Assembly: GCA_016794125.1 (NCBI GenBank)
Contig: JAEUKT010000002.1
Span: 335,240 to 399,239, forward strand
Length of the DNA: 64,000 bases
Reading direction: 5' to 3'
DNA from: Alphaproteobacteria bacterium
GTDB taxonomy: Bacteria > Pseudomonadota > Alphaproteobacteria > Micavibrionales > UBA2020
Shown: one piece after another, positions 1 to 64,000 of the stretch
Position numbering within the stretch: the stretch's first letter is position 1
Layout of the letters: each line of letters opens with the position of its first letter
Translations under genes and position numbers: made by a program
The notes under the pieces: generated by a model
Told to the model about the DNA's origin: nothing
Seen by the model: the letters and a program-made list of their open reading frames with translations, nothing else
Database searches by the model: none

Positions 1-72
1 TAGTCATTCCTGAAAAACATTGATTTTCAACGGGTTATCAATCACGCCCGTTTGATCATGAATTCTTATATT

Positions 73-1074
73 TCAAGCACTTACGCGGAAGGCACGCACC
101 GGATTTTGCGGTTTTTCGGTGACCGTTCTGATGGCCTGCAACGTTTCCGCCACCGTGATCTGCGGCACGGGTTTGCCGGTCAGCACTAGCGCGGAGTTGT
201 TCGGCGTGATGGGTTTCCACGTCGCGGGGTCGCTGTAATAGCCGAAGAACGCAAACACCGGCGCGCCCGTGACGGCCGCGATATGCGTGGGGCCGGTATC
301 GTTGCCAAGCGTCAGCTGCGCGCCCTTCGCCAGCGCCGCGATTTCGGGCAAGGATGTTTGCCCGCTGACATCCACCGCGCGGCCACCGGTCATCGCCGCA
401 ATTTCCGCACACAACGCTTTTTCATCAACCGACGGCCCGCCGACCAGCACCGGCGTGATGCCGCGCGCGAGCATATACGCCGCAACTTCTGCGTAATTTT
501 CCTTTGGCCATTTTTTCAGCGGGCGGTTCGCGGCCGCAACCGGCACCAGCAACGCGTATTTGCCTGCAATCCCGAATTTCGTTTTTACTGCGTCAATTGC
601 TGCTTCCGACAGCATATCGGGCGGCAACAGCGGCGGCGATAATTTCTGGTTGATGCCCAGCACGCCCATATCCTGCAGCATGTCCTGCAGCAGCAGCGAT
701 ACGTGTTTCTTGCCGATCACCGCGCCCGCGCCGAAATCCTTTTCGTCATTTTCCAGCACGCGCAGTTTTTCGGGCGCATAGACGGGCGCATCGGGAAAGG
801 TTTTGCCAAGCGTATAGGGATCGTAAAAATTGAGGTTCACGGCAAAGCGCGGATCGAGCGCCAGCAGCGCATCACCCTCCCGCGTTTCCAGCTTGAAACC
901 GCCCAGCGTTTCAACCCAGTCGCGCGACCGCGCAGACCCGACCGCCACCAGCGGGATGCCTTCCTGCGCCGCATAATCGCGCAGCCGCGCAATCGCGGGC
1001 ACGCATAGCAGGCAGTCGCCGAGGTCTTTCGGGAGGTTGAGAACGATAGCTTCTGTTGCAGCGTCAGTTGTCAT
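73..1074 (-). CDS. Glycosyltransferase family 9 (LPS heptosyltransferase-like)
   Basis: 333-aa ORF. C-terminal GNDTGPTHIAAVTGAPVFAFFG block and the KKWP...VGGP layout are typical of GT9 ADP-heptose:LPS heptosyltransferases. Confidence 0.8.
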   Translation of the reverse strand: MTTDAATEAIVLNLPKDLGDCLLCVPAIARLRDYAAQEGIPLVAVGSARSRDWVETLGGFKLETREGDALLALDPRFAVNLNFYDPYTLGKTFPDAPVYAPEKLRVLENDEKDFGAGAVIGKKHVSLLLQDMLQDMGVLGINQKLSPPLLPPDMLSEAAIDAVKTKFGIAGKYALLVPVAAANRPLKKWPKENYAEVAAYMLARGITPVLVGGPSVDEKALCAEIAAMTGGRAVDVSGQTSLPEIAALAKGAQLTLGNDTGPTHIAAVTGAPVFAFFGYYSDPATWKPITPNNSALVLTGKPVPQITVAETLQAIRTVTEKPQNPVRAFRVSA

Positions 1075-1129
1075 TATTTTTCAGCAGTTTACCCCACTAA
1101 ACCGATGCCTTAATAATAGGCGAATTCTA

Positions 1130-1158
1130 TTGATATGTCAAATACGATATGCCATAAT
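1130..1158 (+). promoter_or_regulatory. Candidate sigma70-type promoter for the HAD hydrolase gene
   Basis: TTGATA (1130-1135), 17-nt spacer, CATAAT (1153-1158), about 40 nt upstream of the ATG at 1199. By-eye match only. Confidence 0.4.
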
Positions 1159-1198
1159 ACTGGCAATTCAAGGGGATGGTTTAAGGGGTGGGGATACC

Positions 1199-1963
1199 AT
1201 GACACAGCCGCGCAAAGCATCACAACGCACGCAAAAACTGCCGAAAAACCTGCATGTGATTTTCGACATGGATGGCACGCTGATGGACACCGAATGGGAA
1301 ACATCGGTCATCACGGCCGACCTTGCGCGTGAAAAGGGCTGGGACATTTCGACCGAAGACGTATTCCGCAACCATGCGGGCCTGGGCGCGCAGGAAAAAT
1401 TCATGTCGATCGCCAAAGTTTTCGGCGCAACGCCAACGCAAAGCGATCTGGAATATCTGGCCACCGAACATGAACGCCGCAAGGCGCAGATTTACCACCG
1501 CGATGAAATTCCCATGATGCCGAACGCAGCGGCGGCGCTGCAGGATTTGAGCGACAAGGGCGTGGATTTGAGCGTGGGGTCAAGCAACCCGTCGGCGCGA
1601 TCGAAACTCGGCCTTGATAAAACCGGCCTGCGGCATCACTTCAACGACGCGGTTTTCGGCCCCGACAATGTGGACGGCAAAAAGAAACCCGACCCCGCCG
1701 TGTTCCTGCGCGCGATGTTCGAAAAGAAATCGACGGAGAAAAACACGGTGGTGATCGAAGATTCCGAACCCGGCATGCAGGCCGGCCTCGCCGCGGGCGC
1801 GGTCGTGGTTGCGCTGCTGGATCACCGTTTCGGCAATGGCGCGGCGGCAGCGGCGAAAGTCGCGGCGTTCCGCAAGGCGGGCGCGGATATCATCATCCGC
1901 GATCTGGGCGAGCTGAAGGATTATATTTCGCCGCAGGTGCGGCACCGTCAGGCACGGATTTAA
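1199..1963 (+). CDS. HAD-superfamily hydrolase (beta-phosphoglucomutase-like subfamily IA)
   Basis: Motif I FDMDGTLMDTE, GSSN, KKKPDP and EDSEPG motifs. The internal ATG at 1199 was chosen; the 54-codon upstream extension of ORF 1037 overlaps the divergent GT9 gene and looks non-coding. Confidence 0.85.
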   Translation: MTQPRKASQRTQKLPKNLHVIFDMDGTLMDTEWETSVITADLAREKGWDISTEDVFRNHAGLGAQEKFMSIAKVFGATPTQSDLEYLATEHERRKAQIYHRDEIPMMPNAAAALQDLSDKGVDLSVGSSNPSARSKLGLDKTGLRHHFNDAVFGPDNVDGKKKPDPAVFLRAMFEKKSTEKNTVVIEDSEPGMQAGLAAGAVVVALLDHRFGNGAAAAAKVAAFRKAGADIIIRDLGELKDYISPQVRHRQARI

Positions 1964-2012
1964 AAGTCAACAAAGTACCCTCACCCTCTGAGAATTAATG
2001 CCATTGCGTAAA

Positions 2013-2507
2013 TCAGATAGAGTTAAAGTACGAGAAAACCCCAAGGTCTTTTCCGTCTCCGCCGCCCGTCAATAGTGACAACCCCCTGCTTTCGACGCTG
2101 CACGGGCCTGTGATTTGAAACCCCATTCCCATCCAGCCAAAGTTTATATCCTTCTTCGTGCCTTCATATTTTTTCAGATAATCCAAAGCGGCGAGATGTT
2201 GTTTTTTTGTCGGCGTTCCATTCTCCTTCCACCAGATAAGCCGCTCAAGAGTGCTCTTTTCGTACAATCTTTGTAACGTACCGTGCACCTCGAGCTGCTT
2301 GCAGTCACTAAAGTAAAGATCTTTATAGACACCGACATTTTTAGATGTAGGCAGCACGACCAAGATGTAATCTGTTTCCGAAAGCATAGTTAGCTTTTGC
2401 ACGCGCACGGAAACCCAATCGCCGCCAGCAGCGGCGGGCTGGGAATGAACCAATAGCGTTAGAAATAGGGGTAAAAAATATTTCAGTCGCGTTGATAAAC
2501 CGCCCAT
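2013..2507 (-). CDS. Hypothetical secreted protein (signal peptide), lower-GC gene
   Basis: 164-aa ORF with an N-terminal hydrophobic signal-like segment (LKYFLPLFLTLLVHSQPAAAGG). GGGAGA Shine-Dalgarno upstream of the ATG at 2507. A/T-rich codons contrast visibly with the neighbours. Confidence 0.6.
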   Translation of the reverse strand: MGGLSTRLKYFLPLFLTLLVHSQPAAAGGDWVSVRVQKLTMLSETDYILVVLPTSKNVGVYKDLYFSDCKQLEVHGTLQRLYEKSTLERLIWWKENGTPTKKQHLAALDYLKKYEGTKKDINFGWMGMGFQITGPCSVESRGLSLLTGGGDGKDLGVFSYFNSI

Positions 2508-2609
2508 TCTTCAATCTCCCCACGAATGAACTCAAATAAACGCGAATAAGAATAGCAAATCATGAATCGATGACAATAGGGACGGCGGCGCATTTATTCG
2601 TGTCCATTT

Positions 2610-2825
2610 GTGTTCATTCGTGGGGAGTTTGATTTTACTGCGCGCCGCTTTAAACTCGCCCACCGTTACGATGCGCGCCGGCGACCTGCCGGCGATATGC
2701 AGGTCGATGTCACGCATCATGTCGCGGTCGAGCAGCCTGTCGAGGTCAAGATCGTGGACAAGGACGATGTGGCCGCGAAACAAAAGGCTGCCGACATGCT
2801 GGAAACATTCACGGCGAAAACCTGA
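2610..2825 (+). CDS. Possible small ORF (strand ambiguous)
   Basis: 71-aa GTG-start ORF with GC-rich third positions, followed by a terminator hairpin. An 83-aa ORF on the opposite strand (2532..2783) is an equally plausible alternative. No recognisable SD. Confidence 0.25.
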   Translation: MFIRGEFDFTARRFKLAHRYDARRRPAGDMQVDVTHHVAVEQPVEVKIVDKDDVAAKQKAADMLETFTAKT

Positions 2826-2862
2826 CCGCTACCGGACGGTATGGCCTTCAGTGGGGGAGAAG

Positions 2863-2895
2863 AAAAAAGCCCCGCGCATCGCACGGGGCTTTTTC
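2863..2895. terminator. Bidirectional rho-independent terminator
   Basis: AAAAAAGCCCCGCGCATCGCACGGGGCTTTTT: GC stem flanked by an A-run and a T-run, between convergent ORFs (2610..2825 + and 2921..3409 -). Confidence 0.7.
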
Positions 2896-2920
2896 AACAG
2901 ATATTCGCGCGTATTTACGT

Positions 2921-3409
2921 TTAAGCGCCAAACTTCAGCCCGCCTTGTTTTTTCACCGGCGCGCGTTTTTCGGCTTCTTCGGCCTTTGTGGCAAGCGCGG
3001 CAATCACCTTGATAAAGCCAAATGTGGTCAGCAGGTGGTTTTCCGGCATCTTGTCCGCTTCTTTCAGGTAGTCCTTGAGCAGGGGATGTTGATTCTCGCC
3101 TTTATGCCGGCGAATAATTTCCGCCATCCGGTACACCATGACCGTGCTGTCATTCATGTCTCTCATCGTGAATACTTTGTTCAGCTTTTCAGCGTCTGCG
3201 ATATCGCGCTGAAGCTGCGCCAACTGCTCGCCTCTCGGCATCGTTTGTTCAATCCTGGCAACGAGATTCTTTTCCACTTCGTCGATGACAGCCGCCTGTT
3301 GCTTGTCGGGCGCGAGAACGAGGCGGGCAAAAAAGCGCTCCATTTCATGCCAATCTGAAATCTTGTTGAACTCCCGCATAAGTTTTTTAGCTTTCAATTT
3401 TTCAAACAT
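2921..3409 (-). CDS. Hypothetical helical protein with basic C-terminal tail
   Basis: 162-aa ORF with a GGGAGA SD 9 nt upstream of the ATG. No recognised motif. Ends ...EKRAPVKKQGGLKFGA. Confidence 0.6.
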   Translation of the reverse strand: MFEKLKAKKLMREFNKISDWHEMERFFARLVLAPDKQQAAVIDEVEKNLVARIEQTMPRGEQLAQLQRDIADAEKLNKVFTMRDMNDSTVMVYRMAEIIRRHKGENQHPLLKDYLKEADKMPENHLLTTFGFIKVIAALATKAEEAEKRAPVKKQGGLKFGA

Positions 3410-3748
3410 CTCTTCATCTCCCTCACATTAAAATTCCTGTCGCGCAGGGCTCGACCGCAAATACTGTTCAAGTGACAGTCGAACGCCGCCAGTTGTTCTA
3501 TGCATGATCGGGCTGTGAAGGTTGAGAAGCCTCTCCAAACGATACAACCGCGAACTTGCGTCCTTGGCTGTTTTGGGAATGCATGGAGATGACAGAGGAG
3601 AAACAATTCCGTCGTGGAAAACCACTCTGTCCCATAGTCGCATTCGGCTTAGGAGTAAGATAAGAGATTCTTAATATTATGTCAAATCCTTATCGAAAGA
3701 TTTATACTATCTATTTGCTTTAATACGACTTTATGGGAATCGCTGTTA

Positions 3749-4879
3749 TTAAAACCGTTGCGGTTTCGGTGCTTTTTCGACCGTGGCGGCTTTGAATTCG
3801 GTGACCGTCACGGCGGCATCGCGGCGGGCGGCTTCGGCGAGAAATTTGCTGACCGGGTTATAGGCGGTGCCCGGCGGGTGCATGTAGAAATCTTCCTTCA
3901 TATAGATGCTGTTTGATCGCATCAGGATATCTTCGCGTTTTCGCTGGTACTGGTCTTCGGTGTATTTATCCGCATTCGCGACCGTGGTGTCGATGATGCG
4001 GAGCAAATCCTGTTCATCCTTCGGCAGGTTGCGGCGGAAGGCGTGGGCGATGGCGCGGACGGAGACGCCGTCCATGAATTCCTGCTTGTAAATTTCCGCC
4101 AGCTGTTTCGAGGGCGTGACCGTCGCGGCATCGGGCGTATCGGCCAGATGCTGCCTAAAATCCTTCAGCGTGGGCGACAGCAGGAACTGCATGCGGTAAT
4201 TGCCGAAATAGGTGGTGGAATAATTATCCAGCCCGTTCAGCATGAAATCGGTGAATAGCGCGCGCGCAAAATTTGCATCGTCCTTGAAACTGTCAAACGG
4301 CTGTTTTTGCAAAAATGCCTTGGCGTGCTGCGCGTTGGGGCCGCCGTCGCGGTTGTTGAACAGATCATCCAGATATTCGGGGTGGCCGGATTTGGCAGCC
4401 TTGCAGGCGGCGAGGACTTCGGATGTGTAGGCATCGGCCTCCATCATCATCGACAGCATATGGGCGGTGCGCACATCCTTGATGCGCCGCGCGCCGCCGG
4501 TTTCGATGCTGCCCATGTCTTCCATCTGCAGCACGTGGCGGAATTCGTGATAGGTGGTGCGCGCCATGGCGACGGGGTCGCCGGTGTTGAGGATTTCAAC
4601 ATTGACGGTGGGGCGGCCCTGTTCCTTGGCCACCGCACCGAAGGCGTTTTTTAATTTTCGCTTGGACAGCACATCGACGGGGATATCGTTGCGGCCGATG
4701 GTTTCCTTCAGCGCTTCGCCGCCCGGCAGGTCGTTCAGCCGCTCCAGCATCTCGGCCTTGCGCATATCATTGCTGCCGTATTTTTTCTGCAGGCGTTCTT
4801 CCTGCCATGCGTCGATAGCGCCGACAATGCGGGCCTTGAACTGGTCGGCGAAACCGGGGGATGTCGGCGTTTGTGGCAT
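3749..4879 (-). CDS. Hypothetical protein with HExxH zinc-metallopeptidase-like motif
   Basis: 376-aa ORF. HEFRH at TTYHEFRHVLQMED, followed about 30 aa later by MMMEADAY (a possible third-ligand Glu). No signal peptide. Ends ...EKAPKPQRF. Confidence 0.6.
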   Translation of the reverse strand: MPQTPTSPGFADQFKARIVGAIDAWQEERLQKKYGSNDMRKAEMLERLNDLPGGEALKETIGRNDIPVDVLSKRKLKNAFGAVAKEQGRPTVNVEILNTGDPVAMARTTYHEFRHVLQMEDMGSIETGGARRIKDVRTAHMLSMMMEADAYTSEVLAACKAAKSGHPEYLDDLFNNRDGGPNAQHAKAFLQKQPFDSFKDDANFARALFTDFMLNGLDNYSTTYFGNYRMQFLLSPTLKDFRQHLADTPDAATVTPSKQLAEIYKQEFMDGVSVRAIAHAFRRNLPKDEQDLLRIIDTTVANADKYTEDQYQRKREDILMRSNSIYMKEDFYMHPPGTAYNPVSKFLAEAARRDAAVTVTEFKAATVEKAPKPQRF

Positions 4880-4994
4880 GTGAACTTTGTCTGATTCTGC
4901 TGCGAATAATTACAGGCGTAGTATAGCACAAACGGGCTTAACGGGCGGTTTCCGGCCAAAAAGGCTTTAATATCAAGCATGAGCAGAGTGGCAT

Positions 4995-5026
4995 AAAAAA
5001 GCCCCGCGCGGCGCACGGGGCTTTTT
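4995..5026 (-). terminator. Rho-independent terminator (near-identical copy of the 2863 hairpin)
   Basis: AAAAAAGCCCCGCGCGGCGCACGGGGCTTTTT, immediately downstream of the minus-strand ORF 5048..5353. Confidence 0.7.
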
Positions 5027-5047
5027 CGATTTGTTATCCCTCAACCC

Positions 5048-5353
5048 TTACGGATTGCGCTTGCCGAATTTCGAGGTTTCGACATGGGTGGGGGTGATGT
5101 TTTTCACCGCGTATTCGTTCGACCCGACCGAAACGGTATTGAAATCGCGGGCGGTTGCGGGCAGCGTGCCGTCGGCGATGGCGCGGTTGAGTTCGGCATA
5201 GCCGCGGTCGATGACCTGTTCGGTCGCGTCGGGGCCGAAGCAGCCGCCGGAATGGACGCGGGCGCTGAACACTTCCGCGCCGTCTTTTTTGAAGGCGACG
5301 TTGGAGAAGCTGGCCATAATGCCCATCGGGCGTGTCTGGGGTTTTTTGCTCAT
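5048..5353 (-). CDS. Hypothetical small protein
   Basis: 101-aa ORF with an AAGGA SD 7 nt upstream of the ATG and a terminator downstream. Ends ...SKFGKRNP-stop. Confidence 0.55.
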   Translation of the reverse strand: MSKKPQTRPMGIMASFSNVAFKKDGAEVFSARVHSGGCFGPDATEQVIDRGYAELNRAIADGTLPATARDFNTVSVGSNEYAVKNITPTHVETSKFGKRNP

Positions 5354-5478
5354 GGCAAATCCTTTTCAAATGATAAAACGAATAGCCTTTTTTAGTAGAG
5401 AAAGGGCGATAATCTGTCAATCCCCCCTTGCGCCACGCCTTGAAAAAGCAGTATTTTTATCTGAACGAGGGTAAAAAA

Positions 5479-6273
5479 ATGGCTGAATTCGCGCTTCCGA
5501 AAAATTCCAAGATCAAAGAGGGCAAGAAATACGCCGCGCCTTCGGATGCGAAGAAAAAACGCACCTTTAACGTCTATCGCTGGAACCCCGACGACCGCGA
5601 AAATCCGCGCCTCGATTCATACGAAATCGACATCGCGAAATGCGGGCCGATGGTGTTGGACGCGCTGATCTATATCAAGAACGAGGTCGATGCGACGCTG
5701 ACCTTCCGCCGCTCCTGCCGCGAGGGGGTTTGCGGGTCCTGCGCGATGAATATCGACGGCACCAACACGCTGGCCTGCACCAAACATGTGGACGACGTGA
5801 AGGGCGACGTAAAAATCACCCCGCTGCCGCATATGCCGGTCATGAAAGACCTAGTGCCCGACCTGACGCATGTCTATGCGCAGTACAACACGATCGAGCC
5901 GTGGCTGAAAACCGAAAGCCAGCCGCCATCGCGCGAGCGCCTGCAAAGCGCGAAGGATGCGAACCACCTGAACGGCGAGGACGGCCACGGCCCTGCGGCC
6001 TGCATTTTGTGCTTCTGCTGCTCGACCTCCTGCCCCAGCTACTGGTGGAACGGCGACAGGTTCCTCGGCCCCGCCATTTTGCTGCAGGCCTATCGCTGGA
6101 TTTCGGATACGCGCGATGAAGCGACCGGCGAGCGTCTTGATAACCTCGAAGACCCGTTCCGTCTGTATCGCTGCCACACCATCATGAACTGCACCAACAC
6201 CTGCCCCAAGGGCCTGAACCCCGCGAAAGCGATTGCGGAGATCAAGAAATTGATGGTGGCAAGACGGGTTTAA
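5479..6273 (+). CDS. sdhB: Succinate dehydrogenase iron-sulfur subunit
   Basis: Three Cys clusters: [11 protein letters not shown] (2Fe-2S), [12 protein letters not shown] (4Fe-4S), [12 protein letters not shown] (3Fe-4S). Start taken at the ATG at 5479 ([10 protein letters not shown]...). Confidence 0.95.
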
Positions 6274-6283
6274 CCCGGGTTAT

Positions 6284-6997
6284 TTAACCCTTGGGCCCGG
6301 GCAGCGCTTTCGGCTTTTCCAGTTTTTTGGGAAGAATTTCACCCTCCAGCTGCGCGATGCGCGCGGCCATCTGTTCCATGCGCGCGGCGACTTCGTTGAA
6401 GCCGGCGATCATGGTGGCCTGTTCGGGCGACAGCGCGACCGGCACACCCACGCCAAGATCGGCGGCGGTGACGATGCGCGCGGCCTGAAGATCATCGCCT
6501 GCGGGCGCAAAGCCGATGCGCCCCTGCCGCACAAGCACGCCCTGATACACGGCGCGACCCGCCAGCCTGAACATGCCGTCTTCGCTGTCGATCGTCGCAC
6601 CCGCGTCTTTCAGCGCGGCCAGCAGCCCGCGCGCCTCGGCGGTGGAGCGCGGGAAAAAGGCGAAGATGCCCGCCTGCAGTTCCTGCGGCGTGATGCGCGC
6701 GGCTGCTGCGTCGAAGCCGGACAAATAAAAATTGTCGAAGCCGTCGGCGCTGGCGTTGATCCCTTCGGCCTTGCCGGTCGATACCATGATCGTCTTGTCG
6801 GCATCGAGATAGATGCTGCCCTTGATCGCGTTGTCCAGCTGCTGCGCGTATTCGGGTTTGTAATACCTGTAACCAAGGCGCTGCAGCTGCGTTGCGATGT
6901 ATTCGGCTTCCTCCATCGTGGCCGGCGTGAAGACGACCTTGCCGTCCGTGCCTTGCAGGAAGTCGCGCGTCAGCAATGGCGTCGTCCGCGCCGTCAT
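6284..6997 (-). CDS. Hypothetical protein, C-terminal coiled-coil plus Lys/Pro tail
   Basis: 237-aa ORF with no recognised motif. C-terminus ...MEQMAARIAQLEGEILPKKLEKPKALPGPKG. Confidence 0.55.
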   Translation of the reverse strand: MTARTTPLLTRDFLQGTDGKVVFTPATMEEAEYIATQLQRLGYRYYKPEYAQQLDNAIKGSIYLDADKTIMVSTGKAEGINASADGFDNFYLSGFDAAAARITPQELQAGIFAFFPRSTAEARGLLAALKDAGATIDSEDGMFRLAGRAVYQGVLVRQGRIGFAPAGDDLQAARIVTAADLGVGVPVALSPEQATMIAGFNEVAARMEQMAARIAQLEGEILPKKLEKPKALPGPKG

Positions 6998-7328
6998 GCT
7001 GTCACCGGAGATATGGAGGGAGTGGCTGCCATGATCCTGCCTGTTTTAAATACGGGGGCAGTAGAGCATGACCTAGATTATTATGTCAATACATTAATCT
7101 GGCGCCATTTTACAGATTGACATAGTCTACGAATCAGCTAGGGTATTACGTCCAAGCGGAGTGTCATAATACCAGACGGAGCGGTTTTCCTTGAGTGGAT
7201 CTGTTTCTCGCCCGTCACTTTCTTTTCACTCACGAAACAACCACGAATTTTTTCGGGTTGTTTTGGCTCATCGTGATCCGTTCACCTGAAAAAATCATGT
7301 GCAAAACAGGTTATCAAGGAGACGGACT

Positions 7329-7859
7329 ATGACTGACAACACACACGAACATTCGGCCGCCAGCTGGGTGAATGCCTTCTTTAACGAGATGGAAAACTGC
7401 ACCACCGCAGCGCAGGTCGCGCAGCTGTTCACCGACATGCGGCAGAACCTGAAAGACCCGCTCCATGACGAAGTCATGGCAGGGATCGAAGAAGGCCTGT
7501 CGAAGGACATCGCCACATTGCCGCCAGACGTGAAAAGCTACCTGAGAATGGCAATGGAGATTTTCGAGGAAGCGAAAAACGACAAATCAGGGCGCGGCGC
7601 GATTGCCGCCCAGCTGCTGGCCGCCAACAACGCGCTTTTGCCGATGAGCGAGGCCTTCAACCAGGTCGCGCAGGCGCGCGGCGACAAGCTGGGCAATACC
7701 GCAAAAATCTTCGTCGAAGAGGCCGCCAAGCTGACCGACGAACAGTATAACGACACGCTGGAGCAGGTGCGCCTGATGCTGCGTGTCAGCGACCGCGCTT
7801 CGGCGCCGCCCAAGCCGGCCAAGCCGGGGAACCCCTTCCGCAAGGGGCCGGCCGCCTGA
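7329..7859 (+). CDS. Hypothetical helical protein with Lys/Pro tail
   Basis: AAGGAGA SD 7 nt upstream of the ATG at 7329. 176 aa, ends ...SAPPKPAKPGNPFRKGPAA, with a terminator downstream. Confidence 0.6.
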   Translation: MTDNTHEHSAASWVNAFFNEMENCTTAAQVAQLFTDMRQNLKDPLHDEVMAGIEEGLSKDIATLPPDVKSYLRMAMEIFEEAKNDKSGRGAIAAQLLAANNALLPMSEAFNQVAQARGDKLGNTAKIFVEEAAKLTDEQYNDTLEQVRLMLRVSDRASAPPKPAKPGNPFRKGPAA

Positions 7860-7872
7860 TAAGGCATCGTTG

Positions 7873-7917
7873 AAAAACGCCGCCATTCCGCAAACAGCGG
7901 TATGGCGGCGTTTTTTT
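7873..7917 (+). terminator. Rho-independent terminator
   Basis: ACGCCGCCAT (7877-7886) pairs with ATGGCGGCGT (7902-7911), followed by a T7 run. Confidence 0.7.
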
Positions 7918-7982
7918 ACCCCCTGTCCAGCGCGCCGATTCTCCCCTATTATCGTCCGTACACCGCAACAGGAGATTCCGCC

Positions 7983-8852
7983 ATGACCGCACAGGCGCCC
8001 GCCCGCTCCGGAACTGCCGAAGACAGCCGCTCCGCGCATGTAAAAAATGTCGAGGCGGCGGCAAAAATCGTCACATCGAAACTGGGCGCGCTGAAGCCGA
8101 AAATTGCGATCATTCTTGGCTCCGGCCTTGGCGGACTTGCCGACAAGGTCACCGATGCGGTGAAAATTTCCTACAAGGACCTGCCGGGTTTCCCCGTGCT
8201 GACCGTGGTCGGCCATTCGGGCGAATTGATCGCGGGCAAACTGGGCGGCGTGGATGTGATCGCCTTCAAGGGGCGCAAGCATTTCTATGAAACCGATGAT
8301 CCCTACCCCTTAAAAACCATGATCCGCACGGCAAAGGCCGTAGGCGTTGAGACGCTGTTTGTGTCGAACGCCGCAGGCGCGCTACGCCCCGACATGAAGG
8401 TGTCGGAGCTGATGGCGATTTCCGACCACATCAATTACATGGGCCTCAGCCCCCTGTCCGGCGCGAATGACGACGAATTCGGCCCGCGTTTTGTGCCGAT
8501 GACGGATGCATGGGATACGCATCTGCGCGCACAGTTAATCGTGGCGGCAAAAAAACTGGGCATCCGCCTTCATGAGGGTGTCTATATGGCCTTCCGTGGC
8601 CCCACATTCGAAACGCCCGCCGAAATCCGCATGGCCATTAAAATGGGCGCGGATGCGGTCGGCATGTCGAGCGTGCCGGATTGCATCATCGCGCGCCATT
8701 GCGGGCTGAAAGTCGTCGGCTGTTCGATGCTGACCAATATGGGCGCAGGGCTGTCGGATGAAAAACTCAGCCATGCGCATACGCTGGAAATGGCGGCCAA
8801 GGGCGCTGCGGATTTCGAACGCCTTGTGACGGAGTTCGTGAAACTGGCATGA
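7983..8852 (+). CDS. Purine nucleoside phosphorylase (trimeric PNP/inosine-guanosine phosphorylase family)
   Basis: ILGSGLGGLAD phosphate loop, GHSGEL, FVSNAAG, FETPAE and GMSSVPD motifs. Start at the ATG at 7983. Confidence 0.9.
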   Translation: MTAQAPARSGTAEDSRSAHVKNVEAAAKIVTSKLGALKPKIAIILGSGLGGLADKVTDAVKISYKDLPGFPVLTVVGHSGELIAGKLGGVDVIAFKGRKHFYETDDPYPLKTMIRTAKAVGVETLFVSNAAGALRPDMKVSELMAISDHINYMGLSPLSGANDDEFGPRFVPMTDAWDTHLRAQLIVAAKKLGIRLHEGVYMAFRGPTFETPAEIRMAIKMGADAVGMSSVPDCIIARHCGLKVVGCSMLTNMGAGLSDEKLSHAHTLEMAAKGAADFERLVTEFVKLA

Positions 8853-9607
8853 AGTTCTACGACAACCATAAATCGCCGAATTTCGACGACCGCGCCAAGG
8901 GTGAAAAGGTCGAAATCATCGTCGTCCATTACACCGCGATGGAATCGACCGAAGCCGTCTTGGAAAAATTCGCGGATAGAGCGTCGAAAGTCAGCAGCCA
9001 TTACCTGATCGGCGAAAACGGCGATATCTATCAAATGGTGGACGAGGAAAAACGCGCCTGGCATGCCGGCATTTCCAGCTGGAACGGCAAGGACGACGTG
9101 AATTCCCGTTCCATCGGCATCGAGATTTCGAACCGCAACGGCGAGCCGTATACGAAAGAACAGTTATTCGCGCTGACGATCCTGATCAAGGATATCCAGT
9201 CGCGCCATGACGTGCTGCCGGAAAATATCGTCGGCCATTCCGATGTCGCGCCCAACCGCAAGCAGGACCCGGGCGAACATTTCCCGTGGCAGAAGCTCGC
9301 CCGCCACGATATCGGCCGCTGGCCGAAACCGACGATTGCCGACAAGTTCAACGCGGCGGCGGTCGCCAAGAAACCGCAGGAATTGCGCGCCCTGTTCCGT
9401 CAGGCGGGCTATGGCGTGGACGGGCAGAAAACCAAAGACCTCGTCACCGCTTTCCAGCGCCGCTATGAACAGGAAATCTTTAAATCATCCACCGCCGTGC
9501 CGGGCGATGCGACCGCAACGACCGTGGCAAGATTGCGGGCGGTGGCGCGCATGAATTCATTTGCGAATAAAAAACCGGCTTCGCCTTCTGCCCCTGCGAA
9601 AAAATGA
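8849..9607 (+). CDS. N-acetylmuramoyl-L-alanine amidase (Amidase_2/AmpD-like) with C-terminal peptidoglycan-binding-like region
   Basis: VVHYTAM, SSHYLIGENG, AWHAGISSW, IGIEI and GHSDVAPNRKQDPGEHFPW motifs. C-terminal LVTAFQRRYEQ block. Start overlaps the PNP stop. Confidence 0.85.
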   Translation: MKFYDNHKSPNFDDRAKGEKVEIIVVHYTAMESTEAVLEKFADRASKVSSHYLIGENGDIYQMVDEEKRAWHAGISSWNGKDDVNSRSIGIEISNRNGEPYTKEQLFALTILIKDIQSRHDVLPENIVGHSDVAPNRKQDPGEHFPWQKLARHDIGRWPKPTIADKFNAAAVAKKPQELRALFRQAGYGVDGQKTKDLVTAFQRRYEQEIFKSSTAVPGDATATTVARLRAVARMNSFANKKPASPSAPAKK

Positions 9608-10347
9608 ACCTGCTTATTTCCGACGCCCCTTCCCCCAATTTCGGCCCACGCGCGGGTGGCAAGAAGCCGGAATATTTGATTTTGCATTACACCGATACGC
9701 GCACGACATTCGATGCGCTGCAGATATTGCAAAACCCCGAGCGTCAGGTGAGTTCTCATTACCTTGTCGGCGATAACGGACAGGTGATGCGGCTGGTGCC
9801 GGAGGAGATGCGGGCATGGCATGCGGGGAAATCGTGGTGGAGCGGCGAGACCGATATCAATTCCACATCCATTGGCATTGAAATCCAGAACCCGGGGCAT
9901 GGCTATGGCTATGTGCCCTTCCCGTCGGTGCAGATGCAGGCGGTGGCGGAGCTGTGCCGCGACATTATTTCGCGCCACCGCATCCTGCCTTATCACGTGC
10001 TGGCACATTCCGATATCGCGCCCGCGCGCAAGAAAGACCCGGGCGAGCTGTTCCCGTGGGAATACTTGGCCGCCCAGCATGTGGGGCTGTGGCCGAAGCC
10101 GACCGACCGCGATGAAATCGACGCGGAAGACATCATGGACGACCCCGACGCCATCAAATCGCAGCTGACGCATTTCGGCTATGACCCGAGCCTTGACCTG
10201 ACGACCCTCATTACTGCCTTCCAGCGGCATTTCGAGCCGGCGGTGTTTGCGCAGGAGGAGAAGGTTGGTGTGGTCAGCCTTAACACCGTTAAGTTGATAA
10301 AAGCCGTTGTACGTCAACGGCTTGCGCTGCGCCCGAAAATCGCCTGA
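9604..10347 (+). CDS. N-acetylmuramoyl-L-alanine amidase (Amidase_2/AmpD-like), tandem paralog
   Basis: ILHYTDT, SSHYLVGDNG, AWHAGKSWW, IGIEI and AHSDIAPARKKDPGELFPW motifs, plus LITAFQRHFEP. 4-nt ATGA overlap with the upstream paralog. Confidence 0.85.
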   Translation: MNLLISDAPSPNFGPRAGGKKPEYLILHYTDTRTTFDALQILQNPERQVSSHYLVGDNGQVMRLVPEEMRAWHAGKSWWSGETDINSTSIGIEIQNPGHGYGYVPFPSVQMQAVAELCRDIISRHRILPYHVLAHSDIAPARKKDPGELFPWEYLAAQHVGLWPKPTDRDEIDAEDIMDDPDAIKSQLTHFGYDPSLDLTTLITAFQRHFEPAVFAQEEKVGVVSLNTVKLIKAVVRQRLALRPKIA

Positions 10348-10399
10348 ATTATTCATAATAAGCTTGTCTTATCGGCGTTTTGCGCCTAGTCTCCCCTTT

Positions 10400-10770
10400 G
10401 CCAGAAGGCCGGATAACCGCGGGTATGCAAATATTCGAGGAAAGTCCGGGCTCCAGAAAAACACGGTGCCGGTTAACGGCCGGCGGGGGCGACCCCAGGG
10501 ATCAGTGCCACAGAAAATATACCGCCCAGCAATGGGTAAGGGTGAAAAGGTGCGGTAAGAGCGCACCGCGGAACTGGCAACAGTTTTGGCAGGGAAAACC
10601 CCACCGGGAGCAAGGCCAAATAGGGAAGGCATGATCATCTTCGGATGGTCGGGTTTGTTTTTTAACCTCGCCTTCCGGGTTGGCTGCCAGAGGTGACAAG
10701 AGATTGTCACCCCAGACGAATGGTTATCGCCGCGCAAGCGGTACAGAACCCGGCTTACAGGCCTTCTGGC
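10400..10770 (+). ncRNA. rnpB: RNase P RNA, bacterial type A
   Basis: Universal GAGGAAAGTCCGGGCTCC block near the 5' end and ACAGAACCCGGCTTA near the 3' end. P1 helix GCCAGAAGGCC (10400-10410) pairs with GGCCTTCTGGC (10760-10770). T-run follows. Ends approximate to +/-5 nt. Confidence 0.9.
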
Positions 10771-10795
10771 ATATTTTTTTGAGACCAAATGGAGT

Positions 10796-12088
10796 GTGCA
10801 TATCTTGAACTACGATCCCGTTGAAGGCGTGAATTACATTTTCGACCGCTATGCGTTCATGAACCAGATTTTGCAGGACGGCAAAAGCGAGCTGCGGATT
10901 TCGGAATCCTCGACCCGCGACGACATGAACAAGGCCTTCACGATTGCGCGCGGCATGTACCACCCCGACCGTCAGGCGCGCACGGGTGACGAGATGAAGC
11001 AAAAGGCGGAGCAGAAAACGAAGCTGATCGCCGATTGCGAACGCTTCCTGCTGAACCCCGAATTAAAATCATTCTATGACGATAAGCTGGCGCATTTCCG
11101 CGAGCATAAGCCGCATCTGGTATCTGATAGCGGCATCGCCATCATCAGCCTTGGCGAAACCGTGTTCGATATCGGCGCGCTTTTGTCGGACGATGTCGTC
11201 GATACGTCGGATTTCGAAGCCCGCGTGAAGGCATTGACGCAGTATGACGACAAGCGCGTGCCGCAGCTGAAATCGCTTTACGACATGATGCCCGACAACG
11301 CGCAGGTGAAATCGCTGTACCGTGACGCGGTCACATCGGAATATATTTACCTCGGTTTCCTTGAAGATTCCGCATGGGCAAAAGTCGGCTACATGAACCG
11401 CAAGGAAAAAGAAGAAGGTTTCATGATCCGCGCGTCCGATTATACCAAACGTGTGGATGCGGCGCTGGAAAAGGCAGCGGCGCGCGACATTGATTCCACC
11501 ATCGAAAGCCACGGCGCGGTCGCCCGCATCGGCATGGCGAAAACCCCGCTGCTGCTGGATGCCGCCGAAGGCACGGAAATGCCCGGCATGGAGCTGATGG
11601 CACCCGACCAGCACAAACGCCTGATGGAAAAATTCAAGGATGTCGCGCACAAGAATTTCGAAATCCGCGCCGAATATGTGCGCGAGGTGGCAAAACGCAA
11701 GGAAGCAGCGCTTGAAACGCTGCTGAACCTGTCGGAGATCGAGCCGATTGGCGTGGAGGCCGCAGGCCAGACGAAATTCGATTTCTACATGATCAACCCC
11801 GCGCATGACGACAACCCTGCGCGCGTCGTGTACCGCCTGGAACTTGATCTTGAAACCGGCAATGCCGGCATCGGCGAAATGTATCGGGAGCCCCTGACGC
11901 TCGATCAATTGAAGGCGCAGGAAGGCACCCGCGCCGGTTTCGCCGTGATCCGCAATATCGAGATTTCGGACATCATGCTGGAAACGGCGGCCGCATCGGA
12001 GCGGTTCCTGAACACCCGCGTGAAGGACGTGGAGCAAACACCCGCCCCCGCCGCGGCCAAACCGAAAAACAACGCGCCCCGTCCGTAA
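10796..12088 (+). CDS. J-domain (DnaJ-like, HPD motif) protein with uncharacterised C-terminal region
   Basis: N-terminal ~70 aa fits the J-domain pattern: ...DDMNKAFTIARGMYHPDRQ...KQKAEQKTKLIADCERFLLNPELKSFYDDKL, with HPD at codons 56-58 (nt 10961-10969). No zinc-finger or Gly/Phe region. The start may be the GTG at 10796 or the TTG at 10805, which has better spacing from the GGAG. Ends ...AAAKPKNNAPRP-stop. Confidence 0.75.
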   Translation: MHILNYDPVEGVNYIFDRYAFMNQILQDGKSELRISESSTRDDMNKAFTIARGMYHPDRQARTGDEMKQKAEQKTKLIADCERFLLNPELKSFYDDKLAHFREHKPHLVSDSGIAIISLGETVFDIGALLSDDVVDTSDFEARVKALTQYDDKRVPQLKSLYDMMPDNAQVKSLYRDAVTSEYIYLGFLEDSAWAKVGYMNRKEKEEGFMIRASDYTKRVDAALEKAAARDIDSTIESHGAVARIGMAKTPLLLDAAEGTEMPGMELMAPDQHKRLMEKFKDVAHKNFEIRAEYVREVAKRKEAALETLLNLSEIEPIGVEAAGQTKFDFYMINPAHDDNPARVVYRLELDLETGNAGIGEMYREPLTLDQLKAQEGTRAGFAVIRNIEISDIMLETAAASERFLNTRVKDVEQTPAPAAAKPKNNAPRP

Positions 12089-12099
12089 CGGAGTTTTGT

Positions 12100-12462
12100 A
12101 TGCCGACGTTCAAGCGACTGGACGAACACAGCCTTCTGGTACGTACCGACCTTGCCGAAGCCAAGGAATGGGGAGGCGCGCGACTGAGCCGCATTTTCAA
12201 TTTCAAGGCGCGGCAGCTGACCACCATTTACGAGCGCGGCGGCACGCAGGAGTTTTCGATCCCGAACGGCAACTATTCGTCAAAAACCGGATACACCGCC
12301 GCCGTCACCTCGTCGATGACCGTGCAGAATTTCCGCGACATCGAAGGCACGGAAGAAATCGCCGAAATGCACGCCAAGCTGGTCAGCCTGAACGGCCGGC
12401 CGCCGAAACTGGAGGATGTGCTGCCCGGGCAGATGAACAAAAAAGCGAAGCTCGGCGGCTGA
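12100..12462 (+). CDS. Small protein, unassigned family (copy A)
   Basis: 120 aa, GGAG SD, 11 nt after the J-domain gene. Shares RIFNFKARQ(L/I)T, F(R/S)D(I/L)(E/D)...E(I/V)A(E/D)MH and G.PP.L blocks with copies B-E. Confidence 0.65.
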   Translation: MPTFKRLDEHSLLVRTDLAEAKEWGGARLSRIFNFKARQLTTIYERGGTQEFSIPNGNYSSKTGYTAAVTSSMTVQNFRDIEGTEEIAEMHAKLVSLNGRPPKLEDVLPGQMNKKAKLGG

Positions 12463-12507
12463 ACGGCGTTAAGTCGGGCGTTAAGTTTATTTTCATAGGA
12501 GTGGAAA

Positions 12508-12828
12508 ATGGCAGATACTGAAGTTTATGAAAAAATGAACGACTATACGTTGTCGGCCATGACCGAATTCTCCGCCCAGTCGGGTTCCGACCCCATGCTG
12601 CGTCGGATTTTCAATTTCAAGGCGCGCCAGATTACCAACATCTATTCGCAATGGTACGGCGCCAGCGTTTCCAATTCGATGGTCATCCAGAAATTCAGCG
12701 ACCTCGACAGCCTTGACGAAGTCGCCGACATGCATAAACGCCTGCGGGACAAGGGCGGCAATCCGCCGCCGCTGGAGGTGGATGCGCTGGGCAAATCCAC
12801 CGCGCGTCCGGCGACGCTCCGCCCGTGA
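12508..12828 (+). CDS. Small protein, unassigned family (copy B)
   Basis: 106 aa, AGGAG SD. Contains RRIFNFKARQIT...FSDLDSLDEVADMHKRLRDKGGNPPPLEV...ATLRP-stop. Confidence 0.65.
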   Translation: MADTEVYEKMNDYTLSAMTEFSAQSGSDPMLRRIFNFKARQITNIYSQWYGASVSNSMVIQKFSDLDSLDEVADMHKRLRDKGGNPPPLEVDALGKSTARPATLRP

Positions 12829-12885
12829 GCAAATTGCTGCACCGAAATTCCGCCGATTTTGCACCGTAATTGCACAGCCCTTCCG

Positions 12886-12914
12886 TTGACGGATTCGGCA
12901 ATCCCAAGTACATT
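12886..12914 (+). promoter_or_regulatory. Candidate promoter of the dcw cluster
   Basis: TTGACG (12886-12891), 17-nt spacer, TACATT (12909-12914), about 120 nt upstream of rsmH. By-eye match only. Confidence 0.3.
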
Positions 12915-13035
12915 ATAAACGGGGTTGAATAAGGCTTGGTTTTTCAGGGGTGTTTAGCCAGCCGGATTTGACGTAAAGCAATAAATAAATGGCAGCGGCG
13001 GCAAGCCGCGCCGAAGTTTTTGGGGTTGCACAGGC

Positions 13036-14016
13036 TTGGCCGATTTTAGCGACATTGTTTCCGCGACGGAAACAAGCGGGCACATCCCGGTGATGCTGCG
13101 CGAGGTGCTGCAAACGCTGGCACCCCGTGACGGCGGTGTCTATGTCGACGGCACCTTTGGCGCGGGCGGTTATACGCGCGAAATCCTGAAAATGGCGGAC
13201 TGCAAAGTTTATGCGATCGACCGCGACCCGCATGCGATTGACCGCGCGGATGCGATGGCGAAGGAATTCAACGGACGCCTGATCCCCATGCAGGGCTGTT
13301 TCGGCGATGTAACCGCATTGCTGGCGGAACACGGCGTCGGCAAGATCGACGGGATTGTGCTGGATTTGGGCGTGTCGTCGCTGCAGCTATCGACGCCGGA
13401 GCGCGGGTTTTCCTTCATGCATGACGGGCCGCTGGATATGCGCATGAGCCTTGACGGCACTTCCGCCGCCGATGTGGTGAACCGCGCGCCGGAAAAGGAA
13501 ATCGCGGATATCCTCTACACCTATGGCGAAGAACGCGCATCGCGTGCGATTGCGAAGAAAATCGTCGCCTCGCGCCCCATCACCACGACAAAGGCTTTGG
13601 TGAACGTCATCCATAGCGTATTACCGATGCATGGCGGCATGAAGACCGACACGGCCACCCGCACCTTTCAGGCACTGCGCATTTTCGTGAACGACGAGCT
13701 GGGCGAGTTGGAACGCGCACTTGAATCGGCGGAGCAGATTTTGAACACCGATGGCCGCCTTGTCGTCGTGTCGTTCCATTCGCTGGAGGACTGGCGCGTG
13801 AAGCATTTCCTGAAGGAAAAAACCGGACGCACATCGAACGCGTCGCGCCACCTGCCCGTCATGCAGGACACGCGCAAGCCCAGTTTCACGGTCGAGGCGA
13901 ATAACGGGTTGTCGCCTCAACCCGACGAAGTCCTTGCCAACCCCCGCTCACGTTCCGCCCGGCTGCGTTACGGCATCCGCACGGCGGCACCCGTCATGGA
14001 GGCTCTGCATGCGTAA
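13036..14016 (+). CDS. rsmH: 16S rRNA (cytosine1402-N4)-methyltransferase
   Basis: HIPVMLREVL, DGTFGAGGYT, DRDP, DLGVSS and SFHSLEDW motifs. TTG start. First gene of the dcw cluster. Confidence 0.95.
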   Translation: MADFSDIVSATETSGHIPVMLREVLQTLAPRDGGVYVDGTFGAGGYTREILKMADCKVYAIDRDPHAIDRADAMAKEFNGRLIPMQGCFGDVTALLAEHGVGKIDGIVLDLGVSSLQLSTPERGFSFMHDGPLDMRMSLDGTSAADVVNRAPEKEIADILYTYGEERASRAIAKKIVASRPITTTKALVNVIHSVLPMHGGMKTDTATRTFQALRIFVNDELGELERALESAEQILNTDGRLVVVSFHSLEDWRVKHFLKEKTGRTSNASRHLPVMQDTRKPSFTVEANNGLSPQPDEVLANPRSRSARLRYGIRTAAPVMEALHA

Positions 14017-14641
14017 AACAGCGATGCTCTGGCTTGTGCTGGCGGTGATCTGCGGCGGGATGCTGTTCCAGACCAGCCAGCGCGTGACCGATGGACGTGC
14101 GCAGCTGGCGGGTATCGAGGCGGCGGCACGCAAGGAAGACGAACACCTGCGCGTGCTGCAGGCGGAATGGAGTTATCTGAACCAGCCCGACCGCCTTGAA
14201 AAACTCTCCAACCAATACCTGCACCTTGAACCGCTGAAGGGCAAGCAGTTCGCCAAAGTCGCCGACCTTGAGCAACGCCCCGTGGAAGTTGTGGCGGAGG
14301 TGGATACTGCCGCGCCGGTGATCGAACCCGAAACGGCGGCGCCCGTGGTGACCGCAGCAGAACCGGCTGCTGTTGCACCTGCCGCGAAGACTGCACCTGT
14401 CGCGCAAACCGCGCCGCTTTTGAAACCCGCGCCGCAAAAACCTGCCGCCGCCGTCAAGCCGCAACCCGTCGTGAAGGCGAAGCCGCAGCCGTCATTGGTC
14501 TGGAAAGCGCCGCCGCCGGCCGCCGCCCGCAAGCCGGGCGTGGCGTGGAGCGCGCCGCAGCCGGGCAAAAATCCGCCGCCTGCGCAACAGCAGCAACCGC
14601 GCCAGTTCGGCGATCTCATGAAAAGCCTGGGGGTACAGTAA
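14009..14641 (+). CDS. ftsL: Cell division protein FtsL with long Pro/Ala/Lys-rich C-terminal extension
   Basis: Lies between rsmH and ftsI. N-terminal TM helix (MLWLVLAVICGGMLF) followed by a coiled-coil with the LQAEWSYLNQPDRLE motif typical of alphaproteobacterial FtsL. Start ATG at 14009 overlaps the rsmH stop. Confidence 0.75.
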   Translation: MRKTAMLWLVLAVICGGMLFQTSQRVTDGRAQLAGIEAAARKEDEHLRVLQAEWSYLNQPDRLEKLSNQYLHLEPLKGKQFAKVADLEQRPVEVVAEVDTAAPVIEPETAAPVVTAAEPAAVAPAAKTAPVAQTAPLLKPAPQKPAAAVKPQPVVKAKPQPSLVWKAPPPAAARKPGVAWSAPQPGKNPPPAQQQQPRQFGDLMKSLGVQ

Positions 14642-14643
14642 CC

Positions 14644-16374
14644 ATGTCGGGCATTTTTCAACGTGATAAAATGGATATTCCGGGCGAACGCTCATCCACT
14701 CTTGGCCTTGCCAAAACGCGGCTTGTGCTGGTGGCATCGGTGTTTGTGCTGGGATACCTTGCGATTTCGCTGCGCCTGACCGACCTGACCTTGCTGCGCG
14801 AACGGCCCGTGCCGGAAACCGCCGCGCTGAACGGCGATGACGTCAAGCCGCTGACGAAACCGCTGCGCGGCACGATTGTCGACCGCAACGGCGAATTGAT
14901 GGCGACGTCGCTTGCCATGCCGTCGGTCTTTGCCAATAACGGCTTGATCGACGACCCCGCGCAGGTGGCGCATGAATTGTCGAAAATCCTGACCGAGCAA
15001 AAAGAAGCCGACCTGTTGAAAAAGCTGTCGTCGGGCCGAAAATTCGTCTGGATCCAGCGCAACATCACGCCGCGCCAGCAATATGCGATCAACGCGCTGG
15101 GCCATCCCGGCCTTGGCTTTCAGGATGAAGACCGCCGCATTTATCCGGCGGGCAGCTTGACCGCGCATATCACCGGCTATACCGATGTCGACGGCAAGGG
15201 CATTGCGGGCATCGAGAAACTGGACAACGAACAGCTGGTGAAGGGCGACAAGCCGGTCGCGCTGACCATTGACCTTCGCGTGCAGCATATCCTGCACCGC
15301 GAGCTGACCGCGTCGATGGAAAAATTCCGTGCGAAAGCGGCCGCGGGCGTGGTGATGGATGTCAACACCGGCGAAATCATCGCGATGGTGTCGCTGCCCG
15401 ATTTCGACCCGCATCACCCGTCATCGGCAAGCGACGACGGCAAGTTCAACCGTGTCTCGCTCGGCGTGTTCGAAATGGGCTCGACGTTCAAGCTCTTTTC
15501 GACGGCGGCGGCGCTAGATTCCGGCCGCGTCAACTTCGGCACGACGTTCGACACGACGCAGCCGATCAAGGTCGGCCGCTTCACGATCAGCGACTATCAC
15601 GCGCTGCACCGCGTGCAGTCGGTGCCGGAAATTTTCATGCATTCGTCCAACATCGGTACCGCGCGCATGGCGCAGACGATGGGCCCCGACGGCCTGAAAG
15701 ATTTTTACAAGCGCATGGGTTTCTTCGCACCCGTGCCCGTGGATATCCCGGAGCGCGGATCGCCGCTATACCCGAACCCGTGGCGCGAGGTCAGCACGCT
15801 GACCGCGTCGTTCGGCCACGGCATCGCGGTGTCGCCGCTGCATCTGGTCCGCGCGGCATCGGCACTGGTGAACGGCGGCGTGATGGTCACGCCCCAGCTG
15901 GTCAAAAAAGACAGCAAATCGCTGCTGCCGCAATCGCCGGCGGGCGAGCGTGTGATATCGCCGCAAACATCGCTGAAGGTGCGCCAGCTGATGGAGCTGA
16001 CCGTGGCCGAAGGCACGGGCGGCAAGGCGGCCGTCGAAGGATATAACGTGGGCGGCAAGACCGGCACGGCGGAGAAAAACAAGAACGGCCGCTATGACCA
16101 CAATTCACTGATGTCGTCCTTTATCGGCGTCTTCCCGATCAACGAACCGCGCTATGCCGTGCTGGCGATGATGGACGAACCGAAACCTGCGCCCGACACC
16201 TTCGGCTATGCGACCGGCGGCTGGACGGCCGCGCCCGTCGTGGGCCGCGTGGTGGAACAAATGGGCCCGCTGTACCAGATACCGCCGTCGCTCGACACCC
16301 GCGCGGAAATCATGGCCGACATGGCCCCATACATCAAGGGAGCGAAGAGTGCGTCTTCTGGAACTGATCGGTGA
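14644..16374 (+). CDS. ftsI: Peptidoglycan D,D-transpeptidase FtsI (PBP3)
   Basis: N-terminal TM helix; SxxK (STFK), SxN (SSN) and KTG (KTGTA) motifs. Confidence 0.95.
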   Translation: MSGIFQRDKMDIPGERSSTLGLAKTRLVLVASVFVLGYLAISLRLTDLTLLRERPVPETAALNGDDVKPLTKPLRGTIVDRNGELMATSLAMPSVFANNGLIDDPAQVAHELSKILTEQKEADLLKKLSSGRKFVWIQRNITPRQQYAINALGHPGLGFQDEDRRIYPAGSLTAHITGYTDVDGKGIAGIEKLDNEQLVKGDKPVALTIDLRVQHILHRELTASMEKFRAKAAAGVVMDVNTGEIIAMVSLPDFDPHHPSSASDDGKFNRVSLGVFEMGSTFKLFSTAAALDSGRVNFGTTFDTTQPIKVGRFTISDYHALHRVQSVPEIFMHSSNIGTARMAQTMGPDGLKDFYKRMGFFAPVPVDIPERGSPLYPNPWREVSTLTASFGHGIAVSPLHLVRAASALVNGGVMVTPQLVKKDSKSLLPQSPAGERVISPQTSLKVRQLMELTVAEGTGGKAAVEGYNVGGKTGTAEKNKNGRYDHNSLMSSFIGVFPINEPRYAVLAMMDEPKPAPDTFGYATGGWTAAPVVGRVVEQMGPLYQIPPSLDTRAEIMADMAPYIKGAKSASSGTDR

Positions 16375-17851
16375 TGCCGACGGGGTGACGGTCAGCAACC
16401 GCGCCCGCGCCGCAGAACTGGACATCACGGGGCTTACCGCCGATAGCCGCGAAGTGCGCGCAGGATACCTGTTCGCCGCTTTCCCCGGCAACAAGGTGGA
16501 TGGACGCGATTTCATTCAGGATGCCATCGCGCGCGGCGCGACCGCCATCCTTGCGCCCGAAGGCCTGTCTGCCGTCGGCCTGTCCGCCGTGGTCGTGACC
16601 GACACCAACCCCCGCCAGCGTTTCGCGCATATGGCGGCATCGTATTTCGGGCGGCAGGTGGAAAACGTGGTCGCGGTGACCGGCACCAACGGCAAAAGCT
16701 CGACCGTTAATTTCTGCCGCCAGATCTGGCAGTCGATGGACCATGCCGCCGCGTCGCTCGGCACCATCGGCATCATCGCAAATATCGGGAATAGCGGGGG
16801 CATCAACCGCGCGGGGTCGCTGACGACCCCCGATCCTGTGACGCTGCATTCCGAAATCGCGGAGCTGGAGGCGGCGGGCGTCACGCATCTGGCCATCGAA
16901 GCATCAAGCCAGGGCATGGACCAATACCGCCTTGACGGCCTCAAAATCTCTGCCGCCGGTTTCACGAACCTGACGCGCGACCATCTGGATTACCACGGCA
17001 CGATGGAGAAATATTTCGATTCCAAGGCGCGGCTGTTCAGCGAAATGATCGCATCCGACGGCATCGCCGTCATCAATGCAGACAGCGATTATGCGGGCAA
17101 GGTGCGCGCCATTTGCGAAAAGCGCGGGCTTCGCGTGATCGATTTCGGGCATGCGGCGACAGACATCAAGCTGGTGCGCCGCAAGCCGCTGCCGGGCGGG
17201 CAGTTCATGGAATTGCAGCTGTTCGGCGAGCGGTACGAGCTGGAACTGCCGCTGGTCGGCGATTTTCAGGCGGCGAACGCGCTGTGCGCGCTGGGGCTTG
17301 TGATTGCGGAAGACCCCGATGACCGCGGCATGCAGATGCGTGCGGTTTACGCGCTGGAAAAACTGCAAAGCGTGCGCGGGCGGCTGGAATACGCGGCCAA
17401 GCACCCGAATGGTGCTGCCATTTACGTCGATTACGCGCATACGCCCGACGGGCTTGAAACCATGCTGCACGCTTTGCGCCCGCATACGCAGAACAAATTG
17501 CATGTGGTATTCGGTTGCGGCGGCGACCGCGATAAAGGTAAAAGACCGATGATGGGCGAAATCGCCATGCGGCTGGCCGACCGCGTGATCGTGACGGATG
17601 ACAACCCGCGCACCGAAGACGCGGCTGCCGTGCGCGCCGACATCATGAAGGGCTGCCCCGATAAATTGAAGGTTACCGAAATGGCCGGACGCCGCGACGC
17701 CATCCGCGCGGCGGTCGCGAAACTAAGCCCCGGCGATGTGCTGGTGATTGCGGGCAAGGGACATGAACAGGGCCAGATCGTGGGCAAGGAGATTTTGCCG
17801 TTCGACGATGTGACCGAAGCGAAGAATGCCGTATTGGAAGTGACGAAATGA
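16349..17851 (+). CDS. murE: UDP-N-acetylmuramoyl-L-alanyl-D-glutamate--2,6-diaminopimelate ligase
   Basis: GTNGKSST P-loop, DYAHTPD, and TDDNPRTED (the DNPR motif for meso-DAP). GTG start at 16349 chosen; the longer ORF from 16208 overlaps ftsI. Confidence 0.93.
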   Translation: MRLLELIGDADGVTVSNRARAAELDITGLTADSREVRAGYLFAAFPGNKVDGRDFIQDAIARGATAILAPEGLSAVGLSAVVVTDTNPRQRFAHMAASYFGRQVENVVAVTGTNGKSSTVNFCRQIWQSMDHAAASLGTIGIIANIGNSGGINRAGSLTTPDPVTLHSEIAELEAAGVTHLAIEASSQGMDQYRLDGLKISAAGFTNLTRDHLDYHGTMEKYFDSKARLFSEMIASDGIAVINADSDYAGKVRAICEKRGLRVIDFGHAATDIKLVRRKPLPGGQFMELQLFGERYELELPLVGDFQAANALCALGLVIAEDPDDRGMQMRAVYALEKLQSVRGRLEYAAKHPNGAAIYVDYAHTPDGLETMLHALRPHTQNKLHVVFGCGGDRDKGKRPMMGEIAMRLADRVIVTDDNPRTEDAAAVRADIMKGCPDKLKVTEMAGRRDAIRAAVAKLSPGDVLVIAGKGHEQGQIVGKEILPFDDVTEAKNAVLEVTK

Positions 17852-19287
17852 CAGATAAACCGGTTTTGTGGACATCGACAGACGCCGCCGCCGCTGTGAG
17901 CGGCACGGCAACAGCCGCCTTCGAGGCGACAGGCGTTTCCATCGATACCCGTACGCTGAAAAAGGGCGAGCTGTTCCTTGCGCTGAAGGGCGACGCGCTG
18001 GACGGGCATAATTACGTCGAAGCCGCGTTCAAGGCCGGCGCATGCGCCGCCGTCGTGGAGGAATCATTCCAGCCGAAAGATGCGTCATGGCCGCTGCTGC
18101 GCGTGGCCGACACCACCAAGGCGCTTGAAAACCTCGGCATCGCCGCGCGTGCGCGGTCGAAGGCCGTGATTGTCGGCGTGACCGGATCGGCGGGCAAGAC
18201 CGGCACGAAAGAGATTTTGTATGTGCTGTTCAGCGCGCTGGGCGAAACCCATGCGAGCAAGAAAAGCTTCAACAACCACTGGGGCGTGCCGCTGTCGCTG
18301 GCGAATTTGCCGCTGACCGCGCAATATGCCGTGTTCGAAATGGGCATGAACCATGCGGGCGAAATGACGATGCTGTCGTCATGGGTGAAACCGCAATTCA
18401 CGCTGATCACGACCATCGAACCCGCGCATATCGAGCATTTCAAGACGGTCGAGGCGATTGCCGATGCGAAGGCCGAAATTTTCACGGGCATGAATGACGA
18501 CGGCGTGGCCGTGCTGCCCGCCGATAATCCGCATTTCAAGCGGTTGAAAACGGCCGCCGAAAAACAGGGCTTGCGCAAGATTTACGGTTTCGGCGAAGAG
18601 GACGAGGACGCGCAGACACGCCTTGTCGATTGCGCGCTTCACGCCGATAGCAGCCGTGTGACCGCCGATATCCTGGGCGAGCGCGTGAAATACAAGCTGG
18701 GCATCCCCGGCAAGCATATCGTGATGAACTCGCTGGGCGCGATGACGATCATCAAGGCGGCGGGCGGCAATTTGCAAAAGGCCGCCGAAGCGCTGAAAAA
18801 CGCCGAAGCGACCGAAGGCCGCGGCAACCGCATTTCGCTGAACATCGCGGATGGACAAGCCCCGCTGACCATCATCGACGAAAGCTATAACGCCAACCCC
18901 GCATCGATGGCGGCGGCGTTCCGCGTGTTTGAAATGGCGGCACCCGCAGAAGGCGGACGGCGCATCGCGGTGCTGGGCGATATGCTGGAACTGGGCAAGG
19001 ACGGCCCGCGCCTGCATGCAGACCTTGCGAACCCGCTGCTGCGCGCAAAAGTGGATTTATTATATTGCTGCGGCCCGCAAATGGACGCGCTGTATCAGGC
19101 ACTGCCCGAACCGTGGCGCGGCGGGCATGCGAATGACAGCCGCGCGCTGGCGGCGCTGGTCGTGGCGGCCGTGAAGCCAGGCGATGTGCTGCTGGTCAAG
19201 GGATCAGCGGGCAGCAAAATGGGATATATCGTGCACGAATTGCAAGTCGCGCGCGACAAGACAAAGGAACAACGCAATGCTGTATAA
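17848..19287 (+). CDS. murF: UDP-N-acetylmuramoyl-tripeptide--D-alanyl-D-alanine ligase
   Basis: [11 protein letters not shown]-loop, DESYNANP. 4-nt overlap with murE. Confidence 0.95.
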
Positions 19288-20359
19288 CCTGCTGTATCCG
19301 CTGGCGGCGGAATACCAGATTTTCAACCTGTTCAAATACATCACCTTCCGCGCGGGCGGCGCGATGATGACGGCGCTGCTGCTGTGCCTGCTGATCGGCC
19401 CGTCCTTTATCCGCTGGCTGAAATCGAAAAAGGCGGAACAGCCGATCCGCAGCGACGGGCCGGAAACGCACCAGAAGAAAAAAGGCACGCCGACAATGGG
19501 CGGCCTGATGATTATATTCGCCGTCACGTTATCGACGCTGCTGTGGGTCGACATCAAGAATCCCTATATGTGGGTGGTGCTGTGGGTGTTTATCGGCTTC
19601 GGCGTGATCGGGTTTTTTGACGATTACGCGAAGCTGACGAAGAAAGGCAGCAAGGGCGTGCCCGGCAAGCTGCGCTTGCTGCTGGAGGGCGCGATTGCAT
19701 TGGTCGCCGTGCTGGCGGTGATGAACCTGACGACGGGCGAGCTGGGCAGCAGCCTTGCCTTTCCGTTCCTGAAAAGCACGCTGCTGAACCTTGGCTGGTT
19801 CTTTATCCCCTTCGGCCTGTTTGTGATTGTGGGCGGCGCGAATGCGGTGAACCTGACCGACGGCCTCGACGGTTTGGCGATCGGCCCGATCATGATCACG
19901 GCGGCAAGCTTCGGGGTTATTTCCTATCTTGTCGGCAACGCCGTATTCGCCGAATACCTGCAGATCCATTACGTGCGCGATTCCGGTGAACTGGCCGTGT
20001 TCTGCGGCGCGCTGCTGGGCGCTGGGCTTGGATTCTTGTGGTATAACGCGCCGCCCGCGATGGTGTTCATGGGAGATACAGGATCATTGGCGATGGGCGG
20101 TGCCTTGGGCGCGATGGCGGTCGTGACCAAGCATGAAATCGTGCTGGGCATTATCGGCGGGCTGTTCGTCATTGAAACCCTATCCGTTATTATTCAGGTC
20201 GTGTCGTTCAAGACGCGCGGCAAGCGCGTGTTTAAAATGGCGCCCATCCACCACCATTTCGAAAAGCAGGGCTGGCCGGAGACGCAGGTGGTTATCCGTT
20301 TCTGGATCATCTCGATCATCTTCGCGATGATCGGCCTTGCGACGCTGAAGCTGAGGTAA
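19277..20359 (+). CDS. mraY: Phospho-N-acetylmuramoyl-pentapeptide transferase
   Basis: Polytopic membrane protein with [23 protein letters not shown] and PIHHHFE motifs. Confidence 0.97.
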
Positions 20360-20360
20360 C

Positions 20361-21776
20361 ATGATCGACCTTGGCCCCCTCAAAGAAAAACTGAACGGCA
20401 AGCCCATCCTGATCGTGGGCCTGGGCAAATCCGGCATGCCGGTGTTTGACGCGTGCAAAGCCGCGGGTATCGACACCATTTTGTGGGACGACACCCAAGC
20501 ACAACGCGACGCAGCCGCCGCCAAGGGCGCGGTTGTGAAAGACCCCGCGAATATCGATTTCAACGCCATCGCGCTTGTCTGCCTGTCGCCCGGCATCCCG
20601 CTGACGCATCCGGCCCCGCATCCGGTCGTGGAAAAAGCGAAGGCGGCGGGCGTGGAGGTGACAGGCGATATCGAGCTGTTCGCGCGCGCCAAACCCAAGG
20701 CGAAAACGATCGGCATCACCGGCACCAACGGAAAATCGACCACCACCGCGCTGATCGGCCATATCCTGAAAGAAGCGGGCGTGCCAAGCGCCGTCGGCGG
20801 AAATATCGGCGAAGCGGTGCTGACGCTGCCCGAACTGCCGCAGGACGGCATTTACGTGCTGGAAATGTCGTCCTACCAGACCGACCTTGCCACCACCTTT
20901 GCGCCCAATATTTCGCTGCTGGTGAATATCAGCCCCGATCACCTTGACCGCCACGGCGACATGGCAGGATATATCGCCGCGAAGGAACGCATGTTCCGCG
21001 GGCCCGGCATCGCCATCGTCAGCATGGACGACGACGGCTGCACCGGCGTGTACGAACGCTTGAAGGCGAAGGCGCAGCGGCGCGTGATTGCGGTATCGGT
21101 CGTGCGCCCCCTCACGCACGGCGTGTTCGCGTCGAAGGAAGGCGTGCTGTTCGACGGCAAAAACAAGATCCTCGACCTCAATACCTGCAAAGCATTGCAG
21201 GGGCAGCATAACTGGCAGAACGCCGCGATGGCCTATGTGGCCTGCCGTGAATCGGGCGTTGCGCCCGACCTGATCGTGAAAGGCATGCAAAGCTTCCCGG
21301 GATTGGCGCACCGCCAGAACATCGTGCGCTTCATCGGCCCCGTTGCCTATATCAACGACAGCAAGGCCACCAACGACCAGGCGGCCGCGATGGCGCTGCG
21401 CACCTTTAATCCCATTTACTGGATCGCGGGCGGCAAGCCGAAAGAAGGCGGCTATGCGGATTGCAGCAAATATTTGTCGAATGTGCGCCATGCCTTCCTG
21501 ATCGGGCAGGCGGAAAATGAAATGGCCGAATGGCTGCAGGGCAGCGGCACGGCCTTCACCCGCTGCGGCACGATGGACAAGGCGGTCGCGGCCGCGCACC
21601 AGCTTGCGCAGGAAGAAACCAAGGACAAGGCCGTGGTGCTGCTGTCCCCCGCCTGCGCCAGCATGGACCAATTCAGGAATTTCGAACATCGCGGCGAGGT
21701 TTTCACCGAACTGGTGAAGGCGCTGAAGCCCCTGCCCGTCGAGCCCAAAAAATCCGCAACCGGAGGAAAAGCATGA
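20361..21776 (+). CDS. murD: UDP-N-acetylmuramoylalanine--D-glutamate ligase
   Basis: GTNGKSTTT P-loop, Mur ligase layout and position in the cluster. Confidence 0.95.
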   Translation: MIDLGPLKEKLNGKPILIVGLGKSGMPVFDACKAAGIDTILWDDTQAQRDAAAAKGAVVKDPANIDFNAIALVCLSPGIPLTHPAPHPVVEKAKAAGVEVTGDIELFARAKPKAKTIGITGTNGKSTTTALIGHILKEAGVPSAVGGNIGEAVLTLPELPQDGIYVLEMSSYQTDLATTFAPNISLLVNISPDHLDRHGDMAGYIAAKERMFRGPGIAIVSMDDDGCTGVYERLKAKAQRRVIAVSVVRPLTHGVFASKEGVLFDGKNKILDLNTCKALQGQHNWQNAAMAYVACRESGVAPDLIVKGMQSFPGLAHRQNIVRFIGPVAYINDSKATNDQAAAMALRTFNPIYWIAGGKPKEGGYADCSKYLSNVRHAFLIGQAENEMAEWLQGSGTAFTRCGTMDKAVAAAHQLAQEETKDKAVVLLSPACASMDQFRNFEHRGEVFTELVKALKPLPVEPKKSATGGKA

Positions 21777-22954
21777 TGCAGTCCCGCACCGCCGACAGCA
21801 GTTACCAGCGCACCGATAAATCGATTGTCGGGCGGTGGTGGTGGTCGGTCGATCGCTGGACGCTGTCGGCGCTTTTGCTGCTGGTCGTGATCGGAATTGT
21901 TCTGGTATCGGCGGCATCGCCGGCGGTGGCGGAGCGTATCCACCTGCAGCCGTTTTATTTCGTCTATCGCCATATCGCCTTCCTGATCCCCGCGCTGGCC
22001 ATCATGTTCGGCGTGTCGCTGCTGGGACGCAAGATGCTGTGGCGCACGGCGCTGGTTGTGCTGGGCGCGTCGATGTTTTTGATGCTGCTGACACTGTTCA
22101 TCGGCGTCGAGATCAAGGGCGCGACGCGCTGGATACATATGCTGGGCTTTTCGCTGCAGCCGTCGGAATTCGCCAAGCCCGCCTTTGCGGTCGTCTGCGC
22201 ATGGCTGATGGCGCGTCATCATACGCAGCCGGGTTTCCCGGGACAGGCGCTGGGCACAGGGGTTTATGCGATGGTGCTGGGCCTGCTGCTGTTGCAGCCC
22301 GATCTTGGCATGTCGCTGGTTTTATCGTCCATCTGGGCGGTGCAGATTTTCCTGGCGGGTTTGCCGATGCTGCTGGTGGTCGGCCTCGCGGTGCTGGGCG
22401 CGGTCGGCCTTTTCGGCGCATATATGTTCTTCCCGCATGTGGCGAGCCGCATCGACCGTTTCCTTGATCCGTCCAGCGGCGACAATTATCAGGTGCAGAA
22501 ATCGCTCGACGCGTTTTCAAACGGCGGGCTGTTCGGCACGGGGCCCGCGCATGGACAGGTAAAACTGAACCTGCCAGACGCCCATGCCGATTTCATCTTT
22601 GCCGTCTGCGGCGAAGAAATGGGGCTGATCGCCGCCATTATGCTGGTCTGCATTTTCGGCTTTATCCTGCTGCGGTCGGTCATCCGCGTGATGAACAGCG
22701 AGGATTTGTTTATCGTGCTGGCATCGGGCGGGCTGCTGACGCAATTCGCGCTGCAAAGCCTGATCCATATGGGTTCGTCGCTGCAGCTGCTGCCGGCCAA
22801 GGGCATGACGCTGCCGTTTATCAGCTATGGCGGGTCGTCGCTGCTGTCGCTGGGGCTTGCGATGGGGATGCTTTTGTCACTCACGCGAAAACGCACGCAA
22901 GGCTCGCCCGGCGCAAACTGGCGCGGCTTCACGCTGGGGGAAAGCAATGCCTGA
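21773..22954 (+). CDS. ftsW: Lipid II flippase / SEDS glycosyltransferase FtsW
   Basis: SEDS motifs PSEFAKP, LQPDLG, PDAHADFIF and LPFISYGGSS. Start ATG at 21773 overlaps the murD stop. Confidence 0.95.
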   Translation: MMQSRTADSSYQRTDKSIVGRWWWSVDRWTLSALLLLVVIGIVLVSAASPAVAERIHLQPFYFVYRHIAFLIPALAIMFGVSLLGRKMLWRTALVVLGASMFLMLLTLFIGVEIKGATRWIHMLGFSLQPSEFAKPAFAVVCAWLMARHHTQPGFPGQALGTGVYAMVLGLLLLQPDLGMSLVLSSIWAVQIFLAGLPMLLVVGLAVLGAVGLFGAYMFFPHVASRIDRFLDPSSGDNYQVQKSLDAFSNGGLFGTGPAHGQVKLNLPDAHADFIFAVCGEEMGLIAAIMLVCIFGFILLRSVIRVMNSEDLFIVLASGGLLTQFALQSLIHMGSSLQLLPAKGMTLPFISYGGSSLLSLGLAMGMLLSLTRKRTQGSPGANWRGFTLGESNA

Positions 22955-24038
22955 TCCCAAGACCATCGTTTTAGCGGCAGGCGGCACCGGCGGGCATTTG
23001 TTTCCGGCGGAAGCGCTGGCGCTTGAACTGGTCGGGCGCGGGCACAAGGTCGTGATTTTGACCGACAAGCGCGGCCATGCCTTCAAAAGCCTTGGCACGA
23101 CCGTCAATATCCATACCGTCAAGGCCGCGACGCTGAAGGCGGGCATCGTTTCCAAATTGATGGCGGTTGCCGATATGGGCATCGGCATCCTGCAATCCTT
23201 CCAGCTGCTGAAGAAATACAAGCCAGATGTGATCGTGGGCTTTGGCGGTTATCCTTCTTTCCCCGGCGTGTTTGCGGGGCAGCTTTTGAAAATCCCGACT
23301 ATCCTGCATGAACAGAATGCCGTGCTGGGCAAGGCGAATGTGTGGCTGGCCGACCGCGCGGTGCAGATCGCAACTTCGCTGCCCGACACCAAGGGCATCA
23401 AGCCCGCCAACCAGAACAAGATAAAAGTCACCGGCAACCCCGTGCGCGCATCGATCATCGCCGTGCGCGAGAGCGCGTATGAAAAGCCGGCGGCGGATTT
23501 GAAAATTTTCATCACCGGCGGCAGCCAGGCGGCGAAGGTTTTCGCCGATGTGATCCCCGATGCGGTGCAGAAACTGCCGCATGAGCTGCAAAAACGTCTG
23601 TTCGTCGTGCATCAGGTGCGCGAGGACGGAGTGGCGGAGACGGAACGCAAATACCGCATGGCGGGCATCCGGTCGGAAATCAAATCCTTCTTCGGCGATA
23701 TGCCGGAGCGGTTGAAGGCCTGCCACCTGTTCATCGGCCGCGCGGGCGCATCGACGGTCGCCGAAATCGCCACAGTCGGCCGCCCCGCGATTTTCGTGCC
23801 CTATCCCGGGCATGTGGATATGCAGCAGAAACACAATGCCGAGGTGATTTCTAACAAGGGCGGCGCATGGGTCATGTTGCAGGACAACTTTACGGCGGAA
23901 AGTTTGGCCACCAAGTTGCAGGAATTTATGCAAAATCCGCAAACCCTTGAAATTGCAGCGGCAGCGGCCAAATCTTGCGGCCAGCCGGATGCAGCCCGCA
24001 ATCTGGCCGATCTTGTGGAAAATCAAATTAACGGCTAA
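22947..24038 (+). CDS. murG: UDP-N-acetylglucosamine--N-acetylmuramyl-(pentapeptide) pyrophosphoryl-undecaprenol GlcNAc transferase
   Basis: AAGGTGGHLFPA motif and GT28 layout. Start ATG at 22947. Confidence 0.95.
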   Translation: MPDPKTIVLAAGGTGGHLFPAEALALELVGRGHKVVILTDKRGHAFKSLGTTVNIHTVKAATLKAGIVSKLMAVADMGIGILQSFQLLKKYKPDVIVGFGGYPSFPGVFAGQLLKIPTILHEQNAVLGKANVWLADRAVQIATSLPDTKGIKPANQNKIKVTGNPVRASIIAVRESAYEKPAADLKIFITGGSQAAKVFADVIPDAVQKLPHELQKRLFVVHQVREDGVAETERKYRMAGIRSEIKSFFGDMPERLKACHLFIGRAGASTVAEIATVGRPAIFVPYPGHVDMQQKHNAEVISNKGGAWVMLQDNFTAESLATKLQEFMQNPQTLEIAAAAAKSCGQPDAARNLADLVENQING

Positions 24039-24070
24039 AACATCGTTTCAATAAAAAAGGCAGCACAGAC

Positions 24071-25540
24071 ATGAACCTGAATTTCCCCTTCCCCATCGGC
24101 ACTGTGCATATCATCGGCATCGGCGGCATCGGCATGAGCGGCTATGCGGAAGTGCTGCACCATCTTGGCTATAAGGTGCAGGGGTCGGACATGTCGGAAA
24201 ACGCGAATGTGGTGCGCCTGCGTTCCATCGGCATCCAGGTCGCCATCGGCCATGCGGCGGAGAACATTATCAACGGCGACGGCCAGCCCTGCGGCGTGGT
24301 CGTGAAATCGACCGCCGTCAAGGATAGCAACCCCGAAATTATCGCGGCCAAGGAGCAAAATGTTCCTGTGATCCCGCGCGTCGCGCTGCTGGCCGAGCTG
24401 ATGAAATCGAAATGGTGCGTCAACGTATCCGGCACGCATGGCAAGACGACCACGACATCCATGATCGGCCATGTGCTGGAAAAATCGGGCATCGACCCGA
24501 CCGTTATCAACGGCGGCATCATCAATGCCTATGGGTCGAATACCCGCATGGGAAAATCGAACTGGATGGTGGTTGAATCGGACGAAAGTGACGGCACGTT
24601 CAACAAGCTGCCATCGGTCGCGTCGATCATCACCAATATCGATCCCGAGCATATGGATTACTACGGCGATTTCGAGGCGGTAAAGGAAGCCTATGTCGCC
24701 TATGCGCACAACCTGCCGTTCTATGGCATCGTGGTTGCATGCATCGACCATCCGGTGGTGGCGGAACTGATCCCGCAATTCCAGCGCCGCGTGATTTCAT
24801 ACGGTTTCAGCGACAAGGCGGATTTACAGGCGCATAACGTGCAGACCACGCCGGAAGGCCTGACATTCGACATCCGCGTGAACTGCAAGCTTTTGAAAAA
24901 CTTCCCGCGCGAGATCGTTGGCGTGAAGCTGCCGATGTTCGGCCCGCATAACGTGCTCAATTCTCTCACCACTTTCGCCATCGGCCACCATATCGGCATC
25001 GAACCTGCGCAGATCGTGGCGGCGCTGTCTAAATTCTCGGGCGTGAAGCGCCGCTTTACCACGACCGGCATCGTAAACGGCGTGACGGTGATCGACGATT
25101 ACGGCCATCACCCGGTCGAGATCAACGCCGTGCTGAAAGCGGGCCGCGATGCCATCGCCGGCAACGGCGGCGGCCGTTTGATCGCCGTGATGCAGCCGCA
25201 CCGCTACACGCGCCTGTCGTCGCTGTTCGGCGAATTCTGCGGCTGCTTTACGCTGGCCGACGAAGTCATCATCGCCGATGTCTATTCGGCGGGCGAGGAA
25301 GCGATTGCGGGCGTGAACAAGGACGCGCTTGTCAGCTGCATCCGCCGCAACGGCAAGGATAAAGTCCACGCGCTGGAAAACCCCGCCGCGCTCGCCCCGA
25401 TGATCGCGGATATCGTCAAGCCCGGCGATTTCGTCATCTGCCTTGGCGCGGGCACGATCACCAACTGGGCCTATGCGCTGCCGAAGGAACTGGAGCAGAT
25501 CTGGGGCCTCAACGCAAAAAAGGCTAACGGGACGAAATAA
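24071..25540 (+). CDS. murC: UDP-N-acetylmuramate--L-alanine ligase
   Basis: IGIGGIGMSG and GTHGKTTTTSM P-loops, DDYGHHP. Confidence 0.95.
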   Translation: MNLNFPFPIGTVHIIGIGGIGMSGYAEVLHHLGYKVQGSDMSENANVVRLRSIGIQVAIGHAAENIINGDGQPCGVVVKSTAVKDSNPEIIAAKEQNVPVIPRVALLAELMKSKWCVNVSGTHGKTTTTSMIGHVLEKSGIDPTVINGGIINAYGSNTRMGKSNWMVVESDESDGTFNKLPSVASIITNIDPEHMDYYGDFEAVKEAYVAYAHNLPFYGIVVACIDHPVVAELIPQFQRRVISYGFSDKADLQAHNVQTTPEGLTFDIRVNCKLLKNFPREIVGVKLPMFGPHNVLNSLTTFAIGHHIGIEPAQIVAALSKFSGVKRRFTTTGIVNGVTVIDDYGHHPVEINAVLKAGRDAIAGNGGGRLIAVMQPHRYTRLSSLFGEFCGCFTLADEVIIADVYSAGEEAIAGVNKDALVSCIRRNGKDKVHALENPAALAPMIADIVKPGDFVICLGAGTITNWAYALPKELEQIWGLNAKKANGTK

Positions 25541-25541
25541 C

Positions 25542-26534
25542 ATGTCCGCGACGATTTCGCCCCGCGACCCAGACGGATTCCGTTTTCCTCCCGGCCTCAT
25601 CGAGCGGCTGCCGGAAGTGGCGGGACGGCTGACGGAAAATGCGGCGCTGGGCCATATGACATGGTTCGGCGTGGGCGGCCCCGCCGAGGTGCTGTTCAAG
25701 CCGGAAGACCGCGAAGACCTGATCAATTTCATCACCCGTTGCCCCAAGGACATCGCGATCACCATGCTGGGCGTGGCATCGAACCTGATCATCCGCGACG
25801 GCGGCGTGCCGGGCGTGGTCATCCGCCTGGGCCGCGAATTCGCGGGCATCGAAGTCGATGGCACGAATGTAACAGCGGGGGCAGCGGCATTGGACATGAA
25901 CGTCGCGCTGACCGCAGCCAAGCATGAAATCGCCGGCCTTGAATTCCTGTCCGGCATCCCCGGCACCATCGGCGGCGCGCTGCGCATGAATGCGGGCGCC
26001 TATGGCGGGGAAACGAAAGACGCGCTGATATCGGCCGAGGTGCTGTTCCGCGACGGCACGGTCAAACAAATGACCCCTGCGGAAATGGGCTTGTCATACC
26101 GCCATAACGACCTGCCCAGGGATGTGATTTTTATCTCGTCGCTGCTGAAAGGCCGCGCGGGCGACAAGGCCGAGATCGAAGCCAGGATGGACGAGATCAA
26201 GAGCAAGCGCGCCGAAAGCCAGCCGATCCGCACGAAAACCGGCGGTTCGACCTTCGCCAATCCCGACGGCAAGCGCGCATGGCAGCTGGTCGACGAAGCG
26301 GGCTGCCGCGGGTTCAAGGTCGGCGGGGCGGAGATTTCCAACCTGCATTGCAATTTCATGATCAACACCGGCGGCGCAACCGCCGCCGATATCGAAAGAC
26401 TGGGCGAAGAAGTGCGCAAACGTGTTGCCGAAAAGTCGGGCGTCATGTTACGCTGGGAAATCAAGCGCATCGGCATTCCGCTTGAAAAAGACCACGACAT
26501 TCTAGAATTCATGAAGCGGGAAACATCCCAATAA
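25542..26534 (+). CDS. murB: UDP-N-acetylenolpyruvoylglucosamine reductase
   Basis: FAD-binding [22 protein letters not shown] and GGSTFANP. Start ATG at 25542. Confidence 0.95.
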
Positions 26535-27472
26535 TGGCCAAGACGGTTGCAGTATTGAAGGGCGGTTGGTCGTCGGAGCGCGAAGTCTCGCTGTCCTCCG
26601 GCGCCGAATGCGCCAAGGCGCTCCGTCAAAAAGGCTATGACGTCAAAGAGATAGATGTGAAGCGCGACCTGATGGACCTCGTCCGCCAGCTGTCCCCCGC
26701 GCCCGATGCGGTGTTCAACGCGCTGCACGGCACGTGGGGCGAAGACGGCTGCGTGCAGGGCGTGCTGGAAATCATGGGCATCCCTTACACCCATTCCGGG
26801 CCTCTGGCTTCCGCGCTTGCGATGAACAAGCAAAAAGCCAAGGAAGTGCTGAAGCCGCTGGGCGTACCCTGCCCCGAAGGCCAGTTGCTGCATATCGACG
26901 ATATCCGCAAAGGCAAAGTGCCGTTCAAGCAGCCCTATGTCGTCAAACCGAACAACGAAGGATCATCCGTCGGCGTATATATAGTGCGTCAGGGCGACAA
27001 CAAGCCGCCGCTCGGCCTCGACAAATGGGCATACGGGCCTTACGCGCTTGTCGAAAAATACATTCCCGGCCGCGAATTGTCGGTCGGCGTGATGGGAAAA
27101 CGCGGCGAGAAGCCGCGCGCTTTGACCGTTACGGAAATCAGCACGAATTTAGATTTCTACAATTACGAAGCGAAATACGCCGCGGGCGGATCGGTTCACA
27201 CCGTCCCTGCCGCTATTTCCCGCGATGTGTTCGACGAGGCGCTGCGCATCGCCGCCTTCGCGCATGAAAATTTAGGCTGCACGGGTGTCACGCGCAGCGA
27301 TTTCAGGTACAATGACAACGAGCCGGGTGTTTCGGGGCTTTATTACCTCGAGACAAATACGCAACCCGGCATGACGCCGACTTCGCTGGTTCCGGAGCAG
27401 GCGTTGCATATGGGGATGAGTTTTGGGGATCTTGTGGAGTGGCTCGTCGAAAACGCGGCGGTTCACACCTAG
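26534..27472 (+). CDS. ddl: D-alanine--D-alanine ligase
   Basis: [21 protein letters not shown] and ETNTQPGMT motifs. 1-nt TAATG overlap with murB. Confidence 0.95.
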
Positions 27473-27492
27473 AGATCAAGACTTGGGGATAG

Positions 27493-28314
27493 ATGAAGCT
27501 GTTCAAGAAGCGCGAAGCACCGCTGTCGCGCCGGAGCATGCGACTTTGGCTGCTCCGATTCCGTAAAGTTGGGATCGTCATGATCGCTGTCGGCGTTATC
27601 GCCGGCGCGGGCGTTTCCTGCTGGAACAACGGCACTTTCGGCAAAGTCAAAGACTGGGCGCATGAAAAAACCCTGACCGCGACCGCGGGCATGGGTTTCA
27701 AGGTGAAGGACATCATCATCACGGGGCGCAACCGCGTGAGCGCGCCGGAACTGCTGGAAGCGCTTGGCATCAAGCAGGGTGATGCGATTTTCGATGCCGA
27801 TATCGCGGCAGCGCAGCTCGCCCTCTCTGAAATTTCATGGGTGAAGGATGTGTCGGTGACGCGCCGCCTGCCCGACGCGATCCATATCGAACTGACCGAA
27901 CGCCAGCCCGTCGCGCTGTGGCAGTACCAGAAGAAAATTTCCGTTATCGACGTGAACGGCCGTGCGCTGACCACGAAAAACCTTGAAAAATACCGCGACC
28001 TGCCGCTGGTGGTGGGCGAAAACGCGCCGCTGCATGTGGGGCCGCTGCTGGATCTGCTGCGCGCCGAGCCTGTGATTGCGAACCAGCTGGCATCGGCCAG
28101 CCGCATCGGCGGCCGCCGCTGGGATTTGCGCCTGAAAAACGGCGTCACCGTGAAACTGCCCGAAAAAGACACCGAACTCGCGCTGCGCAAGCTGGCGGCG
28201 GGGGCGGAAACGGACGGGCTGTTCGACAAGAATATACTCGGCATCGACCTGCGCATTCCCGACCAGATGGTCGTGGATGCCGTAGCAACGGCACCAGTAA
28301 AAAAAACGATATAA
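27493..28314 (+). CDS. ftsQ: Cell division protein FtsQ
   Basis: N-terminal TM helix, then a POTRA-like VKDIIITGRNRVSAPELLEAL segment. Position between ddl and ftsA. Confidence 0.9.
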   Translation: MKLFKKREAPLSRRSMRLWLLRFRKVGIVMIAVGVIAGAGVSCWNNGTFGKVKDWAHEKTLTATAGMGFKVKDIIITGRNRVSAPELLEALGIKQGDAIFDADIAAAQLALSEISWVKDVSVTRRLPDAIHIELTERQPVALWQYQKKISVIDVNGRALTTKNLEKYRDLPLVVGENAPLHVGPLLDLLRAEPVIANQLASASRIGGRRWDLRLKNGVTVKLPEKDTELALRKLAAGAETDGLFDKNILGIDLRIPDQMVVDAVATAPVKKTI

Positions 28315-28356
28315 ATAATAAAAAACGATAAAAGCACACGAAGCGAGGACAAAAAG

Positions 28357-29757
28357 ATGAAGAAGAATCCCCCACAGGCGGAATCCGTTTCGGCCACCGG
28401 TCAGCCCACAACGGGAACACCGGTGCAACTGCCCGCGAACAGCCAGAAAACCACGCTGAAGCCGGCGGCGCGCAACAAACAGGAAAACCTGTTTTCGCGC
28501 AACATCATCGCCGGCATCGATATCGGGTCGTCGAAAATCGTCTGCTTTATCGCCGAAATCAAAAGCCACGGCACGATCGAAGTCATCGGCATCGGCCATC
28601 AGGCATCCAAAGGCGTCAAGGCCGGCACGATCATCGACCTGAAGGCCTGCGAAACAGCTATCGCCCATGCCGTGGAGGCCGCCGAGCTGATGGCGAAATC
28701 GCACCTGCAGGGCCAGCCGATCAAATCCGTTTTCGTGAATGTCGCGGGCCAGCATACCCTTTCCCACCGCCTGCCCGTAAATGTGCGCATTTCCGGCCAT
28801 GAGGTGTCGGAGCGCGACGTGCGCAACGCGCTGGCGCAGAGCCGCAACGTGGCGGTCGCCGGCCGCGATGAATTAATCCACACCATCGCCGCGAACTTTT
28901 CCATCGACAAACAAAAAGGCATCCTGGAGCCCATCGGCATGACCGGCCAGAGCCTTGACGTATCCTTAAGCCCCGTCACCGCGATGACGCCGGTGCTGCG
29001 CAATATCGCAACCGTGATGCATCAAAACCATCTGGAGGTCGAAGGATACTGCGCGTCGTCCTATGCCTCAGGCCTTGCGACCCTTGTCGAAGACGAAAAA
29101 AACCTCGGCTGCACCGTGATCGACATGGGCGGCGGATCGACCAATATCGGCGTGTTTTCCGAAGGAAAACTGGTCTATACCTCGGCGGTCGCACTGGGCG
29201 GCCAGCATGTGACCAACGATATCGCGATCGGCCTGACGACATCGCTTGCCGACGCGGAGCGCATCAAGACGCTGTACGGCGCGGCGCAAACGACGCATAT
29301 GGACGACACCGCCACCATCGATGTGCCGCCCGTCGGCGAGGAAGAACATTCGCAGCCCAATTACGTGCCGAAATCATATCTGTGCGGCATCATCCAGCCG
29401 CGCATCGAGGAAACGTTCGAGCATGTGCGCGCGAAACTGGTCGACCACGGCATCGATAAAATCGCGGGCCGCCGCGTGGTGCTGACCGGCGGCGCGTCGC
29501 AGCTGCCCGGACTTTGCGACATCGCGAAACTTATTTTGGACAAGCAGGTGCGCCTCGGCCGCCCGCAAAAAATCAAGGGACTTGCAGAAGCAACAGGCGG
29601 CCCCGCGTTTTCGGCATGCGCGGGCCTGCTTCATTACGCGGCTGAACACGCGGAAGAAATTCCGCGCGCCCAGCAATCTTACGGCTTTAATCTCTCGATG
29701 GGCTTTTCCGGCAACGTGCTGCAAAAGGTCACGCATTGGTTGAAGGAGAATTGGTAA
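28357..29757 (+). CDS. ftsA: Cell division protein FtsA
   Basis: Actin-like ATPase motifs GIDIGSSKIV, VIDMGGGSTNI and LTGGASQLPG, with a ~50-aa N-terminal extension. Confidence 0.95.
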   Translation: MKKNPPQAESVSATGQPTTGTPVQLPANSQKTTLKPAARNKQENLFSRNIIAGIDIGSSKIVCFIAEIKSHGTIEVIGIGHQASKGVKAGTIIDLKACETAIAHAVEAAELMAKSHLQGQPIKSVFVNVAGQHTLSHRLPVNVRISGHEVSERDVRNALAQSRNVAVAGRDELIHTIAANFSIDKQKGILEPIGMTGQSLDVSLSPVTAMTPVLRNIATVMHQNHLEVEGYCASSYASGLATLVEDEKNLGCTVIDMGGGSTNIGVFSEGKLVYTSAVALGGQHVTNDIAIGLTTSLADAERIKTLYGAAQTTHMDDTATIDVPPVGEEEHSQPNYVPKSYLCGIIQPRIEETFEHVRAKLVDHGIDKIAGRRVVLTGGASQLPGLCDIAKLILDKQVRLGRPQKIKGLAEATGGPAFSACAGLLHYAAEHAEEIPRAQQSYGFNLSMGFSGNVLQKVTHWLKENW

Positions 29758-29928
29758 GCGATTCAACACACAACGTCTTTTGCTTTTCGGCGCTTTCCCG
29801 GATCAGTTTTCGGCTTTTATTCGGGGAAATGAACGGTCAAAAAAAGTGCAACTTCAATGCAATATGACTCTGGAAAGCTTGATTCGACTTAATATAGAAT
29901 CATCAAATCGAAGCGGAGGACAAAAACA

Positions 29929-31716
29929 ATGGCTATCAACATAAGAATGCAAACACAGACCAACAGACTAAAACCGAAGATCACCGTCATCGGTGTCGGC
30001 GGTGCGGGCGGCAACGCCGTCAACAACATGATCAATTCCGGCCTTGAAGGCTGCGAGTTCCTCGTGTGCAACACGGACGCGCAAGCGCTCGAAGGAAATG
30101 AGGCCGCCCACAAAATCCAGCTCGGCGTGAATGTCACGCGCGGCCTGGGCGCCGGCGCAAATCCCGAGATCGGCTGCGCAGCCGCTGAAGAATCCATCGA
30201 CGAAATCCTGGCTTATCTCGAAGGCTCGAACATGGTGTTCGTGACCTGCGGCATGGGCGGCGGCACCGGCACCGGTGCTGCTCCGGTGATTGCGGCTGCG
30301 GCGCGCGAAGCGGGCATCCTGACCATCGGCGTCGTCACCAAGCCCTTCCACTTCGAAGGCACGCATCGCATGAAGCTGGCGGAAAACGGCATTGCGGAGC
30401 TGCAAAAGCATGTGGATACGCTGATCATCATCCCCAACCAGAACCTCTTCCGCATCGCGAACGAGAAAACCACGTTCGCCGACGCGTTCAAGATGGCCGA
30501 CGAAGTCCTGCAATCGGGCGTGCGCGGCGTGACCGACCTGATGGTCATGCCGGGTCTCATCAACCTTGACTTTGCGGACGTCCGCACCGTCATGGCCGAG
30601 ATGGGCAAAGCCATGATGGGCACCGGCACCGGCGAAGGCGAACGCCGCGCGATCGAGGCTGCTGAAGCCGCGATCTCGAACCCGCTGCTGGACGATGTGT
30701 CGATGAAAGGCGCGCGCGGCGTGCTGATCAACGTCATCGGCGGCCTCGACATGACGCTGTTCGAAGTTGATGAAGCCATCAACCGCGTGCGTGACGAAGT
30801 CGATGCAGATGCCAACATCATCTTCGGCTCTACGTTCGATCAAACCATGTCCGGCAAGATGCGCGTGTCGGTCGTTGCAACCGGCATTGAAGCCGCTGCC
30901 AACGTCCAGGCGCGCCCCCTGCACCTCGCGGGTTCCAACGTGGAACCGGCGCGTCGCGGCGGCCTGCCCCAGACAAAACCCGCTGCAGCCACGACCGGCT
31001 ACACCGCCTACAGCCAGCCGGCGCGTTCGCCCGCTGTGCGCGAAGGCGCGGTATCCGGCGGTTATGCCGGCGCCGTTCCTGCATCGATCCTGCCCCAGGT
31101 GGCGGCTTCCCGCCCCATGGTTCAGGCATCGGCAGTAACTCAGCCCGCAACCGCACAACGCGCCGGCACCCCTGCCACCGCAGGTGAAGGCTGGGAGCGT
31201 TCGGCTGAGGCAGAAACCGCACCGCAAACCGGCCATGCCGCCGCAACATCTTACGCACCCGCCACCGCTACGGCGACCGCGCGCAAGCTGAACGATGACA
31301 TGGAAGACCTGTCCTACACGACCAAGCCCGCAACGCCCGCCGTCACGCAGAACTATCCGCAGCGTGAAGTGGTGGCGCAGCGCCCTGCAGCACCGCAGCC
31401 GCAGGCGAAGCGCGTCGGCGGCAGCTTTATCCCGCCCAAGCCGCTTGATCCCCGCCAGCCTTCGGGCACCGGCGCGGACCTGTTCGGCGGCGAGACGCTG
31501 TCGGCACCCAAAGTTGACACCACGGAAAAGCAGCAGAAGAAGTCTCCTTCGCTGTTTGAACGCTTCACGCTGCAGCGGAAGGAGGAAGTTGTTACGGCTC
31601 CCGCCCCCGCGGCATCGCGTGCGATCGAAGGCACAAACCTGACGGTCGAAACGGGCGGCAAGCAGGACGAAGACGAGCTGGACATCCCCGCCTTCCTGAG
31701 ACGGCAGGCGAACTGA
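29929..31716 (+). CDS. ftsZ: Cell division protein FtsZ
   Basis: Tubulin signature [17 protein letters not shown], a long disordered linker and a conserved C-terminal peptide [11 protein letters not shown]. Confidence 0.98.
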
Positions 31717-31742
31717 TCCGACGCTTAAAGACTCCGCTAAAG

Positions 31743-31773
31743 AAAACCCCCGGGAGCGATCCCGGGGGTTTTT
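31743..31773. terminator. Bidirectional rho-independent terminator
   Basis: AAAACCCCCGGGAGCGATCCCGGGGGTTTTT between convergent ftsZ (+) and ORF 31800..32153 (-). Confidence 0.75.
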
Positions 31774-31799
31774 CGTTGGATATCAAACGGCAGCGGCGC

Positions 31800-32153
31800 T
31801 TAGTTCGTCGGGCCTTTTTTCAGCAGGCCGTCGAATGGGGTCACCACGCGCACGCCGGTGATGTCGCGGGTATAGCCGGCAGGCCAGGGCTGGATATGCG
31901 CGCCCTGCAGGTTGAAGTCATAGGTCAGGCCCTTCACGATGGGCGTGCCGTCCACGTTTTTATAGGTGTTGAAAGTGCCGGCGGTGGTATGCACTTCGGT
32001 ATGTTCGCTGGGGCGGCCTTTATCGACCTCGACAATACCTGTCACTTTGGCGCGCACGGTTTCCTGTTCGTTTTTGACTTCGTGATAAATGCCGGGACCG
32101 GCCATGCCGCCCCAGACAAGTGCCGCGCCGAGAAATACGCTGGATAATTTCAT
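31800..32153 (-). CDS. Small hypothetical secreted protein
   Basis: 117-aa ORF with an N-terminal signal-like segment MKLSSVFLGAALVWGGMAGPG. No recognised motif. Ends ...LLKKGPTN. Confidence 0.5.
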   Translation of the reverse strand: MKLSSVFLGAALVWGGMAGPGIYHEVKNEQETVRAKVTGIVEVDKGRPSEHTEVHTTAGTFNTYKNVDGTPIVKGLTYDFNLQGAHIQPWPAGYTRDITGVRVVTPFDGLLKKGPTN

Positions 32154-32243
32154 CTTGCTCTCCGTTATGATTATGGCAAAAAAACTGGTGTTGTGTTCTG
32201 CCGTCCTTATGCCCCAGATTCGCGTTCTATATCAAGCGGTTAA

Positions 32244-32266
32244 TTTTGTAACACTCTGTTACAAAA
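32244..32266. promoter_or_regulatory. Perfect 23-bp palindrome, candidate operator
   Basis: TTTTGTAACA-CTC-TGTTACAAAA (10-bp arms, 3-bp spacer) in the divergent intergenic region between ORF 31800..32153 (-) and lpxC (+). Confidence 0.4.
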
Positions 32267-32352
32267 GGTGACTTCTGATGCATCGCCGCATTTGATACCA
32301 AGGTAGCAGGAAATCTTTCCTAACAGCTTCATCAACAACGGTTTTTCACACA

Positions 32353-33300
32353 ATGTTGACCTCGGTTTACCAGCACACGATCCTGAATGCCTTCACCGTT
32401 ACCGGCGTGGGTGTCCATTCCGGCGCGACCGCGAACATGACCGTGAAACCCGCCGACGCATCGGCCGGCATCACATTCATCCGCACCGATGTGACCGACA
32501 AAAACAACGTGATCCCCGCCCGCTGGAACGCGGTTGTCGATACGAAACTTTGCACCGTGCTGGCGAACAAGGCCGGCGTGACGGTTTCGACCATCGAACA
32601 CCTGATGTCGGCCTTTGCGGCGCTGGGCATCGACAATGCGACCGTCGAAATCGACGGCCCCGAAATTCCGATCATGGACGGCAGCGCCGTTCAATTCGTG
32701 CAGGCGATCGACAAGGCAGGCCTGCTGCGCCAGCAGGCGCGCCGCCACGTGCTGCGCGTGCTGAAAACCGTGTCGTATCAGGAAGGCGAAAAGGAAGTGT
32801 TCCTGTCGCCCGCCGACGGCCAGTTCTTCGGCTTTGAAATCTCGTTCGACAACGCCCTGATCGGCCGCCAGAAATACACCCATGCGCTGAAAGAAGAAGC
32901 CTATCGCGGCGATATCGCGGCGGCGCGCACTTTCGGCTTCCTGCATGAAGTCGAGGCGTTGCGTAAAATGGGTCTTGCCCGCGGCGGCTCGCTGGATAAC
33001 GCCATCGTCATCGACGGCGACAAGGTGCTGAACGAAGGCGGTTTGCGCTTTAAAAACGAATTCGTGCGCCACAAGATCCTGGATGCCATCGGCGATATCT
33101 ACCTGATGGGCGTGCAGCTGATCGGCCATTATCACGGCGTCAAGGCCGGCCATGCCATGAACAACAAGATCCTGCATGTGCTGTTCTCCCAGCCCGACGC
33201 CTTTGAAATCGTCGAACTGGGTGCCGAAGCCCCCCGTACCGCCATCCCCGCCGCCCCGGTCTATGCCGAGACCGAACGCCCCGTGGCGGTCGTTGCGTAA
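32353..33300 (+). CDS. lpxC: UDP-3-O-acyl-N-acetylglucosamine deacetylase
   Basis: TIEHLMSA, FVRHKILDAIGD and GHAMN motifs. Conserved position after ftsZ. Confidence 0.95.
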   Translation: MLTSVYQHTILNAFTVTGVGVHSGATANMTVKPADASAGITFIRTDVTDKNNVIPARWNAVVDTKLCTVLANKAGVTVSTIEHLMSAFAALGIDNATVEIDGPEIPIMDGSAVQFVQAIDKAGLLRQQARRHVLRVLKTVSYQEGEKEVFLSPADGQFFGFEISFDNALIGRQKYTHALKEEAYRGDIAAARTFGFLHEVEALRKMGLARGGSLDNAIVIDGDKVLNEGGLRFKNEFVRHKILDAIGDIYLMGVQLIGHYHGVKAGHAMNNKILHVLFSQPDAFEIVELGAEAPRTAIPAAPVYAETERPVAVVA

Positions 33301-33369
33301 GGCTGTTAAGGCCGGTTTTCAGGCGTTTTCCCGCTTTTAATGGGCTTTGAAAGCATGGTATAAAAAGCC

Positions 33370-34227
33370 ATGACCAAGCGTTTCACATTTGTTCCTGCCG
33401 TTTCGACCACCGCCCGCGCGGCAGCGGTTGCCTGCCTGCTGTCGGCGATCACGCTGACCGGCTGCACCAGCAAGGAAGAGCGCGCCGCCGCCGAGCTTGC
33501 CAAAGAAGAGCAAGTGCCGGTCGAGATCCTGTACAACAAGGCACGCGAAACATTGGAGGCCGGCGACTACATGAAGGCCGCGCTGCGTTTCGACGACGTG
33601 GATCGCCAATACCCCTATTCGCAATGGGCGACGCGCGCGCAGCTGATGTCGGGCTATGCGCAATACCGCAACCTGAAATACACCGAAGCCGTGCTGGCGC
33701 TCGACCGCTTTATCGAGTTGCATCCGGGTGACACAAACGCCGCCTATGCCTATTACCTGCGCGCGCTGTGCTATTACGAACAGATTTCCGATGTGCGCCG
33801 CGACCAGCGCATGACGCAGCTGGCGCTCGACAACCTGAAACAGGTGGTGGAGCGTTTCCCCGACAGCAAATACGCGCGCGACGCGGCGTTGAAAATCGAC
33901 CTGACGCAGGATCACCTTGCCGGCAAGGAAATGGAAATCGGCCGCTATTATCTGGAGCGCCGCCAGTACCATGCCGCCATCCCGCGTTTCCAGCGCGTGC
34001 TGGACAATTACCAGACCACGACCCATGTGCCCGAAGCGCTGCACCGCATGACGGAGGCGTATCTGTCGCTGGGCCTCAAGGACGAGGCGCAGAAAACCGC
34101 CGCCATCCTCGGCCACAACTATCCGCAGAGCAGCTGGTACAAGGACAGCTTCCGGCTGTTCAACAAGGAATATAAAGAAGGCGTGGAGCCTTCTCTTTAC
34201 GACCGCACCATCGGGAAAATTTTCTAG
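33370..34227 (+). CDS. bamD: Outer membrane protein assembly factor BamD (TPR lipoprotein)
   Basis: Lipobox LTGCTS, a TPR-like repeat region, and the RYYLERRQYHAAIPRFQRVLDNY segment typical of BamD/YfiO. Confidence 0.85.
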   Translation: MTKRFTFVPAVSTTARAAAVACLLSAITLTGCTSKEERAAAELAKEEQVPVEILYNKARETLEAGDYMKAALRFDDVDRQYPYSQWATRAQLMSGYAQYRNLKYTEAVLALDRFIELHPGDTNAAYAYYLRALCYYEQISDVRRDQRMTQLALDNLKQVVERFPDSKYARDAALKIDLTQDHLAGKEMEIGRYYLERRQYHAAIPRFQRVLDNYQTTTHVPEALHRMTEAYLSLGLKDEAQKTAAILGHNYPQSSWYKDSFRLFNKEYKEGVEPSLYDRTIGKIF

Positions 34228-34240
34228 GAAGGCGCAAGGC

Positions 34241-35923
34241 ATGCTGACAAGCCTGACCATCCAGAACATCGTGCTGATCGACCGCCTGCAGCTGGAGGCC
34301 GGCGACGGGTTGCTGGCGCTGACCGGCGAAACGGGCGCGGGAAAATCCATCCTTCTCGACGCGCTGGGGCTTGCGCTGGGCGCGCGCGCCGATAGCGGGC
34401 TTGTGCGCCACGGCGAGGATCAGGCGGCGGCCACCGCCTGCTTCGACATTCCCGCCAAACACCCCGTCAACGCGCTGCTGCGTGAAAAGGAAATCGCCGT
34501 ATCCGACCAGTTGATCCTGCGCCGCACGCTGGGCCGCGACGGGCGCAGCAAGGCATTCATCAACGACGCGCCCGTCGGCGTGCAGCTGCTGAAGGATGTG
34601 GGCGCGCTGCTAGTCGAGGTGCATGGGCAGTTTGAAACGCACGGGCTGCTCGACCCCGCAACGCATCTGGGTGTGCTGGATGTCTATGCCGGCATCGACG
34701 CATCGCCCATCCGGAGCGCATGGAAAACATGGCGGCAGGCGAAGGAACGCTTCGACCGCGCGATGTCGGATATCGAATCCGCGCGCATGCAGGAAGATTA
34801 TTTGCGCTATACGGTGGCGGAGCTGGAAAAGCTGGACCCGCAGCCGGGCGAAGACGCCGTGCTGTCGGAAAAACGCCAATTGCTGATGAACCGCGAAAAA
34901 ATGTCGGGCGCGTTCGGTCAGGCGACCAATATCATCGAAAGCGAAAACGGGCTGCAGGGCCAGATGGGCAAGCTGCAGGCCGTACTGGAACGCCTCAGCG
35001 ACAAAGACCCGCAGGTGAAGCCGCTGGTGGAGGCGCTGGGCCGCGCGCAGGCGGAAATTTCCGATATCGGCTGGCAGGTTGAGAAAATAAAATCCGCCGG
35101 AGAGCGCAGCACGGAGCGGCTGGAGGATATCGAGGAGCGTTATTTCGCGCTGAAGGAAATCGCCAAGAAACACCGCACGACCGTCGATGGCTTGGCCGCG
35201 ATTTACGAAGACCTGTCGCAAAAACTGCGCCTGATCACCAATCAGGAAGAAGCGCTGGCGGAAATGCAAAAGGCGACCGCCGCAGCGCGCACCGTTTATA
35301 TGGCAGAAGCCGAAAAGGCGACCGCAAAACGCCAGAAGGCCGCCGCGAAACTTGCGAAATCGGTGAATGCCGAACTGCCCGACCTGAAACTCGACAAGGC
35401 GAAAATCACCGTTGTCTGCGACAAGGCGGCGGATGAGGTCAACTGGTCGCCCGAAGGTTTCGACCATGTGCAATTCATGATTTCCACCAACCCCAACACG
35501 CCCCCGGGCGCGCTGCATAAAGTCGCATCGGGCGGGGAGCTGAGCCGCTTTATGCTGGCGCTGAAAGTTATTCTGGCCGAAACCAGCAGCATCCCGACCC
35601 TGATTTTCGACGAGGTCGATGCAGGCATCGGCGGCGCGACGGCGGATGCGGTGGGCGAGCGCCTGCAACGCCTTGCCAAGGATTATCAGGTTTTGGTTGT
35701 CACCCACAGCCCGCAGGTGGCCGCACGCGCCGCCAACCATTGGCATGTCGCGAAGTCGGAGAAAAAAGGCACCGTCACCACACGCATTTTGCCGCTGGTC
35801 GCCGTAAACGAACGTCAGGAAGAAATCGCCCGCATGCTGTCCGGCGCCGAAATTACCAAGGAAGCCCGCGCGCAAGCGGCCAAGCTGTTGGAAAACCACC
35901 CGCGCCGCGCGGCAAACGCGTAA
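34241..35923 (+). CDS. recN: DNA repair protein RecN
   Basis: Walker A GETGAGKS, a long coiled-coil, signature ASGGELSRFMLALK and Walker B LIFDEVDAGIGG. Confidence 0.95.
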   Translation: MLTSLTIQNIVLIDRLQLEAGDGLLALTGETGAGKSILLDALGLALGARADSGLVRHGEDQAAATACFDIPAKHPVNALLREKEIAVSDQLILRRTLGRDGRSKAFINDAPVGVQLLKDVGALLVEVHGQFETHGLLDPATHLGVLDVYAGIDASPIRSAWKTWRQAKERFDRAMSDIESARMQEDYLRYTVAELEKLDPQPGEDAVLSEKRQLLMNREKMSGAFGQATNIIESENGLQGQMGKLQAVLERLSDKDPQVKPLVEALGRAQAEISDIGWQVEKIKSAGERSTERLEDIEERYFALKEIAKKHRTTVDGLAAIYEDLSQKLRLITNQEEALAEMQKATAAARTVYMAEAEKATAKRQKAAAKLAKSVNAELPDLKLDKAKITVVCDKAADEVNWSPEGFDHVQFMISTNPNTPPGALHKVASGGELSRFMLALKVILAETSSIPTLIFDEVDAGIGGATADAVGERLQRLAKDYQVLVVTHSPQVAARAANHWHVAKSEKKGTVTTRILPLVAVNERQEEIARMLSGAEITKEARAQAAKLLENHPRRAANA

Positions 35924-38002
<2,079 letters not shown>

Positions 38003-38032
38003 CCCCGGCCTGCGCCGGAGTTACAGATGAAT

Positions 38033-38281
38033 TTACTTCTGCAACTTGCCCTTCGCCGCTTTCTTCAGAAGGATCAAGTCATCCAGCGCCTTGTTCACAT
38101 CGTCCGACATTTCGCGGCGTTCCAGGAAATCGCGGCCGCCGGCGTTGCGGGTCAGGGACATTTCCAGCGCGCGGGACAGGATATCGGCGATCGCGACATC
38201 TTTCTGGTCGAGCGCAAGGCGCATCGCCTGCGTCACGAGGTCGCTGAGGCGTTGATACTGTTTTTTATTGGCTTCGGGCAT
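38033..38281 (-). CDS. Small hypothetical protein
   Basis: 82-aa ORF, helical and charged, no recognised motif. Ends ...KKAAKGKLQK. It fits the 330-nt gap between ligA and the hydrolase gene, unlike the overlapping plus-strand ORFs. Confidence 0.45.
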   Translation of the reverse strand: MPEANKKQYQRLSDLVTQAMRLALDQKDVAIADILSRALEMSLTRNAGGRDFLERREMSDDVNKALDDLILLKKAAKGKLQK

Positions 38282-38335
38282 TGTTTCACACTCTCGGTCG
38301 TTTTTTAATCGTTCTTATATCCCGCTTCAGCAGGC

Positions 38336-39349
38336 TTACATGCCGGGGGGGCGCGGCGTGCTGGGCGGGTTAGGCTTTTTTGGCGCGGGCGGCGCAAGGC
38401 TGAGCGCCACGCGGTCGTTCAGGAAACCATCGACTTCCTTCAGCCACTGGTCGCGCAGCTCGTCGCGCTCCATCCAAATTTCGTGCTTTGCGTCGGCAAT
38501 TTCAACCTTTTTCGCATGCGGCAGCAGCGTTAATGCGCGGTCCTGCGCGGCGCGGTCGACAATTTTTTCCTGGCCTGCGATCTCCATCAGGATCGGCGTT
38601 TTGATGGCTTTCAGGTAATCTTCGTCGTTCAGAACGTCGATAGATGAAAAGGTGTGATAGACCCAGCCATAGGTCGCATCGCCGATTTTCAGCGCGTCGT
38701 TGTTCTTGACGATTTCCTGATCGGCGGCGAAGCGCATGGGGTCGCTGGTTTTATTATTGCCCTTAAACGGTTCTTCCGACCAGTCGGCACCGCCGGGGAT
38801 GTATTTTTCAAGGTAGTTGCCGGCCTTGGCGAATTTCGCCATCTGGCGCGCCAGTTTTTTCGGCATCCCGTTCGTGACGATATCGATCATGGGCGAGGTG
38901 AGGATGGCGGAATCAAATACGCCGTCATGTTCGTTCAGGTAACGCAGGCCGATATGCGCGCCCATCGAATGGCCCATATAGATCAGCGGTTTTTTCGCGG
39001 CGGGTTCGACGACGGTGGTCACGAACTGGTGCAGCGTTGCGATCTGTTCGTCGTAGCCTTCCTGATGCGCCTTCTGGCTGCCCTTGATGAATTTTTCCGA
39101 CCCGCCCTGCCCGCGCCAGTCCAGCATATAAACGTCAAAGCCGCGCGCATTCAGATCGTGCATGACTTCGTAATATTTCTCGATATTCTCGCGGAAGCCG
39201 CTGCCGATGACGATGCTGCCTTTCGACACGCCGTCGGCCTTCGACACGCCATAGCGGATATCCGCACCCTTGGCATTCTTGAAATGCCCTTCGGTGAAAT
39301 TCGGCGGCTGGTTGAATTTTGCTGGCAACATACCCTTAAGGTCCCCCAT
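38336..39349 (-). CDS. Alpha/beta hydrolase, lysophospholipase (PldB/monoacylglycerol lipase)-like
   Basis: DWRGQGGSEK oxyanion region and nucleophile elbow GHSMGA. C-terminal acid/His region (IADAKHEIWMERD). Pro/Lys tail ...LAPPAPKKPNPPSTPRPPGM. Confidence 0.8.
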   Translation of the reverse strand: MGDLKGMLPAKFNQPPNFTEGHFKNAKGADIRYGVSKADGVSKGSIVIGSGFRENIEKYYEVMHDLNARGFDVYMLDWRGQGGSEKFIKGSQKAHQEGYDEQIATLHQFVTTVVEPAAKKPLIYMGHSMGAHIGLRYLNEHDGVFDSAILTSPMIDIVTNGMPKKLARQMAKFAKAGNYLEKYIPGGADWSEEPFKGNNKTSDPMRFAADQEIVKNNDALKIGDATYGWVYHTFSSIDVLNDEDYLKAIKTPILMEIAGQEKIVDRAAQDRALTLLPHAKKVEIADAKHEIWMERDELRDQWLKEVDGFLNDRVALSLAPPAPKKPNPPSTPRPPGM

Positions 39350-40319
39350 GTTGCGGCGGCGCTGCTTTGGGCGGCACCGGTTTCAGTTTTATCTGGTCTG
39401 CGATAAATCCGTCGATTTCTTTCCACCATGCGCGGCGCTGCGTGTCGCGGTCGATCCACAGCGCGTGCAGGCCGCCGTCGATTTCTACCGTTTTCGCGTT
39501 CGGCACCAAACGTCCGGCGCGGCGCACGGATTCGTTGTCGATCACGTCATCCGCCCCGCCGATGCCGAACAGCACGGGCGTTTTGATGGAGCGCAGGAAA
39601 TTTTCGCCCGATGTTTTCTCGGTCGATTTGAACAGGCTGTCCACGTAGCCGATTGTCGGGTCTTCGGCCTTTAATTTGTCGTTCAGCAGCATGAAGGATT
39701 TGTGCAGGCCCATGCGCACGGGGTTTTTTTCGCGCATATCCTTGCGCTCTGCCGTCAACTGGCGGGTCATCGCGCGGCGGCCGTCCTTGATGCGCTGGTT
39801 GGCAAGGCCGCCTTCGACCGCAGCCGCGAAGGCCTGCTTCATCAGGTCTTTCGCCGTGCCCATCGGGCGCATTTCAACGAGCGGCGTTGCGAGGACCGCA
39901 AAATTGAAATCGGATTGATGCTGTTCAAGATATCGCAACGCCACCTGCCCGCCCATGCTATGTGTGCTGAGGAACAGCGGCTGCGATTTGTCGAACTGCA
40001 CGATTTCCTGCCGGAATTTGCGCAGGTCTTCGATATGGTCTTCGACCGTCTGGCCTTTTTTCGACGGCGGCGAATTTTTTTCGGAGCCGCCATGCCCCGC
40101 CCAGTCCATCATCCAGACGGCGTAACCGCGATCGAGATATTCGTGGATGGTTTCGTGATAGGCTTCGCGGAAATCGGCATAACCGGTCGTGATGACGACG
40201 GTGCCTTTTTTCTCCCCCGCCGGTTCGGCATGGCCATAGCGGATCTTTTTACCAGTAGTGCTGGTAAACGTATCCTCCTGCCATCCATCCGGTTCGAAAA
40301 ACCGGTTTAAATTCGCCAT
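39336..40319 (-). CDS. Alpha/beta hydrolase, lysophospholipase-like (tandem paralog)
   Basis: DWAGHGGSEK, THSMGG, DGGLHALWIDRD; tail ...KLKPVPPKAAPPQHGGP-stop. ATG at 40319 preferred over the TTG at 40334. The 3' end overlaps the start of the downstream paralog by 14 nt. Confidence 0.8.
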   Translation of the reverse strand: MANLNRFFEPDGWQEDTFTSTTGKKIRYGHAEPAGEKKGTVVITTGYADFREAYHETIHEYLDRGYAVWMMDWAGHGGSEKNSPPSKKGQTVEDHIEDLRKFRQEIVQFDKSQPLFLSTHSMGGQVALRYLEQHQSDFNFAVLATPLVEMRPMGTAKDLMKQAFAAAVEGGLANQRIKDGRRAMTRQLTAERKDMREKNPVRMGLHKSFMLLNDKLKAEDPTIGYVDSLFKSTEKTSGENFLRSIKTPVLFGIGGADDVIDNESVRRAGRLVPNAKTVEIDGGLHALWIDRDTQRRAWWKEIDGFIADQIKLKPVPPKAAPPQHGGP

Positions 40320-40502
40320 AGGGGGCTCTTTCAATTGCGCGGAAGCAGAGTTGAGTATACTTGGAAATAAACTTATTTCCAGACGCTACTTTATTCAAAA
40401 AAGTTGCGCCCATCAGGAACTTAGCGAAATTTTCGCGCGATTCAAAATGCTGCGACGCAGCGTTATTTCACGCTGAACATAAAGCAGAAATTTTGGCGGC
40501 AA

Positions 40503-41900
40503 TTAGTGTTCGAGCGCCTTGATGACGCCTTCGCACATCGCTTTCGCGTCGCCCAGCAGCATCATCGTGTTGTCATAAAAGAACAGCTCGTTATCGATAC
40601 CGGCATAGCCGGAGCCGAGGGAGCGTTTGATGAACAGCACCGTGCCCGCCGATTCGACATCGAGGATCGGCATGCCGTAGATGGGCGATGCCGGGTCTTT
40701 CTTCGCGGCGGGGTTGGTGATGTCGTTCGCGCCGATGACGAAGGCGACATCGGTCTGCGCGAAATCACGGTTGATATCTTCCAGTTCCAGCACTTCGTCA
40801 TAGGGTACGTTGGCTTCGGCCAGCAGCACGTTCATATGGCCGGGCATACGGCCTGCGACGGGGTGGATGGCGTAGCGCACTTTCGTGCCGTTCTTTTTCA
40901 GCATGTCGCACATTTCGCGCAGCGCGTGCTGCGCCTGCGCGACCGCCATGCCGTAGCCAGGCACGATCACGACCGATGCCGCGTTTTTCAGGATAAAGGC
41001 CGCATCATCGGCGGAGCCGACTTTCACGGGCTTGTCGGATTTCGCCGCTGCCGCTGCGCCGCCCGCAGCCTCGCCGCCAAACCCGCCCAAAATGACGTTG
41101 AAGAAAGAACGGTTCATGCCCTTGCACATGATGTAGGACAGGATCGCGCCCGATGCGCCGACCAGCGCGCCCACGATGATCAGAAGGTTGTTTTGCAGCG
41201 TAAATCCAATGCCCGCCGCCGCCCAGCCGGAATAGCTGTTGAGCATGGAGACGATCACCGGCATATCCGCGCCGCCGATCGGGATGATCATCAGCACGCC
41301 CAGCAGCAGCGCCACCGCGACAATCGCCCAGAACAGGAATGCGGATTGCGTCATGCAGAGCAGCACGATCATGGCGACGAGCCCGAGACCCAGCAACGCG
41401 TTCAGCATATGCTGGCCCTTGAACACAACGGGCTTGCCGGTGATGAAGCCCTGCAATTTGCCGCAGGCGATGATGGAGCCGGTGAAGGTGATCGCGCCGA
41501 TCGCCACGCCAAGGCTCATTTCAATCAGGCTGCCGACATGGATATTGCCGTGTTCGCCGATGCCGTAGGCGACAGGCGAGCCGAAGGCCGCCGCCGCGAT
41601 CATGACGGCGGCAAGGCCGACGAGCGAGTGGAACGCCGCGACCAGCTGCGGCAGGTCGGTCATTTCAATTTTCTTGGCGATGAACGCGCCGATCGCGCCG
41701 CCGACCGCGATGCCGGCCACGATCAGCCCGAACCCCTGCATGTTCGGCATGAACATGGTGGTGATGATCGCCAGCGCCATGCCCGCGATGCCAAAGCGCA
41801 TCCCGCCCTTGGCCGTTTCGGGGCCGGACAGGCCGCGCAGCGCCATGATGCAGCAGACAGAAGAAACAAGGTAGGCCAGCAATGATACGGTCATGGACAT
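40503..41900 (-). CDS. pntB: NAD(P) transhydrogenase subunit beta
   Basis: Polytopic N-terminal domain plus a C-terminal NADP(H)-binding domain (VPGYGMAVAQAQH, YAIHPVAGRMPGHMNVLLAEA). Confidence 0.95.
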   Translation of the reverse strand: MSMTVSLLAYLVSSVCCIMALRGLSGPETAKGGMRFGIAGMALAIITTMFMPNMQGFGLIVAGIAVGGAIGAFIAKKIEMTDLPQLVAAFHSLVGLAAVMIAAAAFGSPVAYGIGEHGNIHVGSLIEMSLGVAIGAITFTGSIIACGKLQGFITGKPVVFKGQHMLNALLGLGLVAMIVLLCMTQSAFLFWAIVAVALLLGVLMIIPIGGADMPVIVSMLNSYSGWAAAGIGFTLQNNLLIIVGALVGASGAILSYIMCKGMNRSFFNVILGGFGGEAAGGAAAAAKSDKPVKVGSADDAAFILKNAASVVIVPGYGMAVAQAQHALREMCDMLKKNGTKVRYAIHPVAGRMPGHMNVLLAEANVPYDEVLELEDINRDFAQTDVAFVIGANDITNPAAKKDPASPIYGMPILDVESAGTVLFIKRSLGSGYAGIDNELFFYDNTMMLLGDAKAMCEGVIKALEH

Positions 41901-41912
41901 GAAAGCGATTCC

Positions 41913-42332
41913 TTATTTCTTTTTCTTTTTCGAGAACATGGCCAGCATGCGCTGCGTCACGATAAACCCGCCGAAGATATTGACGGAAGCGAGGACGACC
42001 GCAAGGAAGCCCATGCCCTTGGACAGCATGTTGTCGGACAGGCCGACAGCGATCAGCGCACCCACGATGATGACAGATGAAATGGCGTTGGTAACGGCCA
42101 TCAGCGGCGAATGCAGCGCGGGCGTGACGCGCCAGACGACGTAATATCCCACGAAGCAGGCCAGCACAAACACCGTAAGCCCGATCACGAAGAACGGCGC
42201 GCCCGCGCCATGCTGCGCGGCGGCGAGCGCGGCTTCGGATGCCGACAACTGGTTGACCAGTTCGTTAATCTGCGCGTTCAGCACCTGCGTCGTGCCCTGT
42301 ACCTTATCGGCCTGTTCTGCGAGGTTCGGCAT
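41913..42332 (-). CDS. pntAB: NAD(P) transhydrogenase subunit alpha part 2 (membrane)
   Basis: 139-aa hydrophobic protein between pntAA and pntB, the split-alpha organisation typical of alphaproteobacteria. Confidence 0.9.
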
Positions 42333-42341
42333 GGCTGCTCC

Positions 42342-43469
42342 TTATGCCTTGAAGTTGGGATGGACGATCTCGCCGTCGCGGGTCAAGACGGTCGCTTTCA
42401 CGATTTCGTCTTCCCAGTTGATTTTCAGGTTCTTGCTTTCCTTGTCCACCAGCGGGGTCAGGAAGTTGACGAGGTTGCGCGCGTACAGCGCCGATGCGTC
42501 GACCGCGATGCGGCTGGGCATGTTCGGGTGGCCGACGATTTTCACGCCGCCCACATCGACCACTTCGCCCGATTTGGCGAGCGAGACGTTGCCGCCCTGC
42601 TCCACCGCGAGATCGACGATGACGGAACCCGGCTTCATCGATTTCACCATCTCGTCACTCACCAGCACCGGCGCCTTGCGGCCGGGGATCAGCGCAGTCG
42701 TAATAACAATATCCTGTTTCTTGATCGTATCGGCGATCAGCGCGGCCTGTTGTTTCTTGTAATCGTCGCTCATTTCTTTCGCGTAGCCGCCAGCGGTTTC
42801 GGCCGCTTTCGTTTCTTCGTTTTCGACCATCACGAAGGTCGCGCCAAGGCTCTGCACCTGTTCTTTGGCGGCGGCGCGCACGTCGGTTGCGGAAACAACA
42901 GCACCGAGGCGGCGCGCGGTTGCAATCGCCTGCAACCCCGCAACGCCCGCGCCCATGATGAAAACTTTTGCCGCAGGAACCGTGCCCGCCGCCGTCATCA
43001 TCATCGGGAAGCCGCGGCCGAATTCATTGGCCGCTTCCAGCACGGCGCGATAACCCGCAAGGTTCGCCTGTGATGACAGCACGTCCATCGTCTGGGCGCG
43101 CGTGATGCGCGGCACGAGTTCCATCGAAAATGCCGCGATGCCCTGCGCCGCGTAGGTTTTCAAAAATTCCTTGTCGTTATATGGGGCCAGCATACCGATC
43201 AGCACCGCGCCCTTTTTCATTTTGCCGGTTTCGGCAGCGGAAGGGTTGCGCACACGCAAGACAACATCGGCATCCTTATATGCTTCGTCCTGCGAGACCA
43301 CTTTCGCGCCCGCCGCTTCGAACTGGCTGTCGGGATAGCTCGACAATGCGCCCGCGCCCGTTTCGACGAAAACATCCGCGCCGAGCGAGATGAGTTTGCG
43401 CACAGAATCCGGCGATGCCGCCACGCGCTTTTCCGCCTGTGCCGTTTCTTTGCCGATTGCGATTTTCAT
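42342..43469 (-). CDS. pntAA: NAD(P) transhydrogenase subunit alpha part 1 (dI, NAD(H)-binding)
   Basis: MKIAIGKE..., Rossmann motif IMGAGVAGLQAI, alanine-dehydrogenase-like fold motifs. Confidence 0.95.
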   Translation of the reverse strand: MKIAIGKETAQAEKRVAASPDSVRKLISLGADVFVETGAGALSSYPDSQFEAAGAKVVSQDEAYKDADVVLRVRNPSAAETGKMKKGAVLIGMLAPYNDKEFLKTYAAQGIAAFSMELVPRITRAQTMDVLSSQANLAGYRAVLEAANEFGRGFPMMMTAAGTVPAAKVFIMGAGVAGLQAIATARRLGAVVSATDVRAAAKEQVQSLGATFVMVENEETKAAETAGGYAKEMSDDYKKQQAALIADTIKKQDIVITTALIPGRKAPVLVSDEMVKSMKPGSVIVDLAVEQGGNVSLAKSGEVVDVGGVKIVGHPNMPSRIAVDASALYARNLVNFLTPLVDKESKNLKINWEDEIVKATVLTRDGEIVHPNFKA

Positions 43470-43535
43470 ATTGAATCCCCTACGTCTAAGCCATTCAGAT
43501 AATGGACTGTTCGCGGGTTTTTGGGAAGCAGGATG

Positions 43536-44906
43536 TTAGTGCTGTGCCTTGATATCGAATTTACGTAGCGCGGCTTTCTGGCGGCTGGCCAGTTCCTTCA
43601 CGTCGAAATCGGCGATCAATTCGTTGAACAGGTCGTGCCAGTTCATTTCGGCCTTGAGGTGCAGGAAGACGGAGCCAAGGCCGAGCGCCGCACGATCCAT
43701 AAAGACGAATTCGCGGGGCACCTTGATGCCGCCGACTTTCTTCAGCTCGGCATGCACCTTGGAGGCAATCTCGCGGCCATATACCCCGCCCTGCTCCACC
43801 ACGCCGATCGGGCGCACGGCATCGTCGAGCACCGGACCATAAAGGAACCCCGCCCACATATTGAGCACGTCGATTGCGTCTTTTTTCAGCCCCTTGAAGC
43901 CCCAGCTTTCATAGGCCGCGACCGCCATGTCGCGATCCTGCTTTTGAAGCGCGTGATAAAGCGTGATGACGCCTTCGACGAAACGCGGCGGAAAAACGCG
44001 CACGCAGCCGAAATCGAGCAGGTTGATGGAGTTGTCTTTTTGCACCTGATAATTGCCCAGATGCGGGTCGCCGTGGATAACCCCGTAATAATACAGCGGC
44101 ACATACCAGGCGCGGAACAGGTTATGCGCGATTTCGTTCCGGCGCGCAGGCTTTTCCTTGATGAAATCGAGGATATGCCCGCCATCGAGCCATGTAGAGG
44201 TCAGCAAGCGGCTGGTTGAAAGTTCGGGAATGACCGTCGGCACATGCACATTGTCTTCGTCCTGCAGCATAAAGCCGTAAAGCGCCTCGTGTTTCGCCTC
44301 CAGCTTGTAATCGAGTTCTTCATAGAGCCGGTCGGTGATTTCTTTCTGTATTTCGCCGGTGCTGACAGAATTATCGTATTTTTCAAATACACCCATGATG
44401 AGGCCGAGCTGTTTCAGGTCGGCCTCGACCGCCGATACCATGTCGGGATATTGCAATTTGCAGGCGACTTTCTGCCCGTCCAGCGTCACCGCGCGATGCA
44501 CCTGCCCCAGCGATGCGGCAGCGGCGGCTTCGCGTTCGAACGACTTGAATTTCGATTCCCAATCCGCGCCCAGTTCGGCGATCATGCGGCGGCGGACGAA
44601 CAGCCAGCCCATAGGCGGGGCCTGGCTTTGCAATTTCTGCATCTCCGCCGCATATTCCTTGGGCAGCACGTTGGGGATGGTGGCCAGCAGCTGCGCGACC
44701 TTGAGCAGCGGGCCCTTCAGCTCGCCCAGGCTCTCCATCAGCTGTTTGGCATGGATCGGTTTGTCGATATCCATGCCGAGGTATTTTTGCCCTGCAAGGC
44801 GCGCGGCAAGGCCGGTCATGGTCGTCGAGACCTTGGCGTATCTTTTGATGCGCCGCCCGATATGGCCCTTTTCGCGGCCCGATTTTCCCGGTTTCTTGTC
44901 CGTCAT
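43536..44906 (-). CDS. ABC1/UbiB (COQ8-like) atypical kinase family protein
   Basis: AAASLGQVHRA, KLQYP and HGDPHLGN motifs of the ABC1 family. No C-terminal TM helices. Start ATG at 44906 (MTDKKPG...). Confidence 0.85.
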   Translation of the reverse strand: MTDKKPGKSGREKGHIGRRIKRYAKVSTTMTGLAARLAGQKYLGMDIDKPIHAKQLMESLGELKGPLLKVAQLLATIPNVLPKEYAAEMQKLQSQAPPMGWLFVRRRMIAELGADWESKFKSFEREAAAAASLGQVHRAVTLDGQKVACKLQYPDMVSAVEADLKQLGLIMGVFEKYDNSVSTGEIQKEITDRLYEELDYKLEAKHEALYGFMLQDEDNVHVPTVIPELSTSRLLTSTWLDGGHILDFIKEKPARRNEIAHNLFRAWYVPLYYYGVIHGDPHLGNYQVQKDNSINLLDFGCVRVFPPRFVEGVITLYHALQKQDRDMAVAAYESWGFKGLKKDAIDVLNMWAGFLYGPVLDDAVRPIGVVEQGGVYGREIASKVHAELKKVGGIKVPREFVFMDRAALGLGSVFLHLKAEMNWHDLFNELIADFDVKELASRQKAALRKFDIKAQH

Positions 44907-44953
44907 GACAAGAAGATGATAGCACGCCCCCAAAAAGTCGAGAAAATTTTATA

Positions 44954-46891
44954 TTATGGAGAAGCGGGTTTCGCGCCCTTGGAAGGTTTCGCCTGCGGCG
45001 CATCGTCGAGTTTTTCCAGCTCGTTCAGGTATTTGTCGATCAGCGACAGCCCCTTCTGCCAGAATTCCGGCGACTCGGGGTCGAGATCGAAGGGCTGCGT
45101 CATCTCGTACAGGTTGCGCGTGATGCCCGTTTCCAAAAGCTCGATATAGTTATCGACGAATTCCTGTTTCGCTTCGGGCCCTTCCTTCTCTGCCGCCTTG
45201 TAGGCCTGATACAGTCCGCTCACCATGTTCTGCGCGAAGGAATAGGAATAGACGTAGAAGGGCGTGTCGTAGAAATGCGGGATGACCATCCAGTAATAAC
45301 GGTCGTATTTATCGGTTTCGACGGCGGGGCCGAAATATTCCTTTTGCGTCTGGATCCAGATATCGGAAATATCCTCGACCGACAGCTCGCCTTTTTTACG
45401 CGCCTCATGCGCCTTGCGTTCGAAATCGTAATACGACAGCTGCTGCATAGAATTGAGGATCATGCCCTCGACCTTGTCCTTCAGCAGGTCTTTTTTGCGC
45501 GCGGGGTCTTTTTCCTTGGCCAGCATTTCCTCGAATACCAGCATTTCGGCGAAGATGCTGGCGGTTTCCGATACCGCCGTGGACATTTCGGACAGGAACA
45601 AGCCGCGCGCCTGTTCCGCCAAAACCTGATGCACGCCATGACCCAGTTCGTGGCCGAGCGTGACCAGTGAATCGCGGTCGCCCGTATAGCTCATGAACAC
45701 GAAGGGCGAATTTTCCGGCCCGGTCGGCATGGCGAAGGCACCGGTTTCTTTGTCGGGGCGCGGCTGCGCGTCGATGCGGTTCTGGTCGAAAAATTTCTGC
45801 GCGATGCGCGCGAATTTGGGCGAAAATTTCTTGAAGGCGCGCAGGATGGTGCGGCGCGCGTCATCGAAACTGTATTCCGCTTCATCCTTCGGTGCGTTCG
45901 GCAGCGGGCGGCCCAGTTGCGCGCGCGGCATCACCTCCACGCCGTGCTGTTCGGCCTTCCAGCTGTAAAAACGGTGCGACAATTTGGAATAATTCGCCTT
46001 CACCGTCGCCGCCATCGTATCGACGATTTCGGGCGACAGCAGGTTGCCGCGGTTTTCTTCCTCGTCAGGGCGAGAATATTTGTTCAATTCGGTATAGGTC
46101 AGCGTGTCGCGCATCAGGGTGTTATAAATCAGCGCCATGCGCTTCGACCCCGCCTCCAGCACGTCGCCGAGTTTTGCGCGCAGGGCTTCGCGCTCCTCGA
46201 TCGTCTCGAAACCCTTGGTGCCGAACAGTTCATGCGCTTCGTCGAGGGAGATTTTCTTGCCGCCGACTTCGACGCGCATGCCGTTTAGCGTTTCGTGGTA
46301 CAGCCTGCGCCATGCGTCGCTATTGCTGGCGGCATATTCCGCGCTTAAAGACGCCACATCGCCATCAATCTGTTCCGACCGGCCGCCGCGCACGCGCGCG
46401 ATCCAGGGCGCATAAGGCGCAAGATCGGGCGCGGCGAGTTTGGTCATCAGGTCGCGTTCTTTCATCGCCAGCAATTCTTCTTCGAAAAAGCCGGTATGTT
46501 CGCCGACCTCGCCCATCCATTTCTTGATGGATTCTGTTTTGGAGAAGTTGTTGAGGTTATCGGCCTCCAACAGCCCGACATAGCAGGAAATTTTCGTGCG
46601 CATGTTTTCGATCGCCTCGTATTCGGCGACCGCTTCGCCCAGCTGCGGGCCGGTGAGGTAGGCGATGGTGGTATTGTATTCGTCGTAGAATTTTTTTGCG
46701 CGGGTTTCCAGCGCATCCTTGTCCGCCTCCAGCTCGGGCGAATTAAGCGCGGGATAAAGCTGCGTCAAATCCCAGCGCGGCAGGTTGTCGTTGCCGGCGG
46801 GCACGGGATCGGCGGCGGCGTTGAAGCTGCGCGCCGGTTGCGGGCTGGGCTTGCGCGCGCGGGAAAAATCTTCGCGCAGGTGCTTTTTCAT
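44954..46891 (-). CDS. M3 family oligoendopeptidase (PepF-like)
   Basis: HELGHGVH zinc site with downstream ETASIFAE and an N-terminal LPRWDLTQLYP motif. Lys/Pro tail ...DDAPQAKPSKGAKPASP-stop. Confidence 0.9.
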   Translation of the reverse strand: MKKHLREDFSRARKPSPQPARSFNAAADPVPAGNDNLPRWDLTQLYPALNSPELEADKDALETRAKKFYDEYNTTIAYLTGPQLGEAVAEYEAIENMRTKISCYVGLLEADNLNNFSKTESIKKWMGEVGEHTGFFEEELLAMKERDLMTKLAAPDLAPYAPWIARVRGGRSEQIDGDVASLSAEYAASNSDAWRRLYHETLNGMRVEVGGKKISLDEAHELFGTKGFETIEEREALRAKLGDVLEAGSKRMALIYNTLMRDTLTYTELNKYSRPDEEENRGNLLSPEIVDTMAATVKANYSKLSHRFYSWKAEQHGVEVMPRAQLGRPLPNAPKDEAEYSFDDARRTILRAFKKFSPKFARIAQKFFDQNRIDAQPRPDKETGAFAMPTGPENSPFVFMSYTGDRDSLVTLGHELGHGVHQVLAEQARGLFLSEMSTAVSETASIFAEMLVFEEMLAKEKDPARKKDLLKDKVEGMILNSMQQLSYYDFERKAHEARKKGELSVEDISDIWIQTQKEYFGPAVETDKYDRYYWMVIPHFYDTPFYVYSYSFAQNMVSGLYQAYKAAEKEGPEAKQEFVDNYIELLETGITRNLYEMTQPFDLDPESPEFWQKGLSLIDKYLNELEKLDDAPQAKPSKGAKPASP

Positions 46892-48834
46892 CCGCCCCCC
46901 ATTTTCGGCCCCTTGCGGGCATGCCGGTTCGAGGGCGGATCGACGGCATGGGGCTTGTCGTCGTTCACGGCGCGTTTCAGGTCGGAAACCTCGCCCGCCG
47001 CGTTTTTAAAATCCTGATGCGTTTTGTGGATCGCGTCGATGCGGCGGTCCAGTTGTTCGACCTCGTCGATATAACGCTCGATAACCGCCAATCCCTTCTT
47101 CCAGAATTGCGGATCGGTGGTATCAAACCCGAATTCGGCCAACGCGACTTCGTGCCGCCTTGTGCCGCCCGCCTTCAGCATATCTTCGTATTTCTCGATA
47201 AAGACCTGTTTGTCGGGCGCTTTGGTGTATTCGTCATACAGTGCGTTCACCATGCAGTCGCCGAAGGAATAGGCGTAGACATAGAACGGCGTATGGATGA
47301 AATGCGGCACATACATCCAGAAATTTTCCGCGCCCGGCACATCGAGGTTGACGGCGGGGCCCAGACTATCCTTCTGCGTCTGCTGCCAGATGTCGGAAAT
47401 ACGCTCCGGCGACAGCTCGCCTTTTTCGCGACGTTCTTCGTGAAGTTTTTGTTCAAAGGTAAAAAACGCCGCCTGCCGGTTAACGGTGTTCAGCATGCCT
47501 TCGACCTTTTCGGCCAGCATGTTGCGGCGCGCGACCAAGTCGTCTTCGCGCCCCAGCAGTTCGCGGAACACGATCATTTCGCCGAATACGCTGGCGGTTT
47601 CGGCGAGCGTCAGCGGCGTGTCGGATTTCAAGAACCCCTGCTTCGATGCCATCACCTGATGGATGCCATGCCCCAGTTCATGCGCCAGCGTCATCACATC
47701 GGCGGCCGAGCCGAAGAAATTGAGCAGGATATAGGGATGCGCCGACGGCACAGCGGGATGGGCGAAACCGCCACTGTCTTTCCCTGCGCGGGGTTCAGCA
47801 TCGATCCAGCCCTTGTCGAAAAATTCGCGGCCGATCTTTTCCATTTCCGGTGAAATCTTGCCAAATCCTGCCAGCACGATTTCTTTTGCTTCGTCCCATG
47901 TATAGCGCGTATTCGCTTCGCCCGGCAGCGGCGCATTCCGGTCGGCGGGGTGCAGGCGCGCGACGCCCGCTTTTTTCGCTTTCCATGCGTAATAGCGGTG
48001 CGACGTTTTGGCGTAGTTATCGCGCACGGCCTTCAGCAGCGCATCGACCGTTTCCTGATCGATCTGGTTTTCAAGATGCTGGCGCGATTCAGGTTTTTCG
48101 AAATTGCGCCAGCGGTCATCGACCGATTTCAGGTCGGCAAGCGTGTTGGTGATGAGCGCGAAGGCCTTTTTATTCTCGCCCAACTCGCGGCCGAAGGCGT
48201 TATAGGCTTCGCGGCGCAGTTTCGCGTCGGTCGAGGTGTCGATGATGTTGACGGCTTCGGCCTCGGTCATCTCCTTGCCGCGCACAGTCACGCGCAGGTC
48301 GATCATCATCTGGTTGTAAAGCCGGCGCCAGGCTTCTTCGGCGACGGGTTCCATCTGGTGCTGGAATTTTTCGGCCGCGTCCGACAGCTGGTGTTCGCGC
48401 ATGGAGCGCACGCGGCCGATCCACGGCGCATACTGCGCAAGCTTGGGCGCGGCAATTTTCTGCAGCAGGTCGGCTTCCTTGATCTTGTTGATTTCAAGGG
48501 TAAAAAACAAAAGAGATTCCGACGATTTGCGCAGCCGGTCGGATGCATCCTGCGCCCATGCGCTTTGTTCGTTGTCAATCGAACGCGTGAGTTCGATATA
48601 CGTCGCAACGCGCGCGATGGATTCGGAAATTTTTTCGAACTGCTCGATGGCGTCGCCCAGATTCTGGCCGGACAGTTTGGCGACCTTGCCGGAAAAAGTT
48701 GCGGCGAATTTGGCGGTCGCTGTTTCGATATCGGCGAAGGCGGCGGTGAATTCTTTTGAATCCTGCGACGGGAACAGGTCGCGCAAATCCCAGCGCGGGA
48801 GTTTTTCCTGTCTTGGCCTTGTCGTATCCGTCAT
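46888..48834 (-). CDS. M3 family oligoendopeptidase (PepF-like), tandem paralog
   Basis: HELGHGIH, ETASVFGE and LPRWDLRDLFP motifs. 4-nt overlap with the downstream paralog. Tail ...DDKPHAVDPPSNRHARKGPKMGGG. Confidence 0.9.
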   Translation of the reverse strand: MTDTTRPRQEKLPRWDLRDLFPSQDSKEFTAAFADIETATAKFAATFSGKVAKLSGQNLGDAIEQFEKISESIARVATYIELTRSIDNEQSAWAQDASDRLRKSSESLLFFTLEINKIKEADLLQKIAAPKLAQYAPWIGRVRSMREHQLSDAAEKFQHQMEPVAEEAWRRLYNQMMIDLRVTVRGKEMTEAEAVNIIDTSTDAKLRREAYNAFGRELGENKKAFALITNTLADLKSVDDRWRNFEKPESRQHLENQIDQETVDALLKAVRDNYAKTSHRYYAWKAKKAGVARLHPADRNAPLPGEANTRYTWDEAKEIVLAGFGKISPEMEKIGREFFDKGWIDAEPRAGKDSGGFAHPAVPSAHPYILLNFFGSAADVMTLAHELGHGIHQVMASKQGFLKSDTPLTLAETASVFGEMIVFRELLGREDDLVARRNMLAEKVEGMLNTVNRQAAFFTFEQKLHEERREKGELSPERISDIWQQTQKDSLGPAVNLDVPGAENFWMYVPHFIHTPFYVYAYSFGDCMVNALYDEYTKAPDKQVFIEKYEDMLKAGGTRRHEVALAEFGFDTTDPQFWKKGLAVIERYIDEVEQLDRRIDAIHKTHQDFKNAAGEVSDLKRAVNDDKPHAVDPPSNRHARKGPKMGGG

Positions 48835-48995
48835 CAGGCTTCCAAAAAGATGCGTTTATTAAGAAGCTTGTCGCTTCTTTACCGGGCACACTCTCTCCGC
48901 CGCTCTTTTTTCAGATAGGGAATCCTAGCACGCTCGTCCGGTTCTGGCAAAACGCTGATTTCGTGACGGAATACTGCGGCGCAACAGTTTGAAAT

Positions 48996-50003
48996 TTAGT
49001 TGCGGAAGGCAGAGATGCGGTTGCGGCCGGCCTTTTTTGCGTCATAGACCGCGCTGTCGGCACGGCTGAGCGGGCCTTCGATGGTGGTTTCACCGTCCTT
49101 GAACTGGGCGATGCCGATCGAGACGGTGAAGCTGATTTTATGTTCGTTATAGGTCAGCACGCTTTCGCCGACAATTTTACGTAAACGCTCGGCAATGATA
49201 CTCGCGCCCTCGATATCGGTTTCGGGCAGCAGCGCCACGAATTCTTCGCCGCCCCAGCGGCCGAAAATATCAACATTCCGTAAAGTGTTCGTGCAGAGCG
49301 CGGTGAAACGCTGCAGCGCCTTGTCGCCTGCCGAATGGCCGTAGCTATCGTTCAGCTTTTTGAACAGGTCGAGGTCGAACATGATGAGCGAGAGCGGATG
49401 GTGGTAGCGGTGCGAACGCAGGGCTTCCCGCTCCACCATCAGCGAAAATTCGCGGCGGTTATACGCACCTGTCAGCGGATCGGTGGCGGCAAGACGCAGC
49501 AGTTCTTCTTCCGTCTTCTTGCTCTGGCTGATGTCGCGGAAGATGGCGGCGTAGTAAATCGCGCCGCCCTGCGTCAGCCGCAGGATCTGCGCGCTGGCCG
49601 TGAATTCGTTGCCGTCCTTGCGGCGGCAGTGCAGCTGGCGGGTACGGCGCTGCTGGGATATCTTGCCGGTGGTTTCCGCGCCGATTTCTTCCAGTATTGC
49701 CTCGTTTTGCAGCTGGAACCGCTCGGGCATCAGCAAATCGAGCCGCTCCCCGCGGGTTTCCTTTTCGGGGTAGCCAAACATCAGCTCGGCCCCGTGGTTA
49801 AACAGGACGATGCGGTGGCTGTTATCAACGATCACCACGGCATCATCCGACTGGGTGACGATTTCCGCGCATAACAGGCCGATTTTGTTCTTTTTACCGC
49901 TGAACAGCATAATGGCTGGATTTTCCCGCTTATTTTCCACCGTTAAAGTAACAGCGTTACGGCGCAATTCCAACCGTCTCCTGTCTTTTGTTGTCAGAAT
50001 CAA
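48996..50003 (-). CDS. PAS-domain diguanylate cyclase (GGDEF)
   Basis: PAS-like N-terminal region (VVIVDNSHRIVLFNHGAELMFGY), GGEEF active site, and RNVD (RxxD I-site) five residues upstream. Confidence 0.9.
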   Translation of the reverse strand: MILTTKDRRRLELRRNAVTLTVENKRENPAIMLFSGKKNKIGLLCAEIVTQSDDAVVIVDNSHRIVLFNHGAELMFGYPEKETRGERLDLLMPERFQLQNEAILEEIGAETTGKISQQRRTRQLHCRRKDGNEFTASAQILRLTQGGAIYYAAIFRDISQSKKTEEELLRLAATDPLTGAYNRREFSLMVEREALRSHRYHHPLSLIMFDLDLFKKLNDSYGHSAGDKALQRFTALCTNTLRNVDIFGRWGGEEFVALLPETDIEGASIIAERLRKIVGESVLTYNEHKISFTVSIGIAQFKDGETTIEGPLSRADSAVYDAKKAGRNRISAFRN

Positions 50004-50088
50004 GGCGCGTGAGCTTTAATTCCGCCAAGGAAGGGGCTAGATTGAACAGGCGACTTTCCCGCAAACCGCCACGGACAGGACACGCATC

Positions 50089-50748
50089 ATGGCCAAGAAA
50101 TCCGCAAAAACCTCCCCCGACCTGCGCCGCCGCATATTCGAGGCCGCGTTGCCCGACGTCGCTTTCGACGGCTGGACGGACGAGGTGCTGGCGCGCGCGG
50201 CAAAAAAACTGAAACTGGATGACGATGCGGTGGATGAAGCTTTCCCCAAGGGGCCGGTGTCGCTCGCCGAATATTTCGCCGAATGGGCGGATGACCGCAT
50301 GGCCGAAAAACTGCAGCCGAAAAAACTGGCCGACATGCGCATCCGCGACCGCGTGGCCTTCTGCGTGCGCACGCGGCTTGAAATTTTGACCCCGCACCGC
50401 CAGGCGCTGTCATCCGCGCTGGCATTCCTGGCGATGCCGCCCCGCAACCTTGTGCTGCCGAAAATGGTGTGGCGCACGGCGGATACTATCTGGCGCGCCT
50501 GCGGCGACACATCGACCGATTACAACCATTACACCAAACGCCTGCTGCTGTCGGGCGTGCAGTCGTCGACCGCGTTGTACTGGCTGAACGACAAATCCGA
50601 CGGTTTCGAGAAAACCTGGGCCTTCCTTGCTAGCCGCATCGATGATGTGATGAAGATCGGCGGCGCGATCGGCAAGCTGAAATCCGGCGCGGAACAGGCG
50701 AAGGAAAAGGTAAAGGCGCGTGCGAAAGGCGCACGGGCGCGCGGATGA
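50089..50748 (+). CDS. COQ9-like / RpsU-divergently-transcribed family protein
   Basis: N-terminal RRRIFEAALPDVAFDGWTDEVL and RIRDRVAFCVRTRLEILTPHRQA blocks resemble the bacterial COQ9 family. Confidence 0.75.
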   Translation: MAKKSAKTSPDLRRRIFEAALPDVAFDGWTDEVLARAAKKLKLDDDAVDEAFPKGPVSLAEYFAEWADDRMAEKLQPKKLADMRIRDRVAFCVRTRLEILTPHRQALSSALAFLAMPPRNLVLPKMVWRTADTIWRACGDTSTDYNHYTKRLLLSGVQSSTALYWLNDKSDGFEKTWAFLASRIDDVMKIGGAIGKLKSGAEQAKEKVKARAKGARARG

Positions 50749-51434
50749 TCCCTTCTGCGCAAAGGATAGCGCTCGGCTGCCTGCTGGCCGCCTGCATCAT
50801 CGGCGCGGCGACGCGGGCAACCGCCTGCGATGCACCGCCGCCCCTGCAAGGGGTCGAAATGGCGTTCACCAACAAGCCGCCCGAGCTGACCAACGACAAG
50901 CCCAGCGCGGAGCTGGCAAAATACCAGGTCAGCACCACCTTCGCCAAAAGCCACAACGAAGTCTTCACGCTGGGCGGGCTGCACCTGTCCGAGCTGGCGC
51001 CGCAATATATCGTCAGCTTCGAGCTGGCGGAGCCCAAGCGCGGGCAGTTTTGCGTCGCGGCAGTCGCCGTGCGCGTCAGCATCGAATACGCGCCGCGTGT
51101 GATGATCGCCAGCGAATGGCAGCCGGGCACCTGCCGGTACAAAACGATCCTCGACCACGAAATGCGTCATGTGAACACCGATATCATCGCCTTCAACGAA
51201 TTCCTGCCCAAGATACGCATCGCGCTGGAGGAAACGGCGCGCAAATTGCCGCAAATAGGCCCGATGCCGTATAGCAGCGTCGAAAAGGCCAAGGGCATAC
51301 TGGTCGATGCCGTGCGCGAAAAACTGGCGGCGGAGATCGACGAGTTCCAGAAAATCCGGTTCGCCCGCCAGCAGATGATCGACACGCGCCAGCAATACCT
51401 GATGGAAAGCCGCATCTGCGCGGGGGAGAAATAG
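50745..51434 (+). CDS. Secreted HExxH protein (DUF922-like putative Zn-peptidase)
   Basis: Signal-like N-terminus (LGCLLAACIIGAATRATAC), CRYKTILDHEMRHVNTDI. ATGA overlap with the COQ9-like gene. Confidence 0.6.
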   Translation: MIPSAQRIALGCLLAACIIGAATRATACDAPPPLQGVEMAFTNKPPELTNDKPSAELAKYQVSTTFAKSHNEVFTLGGLHLSELAPQYIVSFELAEPKRGQFCVAAVAVRVSIEYAPRVMIASEWQPGTCRYKTILDHEMRHVNTDIIAFNEFLPKIRIALEETARKLPQIGPMPYSSVEKAKGILVDAVREKLAAEIDEFQKIRFARQQMIDTRQQYLMESRICAGEK

Positions 51435-51437
51435 GCG

Positions 51438-52091
51438 ATGCCGTCATCGGCCCTTTCCGCGGGATTGCCGGCGGTCGCCTATGTCATGACGGCGCTTGGC
51501 CTGTGCAAACCGGAACAGCCGCCGAAGATAGATTTCGTCCTGAGCGTCGAAAAGCCGGAATGGCGCTACAACAAAACCTCGGCCGAGATGAAGCGCGAAC
51601 TGCCCCCGATGTCGAAACAGTTTCCCGTCGTGCGCGGCTATACCCATTCCGTCACGCGCGATAAATACAACATCAGCTTCGTGCACAAGAAAAACCGCAC
51701 GACGGGGCTACAATGCGTCTGGCCGGAAAAGGTCACGGTAACGGTTTCATACACCGCCAAGGTCTATATCGCCAAAAACTACCCGCGCGGCGGCTGCCGC
51801 GACATCGAGACGCGCAAGCATGAACTGCGGCATGTGAACACCGACATCACGCTTCTGGAAGAGGGCGTGCCAAGAATGCGCGCGGCAATTGAGAAAATCA
51901 TGAAACAGCCCGCAAAATCCGGCCCCGTAGACGATGCAGGCGCAGGCGCGATACGCCAAAGCCTGCTGAAGCGCATCAAGGATGCCATGACAGCCGAACT
52001 GAAACGGATCGAAAAGCAGCGCACGAAGAAGCATGCGGCGATCGATTCCGCGGCCGAATATACGCGCCTGGGCCGCGTCTGCGGCCATTAA
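51438..52091 (+). CDS. Lipoprotein-like HExxH protein (DUF922-like), tandem paralog
   Basis: Lipobox-like ALGLC, CRDIETRKHELRHVNTDI. Shares the C...HE(M/L)RHVNTDI core and a C-terminal Cys with the upstream gene. Confidence 0.6.
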   Translation: MPSSALSAGLPAVAYVMTALGLCKPEQPPKIDFVLSVEKPEWRYNKTSAEMKRELPPMSKQFPVVRGYTHSVTRDKYNISFVHKKNRTTGLQCVWPEKVTVTVSYTAKVYIAKNYPRGGCRDIETRKHELRHVNTDITLLEEGVPRMRAAIEKIMKQPAKSGPVDDAGAGAIRQSLLKRIKDAMTAELKRIEKQRTKKHAAIDSAAEYTRLGRVCGH

Positions 52092-52801
52092 TCCCGCCCC
52101 TTGGCCCTCAACTGCGCGCGCGCCTTGCCGATCGCGTCGCGCACCTGCACCTTCCAATAGGCGCGCGGCGCACCTTCGCCCAGCAGTGCTTCCCATTCGG
52201 AAATGGCGGTTGCAGGATCGCCGTGCTGCGCCTTGGCAAGCGCAAGGTAATAACGCGCAATCGGGCTTTCGGGATATAGCGTCAGGACATATTCAAATGT
52301 GCCGACCGCATCCTCGCCGACCGTGCCGTTTGATGCCAGCACCTGCACCTCGCCCAACGACACGGCATAGACGCGCAGCAGCGGATTATCGGTCTTTTGC
52401 GCCTGCACGACAGCGCGTTTATAGAACTGCACCGACTGCCTGAAATCGCCGGTGCGGAAGTTGATGGTGGCCAGCTGCAGCAGCGCACCAAGATCGTCGG
52501 GGTTCTGCTCGACCAATATCTGGTAGGGGCGCGCCTTCATCAGCGCTTCCTGCCGCAAGTAGGTTTCTTCGATATTCGAAAAAATCGCAGGCGATGACGG
52601 CAGGTCCGGACGGCCGAGCGGCAGATAGACCGCCAGCGCGCCCAGAGGCAGGATAACCGCCAGCACCGTCGAAAGCTGTTTGTCGATGCCCGCAGGCGCA
52701 CCCGCATGACGGAAGCGGCCGCGATTGGCCAGCGTCATCATGATCTTGATCACGACACCCGCCGTCAGCGCGGAGGCGATGATATAAAAACCCCACATCA
52801 T
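52088..52801 (-). CDS. ccmI: Cytochrome c-type biogenesis protein CcmI (CycH)
   Basis: Two N-terminal TM helices followed by TPR-like repeats. Last gene of the ccm operon, with a 4-nt overlap with ccmH. Confidence 0.8.
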   Translation of the reverse strand: MMWGFYIIASALTAGVVIKIMMTLANRGRFRHAGAPAGIDKQLSTVLAVILPLGALAVYLPLGRPDLPSSPAIFSNIEETYLRQEALMKARPYQILVEQNPDDLGALLQLATINFRTGDFRQSVQFYKRAVVQAQKTDNPLLRVYAVSLGEVQVLASNGTVGEDAVGTFEYVLTLYPESPIARYYLALAKAQHGDPATAISEWEALLGEGAPRAYWKVQVRDAIGKARAQLRAKGRD

Positions 52802-53193
52802 TCACCGCCTTTGGGCAGGCGTTTCAGGTAACGCAGGCCGATAGCGAGCCCCGCCAGCAGCACCAAAAGCGGCGCTCCCCACAAAAGCCAGGTCGCGGGC
52901 TTCACCGGCGGTTTCATCAGCACGTAATCGCCATAGCGCTCCTGCACGAAGGCCAGCACCGCCGCGTCGCTGTCGCCGGCGGTCAGGCGCTCGCGCACCA
53001 GCCGGCGGATATCACCCGCCAGTCCCGCATTCGATTCGTCGATATCCTCCCCCTGGCAAACAAGGCAACGCAGCTGTTTTGAAATTTCGCGCGCGCGCGT
53101 TTCCATCACGGGGTCTTTCAGCATTTCGTCCGGCTGCACCGCGAAAGCGGGGCAGGAAAACAGCAGCAGAAAAATGACCGCCCATGCCTTCAT
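52798..53193 (-). CDS. ccmH: Cytochrome c-type biogenesis protein CcmH (CycL)
   Basis: Signal peptide, LRCLVCQGEDI (CxxC) motif, C-terminal TM helix. Start ATG at 53193. Confidence 0.9.
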   Translation of the reverse strand: MKAWAVIFLLLFSCPAFAVQPDEMLKDPVMETRAREISKQLRCLVCQGEDIDESNAGLAGDIRRLVRERLTAGDSDAAVLAFVQERYGDYVLMKPPVKPATWLLWGAPLLVLLAGLAIGLRYLKRLPKGGE

Positions 53194-53723
53194 TTCGTTT
53201 TCTCCAGCAAGGGGCCGAAAACCCTGTCCATATCCGCCTGCGTCAGCGCGCCGACATGTTTGTAGCGGATGATACCGTCGCCGCCGATCAGGAATGTTTC
53301 CGGCACGCCATACACGCCGAAATCGATCGCGACGCGGCCTTCGGCGTCGAATCCCGTGGCACGGAACGGATTGCCGTGGCGTTCCAGCCATGCTGCGACG
53401 TCTTTTTTCGTGTCCTTGTAATCAATACCATAGACGGCGACGCCGGTTTTTTGCGCGAATGCCGACAGCACCTGTTGTTCGCCCCTGCACGTCGCACACC
53501 ATGACGCGAAGAAATTGACAAGGAAGGGCTTGTTGTCCTGCACCATATCCGATGCCGATAGCTGCCCGACGCCAACCGCAACAGGCAGCGTAAATGCCGG
53601 CATTTTCTTGCCGATCATGGCGGAGGGCAGGATGGCGGGATCCTTGCCCTGCAAAAGCGGCACGGCGAACAGCCCGATCATGCAGATAAAAATACCGAAA
53701 GGGATAAACGTGCGCAGCTTCAT
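53190..53723 (-). CDS. ccmG: Thiol:disulfide interchange protein CcmG/DsbE
   Basis: N-terminal anchor, thioredoxin WCATC motif, GVYGVPETF. Start ATG at 53723. Confidence 0.9.
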   Translation of the reverse strand: MKLRTFIPFGIFICMIGLFAVPLLQGKDPAILPSAMIGKKMPAFTLPVAVGVGQLSASDMVQDNKPFLVNFFASWCATCRGEQQVLSAFAQKTGVAVYGIDYKDTKKDVAAWLERHGNPFRATGFDAEGRVAIDFGVYGVPETFLIGGDGIIRYKHVGALTQADMDRVFGPLLEKTK

Positions 53724-55648
53724 GATTTCACCTTGCGCACGGCCGGCGATGCAAGCGCCATCAAACCGCCCGTTGCGATCATCAGCGCGCCCAGCAGCAC
53801 CCACAGCACCAGCGGATGGTGGTAAAGCCGGATCACGCGGCGGAACGGGTTCTGTTTATCCTGATCGCCCATGACGGCGTAATCGATCGCGAAGCCGTCG
53901 GCGCGCAGCGCGGTTTCGCTCAGCTCGCGCTCCTGCGCGGGATACCAGCGTTTTTCGGGCAGCAGGAAAACCGGCGCTTCGTCGCCCGCGCCCTGCAGCG
54001 ACAGTATCGCGCGCTCGACGGTGAAATTCTTGCCGACATCGGGGCGGATGCCGATGAAAGTGACCGTCTTGCCCGCGAATGTCACGGTATCGTTGGTCGT
54101 CATCCAGAGGATTTTTTCTTCTTTCCAGACGGTCGCCGCCGTCACGCCCATCAGCAGCACAGCGATGCCCGCATGCGCCACGATCATGCCGTAATAGGCG
54201 GGCGGCATGCTGCGTACCGCCGTGAACCTGTGCGTTTTGCGCACAAGATCGGCCAGCGTCGTGAACAATATCCAGCCCGCGCAGGCGAACATGGTGACGG
54301 TGAAAAACCGGTCCGGCCACGGCATAAAGGCGACCCACGCCGCCAGCGCGAAAGTGAGCGCAAGCGGCAGGTACAGCTTCGCGCGCAGCGACGCAAGCGA
54401 CGATTCACGCCATGCCAGCAAGGGCCCGATGCCCATCAGTATCGCAAAGGGCACCAGCAGCGGCGTCAGCGTCGCGGTGAAATAAGGCGCGCCCACCGAA
54501 ATGCTGCCAAGATCGAGCGCGGAGAGGAAAATGGGATAGAGCGTGCCCATGAACACCGTTGCGCAAAAAGTGAACAGGAAAATATTATTCAGCAAGATGC
54601 CCGTTTCCCGGCTGACAGGTTTGAACCCTGTGCCGATCGCGATATGCGGCGCGCGCAGCCCGTAAAGCAGCAGCGCCCCGCCCGTCGTGAGCCCTAGCAG
54701 CGCAAGGATGAAAATCCCCCGCGTCGGGTCAGCCGCAAATGAATGCACCGAGGTCAGAACGCCGGAGCGCACGAGGAACGTGCCCAGCAGCGACAATGTG
54801 AAGGCAAGAATGCACAGGAACACCGTCCATATCTTCAGGCTGCCGCGTTTTTCAAGGGCGGCGACGGAATGCAGCAGCGCCGTGCCCGCCAGCCACGGCA
54901 TCAGCGACGCGTTTTCGACCGGGTCCCAGAACCAGAAGCCGCCCCAGCCCAGTTCGTAATAGGCCCAAGTCGCGCCCAGCATGATGCCCAGCGTCATAAA
55001 CACCCATGCCGCCAGCACCCAGGGGCGCAGCTGCGATGCCCATTCTGCATCGACCTTTTTCTCGACCAGCGCCGCGATCGCAAAACAGAACGCGACCGAA
55101 AAACCGACATAGCCCGCATACAGAACCGGCGGGTGTATCGCCAGCAGCGGGTCCTGCAGCACGGGGTTCAGGTCCATCCCTTCGCGCGGCGACGGGTCGA
55201 GGCGCAGGAAAGGGTTGGAGGCGACAAGGATATAAAGGAGAAAACCCGCGGTGACGAGCCCCAGCACCGACAGCACGCCTGCCTGCAGCGCAGGCGGCAG
55301 TTTCAGCCCGCGCGTGACAAGGAAGAACCCCCAGACCGACAGCATCCAGCCCCAGAGCAGCATCGAGCCTTCGTGGTTGCCCCAGGCACCGCTGATTTTA
55401 TAGATCCACGGTTTCAGCGTATGGCTGTTCTGCTGCACGTTCAGCACCGAAAAATCCGACAGGGCATAGGCGTGAATAAGGCCGAACAGCGCAATCGTCA
55501 TGAGACCGCAGAGCGACACCGCCATCGGGCGCGCCAGCGCCATCCATGACAGCCGCCCCGCATGCGCGCCCCACATCGGCACCGCCGCCAGCACAAGCGA
55601 CAGCGCGAAGGCCAGCGACAGCGCATAATGGGCGAGTTCGATGATCAC
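53720..55648 (-). CDS. ccmF: Cytochrome c-type biogenesis heme lyase subunit CcmF
   Basis: 642-aa polytopic protein with the Trp-rich WGGFWFWDPVENASLMPW motif. Confidence 0.95.
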   Translation of the reverse strand: MIIELAHYALSLAFALSLVLAAVPMWGAHAGRLSWMALARPMAVSLCGLMTIALFGLIHAYALSDFSVLNVQQNSHTLKPWIYKISGAWGNHEGSMLLWGWMLSVWGFFLVTRGLKLPPALQAGVLSVLGLVTAGFLLYILVASNPFLRLDPSPREGMDLNPVLQDPLLAIHPPVLYAGYVGFSVAFCFAIAALVEKKVDAEWASQLRPWVLAAWVFMTLGIMLGATWAYYELGWGGFWFWDPVENASLMPWLAGTALLHSVAALEKRGSLKIWTVFLCILAFTLSLLGTFLVRSGVLTSVHSFAADPTRGIFILALLGLTTGGALLLYGLRAPHIAIGTGFKPVSRETGILLNNIFLFTFCATVFMGTLYPIFLSALDLGSISVGAPYFTATLTPLLVPFAILMGIGPLLAWRESSLASLRAKLYLPLALTFALAAWVAFMPWPDRFFTVTMFACAGWILFTTLADLVRKTHRFTAVRSMPPAYYGMIVAHAGIAVLLMGVTAATVWKEEKILWMTTNDTVTFAGKTVTFIGIRPDVGKNFTVERAILSLQGAGDEAPVFLLPEKRWYPAQERELSETALRADGFAIDYAVMGDQDKQNPFRRVIRLYHHPLVLWVLLGALMIATGGLMALASPAVRKVKS

Positions 55649-56133
55649 TCGGGCTTGCCCGCTTTTTTATTATCCGGATCGCCCGTTTTTTCGCTGTGAA
55701 GTTTTTTCATTTCCTTGGCCAGTTCCGGCGGCGTGTATTTTTCGTCATGCTTGGCCAGCAGCACGGTTGCCACGAATACGTCGTTTTGCAGGCTGCCGGT
55801 TGCGACCACGCCCTGCCCTTCGCGGAACAGGTCGGGCGCGATGCCCTTGTATTCCACCTTCTGGTCGCGCAGGTCGTCGGTTACGGTGAACTTGATCAGC
55901 AGGTCGTGCGATGTTTTTTCAAGGCTGCCCGGTTTCACAAGCCCGCCCAGCCGGAACACCTTGCCGTCCTTCACGCGCGCGTCGTCCATGCTGCGCAGTT
56001 CATGCAGCTGCTGCGGCGTGAAGAAATACGACACGTTTTTGCGCAGCGCGAACAGCGCGATCGCCGTCGCAAGCCCCAGCGCGCAGAGGATCAGGAGCGT
56101 GAATTGCAGGCGTTCTTTTTTATTCATTGCCAT
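55645..56133 (-). CDS. ccmE: Heme chaperone CcmE
   Basis: N-terminal anchor, OB-fold region, heme-binding LAKHDEKY motif. Confidence 0.95.
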   Translation of the reverse strand: MAMNKKERLQFTLLILCALGLATAIALFALRKNVSYFFTPQQLHELRSMDDARVKDGKVFRLGGLVKPGSLEKTSHDLLIKFTVTDDLRDQKVEYKGIAPDLFREGQGVVATGSLQNDVFVATVLLAKHDEKYTPPELAKEMKKLHSEKTGDPDNKKAGKPE

Positions 56134-56242
56134 CTTTTTTTACCCTCGACCATGCGCGCAGCGAAACAATGACCAGCCCCGCCAGCACGATGCCGGTGAT
56201 GCCATAGGCCGCCATGATGAAATTTGCGTATTCCCCGCTCAT
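56120..56242 (-). CDS. ccmD: Heme exporter protein CcmD
   Basis: 40-aa single-TM peptide (MSGEYANFIMAAYGITGIVLAGLVIVSL) between ccmC and ccmE. Start ATG at 56242 overlaps the ccmC stop. Confidence 0.7.
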   Translation of the reverse strand: MSGEYANFIMAAYGITGIVLAGLVIVSLRAWSRVKKDGNE

Positions 56243-56985
56243 GCCGCGCCCCTTAAGGTAGCCGTGCGCGCCTTGCGCGCGAACACTTCGGTGCGCAGCC
56301 GGAAAAATGCCAGCGCGATGAACAGGCAATGGAACGCCCCCGCCATCAGCGCCAGCGGCAGCAGCATCGATTTATCGACCGTCGCGCCGTCCATGCGGAT
56401 GATGCTGGCCGGCTGGTGCAGCGTGTTCCACCAATCGACGGAAAACTTGATGATCGGAATATTGATCACGCCCGCCAGCAGCAAGCCGGCGCCCGCGTTG
56501 ATGCCGCGTTGTTCGTCGTCAAACGCGTCGACCAGCACCATGTAGCCGACATACAGGAAAAACAGCACCAGCACGGAAGTCAGCCGCGCATCCCAGACCC
56601 ACCAGGCGCCCCACATCGGCTTGCCCCACAGCGATCCGGTGACAAGGCAGATGAACGTAAAGCAGGCACCCACGGGCGCGACCGCCTTGGCGTATAATTC
56701 CGCCAGCACATGCCGCCAGATAAGCCCCACAAATGCCGCGGCCGCCATAGTGACATAGGTGAACAGCGCCATCCATGCGGCGGGCACATGGATATACATG
56801 ATGCGCACGGTTTCGCCCTGCTGGTAATCAGGCGGTGAATCGAAAAACGCCACATATAATCCTGCGGCGAAAAAGCCCAGCGTGGCCAGCCATGCGACAG
56901 GCAGCACATATTTCGCCAGCGCCAGAAACCGGCCCGGATTGGCGAAACGCCCGATAATGCTGCCGCTGGTGGACAAAGCCGTCAT
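56239..56985 (-). CDS. ccmC: Heme exporter protein CcmC
   Basis: WGKPMWGAWWVWDARL Trp-rich motif. 248 aa from MTALSTSG. The 165-codon upstream extension of the ORF overlaps ccmB and was rejected. Confidence 0.93.
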   Translation of the reverse strand: MTALSTSGSIIGRFANPGRFLALAKYVLPVAWLATLGFFAAGLYVAFFDSPPDYQQGETVRIMYIHVPAAWMALFTYVTMAAAAFVGLIWRHVLAELYAKAVAPVGACFTFICLVTGSLWGKPMWGAWWVWDARLTSVLVLFFLYVGYMVLVDAFDDEQRGINAGAGLLLAGVINIPIIKFSVDWWNTLHQPASIIRMDGATVDKSMLLPLALMAGAFHCLFIALAFFRLRTEVFARKARTATLRGAA

Positions 56986-57650
56986 GACCTCAAATGCAGT
57001 TTCAAAAACGCCGATGCCACGGCGGGCGCCAGGGGCAGTATCGCCACCACCAGCGCCGTTTGCAGCAAAAGATAGGCCGATACCGGCGCATCCGCAAGGC
57101 TGGCTTCGGCCGCCATAACCCCCAGAATTAACATGGGAATCAGGAGCGGCAGCACCAGCACCGCCAGCAAAAGCCCCGACCTGCGGCTGCCCAGCGTCAG
57201 CGCCGAACCCGCAATCCCCAGCCAGCTCATATATATAGTGCCAAGCGCAAGCGAGGCGCAGAGCAGGCCGGCTTTTTCCAGCGGCACGCCCAGCATGACA
57301 GAAACCGGAAACGCCGCCATGACTAAAGGCAAGCCGGACAACAACCAATGCGATATCATTTTGGCAAGCGCGGCCTGCCACGGCGGGGCAGGCGACATCA
57401 TGAATAAATCCAGCGTGCCGTCTTCGGCATCGCGGGTGAACACGGTATCCAGCGACAGCAGCCCCGCCAGCAGCCCGCAAACCCAGATGATGGCCGCCGC
57501 CGATTTTTGCAGCGCCGCAGGATCCTGCGCCAGCGCGAAGGGGAACAGACTGGCGACAATCACGAAGAAAAACAGGGTCGCGACGAATTCCGACCCGCGC
57601 GCGGCGAACAGGCGCAAATCACGCGTCACGATGGCGCAAATCACCCTCAT
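56982..57650 (-). CDS. ccmB: Heme exporter protein CcmB
   Basis: 222-aa six-TM protein between ccmA and ccmC, with 4-nt overlaps on both sides. Confidence 0.9.
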   Translation of the reverse strand: MRVICAIVTRDLRLFAARGSEFVATLFFFVIVASLFPFALAQDPAALQKSAAAIIWVCGLLAGLLSLDTVFTRDAEDGTLDLFMMSPAPPWQAALAKMISHWLLSGLPLVMAAFPVSVMLGVPLEKAGLLCASLALGTIYMSWLGIAGSALTLGSRRSGLLLAVLVLPLLIPMLILGVMAAEASLADAPVSAYLLLQTALVVAILPLAPAVASAFLKLHLRS

Positions 57651-58357
57651 GCCGCACCTGCCGTGTCGGGCGGCGGCGCGCCCAAGGTAATCCGGCGCAG
57701 CGTGCCTGTGTTTGGCGGATCGATCGGCAGATGGCTGGCAATCACGGCCATGCCGCCTTTTGCCACATGATGTTCCAGCGCGACGCGGAACAAGGCCATG
57801 GATTCGGCATCGAGGCCGTTGAGCGGCTCATCGAACAGCCACAGCCTCGCGCCCTTCATCAGCACGCGCGCAAGGCCAAGGCGGCGTTTCTGCCCCGCCG
57901 AAAAATACCGCACAGGACGGTCGCGGATTTCCTGCAGCCCCATCGCGCGCAGCGCCGCATCGGCAATATCGCCGCCCACGCCCCAGAGCCGCGCCCAGAA
58001 GGAGATATTTTCATATGCCGTTTCCAGAAGTTTCAGGTATGTGTCATTCGCGGGCAAAAAAGCGTAGCGCGCCGCATGCGTTGCCGCGCCATTTTCCAAA
58101 AAATCTTTGTCTTGCCATAAAATTTTTCCGTCACACGGCAGCGCCCCCGCCATCGCGCGCAGCAGGCTGGTTTTGCCCGCACCGTTCGGCCCCGCCAGAT
58201 GCACCACATCCCCCTCGCCCATTTCCAAAAACAAATTCTGGAATAGTAGCCGCCCGCCGCGGGCGCAGCTGACGGCATCGAGTGTGAAAAGGACGTTTGA
58301 AGCGGTCACGTATTGGCCTATTATCTTGTGGACGTTTGGACTATAAACCAAGCGCAT
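57647..58357 (-). CDS. ccmA: Heme exporter ATP-binding protein CcmA
   Basis: Walker A GPNGAGKTS, signature FSAGQKRR, Walker B LWLFDEP. Start uncertain: ATG at 58357 or GTG at 58309. The rest of ORF 57647..58951 is antisense to acnA and was rejected. Confidence 0.85.
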   Translation of the reverse strand: MRLVYSPNVHKIIGQYVTASNVLFTLDAVSCARGGRLLFQNLFLEMGEGDVVHLAGPNGAGKTSLLRAMAGALPCDGKILWQDKDFLENGAATHAARYAFLPANDTYLKLLETAYENISFWARLWGVGGDIADAALRAMGLQEIRDRPVRYFSAGQKRRLGLARVLMKGARLWLFDEPLNGLDAESMALFRVALEHHVAKGGMAVIASHLPIDPPNTGTLRRITLGAPPPDTAGAA

Positions 58358-58402
58358 GTTCAAGACAAACGTAACTGACTGAAAAAAATAGGGAGTTCCG
58401 CC

Positions 58403-61099
58403 GTGACGGTAACTGGACACGATACGCTGAAAACAAGAAAAACACTCACCGTGGACGGCAAGAATTACGATTATTTCAGCCTCAGCGATGCCGCGAAAAC
58501 AATCGGCGATATTTCGCGCCTGCCCTATTCCATGAAAGTGCTGCTGGAAAACCTGCTGCGTTTCGAAGACGGCCAGAGCGTGACCGTCGATGATGTGAAG
58601 GCAATGGGCGAATGGCTGAAAGATAAAAAGAGCAACCGCGAGATCGCCTATCGCCCCGCGCGCGTTCTGATGCAGGACTTCACCGGCGTTCCCGCCGTGG
58701 TCGATCTGGCCGCGATGCGCGACGCGATGGTGGCGCTGGGCGGTAACCCGCAGAAAATCAATCCGCTCGCCAACGTCGATCTGGTGATCGACCACTCGGT
58801 GATGGTCGATAATTTCGGCACGAAAGACGCCTTTGGCGAAAACGTGAAGGTGGAGTTCGAGCGCAACCTGGAGCGTTATGTGTTCCTGCGCTGGGGTTCC
58901 AAGGCATTCAACCGTTTCCGCGTCGTGCCGCCCGGCACCGGCATCTGCCATCAGGTGAATTTGGAATACCTGTCACAGACCATCTGGGTCGAAGACGACG
59001 AAAATATCAAAGGCACAACGGTCGCCTATCCCGACACGCTGGTCGGCACCGACAGCCATACGACCATGGTCAACGGCCTTGCAGTTCTGGGCTGGGGCGT
59101 GGGCGGCATCGAGGCCGAAGCCGCGATGCTGGGCCAGCCCGTGTCCATGCTGATCCCCGAAGTGATCGGCATGAAGCTGACCGGCCAGATGAAGGAAGGC
59201 ACGACCGCAACCGACCTCGTCCTGACCGTCACGCAGATGCTGCGCAAAAAAGGTGTGGTCAACAAATTCGTCGAATTCTACGGCTCCGGCCTTGATCACC
59301 TGTCGCTGGCCGACCGCGCGACGATCGCCAACATGGCGCCCGAATACGGCGCGACCTGCGGTTTCTTCCCGATCGACGGCGAAACCATCAATTACCTGCG
59401 CTTCACTGGCCGCGATGAACACCGCGTGCAACTGGTCGAAGCATACGCAAAAGCACAAGGCATGTGGCGCGAAGCGAATGCCCCCGACCCCGTCTTCACC
59501 GATACGCTGGAACTGGATCTTGCCACCATCGAACCGTCGATGGCCGGCCCGAAACGCCCGCAGGACCGCGTGCCGCTGGTGAATGTCGCCAACGGCTTCA
59601 AGGAAACGCTGGCGAAGGATATCGGCGAAGCAAAAGCCGCCGTCACCGCGCCCGTGAAAGGCCATGATTACAGCCTGAACCACGGCGATGTCGTGATTGC
59701 CGCGATCACCAGCTGCACCAACACCTCCAACCCCTCCGTCATGCTGGCGGCGGGACTGGTGGCGAAAAAGGCGCTGGAAAAAGGCCTGACCGTGAAGCCC
59801 TGGGTGAAAACATCCCTCGCCCCCGGATCACAGGTCGTGACCGATTACCTTGAAAACGCAGGGCTGCAATCGAGCCTTGATTCACTCGGCTTCAATTTGG
59901 TCGGCTATGGCTGCACGACTTGCATCGGTAACTCCGGCCCGCTGCCCGAACATATCGAGGAAGCGATCAAGGCAGGCGACCTGACCGTTGCGGGCGTGCT
60001 TTCGGGTAACCGCAACTTCGAAGGCCGCATCCATGCGTTCGTGAAGGCGAACTATCTTGCCTCCCCGCCCCTCGTCGTCGCTTATGCGCTGGCGGGTTCG
60101 GTCAAGATCGATATCACCAAGGACGCGATTGGCACCGGCAAGGACGGCAAGCCTGTCTATCTGAAGGATATCTGGCCGTCGCAGAAAGAAGTCGCCGATA
60201 CGCTGAAATCCGCGCTGACGCAGGAAATGTTCAAGAAGCGCTACGGCAACGTGTTCCACGGCCCCGCCGAATGGCAGGCCGTGCAGACGGAGGGCGGCGA
60301 GACGTATAAATGGAATTCGTCATCGACCTATGTGCAGAACCCGCCCTATTTCGCAGGCATGACGATGAAACCGGAAGAAGTGAAGGACATCAAAGGCGCG
60401 CGCGCATTGGCCGTGTTCGGCGATTCCATCACGACCGACCATATTTCCCCCGCCGGATCGATCAAGAAAGACAGCCCCGCCGGATCGTACCTGATGAGCT
60501 ATCAGGTGCGCCCGATCGACTTCAACTCCTACGGCGCGCGCCGCGGGAACCACGAAGTCATGATGCGCGGCACTTTCGCGAATATCCGCATCAAAAACGA
60601 GATGCTCGGCGGCAAGGAAGGCGGCCTGACCCGCCATATCCCGTCCAACACCGAAATGCCGATCTATGACGCGGCGATGAAATACATCGCCGAAGGCACG
60701 CCGCTGATCGTGTTCGCCGGTAAGGAATACGGCACAGGATCGTCGCGCGACTGGGCGGCCAAGGGCACGAAACTGCTGGGCATCCGCGCGGTCGTGGCCG
60801 AAAGCTTCGAGCGCATTCACAGATCCAACCTTGTCGGCATGGGCGTGCTGCCCCTGCAGTTCAAGGACGGCATGACGCGCGCGGCGCTGAACCTGACCGG
60901 CGAAGAAACCTTCGACATCGCCGGCATCGCAACCGGCCTGCAGCCGCGCATGGATTTGAAAATCGTCATCCACCGCGCGGGCGGCGCAACCGACGAAATC
61001 ACCGTCTGGTGCCGCATCGACACGCTGGATGAAATCGAATACTTCGCGAATGGCGGCATCCTGCACTACGTGCTGCGTTCGATAGCGAAGGCGGCGTAA
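58403..61099 (+). CDS. acnA: Aconitate hydratase A
   Basis: 898 aa. Fe-S ligand motifs [10 protein letters not shown] and [10 protein letters not shown], plus a swivel domain. GTG start with a GGGAG SD. Confidence 0.97.
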
Positions 61100-61127
61100 C
61101 GGGTTATTTTAAAAGAAAGGGATTCTG

Positions 61128-61814
61128 ATGAAGTTTTCATGGCTTTGCCTGCTGGCGGCGATTGCAATTGCGGCACCGGCAACAACCGTCATGGCGCAGA
61201 ATCCCGGCACGGGGCAGCAGCCGCTGCCCAACCCGCTCGACCCGCCCGCGCCGCCGCCATCGACCGAGGCCAAGCCCGACTGGATGGGTTACCCCAAGGA
61301 AGAAACCGGGGAACAGGGCGACCTGTCGAACCCGCACCGCACGCCCGAAGAAATCGTGGCATGGGTGCAGTCGCTGTCGACCGATATGCTGACATTCACA
61401 TCCAAAGCCGCCTATGACCGCCTGACCGAAGCGGGCGCATCGATCGCGTTCGAGGAAGTGAATACGAAACTGTTCCGCCTGAAGCCCAAATTCACGGCCA
61501 AGGGCTGGGCCGAATACGCCGCCTATGCGCAGCAGTCGCAAATCATCGACAAGGTGCGCAACCACGAATATTCGGTCACCACCATCATGAACGGCAACGC
61601 CGCCATTCTGGACAAGGGCCCTGTCGAGGGCGTTTACCGCTGGCTGGTGCGCGCGCCCCTGATGATCACCTATCTGCTGGTCAACGAAAAGGGCGAGCAG
61701 CAGGCTGTGGAAGACGGCCAGTTTGAAGTGACGATGCAGCTGGCACGCGGCCCCCAGACCGGCCCCGAAGATCCCGGCCTGCTGGTCGAGGGCTGGAACG
61801 TCGTTGCGAAATAA
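61128..61814 (+). CDS. Secreted protein, possibly DotI/IcmL-like domain
   Basis: Signal peptide (AIAIAAPATTVMAQ), a Pro-rich linker, then W...LTF...FTAKGW.EY....S.IIDKV....SVT......IL.KGPVEGVYRWLVRAPLMITY. From memory this resembles the DotI/IcmL (T4BSS) domain pattern. The CDS call is solid; the family call is tentative. Confidence 0.5.
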   Translation: MKFSWLCLLAAIAIAAPATTVMAQNPGTGQQPLPNPLDPPAPPPSTEAKPDWMGYPKEETGEQGDLSNPHRTPEEIVAWVQSLSTDMLTFTSKAAYDRLTEAGASIAFEEVNTKLFRLKPKFTAKGWAEYAAYAQQSQIIDKVRNHEYSVTTIMNGNAAILDKGPVEGVYRWLVRAPLMITYLLVNEKGEQQAVEDGQFEVTMQLARGPQTGPEDPGLLVEGWNVVAK

Positions 61815-61820
61815 ATCCGC

Positions 61821-62009
61821 TTAAGGCTTCTTGAACAGCGCATCGACCGCGCTGCGGTGGGTGTCTTTCTTCGCGATATCCGCCTCGACGCGGGCGATTT
61901 CTTCCTTTAGCTGCGCCACATAATCGCGGAGTTCCGGCACCGACATTTTATCGAGCGCGCGGGGTTTCGCGCGTTTGGTTTTGGGGTCGTTTTCGTCGTC
62001 GAAAATCAT
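61821..62009 (-). CDS. DUF1192 family small protein
   Basis: 62 aa. The LDKMSVPELRDYVAQLKEEIARVEADIAKK...A.ALF pattern is typical of alphaproteobacterial DUF1192. Confidence 0.75.
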   Translation of the reverse strand: MIFDDENDPKTKRAKPRALDKMSVPELRDYVAQLKEEIARVEADIAKKDTHRSAVDALFKKP

Positions 62010-62061
62010 CTATAATGCTCCCGTCACTGCAACGCGCCCATCATAGCGGAAAACAAACCAG

Positions 62062-63078
62062 ATGCCAAAAAAACCGACACCCCGGAAAAACGCCGTCCCG
62101 ACCGAGATGAAAGCCGCCGCCGTGCATGACCATGCGCTGGTGACGGAAACCCGCCCTGTGCCGAAACCGGCGGCGGGCGAAGTATTGGTGCGCGTGGCCG
62201 CCGCCGGCGTGAACCGCCCCGATATTTTGCAGCGCAAGGGTCTGTACCCGCCCCCCGCCGGAATCTCCGATATTCCCGGCCTTGAAATCGCGGGCGAAGT
62301 CGCCGCGCTGGGCAAGGGCGTGACGGGGCTGAAGAAGGGCGCGAAGGTTTGCGCGCTTGTGGCAGGCGGCGGCTATGCCGAATATTGCGTCGTGCCGGCC
62401 GTGCAATGCCTGCCCGTGCCCAAAGGCATGGATATGGTGACGGCGGCGGGATTGTGCGAAACGCATTTCACCGTCTGGACAAATTTGTTCGACCGCGGCC
62501 AGTTGAAAAAAGGCGAAAGCGTTTTAGTCCATGGCGGCGCATCCGGCATCGGCACGACCGCAATACAGGTCGCAAAATCATTCGGCGCGAAAGTCTATGT
62601 AACAGCCAGCACCGATGACAAGGGCAAGGCCTGCGTGAAGCTGGGCGCGACAGCCGCGATCAATTACCGCCAGAAAGATTTCGTGGCGGAGGTCATGACG
62701 CTGACCGACAACCGCGGCGTCGATGTGGTGCTGGATATGGTCGGCGGCGATTATGTGGCGCGCAACCTGAAAACGCTGGCCCCCTACGGCCGTCATGTCA
62801 GCATCGCGATGCAAAAGGGCCGCACGGTCGAGGTCGACCTGTTCCAGATCATGTCGAAGCGGCTGGTCATGACCGGATCGACGCTGCGCCCGCAGCCGGT
62901 ATCGGTGAAGGGCGAGATTGCGAAAGCGCTGAAGAAAAACATCTGGCCGCTGGTGGCGCGCAAAAAAATCCGCTGCGTGATCGACAGCGTCTATACCCTC
63001 GACGAAGCGCAAAAAGCCCATGAGCATCTGGAGGTGGGGAATCATGTCGGCAAGGTGATTCTCAAGGTCGGCGTCTAA
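62062..63078 (+). CDS. NAD(P)H:quinone oxidoreductase (MDR superfamily, PIG3/Qor-like)
   Basis: GVNRPD, PGLE(I)AG, the VHGGASGIGTTAIQ nucleotide-binding motif, and C-terminal GKVILKV. Confidence 0.9.
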   Translation: MPKKPTPRKNAVPTEMKAAAVHDHALVTETRPVPKPAAGEVLVRVAAAGVNRPDILQRKGLYPPPAGISDIPGLEIAGEVAALGKGVTGLKKGAKVCALVAGGGYAEYCVVPAVQCLPVPKGMDMVTAAGLCETHFTVWTNLFDRGQLKKGESVLVHGGASGIGTTAIQVAKSFGAKVYVTASTDDKGKACVKLGATAAINYRQKDFVAEVMTLTDNRGVDVVLDMVGGDYVARNLKTLAPYGRHVSIAMQKGRTVEVDLFQIMSKRLVMTGSTLRPQPVSVKGEIAKALKKNIWPLVARKKIRCVIDSVYTLDEAQKAHEHLEVGNHVGKVILKVGV

Positions 63079-63143
63079 TATTTACATAATAATTAGATAT
63101 TGCGTATATTTTTAAGCCGGATATGCCGCCCCGACGGTTATCT

Positions 63144-63200
63144 TTGACATATTAAATACGGTTTGCTATTCCTTTTGCATAACAAATACAGAAGGAATAG
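63144..63200 (+). promoter_or_regulatory. Candidate promoter plus 9-bp inverted repeat covering the Shine-Dalgarno of the small-gene array
   Basis: TTGACA (63144-63149), 17 nt, TATTCC (63167-63172). CTATTCCTT (63166-63174) is the exact reverse complement of AAGGAATAG (63192-63200), which contains the AAGGA SD 8 nt upstream of the ATG at 63208. Confidence 0.35.
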
Positions 63201-63207
63201 CCCGCCC

Positions 63208-63513
63208 ATGTCCCTCACCGCCGCCTTCAACGACGATTATCCGACTGAAATGGTGAACAGTTACGTGCTGACCGTCCAATATGATGTGGCGGGTTACAGC
63301 CAGGTGATGGCCTATGATTTCAAGGCGCGGCTGATGACGCTGCGCACCGATGGTTATGCGGATGCGGGCGTGCGCATGATCCCGTTTTCACAGCTGGACC
63401 GCGACAGCCTTGTGGAATTGCGCGACCAGCTGATCGAGCTGGGCGGCAATCCGCCGCCGCTCGCCCCCGAACCCAATACGCTGAACAAGCCCGCACGCGG
63501 CCTGAACCCGTAA
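63208..63513 (+). CDS. Small protein, unassigned family (copy C)
   Basis: 101 aa. Contains MSLTAAFNDDY...YDFKARLMT...PFSQLDRDSLVELRDQLIELGGNPPPL...LNKPARGLNP-stop, with an AAGGAAT SD. Confidence 0.65.
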   Translation: MSLTAAFNDDYPTEMVNSYVLTVQYDVAGYSQVMAYDFKARLMTLRTDGYADAGVRMIPFSQLDRDSLVELRDQLIELGGNPPPLAPEPNTLNKPARGLNP

Positions 63514-63525
63514 AGGAATTCCCAC

Positions 63526-63819
63526 ATGTCGCTCAGCGCAGATTTCAACAACACCCACAACCCGCAAAGAATGGGCGATAACGTGCTGCGCATGGGGTAC
63601 GACTCTGTCAGCTTCTTCTATGACTTCGCGCAACGGCTGCTGGTGACCTCCTACCGCTATAGCGATGCGGGCGGCACGACCGTTACGCCGTTTTCGCAGC
63701 TGGACCGCGAAACGCTGATTGACATGCGCGACAAGCTGGTGGAGCTGGGCGGCAAGCCGAAGGAACTGCCGCCGGAAGGCCCGACGCTCAACAAGCCCAC
63801 GCGCGGCCTGAACCCGTAA
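63526..63819 (+). CDS. Small protein, unassigned family (copy D)
   Basis: 97 aa. Contains MSLSADFNNTH...YDFAQRLLVT...PFSQLDRETLIDMRDKLVELGGKPKEL...LNKPTRGLNP-stop. AAGGAAT SD, 12 nt after copy C. Confidence 0.65.
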   Translation: MSLSADFNNTHNPQRMGDNVLRMGYDSVSFFYDFAQRLLVTSYRYSDAGGTTVTPFSQLDRETLIDMRDKLVELGGKPKELPPEGPTLNKPTRGLNP

Positions 63820-63829
63820 GGAATTTACC

Positions 63830-64000
63830 ATGGACGTCAAAGCCGCATTCAACGAACAATACAAGGCGACGATGGCGAATGCCTATGTGCTGGATACCAC
63901 CTTTTATTCGCCGACTCTGGGTCACATCTACCAGACGTTTGATTTTATGGCGCGCACCCTGATCTCGGGCCGCAGCAGCAGTTCCGCAGGATTCACCGTG
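63830..64000 (+). CDS. Small protein, unassigned family (copy E, truncated by window end)
   Basis: MDVKAAFNEQYKATMANAYVL...FDFMARTLIS matches the N-terminus and first motif of copies C and D. AAGGAAT SD, 10 nt after copy D. The ORF runs off the window. Confidence 0.55.
   Translation, partial: MDVKAAFNEQYKATMANAYVLDTTFYSPTLGHIYQTFDFMARTLISGRSSSSAGFTV

Follow-up and report, generated by a model that had tools for sequence, protein, structure and literature searches.

A near-invariant C-terminal peptide in an undescribed family of small, tandemly arrayed proteins from Micavibrio-like predatory bacteria

Several genes in the window analysed here, the whole of a 64,000-nucleotide stretch of alphaproteobacterial DNA, end in a proline codon directly followed by the stop codon, raising the question of whether these endings share a single cause. 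A first-pass annotation had listed seven of them, five with a common (N/R)-P terminus, and had offered two explanations, termination-coupled regulation or a C-terminal recognition determinant common to the proteins. The gene calls reproduce all seven endings exactly as listed and add an eighth, absent from that list, in a DUF1192 protein (Table 1). Among the complete genes of our own gene call for the window, 8/63 (12.7%) are proline-terminal, compared to an overall proline content of 5.3% (p = 0.018) and to a terminal-proline rate of 7.6% for the non-family genes of 20 related loci (p = 0.10). One family, here termed the array family, accounts for three of the eight, which as paralogs are not independent observations. 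With this family removed, the window (5/57, 8.8%) did not differ from the related genomes (17/223, 7.6%; Fisher p = 0.78), leaving no enrichment over relatives. The last position held proline in 7.9% of non-family genes, within the range of 2–14% for positions −2 to −15, such that the protein end is not richer in proline than the residues preceding it. The window's excess of proline-stop endings traces to one paralog family and is not a window-wide property; as a whole set the endings barely exceed chance and are mostly coincidence, and the different proline termini have different causes. Terminal proline is evidently not avoided in the Micavibrio-like clade, and the premise that it is generally disfavoured is not universal, the bias differing by clade (PMC7246954).

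Table 1. Features of the window, in order of position.
Feature	Position	Strand	Description
ORF 5048	5048..5353	-	101 aa, clade-specific; invariant SGGCFGPD core, basic tail, ends KRNP-TAA
J-domain protein	10796..12088	+	HPD motif; disordered Pro/Ala/Lys-rich tail, ends APRP-TAA
Copy A	12100..12462	+	Divergent family member (alignment A1; HMM 3.8e-5); ends ...KAKLGG, not Pro
Copy B	12508..12828	+	Divergent family member (alignment A1, family HMM); ends ...RPATLRP-TGA
S33 alpha/beta hydrolase	39336..40319	-	Pfam Hydrolase_4; Pro-rich tail ends PPQHGGP-TAA
M3 oligoendopeptidase F (PepF)	44954..46891	-	Pfam Peptidase_M3; ends AKPASP-TAA
DotI/IcmL-like domain gene	61191..61814	+	PF11393 3e-15; conserved two genes upstream of array
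DUF1192 protein	61821..62009	-	Pfam DUF1192; ends FKKP-TAA
Copy C	63208..63513	+	First array gene; acidic alpha/beta body, GGNPPPL linker, disordered tail; ends RGLNP-TAA
Copy C tail motif	63478..63513	+	TLNKPARGLNP + TAA stop (translation); invariant in alignment A2
Copy D	63526..63819	+	Second array gene, 97 aa, start MSLSADFN..., ends RGLNP-TAA
Copy D tail motif	63784..63819	+	TLNKPTRGLNP + TAA stop (translation)
Copy E	63830..64000	+	Third array gene, cut by window end; family HMM match 1.6e-10

Outside the array family, some of these termini have no detectable constraint. An 80% identical orthologue of PepF (L028) ends in ...GPKAA, with the proline lost, and orthologues of the DUF1192 protein end in KKP, KKN, KKT or KKS; in both proteins the proline terminus is most likely incidental, and the shared determinant proposed by the annotation is not supported for them. 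The terminus of the S33 hydrolase is probably incidental as well, as part of a Pro-rich tail that is conserved within a 90% identity cluster (the sequences compared were all ≥90% identical).

Copies C, D and E open a conserved tandem array that in relatives comprises 6–9 genes, each encoding a protein of ~100 aa, with full arrays found at related loci L001–L006, L031 and L032 and homologues of copy C recovered as P0001–P0013. The array genes are tightly coupled, with the TAA stop followed at once by GGA or with ATGA/GTGA overlaps. Members share an acidic alpha/beta body of ~77 residues, an invariant GGxPPxL hinge, a Pro-rich linker and a disordered basic tail. In the AF2 model of copy C, the body (residues 1–77) was predicted at pLDDT 83–91, and the ~24-residue tail (78–101) was predicted to be disordered (pLDDT ~50); the bodies are acidic, and the median net charge over the last 12 residues is +2. 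No hydrophobic N-terminal segment or Sec-type signal was found in the family proteins, nor any sequence repeats. Copies A, B, C and D had no family match in Pfam, NCBIfam or PADLOC, and the body had no significant structural neighbour in Foldseek (best E = 0.09 in PDB and 0.05 in BFVD). At E ≤ 1e-3 the family spans 327 clusters (50% identity), with homologues confined to Micavibrio-like alphaproteobacteria (predator MAGs). The bodies evolve fast: between the window and L004/L006, copy C is 66–72% and copy D 65–76% identical, compared to 96% for aconitase and 89–90% for a quinone oxidoreductase. Gene content also varies among close strains: copy D is missing from the near-identical strain L032, and arrays of 7 and 6 copies occur in strains with an identical copy C. 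The array family is an undescribed, unannotated group of fast-evolving small proteins of Micavibrio-like predatory bacteria.

The tail of these proteins behaves differently from the body. Between paralogs of the same genome, bodies are 39–42% identical and the last 8 residues 78–88% identical, and the tail motif is invariant in alignment A2, in which overall identity spans 48–96%. [R/K]GLNP is kept in 35/35 copies from six genomes. These close copies draw on 6 codons for Arg/Lys, 4 for Gly, 6 for Leu and 4 for Pro, and stop at TAA (n = 22) or TGA (n = 13); TAG is used in L010, beyond this set. As the codons turn over synonymously, the tail is conserved at the level of the peptide, and the last 11 residues, TLNKPxRGLNP-COOH, are nearly invariant in this lineage through selection on that peptide. 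The free position x in KPxRGLNP is genome-specific across the copies of an array (LLALLLLL in L006, AVPVVVV in L002, AAAVQQQ in L001), and synonymous differences flanking it persist. Gene conversion among the tandem copies could add to the uniformity of the tail, but these synonymous differences argue against recent conversion; judged from the sequence comparison, genome-specific change at x would fit co-evolution with one partner.

The terminal proline itself is not the fixed element. Sister lineages (L007, L009, L010 and L013) carry, at this locus, proteins that end in NL instead of NP (...GLNL, ...KFNL or ...GMNL) with the remaining motif and architecture kept, and a Micavibrio sp. ends in ...KPRAA, again with the architecture kept. 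Among 149 of the 150 family representatives listed (P0133–P0281; the top match, P0007, is also Pro-terminal), the last residue was proline in 49 (33%) and leucine in 36 (24%), and position −3 was L or F, with LNP, LNL, LKL, FNP, FNL and LRP as typical endings. This replacement of proline by leucine, with varying codons and stops, defines the determinant as basic-x-[L/F]-x-[P/L]-COOH and not as proline-stop. The motif occurs in 29/85 family representatives and 15/42 homologues of ORF 5048, compared to 6/280 background genes, a set in which the same syntenic genes recur as orthologues and which is not entirely independent. For copies C and D, and for the array that they open, the shared determinant suggested by the first-pass annotation is supported, and the NP ending is conserved among the close array copies, giving way to NL in the sister lineages.

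For the remaining (N/R)-P proteins, the case is uneven. ORF 5048 belongs to a family unrelated to the array family (44 homologues, aligned in A5; no match in Pfam, NCBIfam or PADLOC) in which 33/42 homologues (79%) are Pro-terminal, against 0–19% proline at adjacent positions, and the family may use the same C-terminal determinant, which plausibly extends the earlier proposal to it. Behind the J-domain gene lies a second array, made up of copies A and B, with orthologous arrays at L023, L024 and L030. The copy B orthologue in L023 ends in ...SPALRA, so the terminal proline of copy B is not fixed and its assignment to the determinant is weak; tails are variable across the A/B sub-family and more distant members, and the tag is thus strict in only part of the family. 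In most relatives this array is headed by the J-domain gene and followed downstream by rsmH and the dcw cluster, an association between J-protein and array that is absent in M. aeruginosavorus. The J-protein is clade-specific. It carries the motif ...MYHPDRQ... with H56, P57 and D58 invariant (alignment A4) and matches J-domains in Foldseek with probability 1.0, but scores 23.8 bits against Pfam DnaJ, under the 27.8-bit gathering score, and is therefore a divergent member of the J-domain group. Although 31 of its 45 homologues are Pro-terminal, the tail contains 30–60% proline at every position, and the terminal proline is in all likelihood largely a by-product of a Pro/Lys/Ala-rich disordered tail. 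None of the J-protein tails (0/44) match the motif, a result that makes a single determinant across all five (N/R)-P proteins less likely.

Taken jointly, these observations favour a reading in which the array-family tail is a peptide docking or targeting tag and the other proline termini are of separate origin, to which we assign a probability of roughly 0.55. The tail would act as a short linear motif by which diverse bodies are tethered to a single common partner, in the manner of SspB, where a flexible linker joins a variable cargo domain to a docking peptide at the C-terminus. Candidate partners are an export machine or else a cytosolic chaperone or AAA+ hub, the co-encoded J-protein/DnaK system being one of the latter. 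More tentatively, Micavibrio-like predators might use a C-terminal address code not described so far, basic-x-[L/F]-x-[P/L]-COOH, common to at least two unrelated clade-specific families and maybe linked to the J-co-chaperone, a possibility that we hold at well below even odds. Were such a code real, a variable set of small acidic proteins would be routed to a single machine, and that machine could be either a hub linking many adaptors to one chaperone or protease, or a novel route by which effectors directed at prey are exported.

An alternative, which we consider rather unlikely, is that the tail is a C-terminal signal for secretion that is not cleaved off, for instance of type I or a type IV-like kind, and that it exports diversifying small effectors directed at prey; ORF 5048 and the J-protein would perhaps be exported too, and the latter could hijack prey DnaK. 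The restriction of the family to Micavibrio-like predator MAGs, the invariant tail on fast-evolving bodies of variable copy number and the lack of a Sec-type N-terminal signal are all consistent with export, and the basic, unstructured C-terminus with a hydrophobic residue near its end resembles two described classes of T4SS signal (PMC10025392). Synteny with the array extends to the DotI/IcmL-like gene, but the match of this gene to NCBIfam IcmL_DotI_only (65.6 bits) is far under the cutoff of 175, and type III and type IV systems are reportedly missing from M. aeruginosavorus. Type I secretion exists in Micavibrio and is up-regulated on prey (PMC3189940). However, no ABC/MFP/TolC or VirD4/DotL genes adjoin either array in the window, L001–L012 or L021–L032. 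Unlike this tail, an invariant peptide of 8–11 residues, the signals known for T1SS and T4SS substrates are degenerate. A conserved association, at the operon level, with a J-domain co-chaperone and the dcw cluster speaks for action in the cytosol.

It is improbable that all of the proline termini reflect only Pro/Lys/Ala-rich disordered tails, a GC-rich clade and paralog descent, with the tail functionless. Such a compositional origin is favoured by the similarity of terminal and adjacent proline frequencies in non-family genes, by the likeness of the window to the related loci, by the freely varying ends of PepF and DUF1192 orthologues and by the Pro-rich J-protein tail. It leaves unexplained the high identity of the last 8 residues over bodies of ~40% identity with synonymous codon turnover, the peak of proline at the end of ORF 5048 relative to adjacent positions, and motif frequencies of 34–36% against a background of 2%. 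Composition is contradicted for the array family and holds for PepF, DUF1192 and probably the hydrolase.

Very improbable is the regulatory option of the first-pass annotation, that proline-stop slows peptide release to tune expression, translational coupling of the array or tmRNA tagging: for E. coli, C-terminal proline is described as slowing release and inducing SsrA tagging (Hayes et al. 2002, as cited in PMC7246954), coupling between the array genes is tight and ~25 tail residues would occupy the exit tunnel at termination. Against it, leucine or ...KPRAA replaces the ending at the orthologous locus, leucine is frequent among the representatives, all three stop codons are in use, the products are folded ~100-aa proteins and not short leader ORFs, a regulated downstream gene is not evident, and in the single species assayed expression did not change measurably with terminal proline (PMC7246954).

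Compared to known systems, the docking-tag reading of the array-family tail finds partial parallels in several. Proline-stop stalling (YbeL-type) and the TnaC/SecM arrest peptides likewise place a proline codon directly before the stop and have a conserved peptide that would fill the exit tunnel at termination; unlike in these, proline in the family is interchangeable with leucine, the stop is not fixed and the proteins are folded, not leader peptides. The signals of T4SS (VirB/D4 Arg-rich, Dot/Icm) and T1SS share with the family an unstructured, uncleaved C-terminus (PMC10025392), net positive charge, a hydrophobic −3 residue (L or F) and disorder, and many effector families are similarly lineage-specific and diversifying. 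The family motif is far stricter, has no cognate secretion genes nearby and is accompanied by no RTX repeats; a T1SS substrate was rejected on the absence of ABC/MFP/TolC neighbours (window, L001–L012, L021–L032) and of Gly-rich RTX repeats.

Endings such as LNL, FNL and LKL follow the hydrophobic-x-hydrophobic-COOH pattern of class II PDZ ligands (HtrA/Prc-type), and the free carboxylate appears to matter. Bacterial PDZ proteases are periplasmic; the family has neither a signal peptide nor a hydrophobic N-terminus and a proline end is not a classical ligand, and this candidate was rejected. In the HscB-IscU-HscA system, IscU presents LPPVK to Hsp70, and the second array likewise places a dedicated J-protein gene beside small alpha/beta proteins that expose a Pro-containing motif (GGxPPxL, tail). 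Differences are the lack of an Fe-S context and the missing J-protein/array association in M. aeruginosavorus, and the Foldseek matches of the J-protein to HscB were weak and not significant (E = 0.6–3.6).

With SspB, kinship in fold or family is ruled out by the Pfam, NCBIfam and Foldseek searches, the family gene, unlike that of SspB, is multiplied in diversifying tandem arrays, and any link to a protease or ClpX would be by analogy. In composition, the family tails ...KGPALRP and ...KPARGLNP are similar to the SspB tail of E. coli, ...GGRPALRVVK. As in the predicted structure of the family, SspB adaptors combine a small folded domain, a disordered Pro-rich linker and a conserved basic/hydrophobic C-terminal peptide, and the docking of this flexible tail onto ClpX is documented (PMC13251409).

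A self-trained codon model called 63 complete genes in the window, and their C-termini were read. The seven genes with Pro before the stop that the first-pass annotation had listed were all recovered, with the same positions and stop codons, and an eighth was added, a DUF1192 protein (FKKP-TAA), giving 8/63 Pro-terminal genes (12.7%). Three of the eight (copies B, C and D) are paralogs, from a family of small proteins that also includes copy A and the incomplete copy E. Among 280 non-family genes from the window and 20 related loci, Pro occupies the terminal position in 7.9%, makes up 5.3% of residues overall and varies between 2% and 14% over positions −2 to −15. The 8/63 departs from composition (p = 0.018) and less from the terminal-Pro rate of the clade (p = 0.10). 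The non-family genes of the window (5/57) end in Pro about as often as those of the related loci (17/223; Fisher p = 0.78), so the excess lies in the paralog family; enrichment across the whole window was rejected, as it is gone after the paralogs are collapsed and equals the clade background. The enrichment read from the sequence proved mostly ordinary, but it led to a real feature, the family itself. Its premise, that terminal Pro is generally disfavoured, is not borne out across bacteria, with no measurable effect on expression in the sole species that the study assayed (PMC7246954). Nor is terminal Pro avoided in the Micavibrio-like clade, so counts of Pro-stop endings alone are no evidence of regulation, and the case is a caution on reading them as a regulatory signal.

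Terminal Ala, by comparison with the overall Ala content (11.7%), is strongly enriched in the non-family genes of the window and loci L001–L020 (23% at the last position, 19% at −2), and ...AA terminates many housekeeping proteins (aconitase, ...AKAA; CcmC, ...RGAA; CcmA, ...GAA). These Ala-rich C-termini resemble ssrA-like AA-COOH degrons, and the enrichment may be a property of the clade.

Coordinates of features in the window, with strand and annotation
Feature	Coordinates	Strand	Remarks
ORF 5048	5048-5353	-	~100 aa; Micavibrio clade only; invariant block GIMASFSxVxFKKDGxEVFSAxVxSGGCFGPD (alignment A5)
Interval without called gene	10348-10795		~450 nt, upstream of the J-domain gene
J-domain protein	10796-12088		
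Copy A	12100-12462		ends KLGG
S33 alpha/beta hydrolases, tandem paralog pair	38336-39349 / 39336-40319	-	stop/start overlap; one source annotates lysophospholipase
M3 oligoendopeptidase F (PepF), tandem paralog pair	44954-46891 / 46888-48786	-	stop/start overlap
Aconitase	58403-61099		upstream context of array
DotI/IcmL-like protein (type IVB secretion inner-membrane component domain)	61191-61814	+	207 aa; PF11393 3e-15; NCBIfam 65.6 bits vs cutoff 175
DUF1192 protein	61821-62009	-	
Copy E (incomplete)	63830 to window end		

The host of the window is a Micavibrio-like alphaproteobacterial MAG, and the related loci, 20 of them from a scan of GTDB representative genomes, all come from MAGs labelled Alphaproteobacteria, Micavibrio or other names. 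Four records (L005, L017, L004 and L020) carry the labels Patescibacteria group, Arsenicibacter sp. or Bdellovibrionales and are probably mis-binned or mis-classified Micavibrio-like MAGs. The gene order of the window is common to L001–L006 and L011, and runs from a ccm cluster through aconitase, the DotI/IcmL-like gene, DUF1192 and a Zn-dependent oxidoreductase to a tandem array of ~100-aa genes, four in L011 and six to nine in L001–L006; the window ends within the third copy. Between the J-domain gene and rsmH with the dcw cluster lies another array, made up of 2–5 A/B-type copies, both in the window and in those relatives that have J-proteins of 48–72% identity; this arrangement is not found in M. 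aeruginosavorus. In L023, a related locus, a metallo-beta-lactamase-fold gene fills the interval that in the window holds no called gene. Two strains with an identical copy C (L031 and L032) have seven and six copies, with the copy D equivalent absent from the six-copy array, and between L001 and the window the housekeeping genes are 97% identical, yet copies D and E only 72–75%, which indicates that the array is subject to copy gain, loss or replacement.

A profile search over 1.84 billion cluster representatives returned 327 clusters of the family at E ≤ 1e-3, 85 of them at E ≤ 1e-10, and no Pfam, NCBIfam or PADLOC model matches it. The domain also occurs twice in tandem in one polypeptide (172–211 aa) or as the C-terminal domain of 400–500 aa proteins (P0133, P0143, P0145, P0224, P0264 and P0274), and a 2166-aa protein (P0255) has repeated, weak matches. 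The family, undescribed so far and specific to the predator lineage, consists of tandemly amplified small proteins whose C-terminal tag hardly varies.

AlphaFold2 models residues 1–77 as a five-stranded meander between two helices, the first of them short (pLDDT 83–91), followed by a 24-residue disordered stretch; the family proteins have acidic bodies, a net charge of +2 over the last 12 residues and no hydrophobic N-terminal segment. Foldseek searches of the body against PDB and BFVD returned nothing below E = 0.05, similarity to p32/gC1qR and frataxin-like folds being weak and not significant, and an hhalign probability of 0.2% spoke against kinship with the beta/alpha domain at the C-terminus of the J-protein, which was rejected. 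A ubiquitin- or Pup-like modifier, considered for the LGG ending of copy A, was rejected given that the GG varies among copy A orthologues and that the predicted fold differs from a beta-grasp. The idea that the proteins are RiPP precursors, each with a conserved core, also appears a poor fit, as modifying enzymes are not adjacent and the body is predicted with confidence to be a folded domain.

The selection on the tail acts on the peptide. Homologues of copy C (P0001–P0013) keep ...TLNKPARGLNP at overall identities of 47–96%, and paralogs of one genome in the lineage of the window share 39–42% identity over the body and 78–88% over the last eight residues. The bodies evolve faster than adjoining genes (window compared to L004/L006: aconitase, 96%; oxidoreductase, 89–90%; copy C, 66–72%; copy D, 65–76%). 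The motif [R/K]GLNP is kept in 35/35 copies compared, with codons that vary freely (Arg CGC, AGA, CGG or CGA; four Gly, six Leu and four Pro codons) before either TAA (n = 22) or TGA (n = 13). Because the Shine-Dalgarno of the next copy lies 3′ of the stop (TAA-GGA) or successive copies share an ATGA/GTGA overlap, conservation of the tail is not nucleotide-driven; together with the synonymous variation, this rejects a cause in DNA or RNA such as a repeat element, ribosome-binding site or terminator. The sole free position of the tail (63478-63513 and 63784-63819 in the window), x in KPxRGLNP, tends to be uniform within a genome (LLALLLLL across the paralogs of L006, AVPVVVV in L002, AAAVQQQ in L001), with Leu prevailing in L006, Val in L002 and L004, and Ala or Gln in L001 and L003, and the codons flanking x still differ synonymously among paralogs. 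This suggests that all copies co-evolve with one partner, or an old gene conversion. Many bodies that diverge fast carry a disordered, basic C-terminal peptide whose amino-acid sequence is conserved.

Such a tail may act as a short linear motif tying many different bodies to one common partner. Since a dedicated J-domain protein is linked to the family in an operon, this partner may be a cytosolic chaperone or AAA+ hub. A clade-specific C-terminal address code built on this peptide is a tentative reading, to which we give roughly three chances in ten. The main rival is that the tail serves to export proteins towards the prey, as a C-terminal signal that is not cleaved, in keeping with the description of T4SS signals as clusters of positive charge or hydrophobic residues (PMC10025392) and with type I secretion in Micavibrio (PMC3189940). 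The DotI/IcmL-like gene lies two genes upstream of the array, is kept in all relatives and is fast-evolving (72% identity to L006, compared to 96% for aconitase). Type III and IV systems are, however, reportedly absent from Micavibrio (PMC3189940), neither array is flanked by transporter genes, and the DotI/IcmL-like protein scores far under the curated NCBIfam cutoff.

Pro as such is not the determinant, and the last residue is not fixed. Same-locus endings are ...GNGLNL, ...KKFNL or ...GGMNL in L007, L009, L010 and L013, ...RKLNP, ...RPLRP or ...RGLNP in L011, L008, L012 and L014, and ...KPRAA(A) in Micavibrio sp. loci. For 149 of the 150 listed representatives (P0133–P0281) the last residue was P (n = 49) or L (n = 36) in 85 cases, and the top match, P0007, is Pro-terminal as well; position −3 is L/F and −2 is N/K/R/Q, with a basic residue or Gly at −4 and −5. 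An invariant GGxPPxL hinge lies N-terminal to the flexible linker and terminal motif. The determinant is therefore basic-x-[L/F]-x-[P/L]-COOH, carried by this flexible linker. Termination-coupled regulation by the Pro-stop, also proposed by the first-pass annotation, is the least supported explanation, as Pro alternates with Leu at the same locus and among the listed representatives, which a required Pro-stop geometry can hardly accommodate.

How far a shared docking determinant might extend beyond the arrays differs among the other Pro-terminal proteins. ORF 5048 (100% identical to JNM12_03820) represents another family confined to the clade, in which the SGGCFGPD core is invariant and for which Pfam and NCBIfam have no model. 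Its homologues end in Pro in 33/42 cases (Pro 0–19% at −2 to −10), with tails of ...K[FI]GK[RLM][NK]P or ...LKR[VL]xP. A loose form of the motif matches 15/42 of them, 29/85 array-family representatives and 6/280 background genes, three of the six located in or beside family arrays. A determinant common to the ORF 5048 and array families is plausible. When tail type (NP or NL) was compared across the families of one genome, the ORF 5048 orthologues (P0088 and P0087) of the two NL-type genomes (L007 and L009) were seen to end ...NLNPAPKAKR and ...DLNPRPPKR, neither P nor L. The J-domain protein has 45 homologues, which are clade-restricted (31 Pro-terminal), with tails of 30–60% Pro at each position and the terminal motif in 0/44. 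The HPD motif of this protein is invariant and Foldseek matches its J domain at probability 1.0, with no fold assigned outside it. A tail like that of copy B (...RPATLRP) is found only in its close orthologues (...KGPALRP). In M. aeruginosavorus L021 (CP066681.1, 4796-7257), the J-protein orthologue adjoins prfA (RF1) and prmC (release-factor methyltransferase), probably by coincidence, and no small-protein array follows it.

Among orthologues of copy B, PepF and DUF1192 the last residue varies: copy B ends ...ALRA in L023, PepF keeps ...AKPASP inside its 90% cluster and ends ...GPKAA in an 80% orthologue (L028), and DUF1192 proteins end KKP, KKN, KKT or KKS. The ...PPQHGGP of the hydrolase is kept within its 90% cluster, the range over which it was compared; scanning metagenomes for orthologues of PepF and the hydrolase yielded only two loci. 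Three of the four genes in the hydrolase and oligoendopeptidase F pairs have Pro-rich C-terminal tails.

Little is known in molecular terms about how Micavibrio preys epibiotically, and no effector-delivery signal is known to have been described for it. With hundreds of clusters confined to a predatory lineage, in fast-evolving, copy-number-variable arrays with a near-invariant tail, the family is a concrete handle, and the tail is usable as receptor bait and as a search pattern for other proteins on the same route. Were the receptor an export machine, a predator secretion signal and its substrates would be defined; were it a chaperone or protease hub, the arrays would be an unusual case of adaptor multiplication. 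The array family is outside the SspB family, by sequence and by fold, but SspB is its closest working analogy: both join an N-terminal domain to a flexible C-terminal tail, and in SspB the domain takes cargo and the tail docks on ClpX (PMC13251409).

Follow-up and report, generated by a model that had tools for sequence, protein, structure and literature searches.

The locus considered here raises the question of whether a J-domain protein gene and the two small genes directly behind it constitute a dedicated Hsp70-linked module, as was proposed in a sequence-only reading of the window (i.e. the whole stretch of 64,000 nucleotides that was analysed), or whether the genes are separable.

Locus organization and genomic setting

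The J gene lies on the + strand within an open reading frame of 430 aa that runs from a GTG at 10796 to 12088. This frame had been described correctly, but the likelier start of the gene is a TTG at 10805, from which the protein has 427 aa and begins MNYDPVEG. The revised start is inferred from the alignment of orthologues, which begin at the same residue (likewise with TTG in locus L001 and with ATG in L004), together with the spacing of a GGAG 10 nt upstream. The features of the window that bear on the question are as follows.

10401–10773, + strand: rnpB, the RNase P RNA gene (Rfam RF00010, 312.5 bits, E=2e-101)
10805–12088, + strand: J-domain protein gene, 427 aa from TTG (mechanical ORF from GTG 10796)
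10847–11107, + strand: J-domain, residues about 15–101, helices I–IV (Pfam, PDB profile, Foldseek)
11108–11734, + strand: central part of the J protein (residues about 102–310), long helical hairpins in the AlphaFold model
11735–12088, + strand: C-terminal part of the J protein (residues about 311–427), with beta-meander, helix and Pro-rich basic tail (AlphaFold model)
12100–12462, + strand: small-family copy A, 120 aa (HMM E=3e-36)
12508–12828, + strand: small-family copy B, 106 aa (HMM E=4e-46)
13036–14016, + strand: rsmH (mraW) (ORF and conserved synteny)
63208–63513, + strand: small-family copy C, 101 aa, which opens a second array (HMM E=1e-20)
63526–63819, + strand: small-family copy D, 97 aa, sharing 47% identity with copy C (HMM E=1e-18)
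63830–64000, + strand: small-family copy E, truncated at the end of the window, translation MDVKAAFNEQYK...FDFMARTL

The J gene is separated from copy A by 11 nt and copy A from copy B by 45 nt, and all three genes are under purifying selection (dN/dS 0.08–0.23; 0.10–0.22 for the J gene and 0.08 for copy A). Pattern scans found no terminator-like site on the + strand between the J stop and the copy A start, and a promoter-like site between copy B and rsmH, which is weakly suggestive of separate transcription. Upstream, rnpB ends 32 nt before the J gene start at 10805, and it occupies this position in every array-bearing locus whose sequence extends that far. Downstream, rsmH is the first gene of the dcw cell-division cluster and is followed by ftsL, ftsI, mur genes and ftsZ; for the orthologous dcw genes in loci L022 and L024, the recorded Pfam families are Methyltransf_5, PBP_dimer and Transpeptidase. 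Two peptidoglycan amidase genes are located upstream of the array. The window ORFs scanned with Pfam include no dnaK or other Hsp70 gene, and a 642-aa ORF considered as a candidate Hsp70 was rejected, being CcmF.

The slot directly upstream of rsmH is usually occupied by mraZ. There is no mraZ ahead of rsmH at the window locus, where the small-gene array fills the slot between rnpB and rsmH. One reading of this arrangement, which we regard as very improbable, is that the array is a lineage-specific replacement for MraZ controlling division or cell-wall synthesis, with the J gene as a passenger. The array between rnpB and rsmH is always directly upstream of rsmH-ftsL-ftsI, co-oriented and with mraZ absent, its rsmH-adjacent copy is the most conserved, and the amidase genes upstream would be in keeping with such a role. 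However, there was no Pfam match to MraZ at E<=1 and no MraZ among the best 50 Foldseek matches in the PDB (best TM 0.42, E>=0.1), other arrays are distant from the dcw cluster, and the promoter-like site ahead of rsmH, as weak evidence, points the same way. Further, of the four complete copies in the window only copy A is basic (pI 9.3); the other three, at pI 4.4–5.75, are acidic, unlike a DNA-binding repressor.

The J-domain protein

Judged by profile searches and the structural model, the N-terminal region of the J protein is a genuine but divergent J-domain, in agreement with the original reading. The HPD tripeptide, encoded by CAC-CCC-GAC at nt 10961–10969 (residues 53–55), sits between model helices 38–51 and 62–83, and residues H53, P54, D55 and R56 are invariant in 42 J homologues spanning 24–93% identity. 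Pfam DnaJ (PF00226) matched residues 30–92 with E=4.9e-5 and 23.8 bits, under the 27.8-bit gathering threshold; the DnaJ profile was matched by 19/42 homologues at E<=0.01, and a precomputed PF00226 match is available for three J orthologues. The TIGR02349 match was confined to profile positions 6–65. In a comparison of the J-family profile with the PDB, the top 25 matches were all J-domains, and Foldseek aligned the J model to 2ej7 (target-normalised TM 0.69, rmsd 2.3), 2qsa (TM 0.61) and 2dmx (TM 0.60, both likewise target-normalised), each with a probability of 1.00. An extra conserved motif, EGxHYIFDRYAF, is also present at the N-terminus. All 45 J homologues recovered by protein search came from Micavibrio-like alphaproteobacterial MAGs or genomes.

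The approximately 320 residues outside the J-domain have no relative in Pfam, NCBIfam or the PDB. In the AlphaFold model (mean pLDDT 83.5), the C-terminal part is composed of strands at residues 311–315, 324–331, 340–348, 354–359 and 378–382 and a helix at 390–411, followed by a tail with the sequence ...PAPAAAKPKNNAPRP. Assignment of a fold past the J-domain failed, with no PDB match from Foldseek. The earlier observation that this remainder is unlike DnaJ, CbpA and DjlA holds, as Pfam finds the J-domain alone, with no match to DnaJ_C or DnaJ_CXXCXGXG, and neither a G/F region nor a CxxCxGxG zinc finger was recognised. There were also zero matches between the J protein and the PADLOC and PHROGs models. 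The protein is most likely a specialised co-chaperone with DnaK as its putative partner: through its J-domain with the invariant HPD it would promote ATP hydrolysis by DnaK/Hsp70, and its unique helical and beta C-terminal part would pick the target or place of action.

The small-protein family

Copies A and B had been read as paralogues of the array at 63 kb, and a family HMM indeed recovers copies A, B, C and D. The family comprises 387 representative clusters at 50% identity, restricted to Micavibrio-like alphaproteobacteria, and by sequence comparison the small proteins are a new, separate, lineage-restricted family. The copies tested matched no Pfam family at E<=1 and nothing credible in NCBIfam (the sole match being FimbAdhEcpD to copy B, E=0.12), and four copies had zero matches to PADLOC and PHROGs models. 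The literature on Micavibrio with DnaJ, ankyrin or secretion yielded nothing on the J protein or the small family. Copy A is the orthologue of copy 2 in the four-copy arrays of close relatives (92% identity to copy 2 of L001). Copy B, with 89 to 338 homologous clusters, is the last and best-conserved copy and is always the neighbour of rsmH.

The small proteins are predicted to consist of an acidic beta meander of five strands, a single helix, a GG-x-PP hinge and a tail that is Pro-rich and basic; the model of copy B (pLDDT 80.8) has five strands, a helix at residues 70–81 and a disordered tail. The FNFKAR core had been noted for the general composition that DnaK prefers. A role as an exposed DnaK-binding peptide is disfavoured by the model, which places the core in the central beta strand of the folded domain (pLDDT about 93), and by the finding that core and tails are as conserved in genomes lacking the J gene as in those bearing it. 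Tails are net-positive in 83% of 241 family members. A Pro-rich basic tail was rejected as a hallmark shared by the J and small proteins, given that 5/52 other window genes carry such tails. A relationship to ubiquitin was likewise rejected: the polyubiquitin E-values sum one weak local match (profile positions 66–92 against residues 16–42) over repeats, and one- and two-unit constructs gave E of about 0.2–1.6. The GG-x-PP hinge also invites a reading as a bacteriocin precursor, i.e. a double-glycine leader with a Pro-rich peptide, which was judged unlikely because the N-terminal part is folded and there is no C39-peptidase transporter among the window ORFs scanned.

Most family copies in the source genome are away from the J gene, with at least six at 63 kb, and a genome of this lineage carries the family in several arrays. 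The start of copy C matches gene calls on other contigs, where the second array reaches at least six copies; L040 has six consecutive members, all ending in ...LNKPxRGLNP. An isolated DotI/IcmL-like gene lies 1.3 kb upstream of this array. The small domain is also found at the C-terminus of ankyrin-repeat proteins as fusions, and ankyrin genes adjoin the arrays in L024 and L042, with Sel1 genes also nearby.

These observations bear on a reading that we consider improbable, in which the small domain and its Pro-rich basic tail serve as a modular signal for delivery or targeting at the C-terminus, by analogy with BID-plus-tail and XVIPCD signals or with chaperone-dependent type I substrates such as HasA with SecB. 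The arrays would then encode exported proteins of a predator or symbiont, kept export-competent by the J protein with DnaK. The termination of ankyrin-repeat proteins by the domain, the prevalence of net-positive tails, the conservation of the C-terminal ...LNKPxRGLNP in the 63-kb array while the beta part varies, the proximity of the DotI/IcmL-like gene and the ankyrin and Sel1 genes in the neighbourhood are all consistent with this reading. However, no secretion-system cluster is found beside any array examined, the DotI-like gene has no such company, most family members are single domains without cargo, and the best-conserved copy is in a housekeeping context beside the dcw cluster. Further, Micavibrio aeruginosavorus is reported to be without type III and type IV systems (PMC3189940). 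A related proposal, to which we also give little credence, is that the small domain and tail form a previously unrecognised modular delivery or docking unit of Micavibrio-like predators or symbionts, seen alone, in arrays and on ankyrin-repeat proteins, with the J protein, whose C-terminus shares the strand-helix-tail layout, as a cytosolic Hsp70-recruiting escort for export or assembly.

Linkage and separability across relatives

The order rnpB, J gene, two to five small genes and rsmH-ftsL-ftsI was found at 13 loci (the window, L001–L004, L006–L012 and L037), with J identity down to 48%. J homologues therefore do adjoin family members elsewhere, and the proposed Hsp70-linked module is not refuted by the test of adjacency that had been set for it. 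The pairing is not obligatory, however, since at least seven distinct related loci (L022, L024, L029, L030, L033, L035 and L036) have rnpB, four to seven small genes and rsmH without a J gene. The contigs that carry two of these J-less loci measure 2.56 and 2.64 Mb, sizes at which the protein search gave no J homologue; that J-negative genomes lack the J gene is deduced from contig sizes in this word-filtered search. Nine more distant J homologues have no family member within 8 kb, among them that of M. aeruginosavorus, which lies between prfA and ispG; loci L013–L021 and L026 carry the J gene alone. The J gene and the array are separable in both directions.

In a neighbour-joining tree of RsmH and FtsI, the J-positive loci L011 and L012 were nested among J-negative lineages, a pattern consistent with an ancestral linkage that was lost repeatedly. 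Probably, the common ancestor of those array-bearing lineages that were sampled already had the J gene and array side by side. The array persists where the J gene has been lost, and the J gene exists where there is no array; the existence of each without the other indicates that the job of the small proteins is independent of the J protein. We consider it moderately probable that the J protein is a lineage-specific class III co-chaperone and that the small family is separate, its members being at most optional clients or partners.

A dedicated Hsp70 module, in which the C-terminal domain of the J protein binds the small proteins and these serve as DnaK clients or as CbpM-like adaptors or modulators, finds partial support and is rather unlikely. 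The genes are co-oriented with 11-nt spacing, adjacency is kept in 13 loci over deep divergence, and tight spacing and order down to 48% J identity also fit a functional operon. J-negative lineages could compensate via another J protein, and copies are fewer in J-positive arrays (2–5) than in J-negative ones (4–7). The J C-terminus and the small proteins are also alike in the order of beta meander, helix and Pro-rich basic tail, and a loose echo of the small-family motifs had been noted near the J C-terminus. Homology between the two was rejected, as hhalign gave a probability of 0.1% with full alignments and 0.24% with residues 300–415, and the strand-helix-tail likeness is retained as a lead, in the knowledge that about 10% of other window genes also have such tails. 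Against the module are, in addition, the J-less arrays and array-less J genes, the equal conservation of FNFKAR and the tails in J-negative genomes, the burial of FNFKAR in a strand of the model, and the lack of CbpM/MerR-type similarity in the small proteins (nothing in Pfam at E<=1). The J protein may nevertheless contact the small proteins, whose domain and tail may serve in interaction or targeting. The J gene and array are thus neighbours and at most optional partners, i.e. a facultative neighbourhood and not an obligatory module.

Significance

Hsp70 specificity comes from class III J proteins, and we know of few bacterial members with a known target. The J protein described here has a new C-terminal architecture and occurs within one order only, whose alphaproteobacteria are predatory or host-associated. 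It adjoins a large uncharacterised small-protein family at the mraZ position, a family that grows and shrinks by recombination and has fusions to ankyrin repeats. Should the two interact, they would offer a tractable example of Hsp70 targeting; otherwise the small family still stands as a strongly conserved feature of Micavibrio-like genomes in need of explanation. The present data mainly scale the proposal down, from an obligatory module to a neighbourhood that is facultative.

Comparison with known systems

The array shares with mraZ its slot directly upstream of rsmH and its orientation, with no similarity in sequence or fold, and it is multi-copy with most copies acidic. BID with a positive tail (Bartonella) and XVIPCD (Xanthomonas) are modular C-terminal signals of type IV secretion substrates, and HasA with SecB is a chaperone-dependent type I substrate. 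The small proteins resemble BID and XVIPCD in architecture only, having a domain of approximately 100 residues with a charged tail that is found alone, duplicated or ending larger proteins (here ankyrin-repeat proteins). However, BID is all-helical whereas the small domain is beta-rich, and no type IV gene cluster was seen beside any small-family array.

The cbpA-cbpM pair of Escherichia coli had been invoked as a precedent, which is reduced here to an analogy of layout, i.e. a J-protein gene followed by a close, co-oriented small gene. CbpA carries DnaJ-type C-terminal domains that the J protein lacks, and CbpM is a MerR/DafA-like modulator whereas the small genes are 2–7 paralogues of an unrelated beta-rich family, which also occur in arrays without any J gene.

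A further parallel is with the class III (type C) J proteins of bacteria, such as DjlA, DjlB/DjlC and HscB, of which DjlB/DjlC are partners of HscC. The ~320-residue remainder resembles none of these in sequence or fold; HscB gave only weak fold-search matches (target-normalised TM 0.34–0.38, E 0.27–3.2), and DjlA has a transmembrane segment that the J protein does not. The EGxHYIFDRYAF motif and the restriction to Micavibrio-like lineages also set the J protein apart. In common with class III proteins, its J-domain is N-terminal and has the HPD in the loop joining helices II and III, there is no zinc finger or G/F region and there are no C-terminal substrate-binding domains of the DnaJ kind, and a family-specific C-terminal part is presumed to set the target.

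The J gene and its surroundings

The J-domain gene (J gene) and the small paralogous genes behind it, copies A and B, are preceded by rnpB and by two paralogous Amidase_2 genes 5' of it, and rsmH, ftsL and ftsI, the opening of the dcw cell-division cluster, follow 3' of copy B.

10401-10773, + strand: rnpB, RNase P RNA gene (Rfam, 312 bits)
10796-12088, + strand: J gene, mechanical ORF, 430 aa from GTG
12100-12462, + strand: small-family copy A, 120 aa
12508-12828, + strand: small-family copy B, 106 aa
63208-63513, + strand: small-family copy C (family HMM)
63526-63819, + strand: small-family copy D (family HMM)
from 63830, + strand: small-family copy E, cut by the window end (family HMM)

The first three ORFs, the intergenic gaps of 11 nt (J-A) and 45 nt (A-B) and the HPD codons CAC-CCC-GAC at nt 10961-10969 agree with the sequence-only reading. 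As a GGAG lies 10 nt 5' of a TTG at 10805, and orthologue starts align to the same residue (TTG in locus L001, ATG in locus L004), this TTG is probably the true start, which would give a protein of 427 aa with the N-terminus MNYDPVEG. The end of rnpB is 32 nt from this start on the same strand, a pattern scan of the gap found no terminator-like hairpin, and transcription reading through from rnpB into the J gene is possible. All three genes, J, A and B, evolve under purifying selection, with dN/dS of 0.08-0.23 against orthologues. There was no mraZ ahead of rsmH in the window (12829-13035), nor in loci L001-L012 and L022-L037, so that the array could alternatively be read as a MraZ replacement in cell division. 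In all of these loci the usual mraZ position is filled by the small-gene array, and in loci without a J gene rnpB lies directly 5' of the array instead.

The J protein

An N-terminal J-domain had been proposed from the HPD tripeptide and its flanking helices. The window protein matched Pfam DnaJ at E=4.9e-5 with 23.8 bits, below the gathering score of 27.8 bits, while matches to the NCBIfam DnaJ and ActJ models were confined to their J-domain part; a DnaJ match at E<=0.01 was obtained for 19 of 42 homologues, and three orthologues carry precomputed PF00226 matches. The top 25 PDB hits of the 42-homologue profile were J-domains only, aligned over helices II to IV, and H53, P54, D55 and R56 are invariant across homologues of 28-93% identity. 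The AlphaFold model (pLDDT 83.5, pTM 0.73) superimposed on solved J-domains with target-normalised TM scores of 0.69 (2ej7, 2.3 Å), 0.60 (2dmx) and 0.61 (2qsa). On account of this family-level evidence, i.e. profile, invariant HPDR and structural matches, the J-domain is taken as established, and stimulation of DnaK by the protein can be inferred on good grounds.

A conserved motif, EGxHYIFDRYAF, stands ahead of helix I. The G/F region, zinc finger and DnaJ C-terminal domain are all absent, as previously noted. For the remaining ~320 residues the model shows long helical hairpins, then a beta meander of five strands that leads into a long helix and a basic, Pro-rich tail; nothing in Pfam, in NCBIfam or among solved structures matched this part. 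The 45 homologues found, nearly all of 417-453 aa, come without exception from Micavibrio or from MAGs of unclassified alphaproteobacteria, some of them wrongly labelled in binning. The protein is very probably a specialised class-III J co-chaperone, which would recruit DnaK via its HPD loop and use the new C-terminal region to find its target.

The small-protein family

A single family HMM matched copies A, B, C, D and the cut copy E (E 1e-18 to 4e-46), bearing out the proposal that copies A and B share a family with the 63-kb array. On other contigs bearing an identical copy D this array has at least six genes, and all six end in ...LVELGGxPPxLxPEAxTLNKPxRGLNP, with diverging N-terminal beta parts. 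The family comprises 338 clusters at 90% identity (word-indexed search) or 387 representatives at 50% identity (exhaustive search), almost all of them stand-alone proteins of 95-130 aa. Pfam and PADLOC gave no match to any of the copies tested, and neither did PHROGs at E<=0.1; in NCBIfam nothing credible turned up, the match of copy B to FimbAdhEcpD (E=0.12) being at chance level. Copy B is modelled (pLDDT 80.8) with five antiparallel strands, a single helix at residues 70-81 and a tail predicted to be disordered; Foldseek returned no convincing PDB match for this model (best E=0.1, TM<=0.42). Within this model RIFNFKARQ forms the central strand, FSDLDSxDEVxxMHxKL spans the last strand and the helix, and GGxPPxL begins the tail; on average, members have an acidic body and, over their last 20 residues, a Pro-rich composition with a net positive charge.

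Over profile positions 66-92, which correspond to residues about 62-88 of copy B, the segment FSDLDSLDEVADMHKRLRDKGGNPPP can be aligned locally to residues 16-42 of ubiquitin; this likeness was rejected as homology, strong E values arising only by summed polyubiquitin repeats (about 0.2-1.6 for one or two units) and the predicted fold not being beta-grasp. The JGI name of member P0137, 'negative regulator of replication initiation', looks stray, copies A and B having no Pfam match at E<=1, and a reading as double-glycine peptide precursors is unlikely.

In four clusters of larger proteins Pfam confirms ankyrin repeats, with the family domain C-terminal to them, and other larger members are tandem two-domain proteins. 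The ankyrin link takes two forms, such N-terminal fusions or ankyrin-gene clusters beside arrays, as in loci L024 and L042 (ankyrin-associated members and genes: P0251, P0253, P0283, P0304; L024 722-1681(-); L042 10134-12383(-); L027 124-2558). A putative DUF6782 metallopeptidase gene lies in the window (3749-4879(-)), and DUF6782 also adjoins the fusion-type member P0307 on an unrelated contig, with Sel1 and Smr genes.

Linkage of the J gene and the array

Loci were sampled by a J-alignment genome scan (n=21), a small-family metagenome scan (a further 10) and single-protein look-ups, and were scored by HMM for the two families, by tblastn for flanking genes and by nhmmer for rnpB, giving three classes.

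Locus classes by J gene and small-gene array
Class a: amidase, amidase, rnpB, J, 2-5 small genes, rsmH, ftsL, ftsI; window, L001-L004, L006-L012, L037
Class b: same slot, 4-7 small genes, no J; L022 (=L023), L024 (=L025), L029, L030 (with L031), L033, L035, L036
Class c: solitary J gene in a different context; L013-L021, L026

J identity is 48-100% in class a; L005 ends inside the J gene. Adjacency of J homologues to the small family thus recurs across the class-a loci, contrary to the outcome that would have refuted the sequence-only reading, and a functional link in these genomes is possible because adjacency is conserved and spacing operon-like. Tight spacing is not universal, since the J gene and array of L009 are separated by an ORF of 149 aa that has a transmembrane-like segment (9441-9890), and L006 has about 770 nt without a clear gene there (9281-10055). 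In one MAG, at L010, two overlapping ORFs (5924-7373) take the place of a single J gene, through a frameshift (pseudogene) or else an error of assembly, and the array of four copies behind them is intact.

In class b, rnpB is only 60-130 nt from the first small gene. The contigs of two of these loci measure 2.64 and 2.56 Mb, and both genomes probably lack the J family altogether, because the protein search returned no J homologue from any contig of such size. In class c, no small-family member occurred within 8 kb of the J gene. In M. aeruginosavorus the solitary J gene is flanked by prfA and ispG, and clpB is about 4 kb off (L026, clpB and J gene at 1064-3670 and 8001-9257; prfA, prmC and two genes intervene). 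ClpB is a disaggregase that works with DnaK; the proximity may be coincidental. Each family is therefore clearly independent of the other, and this separability in both directions weakens the rival view, favoured by the class-a adjacency, of a dedicated J/small-protein module.

A neighbour-joining tree of RsmH and FtsI united all class-a loci in one clade except L011 and L012, which nest among class-b lineages. On the simplest reading, rnpB-J-array-rsmH was therefore ancestral to the sampled array-bearing lineages, and the J gene disappeared on more than one occasion from lineages that kept the array.

The array is subject to change: four copies occur in close relatives whose J proteins are 91-93% identical, against two in the window, orthologous to copies 2 and 4. 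The 3' end of copy A matches those of both L001 copy 2 and L001 copy 3, the mark that a deletion through recombination of paralogues leaves. Enzyme genes occur as paralogous tandem pairs at three places in the window (Amidase_2, about 43% identical; Hydrolase_4; M3 oligopeptidase; 8849-10347, 38336-40334 and 44954-48834), which suggests that this genome is prone to tandem duplication in general.

Possible roles of the small proteins

The arguments for a client relationship are weak. FNFKAR, proposed as a patch of the composition that DnaK prefers, lies in the model as a strand buried within a confidently folded domain and is equally conserved in J-less genomes; DnaK-type motifs are common in any protein. 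The suggested echo of small-protein motifs in the J C-terminus had no profile support. The models place beta meander, helix and tail in the same order in the J C-terminal part and in the small proteins, and the shared Pro-rich basic tail also occurs on 5 of 52 other window genes. Similar Pro/Lys-rich basic tails were seen on two alpha/beta hydrolases, an M3 peptidase, a peptidoglycan amidase and two unknown proteins (38336-39349(-), 39336-40334(-), 44954-46891(-), 7299-7859(+), 6284-6997(-), 8849-9607(+)), none with an obvious N-terminal signal peptide; they could represent a lineage-wide compositional habit or a common C-terminal tag.

Alternatively, domain and tail could serve export or delivery, escorted by the J protein and DnaK. 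A DotI/IcmL-like gene lies 1.3 kb 5' of the second array, with no further Dot/Icm genes among the window ORFs scanned, and the M. aeruginosavorus genome, reported to have type I and type II secretion systems and no type III or type IV (PMC3189940), speaks against type IV delivery, at least for that species. The DotI/IcmL-like gene itself (T4BSS_DotI_IcmL, E=4e-15; 61128-61814) has a signal-peptide-like N-terminus and is isolated between aconitase and a DUF1192 gene.

The small proteins are preferably viewed as an independent family limited to the same lineage as the J protein, whose folded domain and tail would act as a protein-interaction or targeting unit, a role that would account for why the domain is combined modularly with ankyrin repeats and why the C-terminal peptide is conserved. 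Within class-a genomes, the small proteins would be the most plausible J-protein targets, with coupling optional; direct functional coupling of any kind is doubtful.

The J protein belongs to an already known class of J co-chaperones, and it is the small family that is uncharacterised, in an unusual and conserved genomic position. The proposed cbpA-cbpM precedent holds for gene layout and the likeness goes no further. A J protein with a small neighbour gene is a known theme, whereas the pairing here is facultative.

Follow-up and report, generated by a model that had tools for sequence, protein, structure and literature searches.

A tandem array of small orphan proteins with a shared C-terminal helix and tail in an alphaproteobacterial genome

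INTRODUCTION

The described systems closest to the proteins considered here are two type IV secretion (T4SS) delivery domains, XVIPCD of the Xanthomonas X-Tfes and BID of the Bartonella Beps, each a folded module of ~80-120 residues that stands, with a disordered charged tail, at the C terminus of otherwise unrelated proteins. BID is a four-helix bundle, while the folded domain of XVIPCD comprises two helices and three strands; in these systems recognition and translocation require the folded domain as well as the disordered charged tail (PMC8740702). Other systems resemble the family in part. CbpM, a modulator of CbpA of ~100 aa, is encoded 3' of cbpA; the polo-box is a eukaryotic beta6-alpha peptide-binding unit that occurs in pairs; and SUKH/Imm immunity loci are same-strand arrays of small acidic paralogs whose copy number differs between strains. 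In SspB, with its C-terminal ClpX-binding peptide, and in SSB, with its C-terminal tip, a folded domain is followed by a disordered linker and a tip that docks on a common partner. DnaK binds short basic-hydrophobic peptides as well as proline-rich peptides. To our knowledge, how Micavibrio-type epibiotic predators kill and feed on their prey is largely unknown.

Here we analyze a tandem array of small genes that begins near the end of a stretch of 64,000 nucleotides of alphaproteobacterial DNA (the window) and continues beyond it. Like XVIPCD and BID substrates, the proteins of this family have no N-terminal signal peptide and combine a folded C-terminal module with a disordered charged tail; unlike them, they are modeled as a helix, five strands and a helix, show no sequence match and no glutamine-rich tail, and mostly stand alone in arrays. 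The differing model fold and a tail that is proline-rich and basic set the family outside XVIPCD. By analogy, the family also resembles the SspB and SSB adaptors in having a small domain, a proline/glycine-rich disordered linker and a conserved C-terminal peptide, but these adaptors are single-copy whereas the family forms arrays of eight paralogs, and there is no relation in sequence or fold. The likeness to CbpA-CbpM, a protein of ~100-120 aa encoded right after a J-domain-like gene, holds for a divergent pair of members elsewhere in the window (10796-12828) and not for the array; moreover, there is no CbpM/MerR-type match, the J-domain match is sub-threshold and the modeled fold differs. 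As modeled, the family has in common with the polo-box an antiparallel sheet that leads into a C-terminal helix, but it has five strands rather than six and no sequence similarity. Finally, the array resembles SUKH/Imm loci in its small acidic same-strand paralogs and strain differences in copy number, but it differs from them in its core-genome slot, its docking-like tail and the fusion of its module to the C terminus of larger proteins; we found no toxin domain in any neighborhood and no match to an immunity family.

RESULTS

The window ends in a tandem array of paralogous genes

Coordinates of the array, its leader and related genes are collected in Table 1. Both the open reading frame positions and the sequence agree with the earlier note, made from the letters alone, in placing three plus-strand paralogs 10-12 nt apart with AAGGAAT before each (12 nt between copies A and B, 10 nt between B and C); ahead of copies B and C this Shine-Dalgarno sequence overlaps or abuts the preceding stop codon. 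That the genes are paralogs of one family is borne out by pairwise identity (46-50% between A and B) and by the family HMM, which scores copies A and B at about 1e-41. The C-terminal motifs that had been attributed to all three genes, PFSQLDR..L...RD.L.ELGG.P..L and the ending LNKP.RGLNP, are present in both A and B; copy C is truncated in the window, and its full-length form from the same genome (P0026, 101 aa) has them. The earlier mention of copies A-E does not fit the window, which contains two and a half copies only.

Table 1. Positions of the array genes, leader elements and related genes (window coordinates unless a contig is named)
Feature	Position	Strand	Description
J-domain-like gene	10796-12088	+	430 aa, HPD motif; operon head; context gene
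Divergent member	12100-12462	+	120 aa, directly 3' of the J-like gene; weak family HMM match, 19.7 bits
Divergent member	12508-12828	+	106 aa, JNM12_03870; hhalign against family profile 95%, E 2.9e-8
Upstream motif ATTTACATAAT	63080-63090	+	Just 3' of the qor stop; kept in clade-I loci and L012 (leader alignment)
Promoter block	63144-63184	+	TTGACA (63144-63149), -10-like TGCTATTC (63164-63171), invariant CTTTTGCATAACA (63172-63184)
Shine-Dalgarno AAGGAAT of copy A	63192-63198	+	Direct sequence reading
Copy A	63208-63513	+	101 aa; MBL8712060.1, JNM12_04105
Copy B	63526-63819	+	97 aa; MBL8712061.1, JNM12_04110
Copy C	63830-64000	+	First 57 codons only, gene cut by window end; MBL8712062.1, JNM12_04115
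Second locus, L019/L044	6824-12587		Module-bearing proteins
Second locus, L033	996-6216		Module-bearing proteins
Second locus, L030	500-2649		Module-bearing proteins

Copies A-C match exactly three consecutive proteins of an NCBI metagenome-assembled genome (MAG) labeled 'Alphaproteobacteria bacterium'. Later copies of that genome are tagged JNM12_04125 and JNM12_04140, and from these tags the array, spanning JNM12_04105-04140, comprises eight consecutive genes. The contig closest to the window, L046 (99.3% identity across the final 3 kb), has eight copies (5379-7944) of 101, 97, 101, 122, 96, 101, 101 and 100 aa, spaced by -4 to 19 nt. Thus, whether counted in the window's own genome or in the nearest strain, the array runs past the window edge, as had been supposed.

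The array genes are coding, coupled and under purifying selection

Several measures bear on whether the genes are real. Whole-gene dN/dS between orthologs is 0.05-0.3 (0.04-0.11 for copy A orthologs), and when each half of the gene is taken separately it ranges from 0.0 to 0.57, mostly below 0.35. Within orthologous groups both halves are under purifying selection, and pairwise region-wise dN/dS revealed no diversifying selection on the variable half. GC3 in the array (0.76-0.83) equals that of the neighboring aconitase, qor and other housekeeping genes. The low dN/dS, the HMM score and the matching GC3 uphold the view that these are coding genes rather than noise open reading frames. A confident match to a known family, or an absence of homologs with dN/dS near 1, would have spoken against the original description; instead, homologs exist, their dN/dS is well below 1 and no confident family match was found.

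Every stop codon in the array overlaps or abuts the ribosome-binding site of the next gene (CCGTAAGGA), and this overlap indicates that the genes are translationally coupled.

A conserved promoter-like block precedes the array

The leader 5' of copy A is AT-rich and contains a promoter-like block laid out as TTGACA-N14-TGCTATTCCTTTTGCATAACA, which lies about 25-45 nt upstream of the first ATG. In a leader alignment this block is near-invariant in 9 syntenic loci, and in the distant loci L037 and L039 it is still recognizable as CTTTACATAG..TGCTA.C..CTTTGCATAAC. Its deep conservation in syntenic relatives supports the earlier suggestion that the array has its own promoter and is an independent expression unit; taken with the evidence for coding and coupling, it argues that the array is its own transcription unit. 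Together these features mark the beginning of an operon in which some eight coupled genes follow a clade-conserved promoter. No intrinsic terminator was detected after the last copy.

The upstream motif just 3' of qor supplies the first hexamer in a further promoter-like arrangement, TTTACA-N18-TATATT, and the equivalent region of L002 scored 10/12 in a promoter scan. The leader holds three similar motifs, ATTTACATAA (63080-63090), TTGACATATT (63144-63153) and TTTGCATAAC (63174-63183), of which the third is the most conserved and lies near the expected transcription start. A regulator could bind at these repeats, which would then be more than promoter elements. A by-eye reading of the conserved block as a sigma-54 promoter was rejected, as the -24 GG is absent, and a search of the leader for a leader RNA or riboswitch gave no Rfam match.

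The array occupies a constant slot and varies in copy number

Strains ~96% identical at the locus differ in the number of copies: seven are present in L002 (4293-6547) and six in L003 (2906-4852), L004 and L006, with copy B missing from the six-copy variant. A related complete 3.3-Mb chromosome (OZ257145.1) has eight, and other species have one to ten. Between L046 and L002, copies 1, 2 and 7 are 98-99% identical in protein sequence with dS about 0.1, while copies 3 and 8 are 78-81% identical with dS 0.5-0.7. Such mosaic alleles suggest that alleles have been replaced through recombination.

The surroundings of the array are constant. The order acnA, a DotI/IcmL-like gene, (DUF1192), qor, [array], trcR is found even in the most divergent genomes, and this shared qor-trcR slot argues that the array is an ancestral core-genome feature rather than an island. 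The remainder of the window is otherwise housekeeping.

The DotI/IcmL-like protein (PF11393, type IVB secretion; 61128-61814, 228 aa, with a signal-peptide-like N terminus) is encoded next to acnA, two genes 5' of the array, throughout the clade. Besides this solitary gene, no T4SS gene was found in neighborhoods of ~20 kb around the array.

Two contigs that carry the family are binned under other names, L012 (DASPMW010000125.1) as 'Patescibacteria group bacterium' and L031 (CBDFHU010000156.1) as 'Arsenicibacter sp.'. In L012 the end of qor and the conserved promoter lie directly 5' of the array, as in the alphaproteobacterial loci, and for this reason at least L012 is probably mis-binned rather than a case of horizontal transfer.

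The family matches no known family and appears confined to one clade

Copies A, B and C have no match in Pfam, NCBIfam, PHROGs or PADLOC, and a profile search of PDB chain sequences returned a best E-value of 1, to unrelated enzymes. Scanning 121 members individually against Pfam (E up to 5) gave 11 different single-member noise matches, none of which recurred. Foldseek against the PDB and viral models likewise found nothing significant (E <=0.001 and TM >=0.5 being required). Thus, the family, which the earlier note could not recognize, has no counterpart among the sequence families and solved structures searched.

With a single query sequence, 13 clusters were recovered from 5.8 billion proteins, and with a profile, 312 proteins. 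HMMER run exhaustively against 1.84 billion representatives returned only 172 members, all metagenomic, two of them false positives. P0142 (4,282 aa, 20 stretches) and P0272 were discarded as members, their matches being false positives from low-complexity repeats. Members are 90-130 aa long save for a few natural two-domain fusions, and every named one is called 'hypothetical protein'. A superfamily profile (A5) that included divergent and fused members yielded fewer matches and added neither domain fusions nor named relatives. With one genome per GTDB species, a pattern scan based on a narrow alignment located 29 loci in about 25 species, all of them MAGs labeled Alphaproteobacteria, Micavibrio sp. 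or Bdellovibrionales. NCBI taxonomy still places Micavibrio within Bdellovibrionales, so these labels fit one Micavibrio-related clade, to which, judging from the genome labels, the family appears confined. A link to the RNA-seq data of M. aeruginosavorus was dropped: none of the members comes from a named isolate, although the pattern-based scan may miss a divergent copy in that species. A phage origin was rejected, as 2.9 million viral contigs held no relative.

Members combine a small predicted fold with a disordered basic tail

In an AlphaFold2 model of copy A built on a 121-sequence alignment (pLDDT 83, pTM 0.72), a helix (residues 3-10) is followed by five antiparallel strands (within 13-59) and a second helix (65-77), while residues 78-101 are of low confidence and predicted to be disordered. 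A model of a natural two-domain fusion contains the same helix-sheet-helix unit twice, with defined packing (pTM 0.72). The top-ranked Foldseek matches of the single-domain model were p32/C1QBP, frataxin and the polo-box, at TM 0.3-0.47 and not significant; the polo-box matches were to KKT2/KKT3 (single domain, TM 0.46-0.47), and the top-ranked matches of the two-domain model, to polo-box pairs, were likewise not significant (E at least 9e-3, TM 0.2-0.28, rmsd >13 A), so that the family does not qualify as a polo-box.

The cores are acidic (pI 4.2-6.0) and the tails basic (pI mostly 8.6-11.2). Each tail comprises ~20 residues, is proline-rich and predicted to be disordered, and ends in a conserved tip, which is LNKPxRGLNP in the window's genome. 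The member sequences are hydrophilic overall (negative GRAVY), and neither a signal peptide nor a hydrophobic segment can be made out in them. Compared with the window's other proteins, the family is low in cysteine (0.11% vs 0.90%) and tryptophan (0.21% vs 1.07%), and its glutamine content is 3.1%. The scarcity of tryptophan, the beta-rich model fold and the lack of a WXG motif or Pfam match set the family apart from WXG100/ESAT-6-like proteins. Nor does the array qualify as a RiPP array of the NHLP or Nif11 kind: in all loci its neighbors are acnA, qor, trcR, hydrolase and cytochrome bc1 genes.

The tail tip follows the genome rather than the paralog lineage

The two halves of the protein differ in how they vary. 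Paralogs from the same genome share 23-44% identity in the N-terminal sheet half and 60-79% in the C-terminal helix and tail; the junction KL(V/I)ELGGxPPxLP is conserved superfamily-wide. In a core-only tree (neighbor-joining, 95 members, no support values) every paralog lineage holds members from several distant genomes, which shows paralog lineages that appear older than the clade splits. In contrast to the core, the tail tip tracks the genome and not the lineage: all window-type copies end in RGLNP, the copies of one genome all end in K(L/F)NL, and others end in GN(G/K)(L/F)NL, with IRKGPQS-like or PKFRRPEA tips in more distant genomes. Two processes may have produced these concerted tips: co-evolution of the tip with a single partner in each genome, or gene conversion that homogenizes the 3' ends of the genes. 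The lower dS among paralogs in the C-terminal half allows for the latter.

Divergent members and larger proteins carry the module elsewhere

Two divergent members lie far from the array, immediately 3' of a gene for a J-domain-like protein (Table 1). The match of the 120-aa member falls on the C-terminal half, with shared motifs FNFKARQ...KLVSLNGRPPKL. The J-domain-like protein matches Pfam DnaJ at E 4.9e-5 and 23.8 bits, short of the 27.8-bit gathering score, and is named CbpA in one JGI record; considered as a possible carrier of the module, it was rejected, having no match to the family profile. This trio, which is kept on several contigs, is flanked by the RNase P RNA gene on one side and the dcw cluster on the other. 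The RNase P class A RNA gene itself (10401-10773, 312 bits) is the sole Rfam match in the window, and 5' of it are two overlapping paralogous Amidase_2 genes of the N-acetylmuramoyl-L-alanine amidase type (8849-9607 and 9604-10347).

A second syntenic locus is found in several genomes, where a gene for DUF6782 (HExxH, a putative metallopeptidase) is followed by module-bearing proteins and then by a Smr-domain gene. Four to six proteins with the C-terminal module are encoded there, interleaved with stand-alone members. These carriers are 285-360 aa long and differ in their N-terminal parts, one of which has a Pfam-significant Ank_2 match. Fused proteins match the family profile weakly (E 2.7e-4, probability 42%), with the same motifs matched. 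Outside the window, its genome carries the second locus too (JNM12_05395).

DISCUSSION

What is firmly established is an ancestral, expressed-looking eight-gene operon of a tiny orphan family. For its function we tentatively prefer one model as the best explanation, although we consider it possible rather than probable: the proteins would be bipartite, with paralog-specific cores and a C-terminal docking module, shared by all, that would bind a single common partner, perhaps a machine for export or a chaperone machine. Since the sheet half is divergent between paralogs and conserved within orthologous lineages, it would give each paralog its own ligand or activity; since the helix and tail are common to a genome's paralogs and change in concert between genomes, they would serve as a docking or targeting module for the common partner. 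The occurrence of the module at the C terminus of larger ankyrin proteins would be as for a portable targeting domain. Given the analogy with T4SS delivery domains, in the fold and the charged disordered tail, an export or translocation machine would be the most likely class of partner, and a chaperone-type machine, through the J-protein/Hsp70 link, the next most likely.

The docking model draws together the conserved array with its coupling, promoter and qor-trcR slot; the purifying selection on both halves; the predicted fold and disordered tail, also seen in the two-domain fusion; the acidic core, basic tail and low cysteine; the tip that follows genome rather than lineage; the module that ends proteins of 285-360 aa; the parallel with XVIPCD and BID architecture; and the divergent pair 3' of the J-domain-like gene. 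However, the solitary DotI/IcmL-like protein is the only secretion-like gene nearby, in a window that is otherwise housekeeping. More than 90% of members stand alone, and a module with no cargo attached would be unusual for a signal used purely for delivery. Furthermore, the tails could have come to evolve in concert without any partner, through gene conversion at the 3' ends of the genes, where the next ribosome-binding site also lies. The core-only tree is a neighbor-joining tree without support values, the profile match of the fused proteins is weak, and cysteine depletion, coming from related sequences, is weak evidence.

We considered other functions for the array. An unlikely one is immunity or self-protection, in which each paralog would neutralize a different toxin or lytic enzyme, the predator's own or that of competitors, as in the poly-immunity loci known from polymorphic toxin systems. 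Small acidic cytoplasmic proteins in same-strand tandem arrays, near-identical strains with 8, 7 or 6 copies, mosaic divergent alleles of some copies between strains and paralog-specific N-terminal halves would all fit such a role, but none of about 30 loci has a toxin gene next to the array, housekeeping genes surround the conserved slot clade-wide, neither Pfam nor PADLOC gives an immunity-family match and diversifying selection is not seen. Moreover, immunity leaves unexplained the disordered tail with its concerted tip and the presence of the module at the C terminus of ankyrin proteins. Slightly less likely again is a role in a J-domain protein/Hsp70 system, in which the proteins would act as CbpM-like modulators or as dedicated clients, with the basic proline-rich tail as a chaperone-binding element. 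The two divergent members directly 3' of the 430-aa HPD-containing J-like gene, an arrangement kept on several contigs, and the CbpA name given by one source point this way; against this, the main array has no J-protein neighbor in any genome, the J-domain match is sub-threshold in Pfam, eight paralogs are many for a regulator, and CbpM belongs to a helical MerR-like family to which no match was found.

We give a lower probability still to an abundant homo- or hetero-oligomeric scaffold, shell or filament of which the paralogs would be subunits made in equal amounts. The translational coupling, the uniformity of the ribosome-binding sites and the strong, conserved promoter would fit such an assembly, every paralog lineage is retained across species, and the fusion model has defined inter-domain packing (pTM 0.72); yet a copy number of 1-10 that varies between strains is at odds with a fixed stoichiometry, and we see no similarity to known shell or filament proteins. 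We disfavor RiPP precursors, with the conserved C-terminal tip as core peptide, as very improbable. Although a tandem series of small genes whose products end in a conserved decapeptide recalls such precursors, no modifying enzyme, protease or transporter lies nearby in any locus, the N-terminal 77 residues form a confidently modeled globular fold rather than a leader peptide, and there is neither the cysteine/serine/threonine pattern of known cores nor an NHLP or Nif11 match.

A more specific form of the docking model, which we regard as no likelier than immunity, is that the helix and tail are the recognition signal of an undescribed export or delivery route in Micavibrio-type epibiotic predators, with the eight stand-alone paralogs as small effectors delivered to prey and the ankyrin fusions as larger cargo under the same signal. 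If this export reading is true, the tip specific to each genome and the receptor for it would be evolving together.

On present evidence the array is a well-characterized unknown and not a demonstrated system. The family consists of ancestral, amplified, promoter-driven orphan proteins of what appears to be one clade, with a C-terminal module shared with ankyrin-repeat proteins. If the partner is not an export machine, the family would still be a well-delimited new fold family with unusual concerted evolution of its tails; if it is, the family would define a new targeting signal together with a ready list of effectors.
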